A stretch of 64,000 bases of DNA from Leucoraja ocellata (GCA_036785375.1 JAWMAR010000115.1:4588001-4652000); one strand, 5' to 3'; positions 1 through 64,000 are shown, counted from the stretch's first letter. Numbers and translations: made by a program. Notes: generated by a model from the sequence alone, not told the origin.

Positions 1-289
1 AGGGTCATACAAGAAGGACAGAAGCAGAAGGTAGAAGAGAGATAAGAAGAACAAATCTGAAAGCTTTGTGCCTTAATACAAGGAGCATTTGCAATAAGGT
101 AGTTGAATTGAATGTGCAGTTAATAGTTAAGGGATATGATATTGTTGGAATTACAGAGACGTGGCTCCAGGGTGACCAAGGCTGGGGTCTAAACATGCAG
201 GGGAATTCAATATTCAGGAATATTGGTGAAGTGGGGAGGCATTTGGACACTGGACACTGGACACTGGACACTGGACACTGGACTTCCTC

Positions 290-1332
290 ACTAACAGACC
301 ACAGTCTGTTAAGGTCAATAACCTCACCTCCTCCACTATGACACTGAACACCGGAGTGCCACAGGGCTGTGTGCTCAGCCCTCTCCTCTACTCCCTCTTC
401 ACCCACGACTGCATCCCAAAGTTTGGATCCAACGCCATTATTAAGTTTGCTGACGATACCACGGTAGTAGGACTGATCAGCGACAACGATGAGTCAGCCT
501 ACAGGGATGAGATCCAGCACCTGACAGCCTGGTGTGCCAACAATAACCTCGTCCTCAACTCCAAAAAGACGAAGGAGATTATTGTTGACTTCAGGCAGAC
601 CAGAGGAGGCAGTCATACCCCCATCCATATCAACGGGACTGAGGTGGAGCGCGTCTCCAGCTATAAATTCCTCGGAGTACATATCTCGGAGGATTTGTCC
701 TGGTCCCTCAACACCTCCAAGCTGATCAAAAAGGCACAGCAGCGCCTTTACTTCCTGAGGAGGCTCAAGAAAGCCCACCTGTCCCCCCGGACCCTGACCA
801 ACTTTTACCGCTGTACCATAGAGAGTATCCTGACCACCTGCTTCACGGTATGGTACAGCAGCTGCACTGCTGCGGACAGGAAGACACTACAACGGGTGGT
901 GAAAACCGCGCAGCACATCATCGGTGCCCCGCTCCCTGCCATGGATGCCCTCCACCGAAAACGGTGTCTGAGACGGGCTGGGAAGATCATCAAAGACCCC
1001 TCACACCCCAACCATGGACTGTTTGCCCTCCTCCCATCAGGGAGGCGGTACAGGAGCCTCAGATCACGTACTAGTAGGATGAGGAACAGCTTCTACAACA
1101 ACACAATCACATTGCTGGACTCGGAGTCCCGCCGATAGATTTCTCTGGTCCCCCCGTCCCCATTGTTTAATTATTCTGTATTTCCTGATTATTCTGTATC
1201 TTCCCTCTTTCTATTTTTTTTGTTTTCTTTATGTACAACTACTACGGACTGACGCAAAACTGCATTTCGTTGTACTGATACTTGTATTTGTGTGATGACA
1301 TTAAAGTTGAATTGAATTGAATTGAATTGAAT
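290..1332 (+). mobile_element. 5'-truncated Rex1/Babar-like LINE (RT C-terminus, ORF 338-1138)
   Basis: [50 protein letters not shown]; (AATTG)n tail. Confidence 0.85.
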
Positions 1333-1809
1333 TGCTGGTTAAAGAGGAAATTAATTCAATAGCAAGGAGAGACATTAGCTTGGATGCTGTAGAATCAATA
1401 TGGGTTGAACTGCGAAATAGCCAAGAGCAGAATTTGTAGTTGTATACAGACTGCCAAACCATATAACCATATAACCATATAACAAACAACAGTAGGGAGT
1501 TTGGGGATAGCATCAAGCAGGAAATTATGGATGCGTGGTGCAAAGGTACAGCAGTTATCATGGGTGACTTTAATTGACACATAGATTGGGCCAACCAAAT
1601 TGTTAACAGTGCTGGGGAGGAGGATTTTCTGGAATGTACTGTATTTGGGATGTTTTTTTAAACCAATATGTAGAGGAACCGGCCAGATGGCAGGCTATCC
1701 TCAACTGAGTATTGTATAATGAGGAAGGATTTGTTAGCAATCTTGTTGTGCAAAGCCCCTTGGGCAACAGTGACTTTAATATGATGGTATTAGGATGGGG
1801 AGTGACGGT

Positions 1810-2706
1810 TAATTGATTGATTGATAGAATTTATTGCCACACAACCAGGGTCGGTGGAATTTTGGGTTGTCAGCAGCGGTACAATAATAAAGAACACACA
1901 ACCACAATAAAAATATAACACAAACATCCACCACAGCATTCATCACTGTGGTGGAAGGCACAGAACTTGGCCAGACCTCCTCCATTTTCTCCCGTGGTCG
2001 GGACCTCCACCCTCCGCAGCTGTTGCTGCGGGCATGCAGATGGTAAGGGACAAAGTCAAAGGCAGGGTAAGTCCAGGATCGGCTCTTCCCCACCAGAGAC
2101 CGCGGCTACAGGCTGGTGTAGGCTGCAGGCCGGCAGTCGAAGATTTAAGGTTCACGCCGTGCCGTGCCGCAGACAGAAGCACCGCCGACCGCAGGGCCGG
2201 TGGTCGAAGTTCCCCTCCAGGGGTGATGGTAACTCCATGAAGTTGGCCGCGGCCGGCAGTGATGGCTTCTTCTTCCCCCAGGTCCCCCACGAGGGATCCC
2301 GGGCTGTAGACGCCGCGCCAGCTGGAGCTGTGCAGACCGCAGCTTCAGGCTGCCGGCTGCCCCGGGCCAGCGAAGCGGAGCGCTCCCCTCCAGCGAGCCC
2401 CAGCGAGGGCTCACCCGCTCCACGCCGAGAGTCCACGTTGCGCCCGCCGCTGAAGCCCCGGGCGCGTCTCCGGGAAAGGCCGCGCCGATCCTTGCTGTTA
2501 GGCCACGGGGGAGGCGGCCTGGAAAAAGTCGCCTCTCCATGGAGGAGGCGGCCAAAACGGTTTCCCCCTTACCCCCCCACACCACCCCCCACATAAGACA
2601 CACAAAGAACCATTAAAAACATACTTTAAAACATACTAAAAAAATATAAAAAGTTGAAAAAACTAACGTGCTACTGACAGGGCTGCTGCCACTGCAGCGC
2701 CCCCTA
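1810..2706 (-). mobile_element. GC-rich ~0.9-kb non-autonomous retroposon, copy 1
   Basis: Closely similar inverted copy at 17261-18165; 3' hairpin, AATAAA and (TCAA)n tail; interrupts a CR1 fragment. Confidence 0.75.
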
Positions 2707-4424
2707 CCTACCTATTCAGAGGCTAGGGTCCTGAAAGCAGACTTTGAAGGTTTGAGATGGGAATTGGCTAGGATAGACTGGAAAATTATACTTAAAGGGT
2801 GACAGTGGAGATGCATTGGCAAAGATTTTAAAACCACATGTATGAACTCCAAAATGTTCATCCCTCTTGTGTTTCCCACATTGTTGACCCATCGGGTCAA
2901 GCAGCATCTCTGAGGAAATAGGGATTGTCACGGTTAGGTCTGAGATCCTGAACCGGAATGTCTGAATAACTCCAGCAATTTGTACATTAGTCCAGATTCC
3001 AGCATTTTCCGTTGCTTGTGACTCCATAAACGGAAGGAAGGAAATCACTTTATCTTTTAACTGAGCACATTATAGTCGTCAGGACTCTGTGTCAAATGTA
3101 ATCATATTATGGGAGTGAGCTTTTTCACACCTTGACTCTTATATCTCTAGTATGCAGCTGTTTGCATTCTTCTGCAATAGGACGGAGAATGACATGGCTA
3201 ATTCAGAGACTAGGGTCCTGAACTTAAAGAAAGGAGACTTTGAAGGTATGAGGTGGGAATTGGCTCGGATAGACTGGCAAATTATACTTAAAAGGTTGAC
3301 GGTGGAGATAAAATGGCAAAAGTTTAAAGACCGCATGGATGAACTCTAAAAATTGTTCATCCTTGACTGGCGAAAAAATAAAATGGGGAAGGCGGCTCAA
3401 CCGTGGCTAACAAGACCCTTCACAAAAAGCTGGAGTCATGCAGTGGGATAGGCAGCATCTCTGGAGAGAAGGAATGGGTGATGTTTTGGGTCTCGACCCG
3501 AAACGTTACCTATTCCTTCTCTCCAGAGATGCTGCCTGTCCCGCTGAGTTACTCCAGCTTTTTGTGTCTGTCTTCGGTTTAAACCAGCAGCTGCAGTTTG
3601 TTCCTACACATTTTGCCTGCTCCACTGCGAAATCACCTCAAGGTATGTCTACTTTGAAGATGTTCTCCTCTCTCCGACAAGAGTTGTGCAACATCTTCTC
3701 TCACTGCTCCCCCTCTGTGATTCCTCCTGCTCTCTCACTCTACGCACTCATTGTACTTTGTTCTCTCCATATCACCGTCTATATCTCTCATTTCCCATAT
3801 CTGAACCTAAAACGTCACCAATTTCTTCTCTCCAGAGATGCTGCCTGTCCCGCTGAGTTATTCCAGCTTTTAGTGTCTATTTTAGGATTGTAAACCTTGA
3901 CGAGGAGCCCCTACACCCTGACACTTTCCCTTTGTGTCAATTACTTTACATCGAAGATGGCATCCAAGGGCATGTAGTCAGTGGTACATGCAGTCATTGT
4001 AACAATCTAGAATTACAGGAAAGCTCAGAAAAGAATTTGCACCAGATTAGACCAGCAATTTCAGGAGACAAAAAGAACTACCGATAATGGAATCTTGACA
4101 AAACAGAAACTCAATTATTCCAGCACTTGTGTTTTGCTCAGCAATTTCAGAAGTCTTCTTACAAATTCATAGTCATGTAATAGGTTTAGTTTCAGTTTAG
4201 TATTGTCACCTACACCATGGTAACAATAAAAAGCTTTGTTCTGCATTCTATCCAATAAGATTAAATGATACTACATGAATACATGAAGTCAAACTCAAGT
4301 ACAATAGATGGGCCAAAGGGGAAGATGCAGTGTGCTGAGCCTAGTTCTCAGCATTATGGCTAGTTCCAATGTCCACAACGGGGTAGTGAATCACACAGTA
4401 TCCTAGCTTATGGATGGACCATTC

Positions 4425-5820
4425 CATAGAAACATAGAAACATAGAAATTAGGTGCAGGAGTAGGCCATTCGGCCTTCGAGCCTGCACCGCCATTCAATA
4501 TGATCATGGCTGATCATCCAACTCAGTATCCCGTACCTGCCTTCTCTCCATACCCTCTGATCCCTTAGCCACAAGGGCCACATCTAACTCCCTCATAAAT
4601 ATAGCCAATGAACTGGCCTCGACTACCCTCTGTGGCAGAGAGTTCCAGAGATTCACCACTCTCTGTGTGAAAAAAGTTCTTCTCATCTCGGTTTTAAAGG
4701 ATTTCCCCCTTTATCCTTAAGCTGTGACCCCTTGTCCTGGACTTCCCCAACATCGGGAGCAATCTTCCTGCATCTAGCCTGTCCAACCCCTTAAGAATTT
4801 TGTAAGTTTCTATAAGATCCCCTCTCAATCTCCTAAATTCTAGAGAGTATAAACCAAGTCTATCCAGTCTTTCTTCATAAGACAGTCCTGACATCCCAGG
4901 AATCAGTCTGGTGAACCTTCTCTGCACTCCTTCTATGGCAATAATTGTCCTTCCTCAGATTTGAGACCAAAACTGTACGCAATACTCCAGGTGTGGTCTC
5001 ACCAAGACCCTGTACAACTGCAGTAGAACCTCCCTGCTCCTATACTCAAATTCTTTTGCTATGAAAGCTAACATACCATTCGCTTTCTTCACTGCCGGCT
5101 GCACTGCATGCCTACTTTCAATGACTGGTGTACCATGACACCCAGGTCTCGCTGCATCTTCCCTTTTCCTAGTCGGCCACCATTTTAGATAATAGTCTGC
5201 TTTCCTGTTTTTTACACCAAATGGATAACCTCACATTTAACAACATTAACTGCATCTGCCAAACATTTGCCACTCACCCAGCCTATCCAAGTCACCTTGC
5301 AGTCTCCTAGCATCCTCCTCACAGCTAACACTGCCCCCAGCTTAGTGTCATCCGCAAACTTGGAGATATTGCCTTCAATTCCCTCATCCAGATCATTAAT
5401 ATATATTGTAAATAGCTGGGTCCCAGCACTGAGCCTTGCGGTACCCCACTAGTCACTGCCTGCCATTGTGAAAAGACCCGTTTACTCCTACTCTTTGCTT
5501 CCTGTTTGCCAGCCAGTTCTCTATCCACATCAATACTGAACCCCCCAATGCCGTGTGCTTTAAGTTTGTATACTAATCTCTTATGTGGGACCTTGTCGAA
5601 AGCCTTCTGGAAGTCCAGATACACCACCGTCCACTGGTTCTCCCCTATCCACACTACTAGTTACATCCTCGAAAAATTCTATAAGATTCGTCAGACATGA
5701 TTTACCTTTCGTAAATCCATGCTGACTTTGTCCAATGATTTCACCACTTTCCAAATGTGCTGCTATCCCATCTTTAATAACTGATCTAGCAGTTTCCCCA
5801 CTACCGATGTTAGACTAACT
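4425..5820 (-). mobile_element. 5'-truncated CR1 (RT 3' part), frameshifted
   Basis: (AGAAACAT)n tail at ~4425-4448; [13 protein letters not shown] and [11 protein letters not shown] fragments; nearly identical to 15540-16933. Confidence 0.9.
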
Positions 5821-6149
5821 TCCAAAGCCCGATAACAGGGATAGAAGCTGTTCCTGAGCCTGGTGGTGCGAAGTTTAAAGCTTCTGTATCTTCTGGTAGA
5901 TTGGAGCAAGGAGAAGCAGGAATGAGTGGGGCAGAGCACGTCTTTGATTGTTGGCTGCTTGATTATGTTGGTTGCTTAATAGATTCAGATTACAGGGAAG
6001 ATTTCTGGTTGGCACCTTCTGTGTGCTCTTCACACTCTGCCATATCCTGCAGACATTGGAGTGATATTCCACGCCCGGCTGTTCTGCCCTCACACAGTTT
6101 CCACTCTCACCGAGTTCTCTCCCACTCGAGAGAGATGGGGGGGGGGGGG

Positions 6150-6490
6150 ACTCACTATCCGTCTCCTCCTGGACCTGGCCAAGATGGGCATTCGTAGGTC
6201 CAGGCAGCGAGTAGTCGACGGCCGCACCAGGGTTGACTGCCTGCCCCTTTTCCGGGCCTACATCAGTGCCCACGTGTCCTTGCAGAAGGAAGACGCAGTG
6301 TCCACGGGGACTTTGGAGGCCTTCCGTGAACGCTGGTCGCCGCGGGAGGTTGAGTATGTTGTTGATAAAGTTGGCGTTATATTAATTTGATGATCATTTG
6401 TTTGTAAAACTGTCAACATAGGCAGTCTTTGATTGTGCTAATTTGTATGTTTATTTTCAATTATTTGAATAAAAGTATTTGTATAATAAA
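6150..6490 (+). mobile_element. L1/Tx1-like LINE 3' end fragment
   Basis: LLLDLAKMGIRRSRQ...LEAFRERW C-terminal pattern and A-rich tail. A related fragment (LLLGLAKLAIR) lies at ~19310-19610. Confidence 0.55.
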
Positions 6491-8533
6491 AGAAATGGTG
6501 ACTTGGTACAATAGGAGGCTGCTGAGGACCCGTGATGTTGGCTCACCTGCTGAAACGGGTTGTTAGTCTCGGGTTTCGGCATCTGTTGATGCCTCCCTCC
6601 TCACCCAGTGGTTTCTGGCATCCGATTTTGCTCAGCTGTTGCTTCTCCCGGGGGCTTCCCCCTCCAATCCATCATTGCATCCAGCACGTATTGTCCACAC
6701 TGAGCAGTGTGGCCCCACACCACATCCTGAGGGGGAGCGGTGGTGAACCACAGCCTTTCTCATTGACACGGGTCTCTGCTGAGTCAACAAGGCTCAGGAC
6801 ATCTGCAGTGAGTCTGAGCTTGGTTTGTGCAGGAAACCAGCATTCAGTTTTGCGGTTGCCTGGTTTATTTCTCAGATGGTTTGGTTTCTGGTGAAGATAG
6901 ACACACAATGTTGGAGTAACTCAGCGGGACCGGCAGCATCTCTGGATAGAAGGAGTGGGTGAAGTTTCAGGTCGAGATCCTTCTTCAGACTGAGAGTCAG
7001 GGAGGAGGGAGACACCAAGATAAGGAAGTGTAAGGTGTGAAAACGAAACATCAATAGAGACGTGGATCATGAAAAATGTAGAATAGATAATTTCTGGTTT
7101 CAGGAATAATAATGTCTGTGATTTGCTGCCCTGCAATCAGCAACTGGCCCGCAACAGAGGGAGATCCCAATGCAAATCCAGAGATTCCTGTGGCTACATG
7201 ACAGGTGGCCCTGCCTGTAGTGACACTGAACAAGTGGTTCACAACAGTCCAGTGGTAAATCAAGAGGGCAGGGACACAAGCAATGATAAAATAAAGCAGT
7301 GGGATTGTGATGGGTGAGTGCTTTGTGTGGGAAGAAGCTGGAGTCGAAAAACAACATCTGCAAAATAAATTTGTGCAATACACTCGACCTCCATTCTCAG
7401 TATCTATGCATTCAGTAGTTCCATACTCACTAGTGTACCCACCTATCTTTACACAATTCGGCATTCTGTACCTTCCCTTTTGTTCTGTCTATTGTACTTG
7501 AGTTTGACGTGATTGTATTTATATATGGTATGTCTGATCTGTTTGGATAGCATGCAAAACAAAGATATTTTTACTGTACCTTGGTACACATGACAATAAT
7601 AACCTAATTCTAAACAAAACAGCCTTGATGACTCGAGGAACCACAGATTTTGGTTTACAAAAAAGATACAATGTGCTGGAATAACTCAGCGGTCAGGCAG
7701 TATCACTGGAAAATATGGATGGTTGACGTTTCCAGTTAGGGTCCATCTTCAGACTTCTAAACACCTTGGCCATTAATTTGGCTCGTGGGGTGATATCCCT
7801 TCCCTTGTTTGAGGAGTGTCCCTGTGGAAGCTGCAGTATGACAAAGGGTAAGATAGCTGAACAGCACAACAACCTTTAGGTATTCATTAATGCACATCAC
7901 TGTTCCTGATAGGTATTCAATGATGCACCCTAATGTTTTTGGATGGCTATTCCTTGACGCACACTACAAGGCTCTTGATATTGAAAATTAATTAAAGGAT
8001 TAAATAGCATGTAGGTTTACTTCTATTAGTTTTATCGCATTTGTATATTAATGTTTTGAGAACGTATTGTTATTGATGATAAGAAATTAGAAAGCGCACA
8101 CAATTTCAAGGGTCGAAATCTGTATAAAATGTTGACCGTTCTGATTGGAATTCATGGTCATAGGAGGCCTTCATGCTCACATGCTTTGCTGGACGAGGAA
8201 TGCAGCTTGCTGATGTGCCGTGGTAATGTGGGAGACGGAAGGGACGTCACGACCGCGGTGCCACAGGTGCTGTCGCCGAGGGAGGACGGACGGAGCCGCG
8301 GCTCGAGAGACTAACAGAGACTAACAGAGGCAAAGAGGTTTGCCACACACTGCAAGGGAGCAGTGGACCAGACAGGAAGAGCGGACGGAATTACCACTAG
8401 ACAGCCAAACCAGTAGGTAATTTATGGCTGGGGTGAGTACTTTCCCATTTATAGGAGGTAGGATTATATAAATAAGGGGTGTATCAATACAGTAGGGGAT
8501 TCTTAAATAGGACCAGTTAATTACTTATATAAG

Positions 8534-9487
8534 ATGGGCGGTCAGGAGATGTGCCAATACTGCGAGATGTGGGAATTTGTCGACACCATTGATGTAGAAG
8601 ATCCCTACAGCTGCAGTAAGTGTTTGAGGCTAGAGGAACTCCAGCTCCGCATTGATGAGCTGGAGACCCAACTTCATACGCTGCGGTACATCAGGGAGGG
8701 GGAGTATTACCTGGATGTTTTGTGCCAGGGGATGGTCACACCGACCAGTTTAACTAATTCAGTAGGTAGTGAGCAAGGAAAGGAAGGTGTGGCCATAAGC
8801 GAGGCAGGTAGGGGGAACCAGGAGGAGATGCGGCAGGAGCCACAGCCCTTGTCCCTGACGAGCATGACCGAGGCTCTTACTCAATGTAAGGACGGGATCA
8901 GGGGCTGTGGGAGGGATGAGCAACCTGGCTGCAGCACCGTGGATCAGGAGGCCATTCAAGAGGGGGGAGTTAGAAGAAATGCCGTAGTGATAGGGGATAG
9001 TATTATTCGGGGGGTAGATAAGGTTCTCTGCGGCCAGCAGAACATGTCCCGAAGGCTGTGTTGCCTACCCGGTGCTAGGGTTAAGGATATCTCTGCGATG
9101 CTGGAGAGAAATTTGCAGAGGGAGGGGGAGGATCCAGTGGTCGTGGTCCATGTGGGGACCAATGACATAGGAAGGACGAGGAAGGAGGATCTGCTGAAGG
9201 AGTTTGAGCAGTTAGGGAATAAATTAAAAAGCAGAACCTCGAGGGTACTGATCTCCGGATTGCTACCTGAGCCACGGGCCAAATCGGCGAGGGTACGTAA
9301 AATTAAAAAGCTAAATGCGTGGCTCAAAGACTGGTGTGGGAATAATGGGTTTGGTTTCTTGGGCCACTGGCACCAGTACTGGGACAGGGGGGATCTGTTC
9401 TGTAAGGATGGACTTCACCTGAACGGTGCTGGGACTAGGGTCCTGGCAAATCATATAACTAGGGCAGTAGAGAGGTCTTTAAACTAA
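8534..9487 (+). CDS. CR1 ORF1p: zinc finger, leucine zipper and SGNH esterase
   Basis: CQYC...CSKC, heptad LEELQLRIDELETQL, and SGNH blocks GDSII, PGARV, HVGTND, DGLHLN. Confidence 0.9.
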   Translation: MGGQEMCQYCEMWEFVDTIDVEDPYSCSKCLRLEELQLRIDELETQLHTLRYIREGEYYLDVLCQGMVTPTSLTNSVGSEQGKEGVAISEAGRGNQEEMRQEPQPLSLTSMTEALTQCKDGIRGCGRDEQPGCSTVDQEAIQEGGVRRNAVVIGDSIIRGVDKVLCGQQNMSRRLCCLPGARVKDISAMLERNLQREGEDPVVVVHVGTNDIGRTRKEDLLKEFEQLGNKLKSRTSRVLISGLLPEPRAKSARVRKIKKLNAWLKDWCGNNGFGFLGHWHQYWDRGDLFCKDGLHLNGAGTRVLANHITRAVERSLN

Positions 9488-9576
9488 GTAGCGGGGGGGA
9501 GGTATCAAGGGGGGTAATAACGGCAGGGGTAGAGGAATTAGAGCAGGGTATCAGTGGGGAAGCGGAAAGTCAAAAT

Positions 9577-12468
9577 GTGACAGGAGACAGAATGTGTGAA
9601 GATAAAGCTTTAGATGTAAAAGGGGCAAAAACGGAAAGGAAGGGTAGTAAAAATCATCTGAAAGTGCTTTATCTAAATGCACGGAGTATTCGTAATAAGA
9701 TAAATGAATTAACGGTGCAATTAAGTATATATAGTTATGATATCGTGGCCATTACGGAGACATGGCTGCAAGGGGATCAGGACTGGGAGTTAAATATAGA
9801 GGGGTACTCGACAATTAGGAAAGATAGACAGGAAAGAAAGGGAGGAGGGGTGGCCCTTTTAATAAGGGAGGGAATAACGGCAATGGAGAGGAAGGATATT
9901 GCGTTGAAGGATCAGGATAGTGAAACAGCTTGGGTACAGATAGAGAATAATAAGGGGAAAAAAACACTAGTGGGTGTAATTTATAGACCTCCAAATAGCT
10001 GTGACGCTGTTAGTCAGAACATAAATCTGCAAATAGTTGACGCATGTAAAAAGGGAACTGCTGTAATCATGGGGGACTTCAATTTTCATATTAATTGGGC
10101 AAACCAAACTGGGCAGGGTAGACTAGAGGAAGAGTTTATAGAATGTATTAGAGACGGGTTCCTAGAACAGTATGTCACAGAACCGACAAGGGGGGAGGCA
10201 ATCTTGGATCTGGTCCTGTGTAATGAAGCAGGATTAATTAAAAATGTCATAGTTAGGGACTCGTTGGGAACAAGTGACCACAATATGGTCGAATTCCATA
10301 TTCAAATAGAAGGGGAGCAGGTTGAAACTCAGGCTAGGGTGCTTAGTCTAAATAAGGGGGATTATGAAGGTATGAGGACTGAGCTGATCAAAGTTGACTG
10401 GGATAGCAGACTCAAGAATAAGACGGTACATGAGCAGTGGTGTACGTTTAAGGGTATACTGTATAACCTTCAAGAAAAATTTATTCCTATGAAGAAAAAA
10501 AGGGGTAAGGGTAAGAACAGTCAGCCATGGCTCAGTAAAACTATAAAGGATAGTATTCGGCTGAAGGCAAGGGCATATAAGGTAGCCAGAGATAGTGGGA
10601 GGGTAGAGGATTGGGAAGCATTTAAAGGTCAGCAAAAAATAACTAAGAGATTAATTAAGACGGGGAAAATAGACTATGAAAGGAATTTAGCGAACAACAT
10701 AAAAACTAATAGTAAGAGTTTTTATAGCTATATAAAAAGAAAAAGGGTGGCTAAGGTGAACGTTGGTCCATTGGAGGGTGAGACTGGAGAGTTGTTGGTG
10801 GGGAACATGGAAATGGCAAAGGCATTAAACGAGTATTTTGTATCAGTCTTCACCATAGAAGACACAAAAAATATTCCAACGCTGGATAAACAGGGGGCGG
10901 TAGGAATGGAGGAGCTAAATACTATTAAGATCACCAAGGAGGTGGTATTAGGGAAATTAATGAGACTGAAGGAGGATAAATCCCCTGGGCCTGATGGATT
11001 ACATCCAAGGGTCTTGAGGGAGATAGCGGTGGGGATTGTGGATGCATTGGTGATAATTTTCCAAAACTCCCTGGAGGCAGGAACGGTCCCAGTGGATTGG
11101 AAAATGGCCAATGTAACACCTATATTTAAAAAAGGAAGTAAACAGAAGGCGGGTAACTATAGACCGGTTAGTCTAACATCGGTGGTAGGTAAAATGTTAG
11201 AGACAATTATTAAAGAAACACTAACGGGGCACTTGGATAAACATGACTTCATCGGACAGAACCAGCATGGTTTTGTGAAGGGGAAGTCCTGTTTAACGAA
11301 TCTGCTCGAATTCTTTGAGGAAGTAACAACCCGGGTGGATAAAGGGGAACCGGTGGATGTGGTATTCTTGGACTTCCAAAAGGCTTTTGACAAGGTGCCA
11401 CATAAGAGACTATTGCTAAAAATAAAAAATTATGGGATTGGGGGTAATATATTAGCATGGGTAGAGGATTGGCTAACAAATAGGAAGCAGAGAGTGGGGA
11501 TAAATGGTTCATACTCAGGATGGCAACCGGTAACTAGCGGGGTTCCGCAAGGGTCGGTGCTGGGACCCCAGTTGTTCACAATTTATATAAATGATTTGGA
11601 GGAGGGAACCAAGTGTAATATATCAAAATTTGCGGACGATACAAAAATGGGAGGAAAAGTAGGGGATGAGGAGGATAGGAAGAGTCTGCAAAAGGATATA
11701 GATAAGCTACGTGAGTGGGCAACAACTTGGCAGATGAAATTTAATACTAATAAATGTGAAGTCATTCACTTTGGGAAAAAAAATGATAGGGCAAGTTATT
11801 TTCTAAATGAGGAGGAGCTGCGTTGTAATGCAACGCAAAGGGATCTAGGGGTATTAGTACATGAATCACTGAAAGTTAGTATGCAGGTGCAGCAAGCAAT
11901 CAGGAAGGCCAATGGAGTTTTGGCCTTTATTGCTAGGGGGATTGAGTATAAAAACACGGAGGTCTTGCTGCAGCTGTACACAGTATTAGTGAGACCACAT
12001 TTGGAATACTGTGTACAGTTCTGGGGTCCATACTTAAGAAAGGATGTACTAGCCCTGGAGGCAGTGCAGCGAAGGTTTACAAGATTAATTCCTGCAATGA
12101 GGGGATTGACATATGAGGAAAGGTTAAGTAGGCTGGAACTCTACTCTTTGGAGTTTAGAAGAATGAGAGGCGATCTCATTGAAACATATAAGATCGTGAG
12201 GGGCCTTGATCGGGTGGATGCACCGAGGATGTTCCCAATGATCGGGGAAACTAGAACTAGGGGACATAGTTGCAGAATAAGGGGGGGCTCTTTTAAAACT
12301 GAGATGAGGAAGAACTTCTTCACCCAGAGGGTGGTTAATTTATGGAATTCACTGCCCCAGGGAGCAGTGGAAGCAGAAACTTTAAATATATTTAAGACTA
12401 AAATAGATGGTTTTTTAGCTGCCAAGGGGATAAGGGGCTACGGGGAGAGGGCAGGGATATGGACCTAG
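9577..12468 (+). CDS. CR1 ORF2p: APE endonuclease and reverse transcriptase
   Basis: 963 aa uninterrupted. Endonuclease motifs YLNARS, ITETWL, GDFN, SDHN; RT motifs [30 protein letters not shown]. Confidence 0.95.
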   Translation: MTGDRMCEDKALDVKGAKTERKGSKNHLKVLYLNARSIRNKINELTVQLSIYSYDIVAITETWLQGDQDWELNIEGYSTIRKDRQERKGGGVALLIREGITAMERKDIALKDQDSETAWVQIENNKGKKTLVGVIYRPPNSCDAVSQNINLQIVDACKKGTAVIMGDFNFHINWANQTGQGRLEEEFIECIRDGFLEQYVTEPTRGEAILDLVLCNEAGLIKNVIVRDSLGTSDHNMVEFHIQIEGEQVETQARVLSLNKGDYEGMRTELIKVDWDSRLKNKTVHEQWCTFKGILYNLQEKFIPMKKKRGKGKNSQPWLSKTIKDSIRLKARAYKVARDSGRVEDWEAFKGQQKITKRLIKTGKIDYERNLANNIKTNSKSFYSYIKRKRVAKVNVGPLEGETGELLVGNMEMAKALNEYFVSVFTIEDTKNIPTLDKQGAVGMEELNTIKITKEVVLGKLMRLKEDKSPGPDGLHPRVLREIAVGIVDALVIIFQNSLEAGTVPVDWKMANVTPIFKKGSKQKAGNYRPVSLTSVVGKMLETIIKETLTGHLDKHDFIGQNQHGFVKGKSCLTNLLEFFEEVTTRVDKGEPVDVVFLDFQKAFDKVPHKRLLLKIKNYGIGGNILAWVEDWLTNRKQRVGINGSYSGWQPVTSGVPQGSVLGPQLFTIYINDLEEGTKCNISKFADDTKMGGKVGDEEDRKSLQKDIDKLREWATTWQMKFNTNKCEVIHFGKKNDRASYFLNEEELRCNATQRDLGVLVHESLKVSMQVQQAIRKANGVLAFIARGIEYKNTEVLLQLYTVLVRPHLEYCVQFWGPYLRKDVLALEAVQRRFTRLIPAMRGLTYEERLSRLELYSLEFRRMRGDLIETYKIVRGLDRVDAPRMFPMIGETRTRGHSCRIRGGSFKTEMRKNFFTQRVVNLWNSLPQGAVEAETLNIFKTKIDGFLAAKGIRGYGERAGIWT

Positions 12469-13857
12469 GTATGGTTAGTATAGTAAGACCTGAGTGATCT
12501 CCTGGACAAGTGTCGATCGCCTGGATTGGGGTCGGAGAGGAATTTCCCGGATTTTTTTCCCGAATTGGACCTGGGTTTTTATCCGGTTTTTTGCCTCCCC
12601 CAGGAGATCACGAGGTTCTTGGGGTGGAGAGGGGTGATAGCGGTATAAAGGGGAGGGTAGTGTCTTGTGTTCTGTGTCTTGTGTCTACTGTTTGTGGGTA
12701 AGTGTGTCTGTTTAGTGTTCAGCCATGAGCGAATGGCGGTGCGGGCTCGACGGACCTGGTGGTCTACTCTCGCACCTACTTTCTATGTTTCTATGTTTCT
12801 ATGAATTTCAGAGTAGTACGACAGGTCAGTCCCGAGTCCGCAGCAGTTTATATTTGACCAACAAGACTGAACCGATCGCTGGAACGCAGATTTCTTCCTG
12901 TGTGGAGTAGATGAAATACGCCATCACATTAGTCGCCGAAAGAGGTATAGGGGGCTGGCGCCAGAAAAGGGAATAGCAATTGCAGCGGGAAGTTTGGGCT
13001 GGGTCGCACGAAGGACATAGGACAGAAGACCAGTGGGTAAGAGCGGACATTTTATGTGTGAGTGTGAATGAATATGATTGTAACTAAATGGCCTGTCCCA
13101 CTGTACGAGGTAATTCAAGAGTTCTCCCCAGTTTTCCCCTGATTCGCACTCGGATCAATTCTCTGCAAACTCCTACAATTTGTAAGTCTTTATAATCCAA
13201 GCTCTATAATTAATTTGAATTTGGAATATGAGGTTTGGAAATGGTTGAAGTTTTGGTTGATGTGGGGGTGTTTCACTTTAAACATGCTGAACATCTATTT
13301 CATCAATAATTTCCAGCATCAGTCTCCCTGTGACCACGTGGGTTTTCTATGGGTGCTCCGAATGCCTCCCCACATCACACACGTGCAGGTTTGTAGGTTA
13401 ATTGGCTTTTGTAAATTGTCCCGCAACGGCAACTTCTCCTGCCCGAGTTGCGGGGTTGAAAATTACCTGTAGTGGGGCCTTACACCGCCCGGCACGGCTT
13501 TAACGGCCGCGGGACTTGCTAGCGCCTACCGGGGGCTCCAACATCAAGACTCGGAGCGGGGCCTTACATCGCCCTGCGCGGAACTTGCTAGCGCTCCCCG
13601 GGGGTTCCAACGTCAAGACCCGGAGCGCGGCGGTGCATCGCCCGGCGCATCTTAATGGCTGCGGGACTTACCATCACCCGCCAGGGGCTTTGACTTTGAC
13701 ATCGGGAGAAGATTGGAGAGCAGAAGAGAGACAAGACTTTACCTTCCATCACAGTGAGGAGGAGATTCACTGTGATGGATGTTTGTGTAAATTGTGTTGG
13801 TGTGTTTCTTGTTGTATGACTGCAGAAACCAAATTTTGTTTGAACTTAATTTGAGGT

Positions 13858-14000
13858 TCTTCTTCTTCTTCTTTCGTATGGCGTGCACAGCGCAAAGTTG
13901 TAGGACAACTTGTTCTATTTGATCTTCTGTTTGTGCACGTCGAGTTGATTGCATTAGTCGAAACAGGGCGGACCACGTGAAGATTGCAATCTTCCACCCC
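13858..14000 (-). mobile_element. 143-bp non-autonomous retroposon with HDV-like ribozyme head and (AAG)n tail
   Basis: 9-bp TSD ATTTGAGGT at 13849-13857 and 14001-14009; (AAG)n 3' tail; inserted into the tail of another repeat. Confidence 0.85.
13947..14000 (-). ncRNA. Minimal HDV-like self-cleaving ribozyme (predicted)
   Basis: Hand fold: P1 GGGGUGG/CCGCCCU with G1.U wobble, P2 GAUUGCA/UGCAAUC, P3 AUC/GGU, L3 UUCACGU, single C-G P1.1, P4 reduced to a UUCG loop, J4/2 CUAA containing the catalytic C. Confidence 0.8.
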
Positions 14001-14039
14001 ATTTGAGGTCCAAATGACAATAAACAGTATTGTATTGTA

Positions 14040-16933
14040 AAAACAAGCCTGAAGGCTTTGTGTCTCAATGCAAGGAGCATTCGTAATAAGGTTGATGAGT
14101 TGAATGTGCAGATAGCTATTAATGACTATGATATAGTTGGGATCACGGAGACATGGCTCCAGGGTGACCAAGGCTGGGAGCTGAACATCCAGGGATATTC
14201 AATATTCAGGAGGGATAGACAGAAAGGAAAAGGAGGTGGGGTAGCGTTACTGATTAGAGAGGGGATTAATGCAATGGAAAGGAAGGACATTAGTTTGGAG
14301 GATGTGGAATCGGTATGGGTAGAGCTGCAAAACACTAAGGGGCAGAAAACGCTGGTGGGTGTTGTGTACAGGCCACCTAACAGTAGTAGTGAAGTTGGAG
14401 ATGGTATCAAACAGGAAATTAGAAATGCGTGCGACAAAGGCAAAACAGTTATAATGGGTGAATTCAATCTACATATAGATTGGGTGAATCAAATTGGCAG
14501 GAGTGCTGAGGAAGAGGATTTCTTGGAATGTATGCGGGATAGTTATCTAAATCAACATGTAGAGGAACCAACAAGAGAGCAGGCTATTTTAGACTGGGTA
14601 TTGAGTAATGATTATGGGTTAGTAAGCAATCTTGTTGTACGTGCCCCCTTGGGCAAGAGTGACCATAATATGGTTGAGTTCTTCATTAGGATGGAGAGTG
14701 ACATTGTTAATTCAGAAACAATGGTTCTGAACTTAAAGAAAGGTAACTTTGAGGGTATGTGACGTGAATTGGCCAAGATTGACTGGCAATTAATTCTAAA
14801 AGGGTTGACGACGGATGCAATGGAAGACATTTAAAGGCTGCATGGATGAACTACAAAAATTGTTCATACCAGTTTGGCAAAAGAATAAATCAGGGAAGGT
14901 AGTACATCCATGGATAACAAGGGAAATCAAAGCGAAGGATGATGCGTACAAATTAGCCAGAAAAAGCAGCATACCGGAGCACTGGGAGAAATTCAAAGAC
15001 CAGCAGAGGAGGACAAAGGGCTTAATTAGTAAAGGGAAAATAGATTATGAAAGAAAACTGGCAGGGAACATAAAAACTGACTGCAAAAGATTTTATAGAT
15101 ATGTGAAAAGAAAGAGATTAGTTAAAACAAATGTAGGTCCCTTGCAGTCAGAAACAGGTGAGTTGAGCATGGGGAACAAGGATATGGCGGACCAATTGAA
15201 TAACTACTTTGGTTCCGTCTTCACTAAGGAAGACATAAATAATTTGCCGGAAATAGCAGGGGACCGCGGGTCAAAGGAGTTGGAGGAATTGAGTGAAATC
15301 CAGGTTAGCCGGGAAGTGGTGTTGGGTAAATTGAATGGATTAAAGGCAGATAAATCCCCAGGGCCAGATAGGCTGCATCCCAGAGTACTTAAGGAAGTAG
15401 CTCCAGAAATAGTGGATGCATTAGTAATAATCTTTCAAAACTCTTTAGATTCTGGAGTAGTTCCTGAAGACTGGCGGGTAGCAAACGTAACCCCACTTTT
15501 TAAGAAGGGAGGGAGAGAGAAAATGAGGAATTACAGACCAGTTAGTCTAACATCGGTAGTGGGGAAACTGCTAGAGTCAGTTATTAAAGATGGGATAGCA
15601 GCACATTTGGAAAGTGGTGAAATCATTGGACAAAGTCAGCATGGATTTGCAAAACGTAAATCATGTCTGACGAATCTTATAGAATTTTTCGAGGATGTAA
15701 CTAGTAGCGTGGATAGGGGAGAACCAGTGGATGTGGTGTATCTGGACTTCCAGTAGGCTTTCAACAAGGTCCCACATAAGAGATTAGTATACAAATTTAA
15801 AGCACAAAGCATTGGGGGTTCAGTATTGATGTGGATAGAGAACTGTCTGGCAAACAGGAAGCAAAGAGTAGGAGTAAACGGGTCCTTTTCACAATGGCAG
15901 GCAGTGACTAGTTGGGTACCGCAAGGCTCAGTGCTGGGACCCCAGCTATTTACAATATATATTAATGATCTGGATGAGGGAATTGAAGGCAATATCTCCA
16001 AGTTTGCGGATGACACTAAGCTGGGAGGCAGTGTTAGCTGTGAGGAGGATGCTAGGAGACTGCAAGGTGACTTGGATAGGCTGGGTGAGTGGGCAAATGT
16101 TTGGCAGATGCAGTATAATGTGGATAAATGTGAGGTTATCCATTTTGGTGGCAAAAACGGGAAAACAGACTATTATCTAAATGGTGGCCGATTGGGAAAG
16201 GGGGAGATGCAGCGAGACCTGGGTGTCATGATACACCAGTCATTGAAGGTAGGCATGCAGGTGCAGCAGGCAGTAAAGAAAGCCAATGGTATGTTAGCTT
16301 TCATTGCAAAAGGATTTGAGTATAGGAGCAGGGAGGTTCTACTGCAGTTGTACAGGGTCTTGGTGAGACCACACCTGGAGTATTGCGTACAGTTTTGGTC
16401 TCCAAATCTGAGGAAGGACATTATTGCCATAGAGGGAGTGCACAGACGGTTCACCAGACTGATTCCTGGGATGTCAGGACTGTCTTATGAAGAAAGACTG
16501 GATAGACTTGGTTTATACTCTCTAGAATTTAGGAGATTGAGAGGGGATCTTATAGAAACTTACAAAATTCTTAAGGGGTTGGACAGGCTAGATGCAGGAA
16601 GATTGCTCCCGATGTTAGGGAAGTCCAGGACAAGGGGTCACAGCTTAAGGATAAGGGGGAAATCCTTTAAAACCGAGATGAGAAGAACTTTTTTCACACA
16701 GAGAGTGGTGAATCTCTGGAACTCTCTGCCACAGAGGGTAGTTGAGGCCAGTTCATTGGCTATATTTAAGAGGGAGTTAGATGTGGCCCTTGTGGCTAAG
16801 GGGATCAGGGGGTATGGAGAGAAGGCAGGTACGGGATACTGAGTTGGATGATCAGCCATGATCATATTGAATGGCGGTGCAGGCTCGAAGGGCCGAATGG
16901 CCTACTCCTGCACCTAATTTCTATGTTTCTATG
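14040..16933 (+). mobile_element. CR1 copy covering nearly all of ORF2, inactivated
   Basis: Endonuclease-RT split into ORFs 14058-14762, 14815-15756 and 15826-16842 by stops and a frameshift; TTCTATGT tail; no ORF1. Confidence 0.92.
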
Positions 16934-17260
16934 TATTGTATGTATTGATACAGGGAGCAGTGAGGACAGTAGACATACTGGTAAGGAAAATGAAACCACA
17001 GATATCACTTAAAAAATGCATTGATAGATCATCTTGGATGGTCGATTGAATCAGTAAAGCAGAATGTGGAATTTTGTGGAACATTATTTAGGCACACTGC
17101 TAGCAAAGAAAGCTGCTTAGATGTGAATGTCTTCCGATTAGATACTCAACCTATTGAATGTGACTCTCTTTTTGAACACCGTATTCCAGCACAAAACTTT
17201 GGGGATTCACTTGCTTCAAATGACATTACAGGAAGATCTGTGGCTCTGGTAGCACTGTCA

Positions 17261-18165
17261 GTGGGGGCGCTGCACTGGCGGCAGCCTGTCAGCAGCGTGT
17301 CCGTTTTTTTCAACTTTTTAAAATTTTAAAATATGTTTAAAAGATTGTTTTTAATGTTTCTTTGTGTGTTTTGTGTGGGGGGTGGTGTGGGGGGGGGGGG
17401 GTAAGGGGGAAACCTCTTTGGTCGCCCCCTCCATGGAGAGGCGACTTTTTTTCAGGTCGCCTCCCCCGTGGCCTAACATCGAGGATCGGCGCGGCCTTTC
17501 CCGGAGACGTGCCCGGAGCTTCAGCGGCGGGCGCAGCGTGGACTCTCGGCATGGAGCGGGTGAGCCCTCGCTGGGGCTCGCCGGAGGGGAGCGCTCGGTT
17601 TCGCTGGCCCAGGGCAGCCGGCAGCCTGAAGCAGCGGTCTGCAGAACTCCAGCTGGTGCGGCGTCTACAGCCCGGGATCCCTCGTGGGAGACCCGGGGGA
17701 AGCAGAAGCTGCTACCGCCGGCCCCTGGCCAACTTCTACCGCAGGCGCGGTATAGACTTACCATCACCCCTAGAGGGGAGCTTCGACCGCCGGCCCTGCG
17801 GTCTGCGGTGCTTCCGGCTGCGGCACGGCAGGTACTTTAAAACTTTGACTGCCGGCCTGCGGCCTACACCAGCCTGAAGCCGCGGTCTCTGGTTGGGAAG
17901 AGCCGATCCTGGACTCACCTTGACTTTGACTTTGTCCCTTACCTTCTGGACGCCTGCAGCAATGGCTGTGGAGGGTGGAGGTCCAGACCACGGGGGAAAA
18001 TGGAGGAGGACTGTGCCTTCCACCACAGTGATGAATGCTATGGTGGATGTTTGTGTAAAATTTGTATTGTCGTTTTGTGTTCTTTATTACTGTACCGCTG
18101 CTGGCAACCCAAATTCCACCGACCTTGGTTGTGTGGCAATTAAATTATATCAAATTATATCAATT
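17261..18165 (+). mobile_element. GC-rich ~0.9-kb non-autonomous retroposon, copy 2
   Basis: Aligns by eye end to end with the reverse complement of 1810-2706. Confidence 0.75.
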
Positions 18166-18816
18166 CAATATGTAGATAAACTTTTAGCCTCTCCAGCATT
18201 ATGGAAATGCTATCCGTCTATACGTATTTTGTTCAGATACACAGCCAGGATGTTGGGGATTATGTTGATCAGATTTGAACACCTTTGTAAATTATTGGGG
18301 AATAGAACTATGAACACGCGTCTGCTTTAATCAGTGCAGTTGTACATGAGTTGCAACCTCATATAAAACAAATGTCTTTGTAATTTGCATAAGATGGGAA
18401 ACAACAAACAAATGCAGAGGATGTTTTGCTTGATTAATAATATTGTCAGCGCCAGGCTGAACAACAGCAGCAGAGACCCAGCGAGAAGTATCCTGGTAGA
18501 AACATCATACTCTGAAGGTGTTCGGACCCAAAGTGAAGGATGTTTGGAAAGGGAATTGGAAGAGCTGGGTCACTATGCATGGGCAAGCAAAATAAATGTG
18601 TTTTTTAATTGTGGCAGGCACGGGTTATTGATAGGGGAAGATCAGCCATGATCGCAATGAATGGCGGCATGGCTCAAAGGGCCGAATGGCCTCCTCCTGC
18701 ACCTATTTTCTATGTTTCTATGTTTCTATGTTTCTATGTTTCAGCGACCTTCAAGCTCGAGGGCACTCGCCTGAAAAACCTTGAGCTGGATTGACCGTCA
18801 GCGAAGAAACCGCGAA

Positions 18817-18946
18817 NNNNNNNNNNNNNNNNNNNNNNNNNNNNNNNNNNNNNNNNNNNNNNNNNNNNNNNNNNNNNNNNNNNNNNNNNNNNNNNNNNNN
18901 NNNNNNNNNNNNNNNNNNNNNNNNNNNNNNNNNNNNNNNNNNNNNN
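18817..18946. other. Assembly gap
   Basis: Run of N. Confidence 1.
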
Positions 18947-19617
18947 GAGCACTGTCTGAAATTCACACCCACGATGAACAGGAATGTAAAAGGCGGCTGC
19001 ACGGTGTACGGTAAGTCCTTTAGAGAGCGCGGGGGGGAGAAAACAGAAGGGGAGAGAAGGGGGGAGAAGGAGTTGAGACACTTTTCTCCCGCAATTTTTA
19101 CTCGCGGAAACATTTTCAACATGCTGAAAAATCTTCCTCGACCAAACTGAGGCCGTGAGTATGCGAGAACTTCCCTCGAGCATGAAGGAGAGTTTCAGTG
19201 ACCTCATAAGACCGCCTAGGATCACGTGTCAACCATGCTGCGAGTTTGAATCAAGAGCAAACTCTTCTAAACTCGCAGATTATGTTGCCGCAGTGGGACA
19301 GCCCCTTGAGGTTGCAGCCCCTGTCCATCATCCAAAGGAGCTGTTCCTTGCCTTCTGGCTGTACTTCACACACACCGTACTCATCATTGGATAATCTGTG
19401 CATAGGGGAGAGTGGAGGGATGAAGATGTCCAGGTTGGGTTGCTCCTGGGCCTGGCCAAGCTGGCCATCCGCGGATCACGGTGCCCGGCGCAAGAGGGTT
19501 CTGGGGTTACGTCTATGCCTGGGTGGTAGTAGAGAGGGGCTACGCGCTGTCCACAGGTACCCTGGGGGATTTCCGGGACCGTTTGGCACCGCATAGGATG
19601 GAAGTCATCTTCAATAA

Positions 19618-20090
19618 GGATTGTCTATATCGGTGAGACCAAGCGGAGGTTGGGCGATCGTTTCGCCGAACACCTCCGCTCGGTCCGCAATAACCAAGCT
19701 GACCTCCCGGTGGCTCAGCACTTCAACTCCCCCTCCCACTCCGTCTCCGACCTCCCTGTCCTGGGTCTCCTGCATGGCCACAGCGAGCAGCACCGGAAAT
19801 TGGAGGAACAGCACCTCATATTCCGTTTGGGGAGTCTGCATCCTGGGGGCATGAACATCGAATTCTCCCAATTTTGTTAGTCCTTGCTGTCTCCTCCCCT
19901 TCCTCAGCCCCCCTGCTGTCTCCTCCCATCCCCCAGCCTTCGGGCTCCTCCTCCTTTTTCCTTTCTTGTCCCCGCCCACCCCCGCCACCGATCAGTCTGA
20001 AGAAGGGTTTTGGCCCGAAACGTTGCCTATTTCCTTCGCTCCATAGATGCTGCTGCACCCGCTGAGTTTCTCCAGCGTTTTTGTGTACCT
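19618..20090 (+). mobile_element. Penelope-like element 3' fragment (GIY-YIG endonuclease end plus hammerhead-like 3' repeat)
   Basis: YIGETKRRLGDRFAEHLRSV...VAQHFNSPSH...RKLEEQHLIFRLGSLHPGGMN; CTGAAGA...GAAAC at 19997-20021. Confidence 0.8.
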
Positions 20091-21394
20091 AGGATTGTAA
20101 TATAGTTGTGTAGGTTGTTTGACTTGTATTATGGTGGTGGGTTTTGTTTACTGTAAATATTACTGTTAATAAATTTTAAAAAATCACTGAGGGCATGTTA
20201 AGTACTATTGTGTGTGGGTTAGAGGCAAGTTTATTAGGGCAGGGGGTTTGAGTTATCTCACACATTGTATCCCTGAGCAGCCAATACAAAGCTATAATAA
20301 TTCATTGGAACAATGGAAGGTGTAAAGCTGTGCTGCCTGGGCTTGCACAGGCAGATTGCACAGTGGCACAGTGATGAAGCTGGGAGAGCTGCTGCCTCAC
20401 AACGCCCGAGAACCGGCTCCGATCCTGACCTTGAGTGCTGTCTATGTGGGGGTTGCACATTCTCCCTGTGTCTGTTTCCTCCATCTGCTCCAACTCTGCA
20501 ACTGGTGTGAACGAGTGATCGACGTTTCCATGCTGAATCTTTGAATCAATTAATCGGGCTGCGATCCCCAACGCTTTCCTTTGCATCACATTCACTGGAG
20601 GAGATAAATCAATTATAGGTACTATCATCAAGTCCATGCAAAGAGCTTTCAGTCTCCATTGAAATTCTCTGTTGGGTATTGACTCTTCTGACAGCACAGT
20701 GACTCGCTGCACAGTGTCTGACTGCAGAATAAATTCAGTTGAGTACAATCTTGGAGCTTAACGATTGAGATGTTTATCGATGAAGTTAAACTGTAGAGTT
20801 TATAATAATTGGAGATGCTTTAGGTTTTACTCAGAGAGGCATATTATGTCATTTAGGACCAATGCCCAATATCAGATCGTTCACTTTACTGGGACATCTG
20901 CAGCCTTCGACTCTAACCAAATCCCAAACTCTGTGTGACACCATGCTCTGTGCATGGCCTGCAATCACCCCTCCCCAACCCCCTAACCCAGCTGGAAGGC
21001 TCAGGGCACGAATGATGCGGAAAAGAGAAGCTGATTGAGGGAAAAGCAGGAAACAATCGTACCTAGTGCATGGGGTCTTAAATCTGCCGAGCAGAACCTG
21101 TTGTCATTGGGTGTGACAAAGAAACTTAACATGGGGAGGGCAGTAGATGTTGGCTACATGGTCAAGGGGGTCAATTCCCCCCTATATTCCACCAATCAGC
21201 AACAAACTAGTGGCAATCTGCAATGATCATTGAACCCATTGACCTGTATGTCTTTGGGATGTGGGGGTGTGCATAAACTCCACACTGACAGTGTCTGGGG
21301 GTCAGGATTGAGCCTGAGTCACTGATGCTGTGTGGCAGTGATACTACCAGCTGCAGCACTGTGCTGTTCAATTCTCTTCTTCTCAGGAACTCCC

Positions 21395-21760
21395 TTATGA
21401 TTAAGCGAGACTTGCGTCCACTCCAGTTATGCGAATTCTGAGGTAGCCGCTTACGCCAATGTTGGAACCATAGACCTTTCCATGGATGGGGCAGGAAGTG
21501 TCCGACAAGGCGGGCAGGTCAATGGGTAGATTGTGAGGTGGTGTTCTCCTCCCACTGCTTAAGCAGAATATTTGTCTGTTTCCAATGTGTGGATTAGAGT
21601 GCCCCAATACAATGCCAAATGCTTGTTCTATTTTTGAAGCAGTCATGGACCAGAGATCCCAGGGGTCAGTGAGGAGGTTATATTACCTCAAGCAGGATTA
21701 CGCACACCTGTGATGGTTTTCCTTTTGATTAAAGGGGCATTGGAGTGTCAGGAGGAAGAG
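21395..21760 (-). mobile_element. Old RTE-like LINE 3' fragment
   Basis: CPIHGKVYGSNIGVSGYLRI resembles a degenerate RTE C-terminal CxxC...IGLxSHLR motif. Confidence 0.45.
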
Positions 21761-23800
21761 TTACAGATCATGTAAATCCGGCTTCTCAATGCTTTGAATA
21801 ACCTCGGCATTCACAAGTATTTATTACAATGAAATAAACAATTCAAAATAAAATGATTAAGAATTTTAAAGAAAACAACATGCATAAAATCAGAGAATCT
21901 TTGAAGTAATTAAAACGTTGAGCAAAAGCAAATTGTTAAACTACAAAAAACTGGAGTAACTCAGTGGGTCAGGCAGCATGTCTGAAGAAAAAAGAATAGG
22001 TGACGTTTTGGGTCTTTTTACCTTGTTCTTACCTTTGTTCCTCACCTGAAGATTCCCTGATCAAGGGAATGGAACTGTGTAGCTGCTCCAAGCAGGGCTG
22101 GCCTTATGCCGATTTGACCGATTGCTCCCAATTGGGCCCCACGCCTAAGCGGGCCCCGCAATAATGTTCCGTATTTCGTATGGAAATACGAATTCTCTTT
22201 GTTAAATAAAAAAAATTTTAATTCGCCATCCGGATTCTTTTTAAATGAACATGTATAACAACCGCTGCACGGCCATCAGACACAAACGATTTGTTAACTG
22301 GTACTGTTAGCACTTCTTAACAGCAAGTAGTTAACACCTTGTTATGCAATGTCATCAATCTGCATCCATCCGCATTCCTCAGTAAATGTTATTGTGTTTT
22401 GAACAAGTATTAATGACGCCATGTGCCTTTGAATAAAATTCACGCGGCGTCATTAATACTTGTTTAAAACACAATTACATTTACTGAGGAATGTAGATCG
22501 ATGACATGTTGAGAATTTCATTAAGCTCACCATCATGAGTGAGGGCCCCGGACCGCAAGAAGAGGCTTCTTCCTGGTGTGCAGGTTGGTCATTCTCCTAC
22601 CGACTCACACTGTGTCTCTCTGTGTTTTGCTCCCTCCCTCTCTCTCTCCCCCACTCCCCATCTCGTGTCCATGAGCTGGTTTGAAAGAGCAGGAACATTG
22701 CAATATGACACTCACATTGCATTATTGAGCTACCACCGGGAAACTGGTGAAGACCGCACGATGTGATTGGTGTAATCCGAGTTCAGATGGAATATCAAGT
22801 GCTTAATTGTCACATGCACCAAATGCATAACAATTAACTTCTTATTTGCTGGTCTTCAGTAAATTAATGCAACAACACAACAAATCAATATACAGTATAT
22901 AACAAGGCAATGGGTTTAAAACAGGAGCTCAAGGCAATACAGCTTCTGCTTTTGCTGGAGCCACAATTGGTGGAACTGAATCTAAATCACAGACCGTTAT
23001 TCTTTCAGTATTAACTGTGACAGATGATGCAGACCACAAATGATTCATCTGTTCTAAGATCAGTCATGGAGTCTCTGTGGCCTCCGACACAAAGCTCTAC
23101 GGCAGCAGAAATCCTGGATATGGCACCCATCAGCAGATTTACTTGATATTCTGTGAATCAATTCGCTCCCTTGGCTTTTATGTTCCTGGGAATTGAATAT
23201 GAGTTGGTATGATCACTCCTCATAATTTTACTATGGTCCCAATAATATACTGATGAATCTGGTCATCATTGGTCATAAACAATACAGATGCTTTCTGGTT
23301 ATAGAACACAAAGTGCTGAAGTATCTCAGTGGGTCAGGCAGCATCACTGTAGGTTATGGAGAGGCAATGTTTCATGTCATGACTTTGCATTTTGGATCCC
23401 AAAATGTTGCCTATCCATGTCCTCCAGAGAGTTTGCCTAATCCACTGAGTCCCAGCACTTTTTGTTCTACGCAAGATTCCTGCATCTGTAGTTCCTTGTG
23501 CCCCTTGGCAGGTTGTGTTGCCCAGAATGGCACATCATCTTACAACTGGGGTCTAACCAGGACTTGTCCACATTTTCTGGCATCTCACTTACCTGGGGTA
23601 ATAACTATCTGCTACAGTTTTGGCATCTCCCTCTAATGACTCTCACAACTACATGTTGCCGTTGTTACTATTCATTACCCCTTCAGTCTTTTAAAAAGAA
23701 ATGTCAGCACTTCTTAACTTTCTGATTTCAAATTATGTTTTCAATATTGCACAAATAGAACTGCCCAGAATTCCCTTCAATGTATTCTGATAGCAGAAGT

Positions 23801-23806
23801 TTTATT
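23801..23806 (-). terminator. Candidate polyadenylation signal of the Ig receptor gene
   Basis: AATAAA on the minus strand about 1.2 kb past the stop codon; position only. Confidence 0.3.
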
Positions 23807-25002
23807 TTAAGTTATCAGAGCAAACATAAAACAGTGGAGGCTACTAATCAAGCATCTGCACAAAACAGGAAGGAGCAGTTGGTGTGAGCCAATTTTCACT
23901 TCTGCTGCAAAATGTTGTTTGTGACAAGCATACAAAAGTTCACTATACAAGAAAGAGGAGACACAGGGCATGATCCAAGTCATAAGATATTAAGAGTAAT
24001 GGCCCACTACAGTTGTGAGGAGTATTATCTTGCACAAGAAAATGCTTTTTTACATCTGAAATTGACACCTAAATGTGGGAACTGGTATATTCTCCCGTTG
24101 ATTTTTAAGTTAAACATAATCACTTTCTAAGCTTTCAAATTAGTTATGGATCCTGTTCCTCATTAAGATCCATTCTGGTCCATGCTCCATCTGATAGAAC
24201 CCACTCCTTTTATCTTCTTCCTGTAAATTCTTAATATTCCCCAAATAGTGTGTTTGGTAATACATCATGGGCTCCATCTTCAAAATGCATTGTATTTACT
24301 CAGTAGAGCCACTGTGGTAGCATCTTCCAAACTTACGGCATCAAACAACAAGGGTTTCAGCCACACTGGGTGATATCTTCACCAACTGCAGGATCCCCTC
24401 CAAGTCATACAGCATCCTAATGAGCAATGATGATGACTGAGATTGCAGAGAGTTATGAACGCAGCCCATTCCACCACACAAAACAGACTCACCCCCATTG
24501 ACTCTATCTATACTTCATACTGGCTTGGCAAAGCTGGCAACATAATCAAGGACCACCTATACCTCTGTTATTCTCTTATCGCCACGCTGCTCTTATGCTG
24601 AAGATACAAAAGCTTGAAAGTCCATACACCAGATTCAAGAATAGCGTCTTCCCCACTGTTATCAGACACTTGGATCAACCTCATGCATGCCAGTGATAAA
24701 TGCCCAACCTTCCAATCTACCTTCTTGCAATCCTTGTACATTGTTTATCTGATCTTGCTCTGTCCAGTTTTACAGAACATCTGCAGAAGCAAAAAAGAAA
24801 AGCTGAAATTGTATTCAAAGAAGTGATTCTTCTTTGTAAGTTACTATTTAGAAGTTATGATGAATGTGATGATTTTGTTAACTCTGGGGAAGTACATTCG
24901 TGAAAGTATGTAGAAATTATTAAGTAAAAAAATCGATTCCACAAATTGCAACTTTGCACTTGTCAAAGTCCAAGTCATAAATTTCCACTCTCTTCAGAGT
25001 AT

Positions 25003-25071
25003 TCATGTTTTTGTGTTTGTTACTTGAGCATAGATGACAGATGCCTCATCTTCCTTTGAAGCAACAAGGTT
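25003..25071 (-). CDS. Terminal coding exon with ITIM ([22 protein letters not shown])
   Basis: Strong tttctttctctttcag acceptor, phase 0, V-x-Y-x-x-V motif, TGA at 25005-25003. Confidence 0.82.
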   Translation of the reverse strand, partial: NLVASKEDEASVIYAQVTNTKT

Positions 25072-28000
25072 CTGAAAGAGAAAGAAATGCCAATTGTATT
25101 TAAGACATTTGCTGTTGTCGCTGTTTAGATCAGTAAACAGATTACAAATTTAATATATACGTGTACGATCTGGGATTTCATCAACAAGAATCAATATACT
25201 TACAGTGTCTGATGCTTGATTATCGCTGCTGCCTGTAATAAATGCAAACATCACAATTAAAATATGACACTGGTGGATTATGTTGACAAAGGAAACGACA
25301 AATGGAATATAAAAGTCTAAAGCTTACTATATTTTGCTCTTCCTGACAATAGATCAATAAGCCATTGAATTCCAGAAAACCCATCTGCCATCTGTATGCT
25401 CATACCTCTGCATTTACAGTGAGCTGCAGGAATGGTCAGCATGAACAAGACATCTTTGTAATTCGAGGAGGATTGTGCTTATCACTTCTAGCTTAGTCAG
25501 GAGTTGTGCAGAAGATTGTTCTTCAGAATGCATAAATGGTGTCTCGGTTTCACTTCTGATCACCAACGACAATGCATAACAGTGCTGTAACAGCAGCCTG
25601 GATGTCACTGGTTGGATCTCTGGAGTGGCTATTGTACCTATTCAGAGTAGGCTAGGGGACCAGAACCAACTTAGAGTAGGTTAGGGGACCAGAACACACC
25701 CACTGTAGTTTAGGGGACCCGAACACATTTGGAGAAGGCTGGGGAGGCTGAACCCACCCAGAGAAGATTGGGCTCCTAACTGAGCCTCAGCTGACTGTCC
25801 CGCTTCATGTCGATGGGCAGAGTGAGGGGTTTTATCCCAGGAATGCCCGACGCTGTTGTAAGGTGGCCAAAGACAGCAAGGTATCAGACTACTCAGTGCC
25901 AATAGTCCTCACTGTGACAAAAGATTAAAACATATTTAAATAAAGCTATTTTACCACCAGATGCTTTTGGCTGGAAGGAGATGGATCCATAATGAATATC
26001 TTCCTCTGCATCTGTGGAAATAAGTTGGAAACAAATAATTTATTTGTATTTGAAAAAGGATGAAGTCAATGCAGGGTCATGATACGAAACACTGACCATC
26101 GCTTTCCCTCCATAGATGCTGCTCGACCCATAGAGTACTTCCAGCAGTTTGAAAAAAACCCTCCATGAAAAGTCACATCTCTTAACCTCCTTGTTTTGAT
26201 CTTCCTGGGATGGTGGAAATTATGAAGAGAATTTGTGTTAATTTGGATTGTGAAGTTTAGAAGAATGACAATGGTTCTCATGGAAACATAGAAAATTCCA
26301 ACAGGTAGACCAGTCTTGATGGAGGAAAGATGTTCCCTGTTGGGGGAGACCATGACCAGGGGTAAAGGTTTAAGACATGAGACAATAAGGATTAAGATGA
26401 TGAGAAAAAATAAACTGTGAAATTCTCTACCACAGATTTTGCTGGAGCCAAATCATTCAGTACATTTTAGGAGTTAGTCAAATTAAGTCGTTAAATTTAT
26501 TGACAGATACACAACAATGGCGAGGCATAGGAACAATGATAATTTTGCCTGCAGCAGCATCAGAGGCACAACACCTAAATGAAGCATAAATTACAAAGAC
26601 CACTGGTTAGCGGAAAAAAAGACTGCAAAACACAAATTAGAGAGCAATTAAATGCTGCCGCACCCGCTGAGTTTCTCCAGCACTTTTGTCTGTTTCGATT
26701 TTCAATTGGCAGTTCCTTCTTGAATACTTAGAGACCAGTCATATGTGGACTAAGTTCAAGGAATTTGGGGAGATATGATCAGCTGAGGTTCAGTTTAGTT
26801 TATTGTCATGTGTGCCGAGGTTCAGTGAAAAGCTTTTGTTGCATCAGCAGAAAGACAATATATGAATACAACCAATCCCTTTGCAGTGGAATACAATTGG
26901 TCCATACTGTGAAACAAGGTAACCAATTTATATTTTTCTCATTAAAACATGAGCAATGGCTGATTTATTGAAAGGTTCCTTCAGATTTTTCAAGAAAGAT
27001 TACTCTGTTGTTCACCTGATTCATCAGAAATGTGATCTAAATTCTGGCAAAAACAATACTGTCTAACGTAGAAACAAAGAACTGCAGATGCTGGTTAATA
27101 CACAAAGGGACACAAAGTGCTAGAGTACATCTGCAGGTCAGGCAGCATCTCTGGAGGACATGTATAGGTGATGTTTCGGGTCGTGACCCTTCTTCAGACT
27201 CAAAAGAAGGGTCTCGATCCGAAACATCACCTATCTACCATCTATTAATGATGCTCAAACCAAGCTGAAATGTTGATGTTATTTTCACTTTTAAACAAAG
27301 TCTGAACTACTGGCAAAGTGAATTGGAGGCATTTAATGCCAGATGATATTTTGTGAAAGGGATGGTGACTTTTGAAAGGGTAAGTGTTGTCCATTCTTTA
27401 GAGAGCTGCTAACCAAGCTGTTAATCAAATAAAATAATAAAATCAGGATCAACAGTAAATTAGGAGTGTGAATATGTTGTTCATGGTGATGTCTCAACAT
27501 TCATGGGTTGATCATGATAGTCCAGTGAAAATTAGTCAATTGACCAATGCAGAGTAAGACCTGCAGTTGGATGAGGAAGTTTGGGGCTAAGGGGTGAATT
27601 GACACAAGAGAGACTGTTGCATTGATCAATTAGTTTGTGTGCTTGCGATTTCCTTCCTCACATTCTTGTTAGAAAACTGTGAAATGTGAAATAGTTTGCT
27701 TCATCAAATACAAGACCTCTACAACTAGAGATTCATTGACTGAGTCATCTATTTACCTTCTTGCTTTGTCTTCCTACTCACAGACATATATTCAGCAACA
27801 CGGCTCATCTCAGGTACTGGGGTCTCATTAATTTCTGGAAAATAAGTATTATTTTCTGATTAAGACTTTAATCCGGCTTGATTTTAAAGAAGCTGCAATC
27901 CAGTGTTTAAACAGTAACCCATTAATAATCAGATACACCAGAATGACCAGGAACATGGTTTCAGATGTGTCAGAGACATTTAATGGTGGGATAAGACCAT

Positions 28001-31000
28001 GTGTGTAAAATCAGAGTTCATAGAAACAGTGTTTCCTAAATTACGACCATATTAGGATGGTACACAAGGCAAAGTTTTCACTTTATCTTAAGTGCAGGAG
28101 ACAATAATAAACCAATGAATGTCAACTTCTAGAAGTCTAGAATTCCAATAGCTCAGAATGAATGAACTTCAACAGGTTTTACCTGGGCAAATGTGACACG
28201 TCCTAACCATAGTAGGCTTAGTCCTGGCTATTGTTCATTGAAGATCTTCAGTAAAAAGTTTGTGATCCTGTGGGTACTATTATCTGGCATTTCAGAGAGA
28301 GGGCCTGAGGGGCAGCACTGACAGGAAGGCTGGCTGAGTGTAGTGGTAGGACCCAGGGAGCAGACGGGTAGTTGGAGCATCAGCATTGAGCATGGCCAGG
28401 CCAATATACAGATATTGTGGGCCAAAGGGCCTGTTCCTGTGTTGTACTGTTCCATATTCCACATCTCTCTGTTGTCTTGAAAATCTCCGGAGAGGATAGA
28501 GCTCAGAGTAAAGTATCTGTGTTGGGACCTTAACATCAGCCAATGTGCCCATCCCCTAAAGATTCCAAGCCCTCTTCATAAATGTTATTGTCAGAAGGTT
28601 GTGTTGTACAAGGAGGACCTTGGACTTCCATTCCTCATGGGAAGGCTAATTCTTGAATTTGTATCTGAAATTAGATCATTTTAGGGCTCTTGGGCGAGGA
28701 TGGGGAAGTGACATTTAATTGCTCTTAGAGCTGGTTATGACTCAATTAGCCAGATTGCCCCATTCTTTACTGTAACCATTCTGTGATTCTGGGATTTGCT
28801 GATGTCTCAGCGAAAGAGTCCATAGTGAACTCAGGGCACAAGTAATCATGTAAAAACTTGCTTCCATGCACCACATCTATACAACTGAGGTTGCATTGAC
28901 TGCAGCTCCTCTGGAGAGGTGCTGACGGTTAAAGAGGAGCATTGCTCCTGTAGATGAACAGACAAGCCTGTTGGAGGTGAGGTGTAACGTTGCACTGAGA
29001 AATAATGAGAATAGGGTTAGAGTGGACACAACATTACTTGATCTCAATCTGCACTCTGATAGAATCTGTAGTGGACCCATTGCTTGGATTTTACCTCGGA
29101 GTCACGTGAGTGACTACGTGAAGAAGCCCGCTAGGACGCATGCGTGTCATTGCGCTACACGCATTGCAAAATGTCAGACGCGGTGGAAGGACGTTCCCCC
29201 GCGGCGGCAATTAAAAAAGCCGCTATTGCAGGTAAGGTTCTTACTCTGCGGTCTTTTGCCTTTTTGCCCACTACAGACGGAGAATGTAGAAAGTGAAAAA
29301 GACAACGAGGGCTGTGACGAATCTGGTCAGGGAGGACCGCGGAGCAGCGGACAGCCAGCAAAAGCAGCCGTCGGCACTAAGATCACCCGTAGTGGGATCA
29401 GCTGTGCCCTGTGTATTCGTCGCGCCGGCCAAATCAACGCGGCTGAACGGCAAGGCAAAACACAAAACAAACAGAGTCGTGGACTCGGAGGAGTCCGACT
29501 CTGATACACCACGGGAGGCCAGCGACTGAGAGCGCTGGACCCGTATGGAACGGTGTTTGGAGCATCTGCTCCAGCGTGACCGGCTCCGGGATTTGGAGTC
29601 AGGCCACTGTGGGCCCTATATCAAACCCACAGCAGTACCTTTCCAAGGGCTGCATAGTGTCTCCACCTTATCGGAGGGGAGCACTTCAAGTCAGTTCTGG
29701 GCTGACTTGGAAGAGGGGTCCGCGGAAAAACATACAAGTGTGCATGGGGTGCAAGACAAAGAAAACTTGCTGGATATGGTGGCAAATTTCATACAGCCAG
29801 AACAAACTGGGGCAAATCTGGAGCCAAAGCTTGCTGTCAGCATTGACTATATGTCACTGAACTAGCTACAAGAACAGGCTGTAGTGGATACGACAGGAAG
29901 ACATATGGCACCAGACAACTGCATTTCCCTAAACGTCCCAATTATTAACAGCTGCATCTGGAAACATATCGGACCAGGGGTCAGAAGTATGGACGTGAAA
30001 CTTCAAAAAGTCCTAAAATTGCTGACTGCAGGAATAACGGCAATTGCCCGCACTGTGGACGACAGGGTTATGTCCCAAGATCAACAGGACGCGCTGGCAC
30101 TGTTCTGCAATACGCAGCACCAATTAAACTGCATAAGAAAAAGTGCCATAAAGCCGACACTTAATCCTAAATTCGCGGGACTGTGTAAACCTGGAGCCAC
30201 CAAACCATCCATTCTCCTGTTCGGAGGCAACTTGTCGAAGCAGGTAAAGGAGCTAGACGAAGAAGCAAAAACTTTGGGGTTAATAAAAGGAACAACCCAC
30301 CCTGCAAAAACCCACCACAGCCTACGACTGCACCCTTACGCACCCACCAGCAGCACTGGTGAGAGCTCGAGGGCACGGCACTCCAAACATGAGTCTTTTT
30401 TAGGCCATGGCCCAGGCCGGCCTTCCTGGAAAATGCGGGGAACCCCAACAACACCAGCAACCAACCCGAAAAACCAAGCACCAGCACAACAGCAACGGAA
30501 GAACTTCAGGAAGAAGTAGTCCTGCCACTGGTAGCAATGGAGGTAGGTGGGTCTGGTTCCCCAAATAATATGGGAAGCATGGAGGTTGGGGGAAGACTAT
30601 ACTGGTTTTTGAATGCATGGAGCATGCTAACCACCAATACTTACGTCTTAAGCAGTATCCAGGGATATACCATAGAGTTTATACAGCCCTCCAGTTCAAC
30701 ATAAACCAAACCAAAAGTTTGTGCTCTCTGATAAGGAAAAAACAGAAGCACAAGCTGAACTGGAGCGGCTTTACATAAAAGGTGTAATTGAGCTAACGCG
30801 ACATGAACCATTAGAATTCGTGTCCAATATATTTACCAAAACCAAAAAAGATGGTGGTTGTCGCATCATCATAGGTCTGACAAAATTGAATACATTTGTA
30901 CAATATATTCACTTTAAAATGGAAACCTTTGTTACTGCTAAACAACTAATTTCAAAGGGTACTTCATGGTTAGCATCGATTTAAAAGATGCTTACTATTC

Positions 31001-34000
31001 AGTACCCATACGAGGTGACCACAGATGTTACTTAAAATTCAACGGGATGGGACAATCTGACAATATAAAGCACTGCCAAATGGGCTAACATCAGCCCCCA
31101 GGCTGTTCACAAAAATCTTGAAACCAGCCCTAGCATTTCTACGGAAATGCAAACACATGATTATGGCATATTTAGATGACATACTCATTGTGGGCATAAC
31201 TTTGGAATTGGCCATACTAACTGTAACAGCCACAAAACAGTTGTTTGAACAACTGGGATTTATCATCCATCCAGTTAAATCTAAACAAACACCATCCACT
31301 ACTATGGGCTGCTTGGGATTCACCATTGATTCAGTTCACATGACAGTGACACTACCTAAGGAAAAGGCCAGAGAAATAATAGAGGTATGCAGTAACCTCA
31401 TTAACATCAGAAACCCATCCATCAGATTGGTAGCTAAAGTAATTGGTAAAATGGTGGCTGCTTTCCAAGCCATACAATTTGGACCTCTACATTACCAAAA
31501 CTTACAGAGAGCCAAAATTCAAGCTCTAAAAATTAATGCAGGTCACTTTGACAGACCTATGAGACTACCAATCCAAGCCAAAACGGAACTAAAATGGTGG
31601 ATAGATAACATCTGGCTTTGTTCCAACCCAATCATTGTCAGTAACCCTTCGATGGTACTACAAACTGATGCCAGTGCACTAGGGTGGGGAGCCACCAATA
31701 CCATCACCAGCTGTGGAGGTAGATGGACAGCGCAGGAGGCATCCTTCTTACTCACACTGGGTATAAATTACTTGGAAATGTTGGGTGCATTTCATGGCCT
31801 TAAGTCATATTGTACTGGATCACACCACCAACATGTTAGATTACAAATAGACAATACCACTGTGGTAGCATACATCAACCACATGGGCGGCAACAAATCA
31901 ATATCATGTGACAATCTCGCTAATTCAATTTGGCAATGGTGCATCCAGAAATATATTTGGATATCAGCCACTTACCTACCAGGGAGACTAAATTTAGTGG
32001 CAGACACCAGGTCACGCAAATTTAATGAAAACACCGAATGAATGTTAAACAAAACGATGTTTTCTGATATTACAAATATCGATCTTTTCGCATCCAGACT
32101 AAACAACCAGATATCTAACTATGTTTCATGGGAACCAGACCCTGGGGCAGCGGCAACAGATGCATTTTTGTTGCATTGGGGGAAATGGTTTATTTACGCA
32201 TTCCCTCCCTTCTGCCTCATCAGTCGGGTATTAAGGAAAATACAACAAGACTCTGCGTCTGGTATTTTAGTAGTACCCGATTGGCCTACTCAACCATGGT
32301 TCCCAGTGGTGCAAAACATGGTATTAGAACTATGTATTACAATCCCACACAGACCAGATCTACTACTACATCCCGTGACAGGGGATAGCCATCCAAGCCA
32401 TAAAAGCTTGAACCTGTTAATTTGTAGAGTTTAAAGACACCGCTTTTACAACTGGGACTCACGGACCGAACAGCAAACATCATCTCGGCGGCCCAAAGAG
32501 AATCAACCAAGAAACAATATCTGGTCTACATCAGAAAGTGGGAAACATACTGTCATAAGAACAAAATCACCAACAGAAATATCAACATCCCATCTGTTCT
32601 GGAATATCTGGCAGGCCTCCACTATGATGAGGGGCTCAGCTACAGTGCCATCAACAGCGCCAGAAGTGCCCTGTCGACATACCTATGGCAAGGGACAGAG
32701 TGTTACACGGTAGAGACTCACCCTCTGGTAACCAAGCTCATGAGGGGAATATTTAACACAAACCCCCCAAAAACCAGGTACTCCCATATATGGGATGTAA
32801 GCATTGTCCTGAAAGCACTCAGGAACTGGTCACCAGCATCTACCCTGTCCCTACACAGACTAACGTTAAAACAGTCATGTTAATGGCATTGGTCATGGCA
32901 CAGAGGGTTCAGTCACTGCACAAACTCAGACTGGACAACATGACCTCCTCACCTGACGATATTACGTTCCATATTTACGAACTAGTAAAACAGAACAGAC
33001 AGGGATCAGCAGGCCTCAATATCCAATTTAGGTCATACCCTGCAGATGACGGCCTCTATATAGTTAAACATCTATCACTATACATGGAGAAAACAAAAAT
33101 CCTAAGAGGCAATGAGAAGGGACTGCTGATCAGCCATAAAAAACCTCACAAAAAAGTGACGATCCAGACGATCTCGAGATGGCTGAAACAGGTACTGACG
33201 CAGGCTGGGGTGGATACTAACGTGTTCAAATCTCATTCCACCAGGGCTGCAGCTACATCGGCAGCAGTACAACTGGATGTGCCCATGGACCAAGTCCTTG
33301 AAGCAGCAGGATGGACAGGAGAAAGAACTTTCCAGTTATTTTATAATAAGCCAGTGAGGAAAACTGGAACATTTGCAGAAAAAAATTTAAATTCTGTAAA
33401 TTAATTAAAAACCCATAAATGGGGTTATAATTTGTGTTAATACATTTTATGATTTCAATAACGAATCATGTGCAATTATGTTACACTATTCCTCCCACAG
33501 TCAAGGCAGACGTGTGCATGGACTCGTTTCCACGGCATGAAATCACAGAGCTTTGAAATCTTCACGTAGTCACTCACGTGACTCCGAAGTAAAATAGTAA
33601 GATTAAACAAGAACTTACCAGTTTGAAGTTTGATCTGTATTTTATGAGGAGTTACGATGAGGGATTACGTGCCCTCCGCTACCACCCTGATCATATACTT
33701 AACTGGTACCTCTTCTCTAATCTTACTATGTTTAGTCATTACAGTTATCTGTGAATTCACACCGCTGCTTTGAAGAATGACACGCATGCGTCCTAGCGGG
33801 CTTCTTCACATAATCCCTCATCGTAACTCCTCATAAAATACAGATCAAACTTCAAACTGGTATGTTCTCGTTTAATCTTACTATTTATGACTTGTCTGCT
33901 TTTATGCTGCAGATGGAAAATTGACACAAATTTTGTAAAGCTGCTAAATTTGAGAAGGGTTCCCTACAATTGCCTTCATTTGGCAGAATCAATGGTGAGA

Positions 34001-37000
34001 AAAGCCGCACAAATTGGCTAATGTTTCTCCCTGCATTTTGCTGCACTGTTCTCAGGAGCCACCTCAATTAAAGCTCAGCCAGCTTCACATGACATATAAT
34101 GTCATCTGGATGTCGGATACCAACCTTTGGGACAGGCACGTTACCCCGAGTTCTGTCTTGGTGGGTAAGCGTTTGATGGCACAATTGTGATCTTAGGGTC
34201 GTGTGTGATCAGACCATCGCATGCTCTCAGTTTAGGAATGTTCCTCATTTATAAGACCAACAATTGTAAAGAAGGACTATGCAGGAGATTTGTTTGTAAC
34301 AAAATAAAATCACAATTCTTCTACGTTTTAAATGTACTTTTAAATTACTAATGGCAGAAAGAATAGGAATGAGAAAATGGACACAAATATTATGAATTTT
34401 CTCTTATGCTTCTTGTTTTCACATTACCTGCCATCTGCTGAATTTCATCAGGGTTGCCATAAAGGTGAGATTCGCCTTCTGTTTTTCTTTTTGATCGTGG
34501 AGCTTTCTGACTTTGATTGCCTAAAGCTGTTCAGAAAGAGGACATCATTTAAATTGTTTTCACCTTTTATAAAGTCAAAGAGTCATAGAACCGGGTCCTT
34601 TAGCTCAACTAGTCTATACCATCCAAGCTAGTCCCGTTTGCCTGCAATTGCACCATAACCTTAACCTTTCTTATCCAAAGGTTCAAATGTATTTCATTGT
34701 CACATGCACCAATTAAGGTACAATTAAACTCAATTTATCATAGTCATACTAGAGAAAGCAACAAGACACACAACCACATAAGTTAATATAAACATCCACT
34801 TCAGCTGATTCTCCACATTCTTCACTGTGATGGAAGGCAATAAGTCTAATCTTCTTTGCTCTTTATTCTCCCGCGGTCGGGGCAGTCGAACCATTTGCAG
34901 TCGGGGCGATAGAAGCTCCTGCAGCCGATGATTGAAGCCTTCAGGTCAGGGTGGTCGAAGCTCCTGCAGCTTGGAGCTCCCGAAGTCAATCCCTAACCAA
35001 GGGACCGTGAGCGCCACGATGTTACATCCGCAGGCTCCCACGGTTGGAGCTCCCAAAGTCAATCCCCCACAGGGACCACGAGCACCTCGATGTTAGGCCA
35101 CAGTGCAGATGGAGATATGATACAGAAAAAAAAAAAGCATCTTCATCGCGGTAACTGCATCAGATAACTGCAGAAAAGCACCTAATGTCATTAAGCATTC
35201 TCCGCATGGCAACACAGGTAGACAGGACAATCCACATTGCATAAATAATGTTTTAAAAGACCACAAAAGGTCTGAAATCAATTTCTCAATAACATCAGTA
35301 CAAACAGATAGTTTTCTTATCCCAAATATATTGTTCTTTTCTCCTTGTAACAAAGGTAACATTGTCATTGATAATTTGGGGGATCTGTGCTGCATTCAGG
35401 ATGTCTTCATGTACTTTACCTGTAGGCTTGCGTTTTCTTTGACAGAACACCACTGCCAGTATAATGACGAGGAGAACAGCCAGACTCCCGATAATTACAA
35501 CAATGGTGAATATAATGGTGTAATTCTCTGTCAAAATAATAAACACAGAGTTCACATTTGTAGAATAAATGGACATCATTCAATAGCTCCTCCAATGACC
35601 AGGCATTAACCACACTGACTAATTTTGATCAGAAGTCTTGAGTTTAACTTGTGTAAGTTATTGGGGCAAATCCTCCAAAATTATGGAAGAACTTGGATAA
35701 GGACATGGATATTTTAAAAAGACAGATTTGCTGGCTGCAACGGAAAAAACCCCAATCCACAGAAAGATTCAAACCTGACTGGCCTGTGGATTTGGGCATC
35801 ACACAACTATGCGAATGATGTGGACAGGAAGGGCTGAGACAGAGATAATGAGATCATCTTGGATAAACAAAGGAAGGAACCAGCCTCAGCAGACGGTGGT
35901 AAACAGGCCAGCCCAAGCTCAATCACCATCTTGGACGACCCATCCATCGAGACAATAGGAGCCCATCCAGGCGATGGGATAATGATCAGGCTAAGGGATC
36001 ATGACATCAGCAAACCCCTTATCATCGGAAGCCTATTGTTCATGCCAGATCGAAACTGGGAATCATCAAAATAATCCTTTTATCCAGAGGACCACCTGGG
36101 GGTTTCAAAGGAAGCTCAGGTATAAAACAGGAGTCAAGCCAGAACTCTTTCTCTCTCTCTGCTCTGCTGGACGGCTTGTGAGCCCAACTGTAAGTCTCTC
36201 TTTCTGCTCTGCTGGACGGCTCGTGAGCCCAACTGTAAGTACCCCAGTGACCTGGTGAAATTCCCGAAATAGGATAGATGTTGAGAAGATAAAGGGAAAG
36301 GGGGGTAAAATTGTGTAAAGTTAGTTTTACGACGTGCCCGATAGTTTTCCGTCCATAGTCTTAGTTTAAAGCATAAGTTTAGCCACGTATTATGTAGTGT
36401 TGTTGAGATTCGATTTCTTAATGTTTAATAAAGCCTGTAAATTTTAGACTTGCTTTGAGTCCATCTTGGTTTCTGTTTTCCCTCATCAGCACACTCTGGT
36501 CAATTCAACCTTTTATCATATCCCACCATAATTCCGAGGTCTAGAACTAGGGGAATCCCTTTTGTTGTATTCTCTCTCTTGGAAACCGCTCGAGTGGAGT
36601 GGTGGCCGTTTGACCCTCCGACAAGGGAGAGAATAACTCGGGCAGTTGGGCCCGAAGTGAAATAAAAGGAAACGCAAAACCCCTACACTTGTGATCCAGA
36701 TTAACTAAGACACAAAGAACTGAAGATGCTAGTTTAGCAATAAAAGTGTTGGAGAAACTCGGCTGGTTAGGCAGGTGACATTTCGGGTCACAGGCCTTTA
36801 GTCTGATGTAGGGTAGTGCGTTCGGCTGAACACACTATGGGAACTTCACTCGCCCCCCTGCAGGAACTATACATCAGGAGGTGCAACTCCAGAGCCAACA
36901 ATATCATGAGAGACCCCTTCCACCCCTGCAACAGACTGTTCCAGCTGCTACAGTCAGGCCAACGCCTCCGTTGCTATGCGGTGAGAACGGAGAGGTTGAG

Positions 37001-40000
37001 AAGGAGTTTATTCCCAGAGGCCATTCGGACTGTAAACGCCTATCTCACCAGGGACTAACTCTACTGAACGTTTTTCCTTCCATTGTTTATTATGTAAAAG
37101 AATATGTGTGTTATGATTGTGTTTATAGCTTGTTTGGTTGTTTGTCTTTTTGCACAAAAGTCCGCGAGCATTGCCACTTTCATTTCACTGCACATCTCGT
37201 ATGTGTATGTGACAAATAAACTTGGCTTGACTTGACTTGACTTGGGTGCCGACCCAAAACCTCACCTATCCATGTTCTCCAGAGATTCCACCTGACCCGT
37301 TGAGTTACTCCAGCACATTACGTCTTTTTTTTCCAGATTAATTGACCTGACTCAGAAAGATCAGAGAGCCACAACGCCTCAGTACCCATCAGTTAGAGAC
37401 TATAAACATTCACACAAGTTTCTATTTCTTGGTTACAATCAGCTGACTTCCTCATGCAGGAGATGGGAGCTGATGGTTGGCTGATAAAGTTGCTGATTCA
37501 GCTGTGATACTTCCCACTGTACAATGGACAAATGTCTACCATAGTCTGAGCCAGCAACAATGGTTGAATGAGCAATGCTGAAAACAGAGAGGATATTGAC
37601 CGTGAACTTCAATCCTCTCTAACCAGGAGCACAAAAACTATAAACGTTAGAAATACTCAACCATTTGAGCAGTACCCATGGAAAGGGAAATAAGTGAGTT
37701 CATGTTTTATGATGAAAAAAAGTTGTCAGATTCAAAGAACGGACGTTTGGCTTGCTCCTCTTTGCACAGTTCCTATCTGTCCTGCTGATTATTATGATAA
37801 TTCAGATTTTCAACTCCTAAAATTATTTTTGGTCTTCAAGTACTAAAACTGTACTGTGCACGTAACCATTGCCTACTGATGTCAATGAGGTTGAACGCAC
37901 TATTATTGCAATCCTAATGAACACATCATCATGTGTTTTTAGTGCAAAATTGGAGATGGTTGATCCATGCATTAATTCCACACACCAATAAATCTATTCA
38001 CTCACTGATTATTATCTCTGGCCCTCTAAGGACAGCTCAACACACAGTCTGCAAGTAGACCAAATGATGGAGAGTTGCTGCCTTACAGTGAATGCAGTGC
38101 TGGAGACCCTGGTTCGATCCAAACTACTGGGTTCTGTCTGTACTTTCTCCCCGGGACCTGCGTGAGTTTTCTCCAAGATCTTCGGATTCCTCCCACACTA
38201 CAAAGACGTACAGGTTTGTAGGTTAATTGGCTTGGTAAATGTAAAAATTGTCCCCAGTGGGTGCAGGATAGTGTTAATATGTGGGGATTGCTGGTTAGTG
38301 CAAACCCGGTGGGCCGAAGGGCCTGTTTCCGCGCTGTATCTCTAAACTAAACTGTAAACATGGCTGGTAATCATTGATATTCTTTTTATGGCTGTTCTCT
38401 GTCCAGTTATTACAATGGCACACTGAAGAGAGAGTTTAAGGACAAGAGTCAATAATGTTCTTTCATCACAACAATGCATCATTTATTCAGTCTGAACAGA
38501 ATGGATTGTGGATGGATGCTCCCTTCAGTGGAAAGGCTGAGGACAAAAAGTTATAGGTTTAAAATAAGGGGAAACATTTTAGAATGACTTTAGGAAAATC
38601 TTTTTAGGGAACAGGTAGTTGGAGTCTGAAGTGTACTATCTGTATCAGTTGGGGAGCTGGGTTCTATTGTGGCTTTCCAAAGAGAATTGAATAAATATAT
38701 AGTGCTGAAAAAGCTACAATCTAATGGCAAAAGGAGAGGGGGTAGAATTAGCGAGTTGCTCTGGATGAGAGTTAGTGTAGATATGATGGGTAAAATTGCC
38801 ACCTTATGTGCTACAACCATTTCACAATTCTATGATTGCACGATGTCATTATCTGGGAGGAATTAAAGTGTTCCTGTTGGGACATTGATATATTCCACTG
38901 TGCTTCACTGACTCTTCATTGATCGATGTGTGGTGGAGATTGTTTCTTTGTGCCTGGGTGTTTCCAGTAGGGATCAGTGCTTTGCCTTCTGTCAGCATTA
39001 TACAAAATGTCTTTCACCGAGGCTTGGGGGCCACATGATGGGCAAAGATTAATGGATGGGTGGGAATGGGAGAAAAGGGTGTGTTTATTTTAGTTTAGAG
39101 ATATAGTGCGGAAACAGGCCCTTCGGGTCGCCGAGTCCACACCGACCAGCGATTCCCGTGCACTAACACTATCCCACACACACCAGGGACAACATACAAT
39201 TAAACCAAGCCTATTAACCTACAAACTTCAGTATCAGTATCAGTATATCTTTATTGTCATTTCCTGAGTACTCACATACCAGAGGAAACAAAATAATGTT
39301 GCTCAACCAGTGTCCATTCAGTGTGCAGTACAAATAACAACAAGTAAATAGAAATAAAAATACATATATCATGAACAAATTAAATTAAACACTCTACTCT
39401 CTACTAAACATCAACAGGCGTTCCGATCGACAGCTGCTGCAGTGTGTCCAGGTTGATGGTTGGTGCGCGATACTTTGGCAGGGGGCTAAGTCCATTTATC
39501 AGTCTTATAGCCTGCGGGAAGAAGCTGAGGAGCATCCTGCTGGTTTTGTACGTGTTTGGAATTTGGGAGAAAACCAGAAATCCTGGAGAAAACCCATGTA
39601 GGTGATGGGATGAACGTACAAACTCCATACAGATTTTCACTACTTTTGAGACCTTTAAGGTCCACAGTTTCGGTGTCGTGGCAAAGATCTTCCACCAAGC
39701 TGCCCCATGGCCGTCCGAAGGAGGGGTGCGTTGGGTGTGACCGCACCCCCCTTTTTTACCCACAGAGTAAGAAAAAATCCCAAGCAGGAAGAAAAAAAAA
39801 AAAAATCGGAAAAATTTCTGGCTCTGGATAAGGGAGAGACCGCCCTCCCCTCGCTGGGTGGGAGTGGCTGAATCTGAACCCAGCGGCTGTAACCCTAACA
39901 CCAGCGCTGCAGTGGCGGGGCCCGCTCCCCTTGGGCTGTAACCCCAACACCACGCCACCCCCGCTGGGCCCAAGCCACCCCCACTGGACTATGAGGGGGA

Positions 40001-43000
40001 GAACTGGATATTTTTTGGTGCCTTCCCTCACAGTGAATTCTGCTGTGGGGGGACGTTTCATGTTGATTTCTATAGTGTACTGTTTCTGTGTCTTTTTTTC
40101 TTTTTCTCTTTTTTTGATTTGTATGGATTTATTGCATTGATCTGTTCAATTAATTTAATCAATCTCTGTAAAGCACTTTGGTTCAAATACTGGTTTTGTT
40201 GAAAAGTGCTATATAAATAAATATTATTATTATTATTATTATTATTATTAAGCCACCCTCGCAGGGCCCACACCACCCCTGCTGGGCCCAGGCCACCCCC
40301 TCTGGGTCCAAGCCACCCCCCGCTGGGCCCATACCACCCCCGTTGGGCCCACGCCACCCCCACTCACCCCCCAATGGGTCCATGCCACCCCTGCTTACCC
40401 CCGCAGGGCCCACGCCACCCCAGCTGGGCCCAAGCCACCCTTGCTGGGCCCAAGCCACCCTCGCTGGGCCCAAGCCACCTCCGTTGGGCCCAAGCCACCC
40501 CGCTGGGCCCACACCACTCCCGCTGGGCCCAAGCCACCCCTGCTGGGCCCATACCACCCTCGCTGGGCCCACGCCACCCCCACTGACCCCCAATGGGTCC
40601 ATGCCACCCCTGCTGACCCCCTGCTGGGTCCAAGCCACCCCCTGCTGGGCCCAAGCCATCCCCTGCTGGGCCCAAGCCACCCCCACTGGGCCCAAGCGAC
40701 CCCCACTGGGCCCATGCCCCCCACTGGGCCCAAGCCACCCCCGCTGGGCCCACACCACCCCCGCTGACCCCCACTGGACCCACGCCACCCCAGCTGACCC
40801 CCACTGGGCCAACGTGAATCCCGTTGGGCCCACGCCACCTTCATCTTCGTCTCTCTCACGCCAGAAAGAGGGGGGGATGTGGGAGGGGGAGAGAGAGAGG
40901 GGAAGGGAGGAGAGAGAGAGATGTGGAGGGAAGAGGGAAAGGGGAGATTATCTTTAGTGAGATTGCAAAATTAAGGTAGGTTTTAGAGCTATTATATTTT
41001 CTCCTCCATATTGGGGGGGGGGGGGGGGGTGGGGGTTAGGGCAAATATGCATCAAGCCAATAGCCTAATTGTTAAAGAGTTAAAAGATAGCTTAATCGAT
41101 GAAGAGCTGAGAAGAGGAATCGGAGCTGCCAAGGAAAGGTACTCTGAGAAGTTGAGGAGCAAGTTCTCAGCTAGTGACTCTTCTTCAGTTTGGATGGGCA
41201 TGCAAGAAATCACCAGCTATTAGAGGAAAGCCCCCCGCTCTTTGGACAATCATCAGCTGACAAACTACCTGAATTAGTTTTACTGCAGGTTTGAAAATCA
41301 GAAACGTAACCCTGGTACCCCCTAGCCACCAAATACAGCCTGCAAAGAATGGACCCTGTACCCTCTCCTTTCCATTCACCACCTCACACCTGGCAAGACT
41401 CCAGTAATGAAAAGGGTGGACCCTTTTCCATCCCCACCAACACTTCACACCCAATTACTAACTTTTAACCAGTACCTGCAAAGATGCACTGACCCTGCCT
41501 GCTTCAAATTCTCCACTATTGTCCCTGTACCCAAAAGGTAAGGATTACTGGTCTTAAAGATTACAGGCTTGTCGCACTGACCTCTGTAGTCATGGAGACC
41601 GTTGAAAGGCTTGTGCTGGCCATGCTGAAAAACATCACAATCCCTCTGCTGGACCCTCTGCATTTTGCATATTGGGCCAATAGATCTGTGGATGATGCAG
41701 TCAATCTGGGCCTACGCTTCATCCTCCAGCACCTAGACTGCCAGGGGACCTATTTCCGAGGATTTTGTTTGTTTATTTTAGCTCTGCATTCAACACCATT
41801 GTGCCAGAGCTACTACGCTCCAAACTTTCTGAGTTGATTGTGCTTGAACCCCTCTGTCGGTGGATCACCAGCTTTCTGACTGACAGGATACAGCATGTGA
41901 GACGGGAAAGTACATCTCGGACCCACAAACGCTCAGCAAAGGAGCAGCGCAAGATGCGTACTCTCCCCTCTCCTCTACTCTCGCCACACCAATGACTGCA
42001 CCTCCACAGACACCTGTCAAGCTTCTCAAGTTTGCAGATGACACAACCCTGATTGGACTGATCCAGGATGGGGATCTCTGTACTCTTTTCAATTTGACAT
42101 CTTTCCTATAACATGATGCCCAGAACTGAACACAATATTCTAAATGTGGTCTCACCAACGTCTTATACAACTGCAACATGACCTCACAACTTCTATACTC
42201 AATACTCTGACTGACGAAGGCCAAAGTGCCAAAGTACACTTTGACCACTTGATATACCTGCGATACAACCTTCAAGGAACCATGCAACCATCAACCATTC
42301 CTCTGCCCACCATCTAATTGATCCAGTTCCTGCTGCAATCTTTCACAACCATTTTCACTATATGCAAAACCACTCATATCTGTATCATCAGCTAACTTGC
42401 TAATCTTGCCCTGTTCTCTGATGTTTCACTGAGTGCTGGAGTAACACAGCGGATCAGGCTGAGTATAGAGGTTGGGAGGCCATGTTGCAGTTGCATAAGA
42501 AGGTAGTGAGGCCACATTCAGAGTATTGTATTCAGTTCTGGGCACCATGTTATAGGAAAGATATCATCAAACTGGAAAGGGTACAGTGAAGATGTACGAG
42601 GATGTTGCCAGGACTAGAGGGCCAGAGCTATAGGGAGAGGTTGAGTAGGCTGGGACTCTATTTCATGGAGCACAGGAGGATGAGGGATGATCTAATAGAG
42701 GTGTATAAAATCATGATTTGAATAGATATTGTTGTCTTTTGTCCAGAGTAGTTGAATCGAAGCGCAGAGGACGTAAGTTTAAGGTGAACGGTAAAAGATT
42801 TAATAGGAATCTGTGGGGTATGTTTTTCACAAAAGGGGTGGTAGGTGTTTGGAACAAGTTGCCAGAGGAGATAGTTGAGGTGGGAACTATCGCAACATTT
42901 AAGAAACAGTTAGACTGGTAGGACAGGTTTGGAGAGATATGGATCAAACGTGGGCAGGTGGGACTGGTGTAGATGGGACATGCTGGGCCGTAGGGCCTAT

Positions 43001-46000
43001 TTCCACACTGTCTCACACTATGGCTCTATCTATCCTTCCCTCTCAAACACATTTTCCTGCCTTCTCCCCATTACCTCTGACACCCGTATCAATCAAGAAT
43101 CTAGCAATCTCCTCCTGAAAAATGTCCATTGACTTGACCTCCACAGCTGTCTGTGGCAATGAATTCCACAGTTCACCACCCTTTGACTTAAGAAATTCCT
43201 GCTCATCTCCTTCCTAAAGGAATGTCTTTTAATTCCGAGGCTGTGGCTACTGGTCCTAGACGCTCCCACTAGTGGAAACATCCTCTCCACATCCACTCCA
43301 TCCAGGTTTTTACCAGGCTGGGACAGACTGCAACAGCTTCACACCGTGTCCCAAAGCTTGTGCCTGTCTTGCATCACCCAAGGCAGCAGAGACATTATAG
43401 GAGAGGGCAAGCACCGTAACAAAGTAGCTCACGATGGTTTGGGTAACATTCAGGAATGTCTATTCATGCCACATCATGAATATTACTGAAGAACGGTCTT
43501 GACCCGAAATATAATCTCGAGATATGCTGCATGACACACTGAGTTACTCCAGCACTCTGTGACATGTCATCTATCCATGTTCTACAGAGATGCTGCCTAA
43601 CCCGCTGAGTTACTTCAGCACTCTGTGAAACGTTGCCTATTCATATTCTACGCAGATGCTGCCTGACCCACTGAGTTACCCCAGCATTTTGTGTCTATTT
43701 TCCCTTCACCCATCTGCCCAAGCCCACTCTCCCCCCTCCTTTCTTATATTCCTTTCCACCCATAAACCTCTCTCTGCCTTTACATTTCACTCCTCTATCA
43801 AATCTGCTCTAGTTATCTACATGCATTTTTCATCTTAACTTTTTAGTCATAGAATGATGCAGTGTGGAAACAGGCCCTTCAGCCCAACTTGCCCACACAG
43901 ACCAACATGTCCCATCTAAACTAGTCCCACTCACACGCGTTTGGCCCATATCTATATTACTAAAAGTCTGATCTTGACTGCTTTTGTCTCGCTGTACTGT
44001 GATGTCCGCGAGAACGCCACGACCTACAGCCATCATGTTTGGCAACCTCGCTCAGAGCCCCCCTCCGCCTTCCTGGACCAGAGGATTTTTCCCATCGATG
44101 AAAAATCTGAGAGATATGAATGTTTTTTGTTTTTTTTAATCGCCATTCTCTCTGCTGCCCCTGCGGGAGGGAGGGGGAGGGACTATAAAACCAGGAAGTG
44201 GTGTGCCTCACTCACTCTGCAAGATGGAGGAAGCCAGAGGATCACGTCTCTCCGAGCTCTGAATAACACTGAACACATGTCTACTGAACTGCGAGTGCCC
44301 TTAATATGGTTTGAAATTGAAAATATTGTTGGTTTGAAGTGCAAATGGTTGTTTGGGGGGTTTGGGGTTTGAAGTAAAAAGGCACTGCAAATGGTTGTTT
44401 GGGGGGGGGGGGGGGGGGGGGGCGTTGGGTTGAAGTAAAAAGGCACTGCAAATTGTTGTTTGGCTAAACTTGACAACTTCTTGTTTGCACTATATAGATT
44501 TTAGATACAACGCTACCACTTACGGCTGTGATTTTTGGCCATCTTAATCAGCCTCCCTCTGCTCCCAGGTGCAGAGGATTCTTCCCATCAATGAAAACTA
44601 AAAGTGTTATTAGTGTTTAAAAAATGTTGAGAATCTCTCTCCTGTCAATCACGCCATGAAGGCCACATCTTTTCCAGTGGGAGGGGGAGGATTATAAAAC
44701 CCGGAAGTGTGGGTGTTGCTCAGTCTCTGCATGATGGGGGAGGGAGAGGTCACAACTCTGTCTGAGCTGTGAATCAACTGAACATACTGAATGTCTATTG
44801 AACTGTGAGTATGGTGTTTTGTGTGGCTTTATGGTGGTTTTAAGATGGTTTCACCCTGCTTGAAATGGTATGAAACTGTATTTGAATGTGGTGGCCTTGC
44901 ACCCTGCATAAAATGGTATGAAACTGCATTTAAATTTGGTGGCCTTGCACCCTGCTTGAAGTGGTATGATACTGCACTTGAATTTGGTGGCTTTGCACCC
45001 GGCTTGAAGTGGTTGGAAACTGCATTTGAATTCGGTGGCCTTGCACCCTACTTGAAGTCGTAGGAAACTGCACCTGAATTTTGTGGCCTTGCACCCTACT
45101 TGAAATGGTAGGAAAATGGATTTGAATTTGGTGGCCTTGCACTCTGCTTGAAATGGAATTTCAAGGAATAGCCGTTAGTCAAGTGCCAGCCCACCAGCTG
45201 TGAGTGAGCTGCCAGCACATCAGGCTTGAGGGACTGAGCTGCCACCGCAATAATCCATTTGACCCACAATGTCCATACTAGCCCTCTGGAGACCTGTAGT
45301 CCCTGCAGCCAACAACACCCATACGAGCACTCCAGAAAGCCCCCCCCCCCCCACTGGCCACCAATATTGGAATTGGTGGAGAGGTGGAATTTTGCGTTGG
45401 GCGACCAGCCCTCCCATGTATACATGGGACCCAACGGGTTCCACTTAGTCTCTTAAATTTTAGGATAGTCCCAGCCTTAACTACCTCCTCTGGCAGCTCG
45501 TTACATACACCCAGCACCCTTTGTGTGAAAAAGCTTCCTCTCAGATTCCTGTTAATTTCTGAAATATTGGTCAAAGATTTGGTGCAAAAATGCTCCAAAA
45601 TAAGGCTCAGAATGCATCAGAGAGTATCTAAAACTACAGAGCTTCCAGGGCCCTTAAGCGGGCCCTGGGCCCTGGCATAGAGGGACTTCATGCTTCGCGC
45701 TCATGATGTGCGCAGTGCACACACTATTTCACATTAAATATTTTGTAATCCTGTCATGCCACCCCCCTGTTTGGAAAGCTTCGTACGGGCCTGTGCCCAC
45801 TATACTATACTGACCTTTGACAAAAAGGTTCACAGTGACACACTGGTTTCCATACTACTGGACTAGTGTTCATACCTTTGGAGACACTTATCAACAAGGA
45901 CAGACATTGATGATGAAATTCACGATCACCTTCAATGAGATCGCCAACACAGGTCTTGGTCAGTGGTCTGCCAGCAGTAGTGATCCATGTGTTTCCATGT

Positions 46001-49000
46001 GCTTCAGGGACCTGGACTACTTATAATAGAAGTGACCTTATAGGCATGGACAAAAGGTTTGAAGGAAATGTCTATGATTGAGCTCTACTTGCAGTAAGAC
46101 ATGGAATGTTAAAAGTTATCCGAAAAGAATAGCAACAAGTGACAAGACCTCTGTGTCGCGATCACGAAGAGCAGGAACTAAGACACTTACTTTTAAACTG
46201 CAGATAATATGGAATGAAAACCTTGGCTGTGCTTTGATGAAACAAAACACATGTCCAGTTCCTTCTTACTCCATCAACTTTTGCAATAATCAGCTGCAAA
46301 AAATTGTCCTTCTGCTTTGTTTGCATGAGATTTTTCTCCTCTACAACTTTGCCTTCATCGTTGATCCAAACCAGTCTAATTGGCTCAGTGACATGAGACA
46401 CAGAGCAGGTCAGTGCAATGTTTCTTCCCTCAGTTACTGCACCAGATGGTTCAGTTGTGACTGTGGAAAGAAGAAAATCGTAAAACAATGAATTTTGTCT
46501 GGATTGTGTTGTGTTATTCCCAGTACTTTGGCACCAGTATCTGACGATCTAAGTGTGTAAAATTATATTGCATGACAAGAGTTAGAGTCATAGAGTCATA
46601 CAGCATGAAAACAATTCGGTCCATTCAGCCCAAATCGTCCAAGATGCTCCATCTAAAATATTTTCCCACATTTGGCCCATATCCCTCTGCACCTTTTCCC
46701 ATCCATGTACCTCTCCAAGTGTATTTTCCATGATCATTCATCATACTAAGAGCAACCACTGTCCACAACATAGTCTCTGGCAACAGAGCTGGCCATAACA
46801 TTGCCACTGGCCACGTTGCTGGCCATAACACTCATCCAGGTGAAAATTAATTGATCAATTCCGCAAAATACATTCAGCCTCCAGTGAGCCTTCAAAAATT
46901 AGGATGGGTCATTTGGGGTCAAAGAAACTTGGGGAACGTGTTAAGAGAAGTTGAAGAATTTTTTTAATATTTTCGATAGAAGCTCATTTGCACCTATGTG
47001 AATCACATTTCATCATATTCCCTCTCATGTATAAAACAGAATGCGTTTTCCGCAAAATAAATGAAAACAACATTTTGATGTGCTTCCCAATAACGTTGGT
47101 TTAAGGCAGCTTTTGAGTTCAGCAAAATACAAATAAGTTGAATAGGAAGCTCTGGATATAAAATAATTATTCAAACTAGGGAATTTCTGCTGACATTGCA
47201 GTCTGTACTCAGATTGGAAACTCTACACCAGTAACTTAATTATTGAAAGTAGTAACATCCAGTCTCCTACCTGTAACTGTGATTAGTTCAATGGTCACAT
47301 ATTTATTTGATCCCGTGGAACATGTGTAAACTCCAGCATCTTCGAACTGCACGGGGACAATCCTCACACGGAGATTCTTGTCATTCACATTTCCCTCTGT
47401 GGTTTCCAGTCGATTCCCAAAGTAGCTCCTGTTGACATGGATCAGCTCAGACCTGAGAGTAGACTTCTCTTTATTCTGGAAACGTGATCTCCAAGTCCAT
47501 TTGGTTTCACTGAGCTGAGGAGAAGCTTTACAAATCAGGTCGAGTTCACTGTGATCCGTGACTGAGCGATAAACTGTGTACGTCTTGTTGTGTAAATCTG
47601 CAAGAGAGGGTCAGGGAACAAATAATTAGATTTCCACAGATGCTGAGATACAGATGTTCTGTGTTTGCACAGGAACAAACCCCCGGCTCTGGGATATCAG
47701 CTGGGAACCCTGGTTCTGGACTCCCCGAACATGGGGAACATTTTTCCTGCATCTAGCTTGTCCAATCCCTTCACAACTTTATATGTTTCCATAAGATACC
47801 CTCTCATCCTTCTAAATTTCAGTGAACATATGCCCAGTCGATCCATTCTTTCATCATACCTCAGTCCCGCCATCTAAGGAATTAATCTGGTGAACTTACT
47901 CTGCACACTCTCGATAAGAAGAATGTCCTTTCTCAAACTAGGAGACCAAAACTGCACACAATACTTCAGGTGCGGTCTCACCAGGGCCCTGTCCAACTGC
48001 AGTAGGATCTCTATTCAAATCATCTTGCTATGAAGGCCAAAATACCATTTTCTTTCTTCACTGTCTACTGTACCTTCATGCTTACTTTGTAATTATGCTG
48101 CTAAATCTCACCCCGTTAGTCAACGCAACGTTAGTCAATTATGCTCCTAAATCTCACCCCTGGATCAACTAAACTTCTTTATTCTCAATCACAAACAAAA
48201 TTCCTATACAATACCTAACCAACACTGTGGGTCCGATCCTTGTCTCTATGCATCCAAGCACTTCAGCCTCATACAAATTGACACCTCCAGATGGTCAGCA
48301 CAGTCTCAAGTGTTACCCGAGGAGATCGGCCCCGATCCATGTGGTGTCCCCTCTTATATACAAAATATGTATACACAATGTAATGGCTGCTGGAAGCCCA
48401 GCTGTTCACAGAACTCTTTAATATTCTGCCGAATAAAATGTGGACTGTTGTCTGACCTAAGTCGAATAGGGATACCAAATCTAGGGACAATTTCTCTCAT
48501 TAACACCTTGACAACAGTAGCCGCTACGTTATCAAGTTTTGGATAGGCCTCGATCCACCGGCTGAATACATCGACTATTATGAGTGCATATCTGTATCCC
48601 TGGCATTTCTCCAACTCTATATAATCCATTTGTAAAGTTTCAAAAGGACCCATGGGCAAAGGTGTCTTTCCACCTCCACACCCTACTCCTTTTCCAGGAT
48701 TGTACTTCTGGCAAATCAGGCAATTGCTACACACTTTGTGGACTAATATTTGTAATTTCGGATGCCATCAAGTAGCTCAGAGCATGTCTCCAATGGCTGT
48801 TGTGCCGCAGTGAGTTGCAAAATGTATGACTCTTCAACCCAAACAGTAAGGGGGTCTGTCATGCACGTCTGCCCTGCCGGAGCAGTTCATATTCCCTGTT
48901 CCAATGACCCAGCTGGTTACAATTAAAGCAAGCACCTGATGCTACTATTTTATCAACTTTAAAATATCTCTTCGGGGAAATATGGGGCTGTCTATTATCT

Positions 49001-52000
49001 TTCCTTGATGTGGGAGTATCCTTCATTAACTTCTTCCTTGCTCAATTTCTAATAATTAATGTGATGGCATGTTTAATTTCTTTATCGTGATACATTATTT
49101 TGATTGGTCCAGGGATAAGGGTCAGGCAATCTTGTCCATCGACTTTCGACAGACTGGCTAATCAGGACTGTGAAAATGGATTGGTCTGAGAAAAAGGTGT
49201 CTGTCTTCTCTGTACCTGATTTTCTGGCCAGCTCACTCTTTGCTCTCTCTGATCACTTTGGTCTCTGAAATCTCTGATCCCTCTGCTCGAAAATTTCTCT
49301 AATCTCAAAAGTCTCCACTGAGCCCCTCCTTCACTTCGTCCCACAGTCGGACATGCCCAACTCCAGTGTCCTGTCCCACTTCAAGTATAGCATTGGTCTG
49401 GTTCTAGTATGTTATTTCTTCTCCAATTATGTCTCAGGAAAATTGGTTCTAAAGCAGGCATCATAGCATCTCATATCTATCTATCCTATCTATATNNNNN
49501 NNNNNNNNNNNNNNNNNNNNNNNNNNNNNNNNNNNNNNNNNNNNNNNNNNNNNNNNNNNNNNNNNNNNNNNNNNNNNNNNNNNNNNNNNNNNNNNNNNNN
49601 NNNNNNNNNNNNNNNNNNNNNNNNNNNNNNNNNNNNNNNNNNNNNNNNNNNNNNNNNNNNNNNNNNNNNNNNNNNNNNNNNNNNNNNNNNNNNNNNNNNN
49701 NNNNNNNNNCCTCGAAAACCAGAAGCAAAAATGCGGAGATGTTTACATATTTCGATACGGATTTAACATGATTTCAGAAATCCACTCCTCTCTAAATTTG
49801 GTCAATTATTTCCCCAGATTTTGAATATAATTGTTCACAAAACTCACGTTTTAAAAAATAATCTCTCTCTCTCTCTCTCTCTCTTTGAGAGGCTGGTCAA
49901 GTGTGCCTGGGTTCTGGACTTTCTCACGGCCAGGCCACAGGTAGTCAAGATGGGTGGAAATACATCGAAGTCCCTCACCCTGAGAACAGGATCCCTCCAG
50001 GGTTGCGTCCTCAGCCCCCTATTATACTCCCTGTACACCAACTCGATAATCAAGTTTGCTGATGACACTGTGGTGGTGGGCCTGATCTCGGATAACGATG
50101 AGAAGGCCTACCGGGAAGAGGTGGCTGAACTGGCACTCTGGTGTCAGGACAACAGCCTCCTCTTGAATATCAAAAAACTAAGGAGCCGATCGTGGACTTT
50201 AGGAGGGCACATTATCCGAGGACGTACACACCATTGAAGATAAATAGGGAAAACTGTGGATAGAGTAAGCTGTTTTAAATACCTGGGAGTCCACATCTCT
50301 GAGGATATGACATGGACATCACATGCTGCAGCACTCGTGAGTAAGGCAAGGCAGAGCCTTTACCATCTCAGGCAATTGAGGAAATTCAGAGTGTTTCTGA
50401 GGATCCTCCAGTGCTTCTACACAGCGGCTGTGGAAAGCATCATGTCCGGAAATATCACAATTTGGTTTGGGAATTGCTCTGCCCAGGATAAGAAAGCTCT
50501 GCAGAGAGTAGTGCGTTCGGCCGAACGCACTATGGGAACTTCACTCGCCCCCCTGCAGGAACAATACATCAGAAGGTGTAACTCCAGAGCCAACAAGATC
50601 ATGGGAGATCCCTTCCACCCCAGCAACGGACTGTTCCAACTGCTACATTCAGGCAAATGCCTCCGTTGCCAAGCTGTGCGAACTGAGAGGATGAGAAGGA
50701 GTTTCTTCCCAGAGGCCATTAGGACTGTAAACTCCTATATCTCCAGGGAATAGCTTTACTGTACCATTCTACTGTTGTGTGGTGTCTTTTTAAAATTGCT
50801 GTTTTTCTCCTTTTTCTTCCCTCCCTCCCTCAAATATGTGACATGTGAATATGTGATTCTGTTTGTTGTTTGTTTGTTTTTTGCACAATTCGCAATCATT
50901 GCCACTTTTCATTTCACTGCACATCTCATATGTGTATGTGACGAATAAACTTGACTTGACAAGTTTGTTCCCAAACAATGGCCAAAATCTTTACAGTGCG
51001 CCTGTAAGTCACTTACACAATCAGCCCACAATCAATCCTTCACATCTGGGTACCCCAAAAGGGCCTGACCCACTTACGTGTCTATGGCACGCAAATTACG
51101 TGGTCCTCGTGGTCGCGTTGAGCTGAGACGGTCGAGCGAAGGTCAGGCGAGATGACATGCGCCCGCTCAACAGTCTGGAGCGTGTGACGTCATTTGAAGA
51201 TGGACACAAAATGCAGGAGTGACTCGGCGGGACCAGCAGCATCTCTGGAGAGAAGCAATGGGTGATGTTTCGTGTCGAGACTCTTCTTCAGTCTGAAAAG
51301 AAGGGTCTTGACCCGAAACGTCACCCATTGCTTCTTTCCAGTGATGCTGCCGGTCCCGCTGAGTTCCTCCTGCATTTTGTGTCTATCTTCAACTTTCTTT
51401 GCCCTGCTCTGGGAGTAGAAGTGGGGGCAGATCCGGACTTCAACGGCCGTGAGCCCCAGGCCGAGCTCGTTTGCCTGCTTCTGCTGCTGTTGGAGGTGAG
51501 ACATTGCGTCGCGCCAGGGTCTTGGGCCTGTCCCACTTTGGCCGTCAGTTCCACGACAGGCCGGTGGCGCACAAAGATTTCGTTCACTTCAAGAATTTCA
51601 GAGCCCTGCGCGATGTCAGCACCAGCCCTGCAAAACCCCTACCCATCTGCGCTTCTAAGTGGGACCGGCCTTGCGCAGCCATAGGATGCCCGTACGCCTC
51701 AAGCGACCACGAGCCAAGGACGCGTAAGTGGGACAGGCCCTTTACACACAATCTCACACACAAAAACTCACACAAGCTTCCAATCCTGTAAACAATTTTA
51801 AAGTCTGTAAACAATCCTAAATCGTAAACAATCTAAGGTGCTTTAATCTAAGGTGCAAAGAAGCAATCAAACACACTTCAGCAGCAAATCTCCTACACGT
51901 AGCACTTCAATCTAGACAAAGGCAAATTAGCTCATAACACGCAAGGAAAATCGTACTCAAACAAGAGATTTTACTACATATCACTATCAAGCAAAAACAC

Positions 52001-54593
52001 ACCCCAATATAGAACACAAGTATTCGTTGAATATCACATTCGCTAACTGTACAAAACAAATCACAGTCCTTCAATATGAAGCCCTGAATTTGGTCGAATT
52101 TGAATCGAAGAAATTTAGTCCTTTAACCCCATGTAATTATCCATTCCCAGTATTTTAACTGCTTTCCCACTAATCCGAATAATATCATTGACGCGTTTCC
52201 CCAATTTCAATTAATCCTCAGTGTTGCCTCAGAGTATTTTCAGCCAATTATAGCCAATCAGCCTAACCTAGACCAGTTAGTCTAACATCGGTAGTGGGGA
52301 ATTAAAGATGGGATAGCAGCACATTTGGAAAGTAGTGAAATCATTGGACAAAGTCAGCATGGATTTACGAAAGGTAAATCATGTCTGACGAATCTTATAG
52401 AATTTTTCGAGGATGTAACGTAGCGTGGATAGGGGAGAACCAGTGGATGTGGTGTATCTAGACTTCCAGAAGGCTTTCGACAAGGTCCCACATAAGAGAT
52501 TAGTATACAAACTTAAAGCACAAGGCATTGGGGGTTCAGTATTGATGTGGATAGAGAACTGGCTGGCAAACAGGAAGCAAAGAGTAGGAGTAAACGGGTC
52601 CTTTTCACAATGGCAGGCAGTGACTAGTGGGGTACCGCAAGGCTCAGTGCTGGGACCACAGCTATTTACAATATATATTAATGATCTGGATGAGGGATTT
52701 GAAGGCAATATCTCCAGGTTTGCGGATGACACTAAGCTGGGGGGCAGTGTTAGCTGTGAGGAGGATGCTAGGAGACTGCAAGGTGACTTGGATAGGCTGG
52801 GTGAGTGAGTGGGCAAATGTTTGGCAGATGCAGTATAATGTGGATAAATGTGAGGTTATCCATTTTGGTGGCAAAAACGGGAAAGCAGACTATTATCTAA
52901 ATGGTGGCCGATTGGGAAAGGGGGAGATGCAGCGAGACCTGGGTGTCATGGTACACCAGTCATTGAAGGTAGGCATGCAGGTGCAGCAGGCAGTAAAGAA
53001 AGCGAATGGTATGTTAGCTTTTATTGCAAAGTATAGGAGCGGGTAGGTTCTACTGCAGTTGTACAGGGTCTTGGTGAGACCACACCTGGAGTATTGCGTA
53101 CAGTTTTGGTCTCCAAATCTGAGGAAGGACATTATTGCCATAGAGGGAGTGCAGAGACGGTTCACCAGACTGATTCCTGGGATGTCAGGACTGTCTTATG
53201 AAGAAAGACTGGATAGACTTGGTTTATACTCTCTAGAATTTAGGAGATTGAGAGGGGATCTTATAGAAACTTACAAAATTCTTAAGGGGTTGGACAGGCT
53301 AGATGCAGGAAGATTGTTCCCGATGTTAGGGAAGCCCAGGACAAGGGGTCACAGCTTAAGGATAAGGGGGAAATCCTTTAAAACCGAGATGAGAAGAACT
53401 TTTTTCACACAGAGATTGGTGAATCTCTGGAACTCTCTGCCACAGAGGGTAGTTGAGGCCAGTTCATTGGCTATATATAAGAGGGAGTTAGATGTGGCCC
53501 TTGTGGCTAAGGGGATCAGGAGGTATGGAGAGAAGGCATGTACGGGATACCGAGTTGGATGATCAGCCATGATCATAATGAATGGCGGTGCTGACTCGAA
53601 GGGCCGAATGGCTTACTCCTGCACCTAATTTCTATGTTTCTATGTTTCTATAGTCCAACACTGGTTTCCCAGTACTGTAACGGAGTCCTCGAACTTATCT
53701 GAAGTTCTAATACTACTCACACAGGCGGGGCCTTCAAACCCCTGGGCTACTTTCCTTCCAACCCGTTAGGTACTGCACGTGTCCGCTTCGCGTTGGCTTT
53801 CGATGCCGATCCTTAAAAGTGTCTTTCCAAACGCACTCTCAGCACCGATACAGTACTTCTCCGCTTTCTTCTGTTACCTACTCTGTCCTGTCTCTTAAGA
53901 TACCCCAGCCAATTCAGATATCCCAATCTGAGTGGGATCTTCAACCCCTGAAATCTTCTTTGGTGTCAGGCCACCTCAATGGTACCCGACCACAACAGCT
54001 GTTGACTAACTAAGGTGTGGGGACTTTAACCCGCTAGAGAAAAGCCATGTGAGACTAACCCCCACAACACCCTTAGGCAAGAACTCTCTCTCTCCAAGCC
54101 CTCAGTGCTTGCCAAACTACTATTCTCTGATCTCATCGGGAACCCCAATGCAAGCACGCAAATGATCGATTTGTCCCGATCAGCGAAGCGGGGAAAACCG
54201 ATGTAAAAACCACACTGTGGTGCCAATTTCTCCTCTCGCAATCGCAAACTACTCAACTCCCTGATCGCAAACTGTGTCTGGGGCTCCGTTGAGATCCCGG
54301 ACGAGCCCCCAAAGTAATTATGCTCACCCCATTAGTCTGGTCCAGTAAAACACTGAGTCAAGGACTGGATCAACTAAACTTCTTTATTCTCAATCACGCA
54401 CAAACTTCCTATACGATACCTAACCACACCATGGGTCCGATCCTTGCCTATACTCATTCAAGCCCTTCAGCCTTGTGCAAATAGACACCTCGAGATGGTC
54501 ATCATGGTCCCAAGTGCTACCGCAGAAGATCGACCCCAACCCATGTGGAGTCCGCTCTTATAAATAGTATCGGACCCGTGTCGTGAAATTAAT

Positions 54594-54625
<32 letters not shown>

Positions 54626-57600
54626 ACTCCTACAAACCAATCCTAAATAAAGATCATACAACACATTAATTGACAGTTCCCTAACCCAATCACAAAATAC
54701 CCCATTACATTGTTTCTACATAAAGTTTCTAATGGAAGACAGTTCCCTTAAGTAAAGAAACATTTATCCAGGTAACATAAACAATTCGAGCAAGGCTCCA
54801 TGCCTTGACCAATCACAAGATAACAGTGCAAAGACCCTGCAACATAGTTAACAGTGGTATTATAACCTACCTGTCCCCAACCAATCCCATTTATGCATTT
54901 GCAGCATGGTCAGCTCTTTCTGCAAAATCTTCATATATAGTGACAAAAGAGAGGACATCGGGCCATCACCCTGTGCTTAGCTTCCTCCAGGACCCAGACA
55001 TTCTGGAGCCATGAGCCTCATGGCTTTGCAGTTTTCCCAGAATGATGCCAAGCAGGTTCTGCAAAGGCAGAAAGCCTCCATTTTGTCACATACTGAATTG
55101 GCCAATATTATCAACTTCAGCACAATGTCCAAGTCACCCTAATCATAACAGCTGGCATCCTTAGTGACATCACAACAACCTGGAGCTCATTGCTCTTAGG
55201 ACAGTCGAATTGGTCGTAGACTTTAGGAGACAACAAGTTGATTTGATTCATGCAGGTGAACTGAAATGAATCCCTTGATTCTCCTGTGTAGCTCCATCAA
55301 TCTTAGTGCCACCATTTTATATTTACACCATACCCCAGGGTAAAGGCTATGTCCACGTCTTGCAGTAAAAGCCCACAGGTGATGTCAGTGCTCACTGTAC
55401 AATATGTGGAACAGTTTGATATCAGGAACTATTTAATACCTGCTGCAAAGCAGCTTTGGACTCACCCTGATCCACTTCAACATTGGTGTCTCCAGTTAGA
55501 ACAATGGAGCCATTTTCCTGCACTTCCCACGTGTACAGATTGGGACTTCCTGCTCCGACGTGTTGGACCATCAGATAGACGGTGTTATTCAGATGGATCT
55601 GATCAGTGTTGTTCCTCCTGTTTGCCTGAAATAAGCCTCTTGGTTTCCAGTAAAGACTGACGGTATCTGGGTGTCTGGAGATGGTACAGCTGAGGATGAT
55701 GTCACTGCCTATTACTGGCCTCGGTGAGTCTGCCTCAACTGTGGAAACAAACACATGGTTCAGTTCCCCACCAGCTTTCTGAACTGCTGCGGGCAGAATT
55801 GTCTTTTTCCTGCAAACAGACAGTCGGCCGAATGTTGAGCTGCCTCGCTGAGTGATGTCATCAACACTTCCAGGTAGTGACCACCTGTCCCTCTCGTCAC
55901 CCACATCAATACTGCCAGGTAGGGATTTTTTTAGTACAGGAGAAACACAGAACTGCAGATGCTGGTTAATATATAAATGTACATAAAATGCAGGAGTAAT
56001 TCAGCGGATCAAGCAGCAACTACAGAGGACATAGATAGGTGACGTTTCAGGTCGAGACCCTTCTTCAGACCGATTATTTTTCTTCGATGTCTTTTACTAA
56101 GGGGTGATCATATTGGGGTGAATCATGAGAGGCATATCTATAGTAAATGCACATGACCTTTTTTCCAGGGTTGCTGAATCAAAAACTAGATATGTTTTTG
56201 GTGAAGGGGACAGATGTGATATACCCCATAATATGAGGGGCAAGTTTTGACAAAGAGGGTGGTACATGAACATACTTTTTGGAAAGATCGAGCAGAGGAA
56301 GTGATTGATGCAGGTACAGCAAAATTTAAAATACATTTAAACAGATATATGGAAAAAAAGGTTTAACGGAGAAGGCCCAAAGAGGGCAAATTGGACGTTT
56401 GAATGGGTAGTTTATCAGTGTGGGTGAATTGGGCCAAAGGTCATGTTTCAGTGCTGTTGGACCCTATGACTCTATTACCTTTGATCCCAAATAGTTCCCA
56501 CTGTCTCAGGATTTTCCTAGCGGGCTCTGTTTGAGTCCAGGTGAATAGTCCTGCAAGTTCAAAGGTGGGCTTCCTGATCCTCAGATTAAGGGTACCCCAG
56601 TCCACACGCATGCTCTGGGAAATGCCTGGTATTTGATTGTACTCATCACTCCATTGTACAGCCCACCGCTGATCTTCTCTGTGAAAAGTGGCCAATTGCT
56701 TTGTGGTTTGTTGCCCTGAGTGTGGCCTCCATTCCAAGTCAATGGGGCCATTTCCAGGACTGTCTGGTCCTTTCATTACAAAGTTGCCTTCCTGATGGAA
56801 AAAGTAAATAGAATCTCCACATCCTGTTGGAAAAGAGAAGAATCTTTATTAAATAGTACATTATAATTCATAATCTGGAACAGCATAGAAACAGGCACTC
56901 TGTAGTAATCTGTCAACGCAGACCAGTGGGTATCCTTCCACGCAGACACAAGAAAATGCAGATTATGGAATGTTGATCAAATGCTGGAGTGCTGGAGAAA
57001 ATCAGTCAGGCAGAATCTGTGGAGGGAATGGATCGATGATATTTCGTGTCACGCCCCTTTTTCAGACATGGAATGGGAGAGTGAAAGCTGGGGAAGGGAA
57101 GTAGGCATGAGGCAAAGCATGATGAGTGATAGGTGGATACAGGTGGGAAATGGTGATGAGTAGATGGATGGAGATAATGACAAACGCGAGGGGTGAAATG
57201 GAAACCGAAGGTTGTCAGATCCATAAAAGAGGGAAGGATATTGGTGGAAGTGGAGCAAGAACATGAAAGCAAAATTGTGCAATTGGAAGGGGGATGTGGA
57301 AAGAGGAAGGGGGAGGGAATAGGGTAGTTTGGTGGTGAGATAAATGTGTGCACAATGAAGTGGGGGGAGAAATGGGGTTCGGGATGTTTTATTTGAAATT
57401 TGAGAATTAATTGGTCATTATAGAGTTAGACCACTCACAAACCAGAAGACCATATTCCACTTTCAAATTTCAGGGCATCAAAACTCAATCATGATGAAGT
57501 ATGAAGAGAAAACCCTGAGTCACTTACCACGGGGCTCCTGATAATACGGGACAAAAATCCGGGGCAGGTCTTGATGAAACAAACCACATATCCAGTTCCC

Positions 57601-60600
57601 TGTGCCTCTCTCAGCTTTCTGAATAACCAAACTATATGATTTTTCTTTCCCAGTCAGCGTATTTTCTCCAACACTTTTGCCATCGCCATTGATCCAAACC
57701 AGTCTCATTGATTCATTGACGTGAGACACAGAGCAGGTAAGTGTAACGTTGTCTCCCTCAGTCATTGCATCAGACGGTTCAGCTGTGACTGTGGAAACAA
57801 GCAGGTTGTTTAGATTTTAAACATTGAGTTCATCAGTAAAAACACTGCCAACATTATGTCTCCTACCTTTTACTGTGATTAGATCAATGGTTGGAAGTTG
57901 AAGTGCTTCCATTGAACATGTGTAAAGTCCGGCATCTTGAAAAAAAATCGGAACAATCCTTACATTGAAATCCATGCCATTAAAGTGTTTCACTACGGTC
58001 ATCAGTCGATTCCGGAAGTAGGTCCGGTTGACATTGATGGGCTGAGAGAGTCCGGCAGATGCTATTACTTTCTGCTGTTGTTGAAGGCGACGAGATGTCC
58101 AGGTCCACCGAGCAGTGGAATAGTGATACGGCCAATAACAAACGAGGTGAAGTTCATTGTGATCTGTGCTGGAGCGGTAAAGCGTGTACCTCCCATTATA
58201 TAAATCTGTATCAGTGAGATAGAAGATAACTCCTTTCAGTATTAGTTATTCTCATCCGCGTTTCAAATGTAACATATTCCATAAATGCCGCACCAAAACT
58301 CATGAGATGTTCATAAAATAAAATGTCGTGTACAGCAGTAAATTGCAGTGAAGTTTGGATATTCGACTCTACATTTCAACATTAGGTTCGCCCCCACACC
58401 CGACTGTCCGGGGATCTCCCGGGATGGAATGAAACCTCCCGGAGACTCCCGAGAGCGGCCCGGGAAGTGAATCTCTCTGTCAGTCTGCAGGAGGTGGTGC
58501 AGGTTCAGGCTGCGGAGAGAAGCAGCGCAGTGGACGTCTGCGCGGGGCCCGATCCGGACAGGTTGGCAGGTCAAGTAGGTCGGGTCTTCCCGTCCCATCA
58601 TTCCCATTATTCCCACCATCCCTCTCCCATTCACACCCATTGATTCCCTGTTCTTCCCTGTCCCGGGTCCTGCTCCCAGCTCAATGCTGATCCGAAGCCC
58701 GAGTCTGCTGCAGCTGGAATCACTTCAAACAGCAGCAGGACTCGGAGAGAAGGGTCAGTGAGGGGAGAGGGGACGGATTGTTGTTCAGTGCTGATGTGTG
58801 CACCGGGACCCCCAGTGTGAGTGTGAGCAGCAAGTGCTGGTGGTTGTCATGGTGACTACACTTTCTATCTGACACTTTGACGTGAGTCCTGTATCAGTAT
58901 CTCAGTCTCAGATACTGGAGCATTGATGGCAAGTTAAAGTGACAAAATACTTTACTGAACAATAGTTACAGAAATACATCCCCCTCCTGTGCTGTGTGTC
59001 TGTCACACAGAGACAAGCAGGCAGCTGCTCCACAGAGAGACTTTCTGGAAACTTCTCCCTGATCATTGCAGCATTTTATAAACGAGAGCAGTTGGTCACT
59101 ATCCACAGTTCTTCACTTGTTCCCGATGTTGGAGAAGTCCAGAACAAGGGGTCACAGTTTAAGGATAAAGGGGAAATCTTTTAGGGCCGAGATGAGGAAA
59201 ACTTTTTTCACACAGAGAGTGGTGAATCTCTGGAATTCTCTGCTGCAGAAGGTAGTGGAGGCCAGTTCATTAGCTATATTTAAGAGGGAGTTAGATGTGG
59301 CCCTTGTGGCTAAAGGGATCAGGGGGTATGGAGAGGCGGCAGGAACAAGATACTGAGTTGGATGATCAGCCATGATCATATTGAATGGCGGTGCAGGCTC
59401 GAAGGGCCGAATGGCCTACTCCTGCACCTATTTTCTATGTTTCTATATTTCTATGTTTCACAGGGCGCACGCATAATATTACAAGAAGCACCGTGATACA
59501 AGTGTCTACTTGATATGTAATGGGAGATGTTTACACTTACACTTGTTTACAGTAAAATCTCCACCACTGGTGTGAACGATGTTTCCGTTTTCCTGCACAT
59601 CACACACATACAACTTCCCATCCTCCACTGTAACATGTCGGATCATCAGATAGACCGTGTTCTTCAGGCGGATCTGATCAGTGTTGCTCCTGTTCTTCTG
59701 GGATGAGTCCATTGGTCTCCAGTGAAGACTGACTGTATCTGAGAGTCTGGAGATGGTGCAGCTGAGTGTGATGTCACTGCCCAGCAGAGGGCGCTGTGGA
59801 CTTGCCTCAACTGTGAAAAACAGATGAATGAGATTCAGAGTGAGTAGTGGTGTGGACAGTCCAATGACTGAGCTCAAGGCTGACAGCCTGGCTGAAAGTC
59901 AGGACAACTTCTCCCCCAGTGCTCTCAGACCCCTGACATGCGTGGCTGAACACATTGACGAAGCGAGATGCCGACAGTTCGCCGTGGGACTGCTGGTGGA
60001 ACCGGCAACATTCAGGCTTTGTTTTATTGAAGAATGCATCTATTTCCACTCCTAAATTGATCTGATTGCTCTCAAGAGGTGAACTATGGCTGAGCCCAAG
60101 TTCCACAGACAATGAACTTCCATCGACAAGGTAACATTAAGCAGCAATGTCACCCCAGAGCCACTGCACGGAGACATTGGTTTCATACCACCTTGCCGCG
60201 ATCACCTTACCGTGTGCCGGCGAGAAGACCGTGGTATTCGCTGCGGGGTGGATTCATTGTTTTTCTGTTCCCAGTGAAGTCATCAAACTATTTTCACTCC
60301 TGCTAATCATTTCAGTATCAATGAACATAAACACTTCCCCAGTTGTTTTACTGGGAGATTCTCTTTTCACCGTGTGGAAGAAGTCTCACATTTCCCACCA
60401 TCTCTCATCATTATAGGTGACAATACAGAGATAAATTAAACATTATTGATCCTTATCGCACCCACTCACCTTTGATCCCAAATATTTCATATTGTTTCAG
60501 GATTTGCTTTCTCGGTTCTGTTTGAGCCAAAGTGAAAAATCCCGCCCATTTAAATATGGGGTTATAAATTGTCAGATCAAGTGTACGGTAATTGACAAAC

Positions 60601-61609
60601 GTCTCCGGGTACAAGTCCACCTTACTCTCGCCAGCGGACTTCTCTTTGATCCAATAGTCCCTCATTCTTCTAAAAGTCGACAATTTTCCGATATCCTTCC
60701 CTGAGTGTGGTTTCCATTCCCAGACAACAACAATGTCTTTCTCAGGATTGTCCGGTCCGTTTAAATCAATCTTGACTCCGTTATCCAAGAAATACATTTG
60801 ACTTCTATTTCCTGTTACAAATACGAACAATGAAGAATTAACATTTAAAACACATTTTCCCCACCCCATATCTGTAATCATTAATTTTGAACAATGCAAT
60901 TCCAGACAGTTGTGATCATCCTTGGAAACCCCAGCGAGCAAGATACGGTTTGTGAAGAGATGTCTGTCTGGAATAACCTGGCCTGATCCAGGGATATTTC
61001 ATCACATGAGAGGAGCGAGTGGGAGGGGGCCAGAGGTGGGGATAGGGGTTTGTGGTGGGGCAGTGGATGAGCTCCACCCGGTTTTGAAGGAACTTTGCAG
61101 GAGCGTGAAGTGAAGACATTGCGTGTGGTTCTCGGGCTGCGAATGGATCGATAAGTCGAGGGCAGTTCCACCAGCCTACACTGTGATGGGAAGGTGTTGG
61201 GCGAGGATGGTGTTGACAACAGTGTTAAAGGCTACAGAGGCTGAGCGGGATGGGGAGGGAGAGTTTAACTCTGCAACAAGCTCACAGGAGGCAATTTTTG
61301 ACTTCGATAAGGACCGTGTCAGTGCAGGAGGAGAGCGAGTTGATGGGAGGGGCTTAAAAATAGACTTCCAGCAAGGGATGGCATGGATTTGTGAGGCAGC
61401 AGCACATTCAGGACGTGGAGAGGAAAGCGAGATTGACAATGGGGTGCGGCTTTACAGTGATAATGATAACATGATGCAACGTTATTGTGATCGGTGAAGA
61501 GAAAGCACTTACTCTGTGTTGAAACAGGTCGCAGCAGGAAAACAAAGTAACCGAACATCAAACCAATTGGTAAACTGCCGCAGAGAAACATCGGCCTCAT
61601 TTTGTGCAT
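25003..61609 (-). CDS. Eight-Ig-domain type I transmembrane receptor, CD4/LAG-3-like ectodomain with ITIM-bearing tail (15 coding exons, ~987 aa)
   Basis: Hand-spliced exons: 61609-61513, 60811-60470, 59810-59541, 58205-57867, 57788-57528, 56823-56479, 55738-55466, 47597-47271, 46460-46191, 35527-35420, 34526-34428, 27834-27757, 26011-25955, 25232-25204, 25071-25003. All introns are GT-AG and phase 1 except the last (phase 0). The total is 2964 nt with no internal stop. The family label is inferred from motifs, not from a search. Confidence 0.85.
25204..25232 (-). CDS. Exon: cytoplasmic 4 ([10 protein letters not shown])
   Basis: 29 nt, tttattacag acceptor, GTAAGT donor. Converts phase 1 to phase 0, which the last exon requires. 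Confidence 0.72.
25955..26011 (-). CDS. Exon: cytoplasmic 3 with ITIM ([19 protein letters not shown])
   Basis: 57 nt, ttatttccacag acceptor, G|GTAAAA donor, phase 1-1; contains I-x-Y-x-x-I. Confidence 0.8.
27757..27834 (-). CDS. Exon: cytoplasmic 2 ([26 protein letters not shown])
   Basis: 78 nt, ttattttccag acceptor, AG|GTAAAT donor, phase 1-1. Confidence 0.75.
29089..33886 (+). mobile_element. DIRS1-like tyrosine-recombinase retrotransposon, near complete but inactivated
   Basis: gag-like ORF pieces 29293-30519; RT (YLDD) and RNase H (TDAS, LEM, IDN, AD) ~30540-32041; methyltransferase-like (DLFAS, YAFPPF) 32042-32434; recombinase ([19 protein letters not shown]) to 33404; inverted termini and ICR; no TSD seen. 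Confidence 0.92.
34428..34526 (-). CDS. Exon: cytoplasmic 1 ([33 protein letters not shown])
   Basis: 99 nt, ctctttctgaacag acceptor, G|GTAATG donor, phase 1-1, open frame. Confidence 0.75.
35420..35527 (-). CDS. Exon: transmembrane segment
   Basis: 108 nt, phase 1-1. [35 protein letters not shown]: uncharged hydrophobic stretch, juxtamembrane Cys, basic stop-transfer cluster. Confidence 0.85.
35652..36687 (+). mobile_element. Solo LTR (~1036 bp)
   Basis: TGTAAG...CTACA ends, 4-bp TSD CTTG (35648-35651, 36688-36691), TATAAAA at 36121, AATAAA ~36427. Confidence 0.85.
36810..37243 (+). mobile_element. Rex1-like 3' fragment
   Basis: Matches the 3' part of 49890-50960; (CTTGA)n tail. Confidence 0.75.
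38065..38352 (+). mobile_element. tRNA-derived SINE with CR1-like tail (HE1-type elasmobranch SINE)
   Basis: B-box GGTTCGATCC, GGGCCGAAGGGCCTGTTTCC 3' hairpin, (CTAAA)n tail. Related pieces at ~13320-13420, 20360-20470 and 39085-39630 (minus). Confidence 0.7.
40250..40840. repeat. GC-rich minisatellite, ~20-21-bp unit GCTGGGCCCAAGCCACCCC(C)
   Basis: More than 20 imperfect tandem units; accounts for the cluster of low-complexity ORFs here. Confidence 0.9.
41090..43310. mobile_element. Cluster of decayed Rex1-like (41090-42072, +) and CR1 fragments (both strands)
   Basis: [21 protein letters not shown] and [10 protein letters not shown] remnants; [13 protein letters not shown] fragments in both orientations. 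Confidence 0.7.
43951..45450 (+). mobile_element. Non-autonomous Helitron-like element
   Basis: 5' TCTATATTACTAAAAG directly after a host A; subterminal hairpin TGGGACCC-AAC-GGGTTCCA (~45425-45443); interrupts a minus-strand CR1 tail; terminal CTAG is imperfect. Confidence 0.6.
44852..45155. repeat. 48-bp tandem repeat (~6 copies) inside the Helitron-like element
   Basis: Unit CACCCTGCTTGAAATGGTATGAAACTGCATTTGAATTTGGTGGCCTTG; first two units start at 44852 and 44900. Confidence 0.9.
46191..46460 (-). CDS. Exon: Ig domain D8 (C2-like, WxC)
   Basis: 270 nt, phase 1-1. [32 protein letters not shown]...[11 protein letters not shown]; paralogous to D4. Confidence 0.9.
47271..47597 (-). CDS. Exon: Ig domain D7 (V-set); absent from the ORF track
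   Basis: 327 nt, phase 1-1, hand-translated: [35 protein letters not shown]...FGNRL...[18 protein letters not shown]...LITVT; paralogous to D3. Confidence 0.9.
49496..49709. other. Assembly gap inside the D6-D7 intron
   Basis: Run of N. Confidence 1.
49890..50960 (+). mobile_element. 5'-truncated Rex1-like LINE
   Basis: [36 protein letters not shown]; one frameshift; (CTTGA)n tail. Confidence 0.85.
51059..51742. mobile_element. MITE-like non-autonomous DNA transposon with an internal Penelope-derived palindrome
   Basis: TIRs AAGGGCCTGACCCACTTACG / CGTAAGTGGGACAGGCCCTT. Related TIR ends at ~13090 and ~19291-19307. Confidence 0.7.
52271..53651 (+). mobile_element. 5'-truncated CR1 inserted in the ERV leader region
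   Basis: Nearly identical to 15535-16933, with small indels; TTCTATGT tail. Confidence 0.9.
54294..54311 (-). promoter_or_regulatory. Retroviral primer-binding site, tRNA-Pro
   Basis: TGGGGGCTCGTCCGGGAT, the 18-nt PBS-Pro known from MLV-type retroviruses, directly after the LTR end. Confidence 0.92.
55466..55738 (-). CDS. Exon: Ig domain D6 (C2-like, F-strand Cys replaced by Trp)
   Basis: 273 nt, phase 1-1. [31 protein letters not shown]...[11 protein letters not shown]; paralogous to D2. Confidence 0.88.
56038..56071 (-). ncRNA. Minimal type I hammerhead motif in a Penelope-derived repeat (cleanest of several copies)
   Basis: GGU-CUGAAGA-A-GGGU-CUCG-ACCU-GAAA-CG-UC-ACC: conserved core boxes, stem II, 3-bp stem I, GUC triplet, palindromic ACGU in place of stem III. 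Confidence 0.6.
56479..56823 (-). CDS. Exon: Ig domain D5 (V-like, lacks the B- and F-strand cysteines)
   Basis: 345 nt, phase 1-1. [36 protein letters not shown]...[23 protein letters not shown]...WELFGIK; paralogous to D1. Confidence 0.85.
57528..57788 (-). CDS. Exon: Ig domain D4 (C2-like, WxC)
   Basis: 261 nt, phase 1-1. [32 protein letters not shown]...[12 protein letters not shown]; 78-nt intron separates it from D3. Confidence 0.9.
57867..58205 (-). CDS. Exon: Ig domain D3 (V-set)
   Basis: 339 nt, phase 1-1. [35 protein letters not shown]...FRNRL...[18 protein letters not shown]...LITVK; V-set D-x-G-x-Y-x-C motif. Confidence 0.9.
59115..59458 (+). mobile_element. Short CR1 3' end
   Basis: [14 protein letters not shown]...GIRGYG and TTCTATGT tail; ends ~80 bp from the D2 donor. 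Confidence 0.9.
59541..59810 (-). CDS. Exon: Ig domain D2 (C2-like)
   Basis: 270 nt, phase 1-1. [31 protein letters not shown]...[13 protein letters not shown]; canonical C-W-C. Confidence 0.9.
60470..60811 (-). CDS. Exon: Ig domain D1 (V-like, no cysteines)
   Basis: 342 nt, phase 1-1, cag/gtgagt. [22 protein letters not shown]...VWEWKPHSG...[18 protein letters not shown]...YEIFGIK; paralogous to D5. Confidence 0.85.
61513..61609 (-). CDS. Exon: signal peptide [32 protein letters not shown]
   Basis: Basic N-terminus followed by a hydrophobic core. Ends in phase-1 donor A|GTAAGT; acceptor-like ttccaaacag lies 3 nt upstream of the ATG. Confidence 0.8.
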
Positions 61610-61647
61610 TCTCTGTTTGGAAATAACGTGCAGTTTTAGACTTTGAT

Positions 61648-62150
61648 CAGTAAATTGGTAGTTGGCAAATGTTGTATTGAGTACAGCCAGTTTGAAACTC
61701 CTGTCCCAGGAGCACTTTAGAATTGGCCGCACACAATTACACGGGGAAAATACACTCGCTTGCTGGACACTGCTGCTGGAATATTGTCACTTCTGTAATC
61801 TGGGATTTCACGACCATATTAAACCGCTATCAGTTGGCCTTGTCCGAAATCACTCATCTGAACTCCGCCTTTTAAAATTTTTGACCCAATTACTTCCGAC
61901 TACTCGGTAAAATAGTTTCAACTAAATCGGACCTTGCTATTGAGTCAATGAACAGAGAAGGCAACAGAATGGCAAGGGACATTAAATATTCTCAGACGGT
62001 CCCAGGAAGTTGTCGGCGAAACGGGAAAAATATTCAATTTAGATTGACTAGGAAACCAATAGGAAAATGGCATATGCTGGTCATTTAGCTGTGAGAAACA
62101 CCCTCCATTCAGTTACTGGGGAATAAAGGAGTCAAAACGAACTTAATAAA
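61648..62150 (-). promoter_or_regulatory. Putative proximal promoter and non-coding first exon of the Ig receptor gene
   Basis: Lies directly upstream of the leader exon. TATA-like TTTTAAAA ~61870, Ets core GGAAGT ~61892-61897, AP-1 TGAGTCA ~61941, candidate donor GTAATT at 61740. A diverged second copy lies at 63345-63860. Confidence 0.45.
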
Positions 62151-62497
62151 GTTCTTGTAAATCCAAAGTGGAACAAATTGATTGAACAAGTGATAAATCA
62201 GTTTACAGGACATCCAACGTTGTTCAATTTCTGGATACCTTTTAAACCACTCTTTTACATGAAGTGAGACTGAAGTGAGGTTGCCCACTTTGTGAGAAGA
62301 GAATGAAGGTGAATGACTACAGAGATTGCGGCAAAGCTCCAAGCACGGCGACACACTGAGATTCACAGTCTCACTCGATGATTTACACAGTTTCTTTGGA
62401 AAGGCAAACACCCTTCCACTTTCTTTCCAGCTCAGGATTCTGACACCATTTGTGTTGATAATGTTTGCGTCAGATTAAAAATCATCTTGTAAAGGAT

Positions 62498-63230
62498 GGA
62501 GTTGAAGTGCTGAGCCACCGGGAGGTCAGGTTGGTTATTGTGGATCGAGCGGAGGTGTTCGGCGAAATGATCGCCCAACCTCCGCTTGCGCCGAACACCT
62601 CCGCTCGGTCCGCAATAACAAACCTGACCTCCCGGTGGCTCAGCTCTTCAACTCCCCCTCCCACTCCATATCCGACCTCTCTGTCCTGGGTCTCCTCCAT
62701 GGCCAGAGCGAGCAAAACCAGAAATTGGAGGAACAGCACCTCATATTCCACTTGGGGAGTTTGCATCCTGGGGGCATGAACATCGAATTCTCCCAATTTT
62801 GTTAGTCCTTGCTGTCTCCTCCCCTTCCTCAGTCCTCCTGCTGTCTCCTCCCATCCCCCAACCTTCGGGCTCCTCCTCCTTTTTCCTTTCTTCTCCCCGC
62901 CACCCCCGATCAGGCTGAAGAAGGGTTTCGGCCTGAAACGTTGTGTGGTGCGTGGGTCTCAAAAAGAGGCATGAAGTCCAGTGTTTTGAGAAGCACCTTT
63001 ATTGTATTCCTCCCGGTTGAAGGGAAGACGAAACCAGAGGAAGATGGCACCCAAACCCTGCCTTTTAAACCCTCCGGCTGAGGGCCGCCTCCGGACTGCA
63101 ACACTCCTGTGCCGAGGGGTTCGGCAGTATAATGGCACGACCCGTTGGAGCCGCCACGGTTGCCTATTTCCTTCACTCCATAAATGTTGCTGCACCCGCT
63201 GAGTTTCTCCAGATTTTTTTGTGTACCTTC
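62498..63230 (+). mobile_element. Penelope-like fragment with an inverted 5' segment
   Basis: 62498-62588 is an inverted segment of the element, largely complementary to the sequence that follows; body is homologous to 19618-20090. Confidence 0.8.
62944..63158 (-). mobile_element. 215-bp solo-LTR-like insertion
   Basis: 4-bp TSD GTTG (62940-62943, 63159-63162), inverted ends TGTGGTG/CGCCACG, minus-strand TTTAAAA and AATAAA. Confidence 0.65.
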
Positions 63231-64000
63231 AGCTATTTATCGTCGGGTTACTCCCAAGTAAACCAAATCATACTTAAAAATGATTGTTCATCGTGTGATC
63301 TTGAACGGAACAGGGGCACTAAAAATTTGCAAAGGAAAAGCTGCAGTAAGTTGCTAGTTGGCAAGTGTTGTATTGAGCACAGCCACTTTGAAAATTCTGG
63401 GCCCGGACGATTTGAGAATTAACCGCACACAATTACACGGGGAAGGACAGTTCCTCTGTGGAATCTGCCACTGGAATATTGTCACTGCTGTAATCTGGGA
63501 TTTCCACAACCACATTCAGTCGGTTTGCCTTGACTGAAACGACTCATCTGCACGCCGACCTTTTAATTCTTGACCCACTTCCTTCCTGCTTCTCGGTAGA
63601 GTGGTTTTTAACTAATTTGTTCCTCACTAGTTAGTCAATTAATTGAGCAGGTAATAGAACGGCGAGGACGTTGAACATCCTCAAACAATCTCAGAGGATT
63701 GCCGGAGAAATGGGAAAAATAAAATCCACATTGGCATGGAAACATTAGATTGACCAGGCAACAAATAGGAATGCCCAAATGGGTAAAATGGCAGATGCTG
63801 CTAATGTAGCTTCATTAAGTTTCTACTGGAAATAATGGAGACAAAAATACATTGATAAGGTATCGTGTTGGAAGGAACTTCAAATGCTGCTTTATACCAA
63901 ATATAGACACAAAAGTAACTCGGCGGGACAGGCAGCATCTCTTGGAAGAAGGAATGGGTGACGTTGCGGGTCGACGAAGTCTGGGTCTGAAGAAGGGTCT

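What the first reader, a model, noticed from the sequence alone, without database searches (positions are those of the whole stretch)
25003..61609. Complete eight-Ig-domain CD4/LAG-3-like inhibitory receptor hidden among transposons
Seen: 15 exons splice into an open 987-aa frame of leader, (V-C2-V-C2)x2, uncharged TM and tyrosine-motif tail. D4 and D8 have W-x-C in the F strand (GNWICG, RNWTCV). Established: alternating V-C2-V-C2 with WxC in C2 domains characterises the MHC class II-binding CD4/LAG-3 family, whose members have up to four domains; CD4 tails carry a Cx(C/H) Lck clasp. Here the ectodomain is doubled, the clasp is absent and canonical ITIMs are present. Inference: a possibly undescribed chondrichthyan inhibitory receptor lineage related to CD4/LAG-3. 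Caveats: D1 is not split over two exons as in CD4, and no syntenic marker gene is visible in the window.
Basis: partly seen in the sequence, partly recalled or inferred. Interest (0 to 1): 0.85.

Follow-up and report, generated by a model that had tools for sequence, protein, structure and literature searches.

The report
Eight-Ig inhibitory receptor gene, skate
This is a real, intact gene for a cell-surface receptor with eight antibody-like domains and an inhibitory tail; it belongs to a large, still unnamed receptor family of sharks, rays and some primitive bony fishes whose building blocks look most like those of the T-cell co-receptor CD4.

Summary
Observation confirmed. On the minus strand, 15 exons with AG/GT borders give an open frame of 2964 nt (987 aa plus stop): leader, eight one-exon Ig domains, an uncharged transmembrane exon and five tail exons with two canonical ITIMs. 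The N gap lies inside the D6-D7 intron; ortholog models join D6 to D7 with no residues missing.

Interpretation partly supported. The gene is one member of a multigene family: 156 proteins were fetched, nearly all named "uncharacterized", from sharks, rays, chimaera, sturgeons and eel. The family is built from four domain types in fixed cyclic order a-b-c-d (V-like without cysteines, C2, V, C2 with WxC). It has inhibitory (ITIM) forms and activating-type forms with a lysine in the membrane helix.

Predicted a-b and c-d modules match CD4 two-domain modules best of all solved structures (Z 14.7-14.8, rmsd 2.5 Å). LAG-3 is the best single-stretch sequence match.

It is not CD4 or LAG-3 itself. 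The b domains lack WxC, the tail has no Cx(C/H) or (F/Y)xxL(D/E) motif, and synteny could not be tested. I found no paper describing the family. The scan noted a similar gene 68 kb away (untested).

The parts
61513..61609 (-). Exon 1: ATG at 61609 and a hydrophobic leader ([32 protein letters not shown]); donor in phase 1
   Evidence: 94 % identical to the leader of L. erinacea XP_055498695.
60470..60811 (-). Exon 2: D1, a-type. V-like domain with no B/F-strand cysteines
   Evidence: Splice sites. No Pfam hit. The a-type profile finds only 35 proteins among 1.84 billion. hhalign a~c 95.7 %. V fold in the model of the a-b protein P0010.
59541..59810 (-). Exon 3: D2, b-type C2/I-set domain with canonical LSC...W...YVC
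   Evidence: Pfam Ig_3 9.7e-7 and ig 7.8e-6. Splice sites.
57867..58205 (-). Exon 4: D3, c-type V domain (LVC...W...YTC)
   Evidence: Pfam V-set 2.9e-4. Splice sites. Followed by an intron of only 78 nt.
57528..57788 (-). Exon 5: D4, d-type C2 domain with WxC (GNWICG)
   Evidence: Pfam ig 2.3e-6.. WxC in 187 of 191 family d-type domains.
56479..56823 (-). Exon 6: D5, a-type. Second copy of the Cys-less V-like domain
   Evidence: Acceptor corrected to 56823 from the ortholog alignment. A contig of run X5 joins 56822 to 57527, which is the D4-D5 splice.
55466..55738 (-). Exon 7: D6, b-type with the F-strand cysteine replaced (LYTWEV)
   Evidence: The same YxW change occurs in 52 of 185 family b-type domains. 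Joint 55738|56479 in runs X1 and X5.
49496..49709 (.). Assembly gap (N) inside the D6-D7 intron. It is not part of the coding sequence
   Evidence: The D6/D7 protein junction is identical to the ortholog model. Flanked by transposon ORFs.
47271..47597 (-). Exon 8: D7, c-type V domain
   Evidence: Pfam V-set 9.7e-7.. 95 % identical to XP_055498692.
46191..46460 (-). Exon 9: D8, d-type C2 domain with WxC (RNWTCV)
   Evidence: Pfam Ig_3 1.2e-5.. 98 % identical to XP_055498692.
35420..35527 (-). Exon 10: uncharged transmembrane helix and basic stop-transfer (FCQRKRKPT)
   Evidence: 97 % identical to the ortholog.
34428..34526 (-). Exon 11 (C1): tail exon with HLYGNP (YxN)
   Evidence: 100 % identical to the ortholog.
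27757..27834 (-). Exon 12 (C2): tail exon with AEYMSV
   Evidence: 100 % identical to the ortholog.
25955..26011 (-). Exon 13 (C3): tail exon with the ITIM DIHYGSI
   Evidence: 100 % identical to the ortholog.
25204..25232 (-). Exon 14 (C4): 29-nt exon (SSDNQASDT) that shifts the phase from 1 to 0
   Evidence: Found by a splice and phase search. The peptide is present in XP_055498692.
25003..25071 (-). Exon 15 (C5): tail end with the ITIM SVIYAQV and the stop codon TGA at 25005-25003
   Evidence: 95 % identical to the ortholog.

Best explanation
The stretch holds one intact gene on the minus strand for a 987-aa type I membrane receptor of a skate; its closest annotated relative is in Leucoraja erinacea.

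Shown:
- The ectodomain is two tandem copies of a four-domain block a-b-c-d: a V-like domain without the disulfide, a C2 domain, a V domain, and a C2 domain with WxC.
- The gene belongs to an ancient, unnamed multigene family found in sharks, rays, chimaera, sturgeon and eel. Family members reuse the four domain types in fixed cyclic order. They come either with this ITIM tail or with a lysine in the membrane helix and a short tail.

Predicted:
- Each V-C2 pair forms a rigid rod with one beta-strand running through the junction. That geometry matches CD4 D1-D2 and D3-D4 better than any other solved structure.

Inferred:
- The membrane-distal V-like domains bind a ligand on another cell.
- On engagement, Src-family kinases phosphorylate the two ITIMs (IHYGSI, VIYAQV), which recruit SHP-1/SHP-2 and damp activation. 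The YxN site may recruit Grb2.
- Lys-TM relatives would signal through an acidic ITAM adaptor, which makes this a paired-receptor system.
- The family is probably a distant sister of CD4/LAG-3 rather than a member of that family.
For: Gene model:
- 15 exons give an open frame of 987 aa, with all borders AG/GT.
- The tail and D5-D8 are 95-100 % identical to XP_055498692, with identical junctions.

One gene with eight domains:
- The D4-D5 intron is only 704 bp, and D5 has no leader of its own.
- 31 of 156 family proteins have the architecture abcdabcd.
- 21 models of 951-1033 aa were found in many elasmobranchs. One example is Pristis XP LOC127570086 (991 aa), which has the same tail exons.
- The L. 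erinacea paralog XP_055498695 has the same D4/D5 junction peptide.
- Intron-less contigs of related organisms join D2-D3, D3-D4, D4-D5 and D5-D6 at my borders.

Family:
- The a-type profile finds only 35 proteins among 1.84 billion.
- Full-length searches gave 64, 90 and 115 family hits.
- 17 proteins carry the TM motif Y(L/F)xVKL and 57 carry a C-terminal ITIM.

CD4 likeness:
- hhalign gives a~c 95.7 % and b~d 94.8 %.
- phmmer of the family member P0019 against PDB gives LAG-3 first, at E 6e-9.
- The family profile gives LAG-3 at 7.7e-11 and CD4 at 5.9e-9, each as a single long stretch across a V-C2 junction.
- The AF2 models have continuous strands across the junctions.
- VIA-align of the c-d module: the top 24 rows are all CD4; 1cid has Z 14.8, rmsd 2.5 Å, 163 of 177 residues aligned.
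- The a-b module against 48,161 PDB representatives: 1cid ranks first with Z 14.7, rmsd 2.5 Å, 165 of 177 aligned.
Against: - The NCBI model of the closest ortholog (XP_055498692) starts inside D5 and omits D1-D4.
- The window's D1-D4 are only 75-91 % identical to any fetched skate protein.
- No RNA of this species at this locus was seen. The spliced contigs differ from the window by 7-10 % and the runs' RNA label is a guess.
- Continuity across the N gap is unproven.
- The CD4/LAG-3 link is weak in sequence. pIgR (6.9e-11), CEA (4e-14, a sum of weak domains) and antibody chains score in the same range.
- Foldseek ranks pIgR above LAG-3.
- Single window exons give no significant CD4/LAG-3 hit.
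- The structures are AlphaFold predictions of database relatives, not of the window's own spliced product.
- ITIM function, the ligand and the adaptor pairing are inferred from motifs alone.
Confidence: 0.72

Rival explanations
1. The CD4 likeness is generic or convergent. On this reading the family is an independent IgSF paired-receptor family, or a branch of an already described one (CEACAM-like, Siglec/CD22-like, pIgR/CD300/MDIR-like). The rod-like V-C2 geometry would simply follow from having no linker between the domains.
For: - pIgR, CEA and antibody chains score like LAG-3 and CD4 in the profile search, and pIgR ranks first in Foldseek.
- The first hits outside the family in the 5.8-billion-protein search are teleost CD22/Siglec-like proteins, at E 2.5e-5 to 8.8.
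- The a-type domain lacks the disulfide, as CEACAM N domains and CD2/SLAM V domains do (those two are recalled). NTB-A, CD48 and 2B4 appear among the single-domain matches at Z 12-13.
- CEACAMs are reported in cartilaginous fishes (PMC5112662, passage).
- MDIRs are a skate paired multigene family (PMC3031540, passages).
Against: - Only CD4 aligns both domains of each module at low rmsd (2.5-4 Å over 163-177 residues). Other two-domain hits have rmsd 4.3-14 Å or cover one domain only.
- The a-type profile finds no CEACAM N domain in the PDB; its 4 hits are all ParM at E 0.18.
- The CD22 matches cover only the generic F-G-A-B stretch.
- No domain of the gene has the second cysteine pair or the WC(R) motif of CD300-type V domains (the motif comes from PMC3031540).
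- None of the 64 + 90 + 115 listed family hits is named MDIR, CEACAM or Siglec.
- WxC, called 'very unusual' and CD4/LAG-3-typical (PMC10768021), is in 187 of 191 d-type domains.
Confidence: 0.2
2. The 987-aa frame joins two genes or is an assembly chimaera. Either D1-D4 (or D1-D6) belong to one gene and the remaining exons to a neighbour, or the two sides of the N gap are not contiguous.
For: - NCBI's model of the closest ortholog begins inside D5 (XP_055498692).
- There is an N gap in the D6-D7 intron.
- The family is tandemly clustered, to judge from the LOC numbering.
- Gene models of many lengths and partial architectures exist.
Against: - The D4-D5 intron is 704 bp, with no room for a TM exon, tail exons, a promoter and a leader.
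- D5 has no signal peptide of its own, and the ortholog model starting 'MKGPDSPG' lacks one, so it is a truncated model.
- The D6-D7 and D4-D5 junction peptides equal those of independent models.
- abcdabcd is the second commonest architecture, with 31 of 156 proteins.
- The Cys-less D6 type (YxW) sits in the membrane-proximal block of ray and shark orthologs alike.
- A contig of a related organism spans the D4-D5 splice.
Confidence: 0.06
3. It is a true extra member of the CD4/LAG-3 family: a doubled LAG-3-like MHC class II-binding inhibitory co-receptor.
For: - V-C2-V-C2 order, with WxC in the membrane-proximal C2 of each block.
- No D1 intron, as in shark CD4/LAG-3.
- LAG-3 is the best single-stretch PDB sequence hit.
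- The modules are CD4-like.
- The tail is inhibitory, like that of LAG-3.
Against: - The b-type domains (D2, D6) never have WxC: 0 of 185.
- The tail is encoded by five exons. It has no (F/Y)xxL(D/E) and no Cx(C/H) motif. These are the features PMC10768021 uses to define LAG-3 and CD4.
- It is a multigene family with activating partners, whereas CD4 and LAG-3 are single-copy by default.
- Automatic annotation never names these proteins CD4 or LAG-3.
- The residues of CD4 that bind MHC class II are poorly conserved even among CD4s, so binding cannot be read from the sequence.
Confidence: 0.1

Closest known systems
CD4 (T-cell co-receptor; solved structures 1cid, 1wio, 7t0o)
   Same: - V-C2-V-C2 order.
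- One V domain without the disulfide. That CD4 D3 lacks it is recalled, not tested here.
- WxC in a C2 domain.
- A beta-strand running through each V-C2 junction (predicted).
- Best rigid two-domain structural match for both modules: Z 14.7-14.8, rmsd 2.5 Å.
- No D1 intron, as in shark CD4.
   Different: - The ectodomain is doubled to eight domains.
- WxC occurs only in the d-type domain and not in the b-type.
- The Cys-less V domain comes first, not third.
- There is no Cx(C/H) LCK clasp; the tail has two ITIMs instead.
- It is a multigene family with Lys-TM partners.
- Sequence identity is only 10-18 %.
LAG-3 (7tzg, 8dgg, 7tzh)
   Same: - Best single-stretch PDB sequence match for a family member (E 6e-9) and for the family profile (7.7e-11).
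- Highest identity among the structural hits, at 18-20 %.
- Inhibitory function is expected for both.
   Different: - The LAG-3 tail is one exon with (F/Y)xxL(D/E). Here there are five tail exons with classical ITIMs and a YxN site.
- The structural Z is lower than for CD4: 11.5-11.8.
Paired activating/inhibitory IgSF receptor families (KIR/LILR, SIRP, CD300, CEACAM1/3, fish NITR/LITR, skate MDIR)
   Same: - A multigene cluster.
- The same ectodomain types are combined either with ITIM tails or with a charged membrane helix and a short tail.
- The N-terminal and V-type domains differ most between paralogs: D1 75 % and D3 78 %, against D2 91 %.
   Different: - The domain types are not those of any of these families, as far as tested.
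- The fixed cyclic a-b-c-d order and block repeats up to 15 or more domains are unusual.
- The MDIR sequences and the MDIR paper could not be obtained.
Nurse shark 'obscurin-like protein' AGQ17915.1 / V9NJF3 and NCBI 'uncharacterized protein' models (e.g. XP_055498692, XP_072120630, Pristis LOC127570086)
   Same: Same family and, for the eight-Ig forms, the same architecture and tail. XP_055498692 is the near-identical ortholog of D5 to the tail.
   Different: These are database entries only. I found no paper that analyses them. The ortholog model lacks D1-D4. The nurse shark entry ends in a different, ITIM-less tail.

Membership tests
CD4/LAG-3 family | Four Ig-like domains in V-C2-V-C2 order, derived from a duplicated V-C2 unit | tested here: met
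   Pfam V-set for D3/D7 and ig/Ig_3 for D2/D4/D8. hhalign a~c 95.7 % and b~d 94.8 %. V and C2 folds in the models. Here the four-domain block occurs twice.
CD4/LAG-3 family | [quoted passage not shown] | tested here: not met
   WxC is present in D4 and D8 and in 187 of 191 family d-type domains. It is present in 0 of 185 b-type domains, which have (Y/F)xC in 131, YxW in 52 and other residues in 2.
CD4/LAG-3 family | Continuous beta-strand from V-domain strand G into C2-domain strand A, giving rigid rods | tested here: met
   Prediction only. Strands 88-102 and 288-303 in the P0083 model and 132-147 in the P0010 model. Best rigid matches are CD4 D3-D4 and D1-D2.
CD4/LAG-3 family | Tail motif: Cx(C/H) with multi-exon tail (CD4), or (F/Y)xxL(D/E) with single-exon tail (LAG-3) | tested here: not met
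   Five tail exons. No cysteine beyond the stop-transfer. The tyrosine motifs are YGNP, YMSV, YGSI and YAQV.
CD4/LAG-3 family | Position in the conserved LAG3-CD4 genomic region | not testable with these tools
   The window holds no other host gene, only transposon ORFs. Flanks of annotated orthologs were not fetched.
CD4/LAG-3 family | Database similarity searches give CD4/LAG-3 as top matches (the criterion used in PMC10768021, section 3.1) | tested here: inconclusive
   Among solved structures, LAG-3 is the top single-stretch hit. In the profile search, pIgR and CEA score alike. No CD4 or LAG-3 appeared in the word-indexed searches of 5.8 billion proteins, and no automatic name says CD4 or LAG-3.
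CD4/LAG-3 family | Binds MHC class II | not testable with these tools
   Needs a binding assay.
Skate MDIR (modular domain immune-type receptors) | V-type domains of the CD300/pIgR kind: two cysteine pairs and a WC(R) motif in strand C | tested here: not met
   No domain of the gene has more than two cysteines or a WC motif. The motif description is from PMC3031540. That MDIR domains share it is indirect, because the MDIR paper was not held. No MDIR-named protein appears among the family hits.
CEACAM | N-terminal IgV-like domain related to the CEACAM N domain, followed only by C2-type A/B domains | tested here: not met
   The a-type profile finds no CEACAM chain in the PDB, and none is in the top 50 structural hits. 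The c-type domains are internal V domains.
Inhibitory member of a paired IgSF receptor family (functional class) | Canonical ITIM(s) in the tail, an uncharged TM, and relatives with a charged TM and short tail | tested here: met
   IHYGSI and VIYAQV with an uncharged TM. In the family, 17 proteins have the mid-membrane Lys motif and 57 have a C-terminal ITIM. Signalling itself was not tested.

The most novel reading that the evidence does not exclude
This unnamed family is the surviving sister, or parent stock, of CD4 and LAG-3. On this reading it is a pre-gnathostome-radiation family of paired receptors made of cyclically repeated V-C2 rods (a-b-c-d). The four-domain CD4/LAG-3 ectodomain would be one register of that cycle: c-d-a-b corresponds to V with Cys, C2 with WxC, V without Cys, C2. 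The two MHC class II co-receptors would then have descended from an innate paired-receptor system, and some family members may still bind MHC-like ligands.
Probability: 0.25. Interest if true: 0.85.

Novelty: new variant of a known kind. Interest (0 to 1): 0.62.

Why it matters
CD4 and LAG-3 are treated as a two-gene family with no other close relatives. Their origin is open, and the lamprey 'CD4-like' candidate is disputed (PMC10768021).

Here is a large, old family found in sharks, rays, chimaera, sturgeon and eel. It combines CD4-like two-domain rods, the rare WxC motif, and both inhibitory and activating-type members. It would give comparative immunologists an outgroup for rooting CD4/LAG-3, and a testable idea of how co-receptors arose from paired innate receptors.

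Practically, it also shows that public gene models of this locus are incomplete: the closest ortholog model lacks four of the eight domains. More than a hundred 'uncharacterized protein' entries could be named and sorted by a simple four-letter domain grammar.

Tried and rejected
1. Single-exon searches gave only generic Ig hits or nothing.
- Pfam found no family for D1 or D5.
- The D4 exon against PDB gave partial CD276/PD-1 hits, and LAG-3 only at E 0.2.
- The D3 exon gave MXRA8 and CD226.
- The D1+D5 profile against PDB gave only ParM at E 0.18.

The joined step is left out. I used the exons singly, and database proteins as stand-ins. P0083 (XP_055498692) is 95-100 % identical to D5 through the tail. 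P0010 is a natural a-b receptor of a stingray.

3. MDIR as an identity. The paper (Cannon 2006, PMC3701310) and a review (PMC2823954) are not held. What I say of its abstract is recalled. I could not obtain the MDIR sequences, so the test is indirect.

4. The CEACAM, Siglec/CD22 and SLAM identities were considered and not supported.

5. Literature.
- Searches for 'obscurin-like' with 'nurse shark' and for the accession and LOC numbers found 0 papers.
- 'modular domain immune-type' and 'MDIR(s)' found one relevant paper.
- A search on paired receptors, ITIM and cartilaginous fish gave 14 papers, none on this family judging by title and abstract.
- Venkatesh 2014: I saw only passages of the main text, which do not contain 'obscurin'.
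- Supplements are closed. Supplementary Note XI of Venkatesh 2014 and Supplementary Files 3-6 of PMC10768021 may mention these sequences.

6. RNA evidence. No run on record as RNA holds the stretch. The laid contigs come from related organisms or paralogs and their RNA label is a guess.

7. I chose not to fetch the genomic locus of XP_055498692 with the look-up of encoding contigs. It would have brought in the stretch that corresponds to the N gap from what may be the same species.

8. Synteny with COPS7A/GNB3/USP5 was not testable in the window.

Full report
**1. What is in the sequence**

The gene lies on the minus strand. Stop-free segments on that strand hold eight Ig-like domains in descending coordinates, a hydrophobic leader after an ATG at 61609, and a transmembrane stretch.

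Each domain is one exon with a pyrimidine tract and AG acceptor, a GT(A/G)AG-type donor, and phase 1 on both sides. Five small tail exons were placed in three steps:
- local tblastn of three family proteins onto the window;
- reading of the splice sites;
- a phase-constrained search that found a 29-nt exon.

The full set of 15 exons adds up to 2964 nt, which is 987 codons plus a TGA stop at 25005-25003. No exon has an internal stop and no split codon is a stop.

I checked the frame by arithmetic and by the single split codons only. Exons were searched one by one, and database proteins served as stand-ins.

**2. The gap**

N runs lie at 18817-18946 and at 49496-49709. The second is inside the 7.9-kb intron between D6 (ending at 55466) and D7 (starting at 47597). 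It is surrounded by reverse-transcriptase fragments and an integrase core fragment.

The protein junction made by the two flanking exons, [15 protein letters not shown], is identical to that of the Leucoraja erinacea model XP_055498692. It is also collinear with the Mobula, Pristis and Amblyraja eight-Ig models. So no exon is missing in the gap, and order and strand are as expected. Physical continuity itself cannot be proven here.

**3. One gene or two**

Exon by exon, D5, D6, D7, D8, TM, C1, C2, C3 and C5 are 98, 99, 95, 98, 97, 100, 100, 100 and 95 % identical to XP_055498692 (535 aa). That model shows every tail junction I predicted.

However, the model starts with 'MKGPDSPG' inside D5, has no signal peptide and omits D1-D4. 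This is the strongest point for a two-gene reading.

Several points count against the two-gene reading:
- The D4-D5 intron is 704 bp, and D5 has no leader of its own.
- The neighbouring skate paralog XP_055498695 runs from an almost identical leader through D1-D7 with the same junction peptide [25 protein letters not shown].
- The architecture abcdabcd is found in 31 of the 156 family proteins held.
- 21 models of 951-1033 aa are listed from Pristis, Hypanus, Hemitrygon, Mobula, Amblyraja, Carcharodon, Heterodontus, Pristiophorus, Rhincodon, Chiloscyllium, Hemiscyllium and Stegostoma.
- A nurse shark GenBank entry (AGQ17915.1, 'obscurin-like protein', 916 aa) has eight domains.
- The loss of the F-strand cysteine in D6 (LYTWEV) is shared with the membrane-proximal block of manta and catshark proteins. 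The doubling therefore predates the shark-ray split.

**4. Reads**

No run on record as RNA holds the stretch. I laid four runs of coded organisms on 55460-61459 at 85 % likeness or more.
- Contigs about 90-93 % like the window cover the exons. The intron bins 57260-57459, 58260-59059 and 59860-60459 have depth at or near zero.
- Three transposon stretches have enormous depth.
- Joints fall on my borders: 55738|56479 (D5-D6; one contig each in X1 and X5), 56822|57527 with the cut one place further (D4-D5; one contig in X5), and 58193|59543 with 14 other letters between (D2-D3; X5).
- One X7 contig spans D3-D4 without the 78-nt intron.
- One X5 contig follows D6 with a d-type exon, an 'abd'-like form.

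These contigs are not from this locus, because 7-10 % of their letters differ. The runs' RNA label is a guess, and a DNA retrocopy is not formally excluded. They do show that relatives are spliced at these borders and join D4 to D5.

**5. The family**

A profile of D1+D5, which has no Pfam hit and no PDB sequence hit, found only 35 proteins at E up to 0.001 among 1.84 billion representatives. Full-length searches gave 64 hits, 90 hits and 115 family hits. In one search the last family hit is at E 3e-80 and the next protein is a teleost CD22-like protein at 2.5e-5.

The sources are sharks, rays and skates, the chimaera Callorhinchus, sturgeons (Acipenser, Huso) and the eel Anguilla, plus a weak loach hit.

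Nearly all are named 'uncharacterized' or 'hypothetical' protein. A few automatic names say obscurin-like, VCAM1-like or CD276 homolog. None says CD4, LAG-3, MDIR, CEACAM or Siglec.

With HMMs of the four domain types cut from alignment A2, every protein reads as a stretch of the cycle a-b-c-d:

| Architecture | Proteins |
|---|---|
| abcd | 54 |
| abcdabcd | 31 |
| shorter forms (abd, acd, ab, cd) | several each |
| up to 15 domains (a catshark model) | 1 |

An eel model has 20 domain hits, but it carries internal membrane-like stretches and may be several genes run together.

There are two tail classes. 57 proteins end in an (I/V)xYxx(I/V) ITIM. 17 have the membrane motif Y(L/F)xVKL, with a lysine in mid-helix, and a short tail without ITIM. 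That is the signature of paired inhibitory/activating receptors. LOC numbers run in series in several species, and a scan note reports a like gene 68 kb beyond this window (untested), so the genes are clustered.

**6. Relation to CD4/LAG-3**

*Sequence.*
- phmmer of the four-domain member P0019 against all PDB chains puts LAG-3 first: E 6e-9, with query 299-427 (end of c plus d) against LAG-3 108-240 (end of D1 plus D2). NCAM (7e-6), CD22 (5e-4) and CD4 (1.6e-3) follow.
- The 23-sequence family profile gives CEA 4e-14 (six weak domain hits, the best at i-E 0.068), pIgR 6.9e-11, LAG-3 7.7e-11 and CD4 5.9e-9 (profile 243-356 against CD4 11-117), and antibody chains from 1.9e-8.
- The link is therefore significant but not exclusive.
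- Profile-profile comparison inside the family gives a~c 95.7 % and b~d 94.8 % probability. The block is itself (V-C2)x2, the model proposed for CD4/LAG-3 (PMC10768021, section 3.1).

*Structure.*
- The AlphaFold model of P0083 was built with 39 family sequences. Its mean pLDDT is 72.6, and the ectodomain is mostly 80-94. Strands 88-102 and 288-303 run through both V-C2 junctions.
- The model of the a-b receptor P0010 (pLDDT 80.3) has strand 132-147 across its junction. Such through-going strands are described as rare and typical of CD4/LAG-3 (section 3.6).
- Foldseek ranks pIgR (6e-15) and then LAG-3 (4e-14, 18 % identity). CD4 has the best TM-scores, 0.28/0.40.
- In the rigid-body second look, the first 24 rows are all CD4. 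Rat CD4 D3-D4 (1cid) has Z 14.8, rmsd 2.5 Å and 163 of 177 residues on the c-d module. Human CD4 D1-D2 has Z 13.1-14.2 and rmsd 3.0-4.1 Å. LAG-3 D3-D4 has Z 11.5 and rmsd 4.2 Å. Other two-domain proteins reach Z 11.8 or less, with rmsd 8-14 Å or one domain only.
- In an independent search of 48,161 PDB representatives with the a-b model, 1cid is again first: Z 14.7, rmsd 2.5 Å, 165 of 177 residues, 18 % identity. All the following rows to rank 6 are single V domains.

*Features that fail.*
- WxC is confined to the d type (187 of 191) and absent from the b type (0 of 185), whereas CD4 and LAG-3 have it in both D2 and D4.
- The tail has neither Cx(C/H) nor (F/Y)xxL(D/E).
- The family is multigenic.
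- Synteny could not be examined.

I therefore read the family as CD4/LAG-3-like in build, and probably a distant relative, but not as a member.

**7. Other identities considered**

*MDIRs of the clearnose skate.* These are a paired multigene family with modular Ig domains. The original paper is not held, and what I know of its abstract is recalled. Passages of PMC3031540 liken MDIR domains to CD300, TREM and pIgR V domains, and describe the CD300 type as having two cysteine pairs and a WCR motif. No domain here has these features, and no hit is named MDIR. Scan notes place MDIR-like and CD300/pIgR-like clusters on other pieces of this genome (untested).

*CEACAMs.* They are reported in cartilaginous fishes (PMC5112662, passage) and have a Cys-less N domain (recalled). 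But the a-type profile finds no CEACAM chain, and the internal V domains do not fit the CEACAM layout.

*CD22/Siglec.* The hits cover only the generic F-G-A-B stretch.

**8. How it most likely works**

*Shown:*
- a type I protein with leader;
- eight Ig domains;
- an uncharged membrane helix;
- a 117-residue tail with two canonical ITIMs and a YxN site;
- membership of a family with Lys-TM counterparts.

*Predicted:* four stiff V-C2 rods in a row, hinged between the rods.

*Inferred:*
- The membrane-distal V-like domains bind the ligand. They differ most between paralogs: D1 75 % and D3 78 % against D2 91 %.
- ITIM phosphorylation recruits SHP-1/SHP-2 and inhibits the cell.
- The Lys-TM relatives pair with an ITAM adaptor.
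- The ligand is unknown.

**9. Novelty**

The sequences are public but unnamed. My searches found no paper on the family. [quoted passage not shown] Closed supplements (Venkatesh 2014 Note XI; Takizawa 2023 Files 3-6) might. I file it as a new variant of a known kind.

Noticed in passing
window 8534-12468 (+): An apparently full-length LINE. ORF1 (317 aa) has a GDSL-esterase-like domain. An uninterrupted 963-aa ORF2 has endonuclease and reverse-transcriptase domains. Truncated copies lie at 14058-16842 and 338-1138.
   Followed up: partly
window 28971-33404 (+), inside the C1-C2 intron: A retroelement with a reverse-transcriptase fragment and a tyrosine-recombinase (Phage_integrase) ORF, which is DIRS-like. 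It lies antisense to the receptor gene.
   Followed up: partly
window 48357-48767 (-) and 49821-50753, 52425-53562 (+), in the D6-D7 intron: An integrase core fragment and reverse-transcriptase fragments flank the N gap. The intron is mostly transposon debris.
   Followed up: partly
window 57789-57866 (-): The D3-D4 intron is only 78 nt long and contains an in-frame stop. A contig of run X7 lacks exactly these 78 nt.
   Followed up: partly
window 40073-40960, both strands: A G+C-rich stretch (53 %) that is open in several frames on both strands. Its translations repeat as GP(S/A)GGxLGPxGVAWAQxGW, so it looks like a tandem repeat and not a gene.
   Followed up: no
window 55464 / 57792 (joint in run X5): A contig of a related organism joins a D6-like exon directly to a d-type exon (the 'abd' form). 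This matches database isoforms that skip the c-type V domain, so c-exon skipping, or paralogs without c, are expressed.
   Followed up: partly
window 59060-59459, 55860-56259 and 56860-57059: Three short stretches have depths of thousands to millions in all four laid runs. They are highly repeated, transcribed transposon tails shared by several organisms.
   Followed up: no
P0013 (Anguilla rostrata XP_064185632, 2139 aa): An eel model has 20 domain hits of the same a-b-c-d grammar, interrupted by membrane-like stretches. It is probably several tandem genes fused by the annotation. It shows that the family also exists in a teleost.
   Followed up: no
window 18817-18946: A second N gap, outside the gene.
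   Followed up: no
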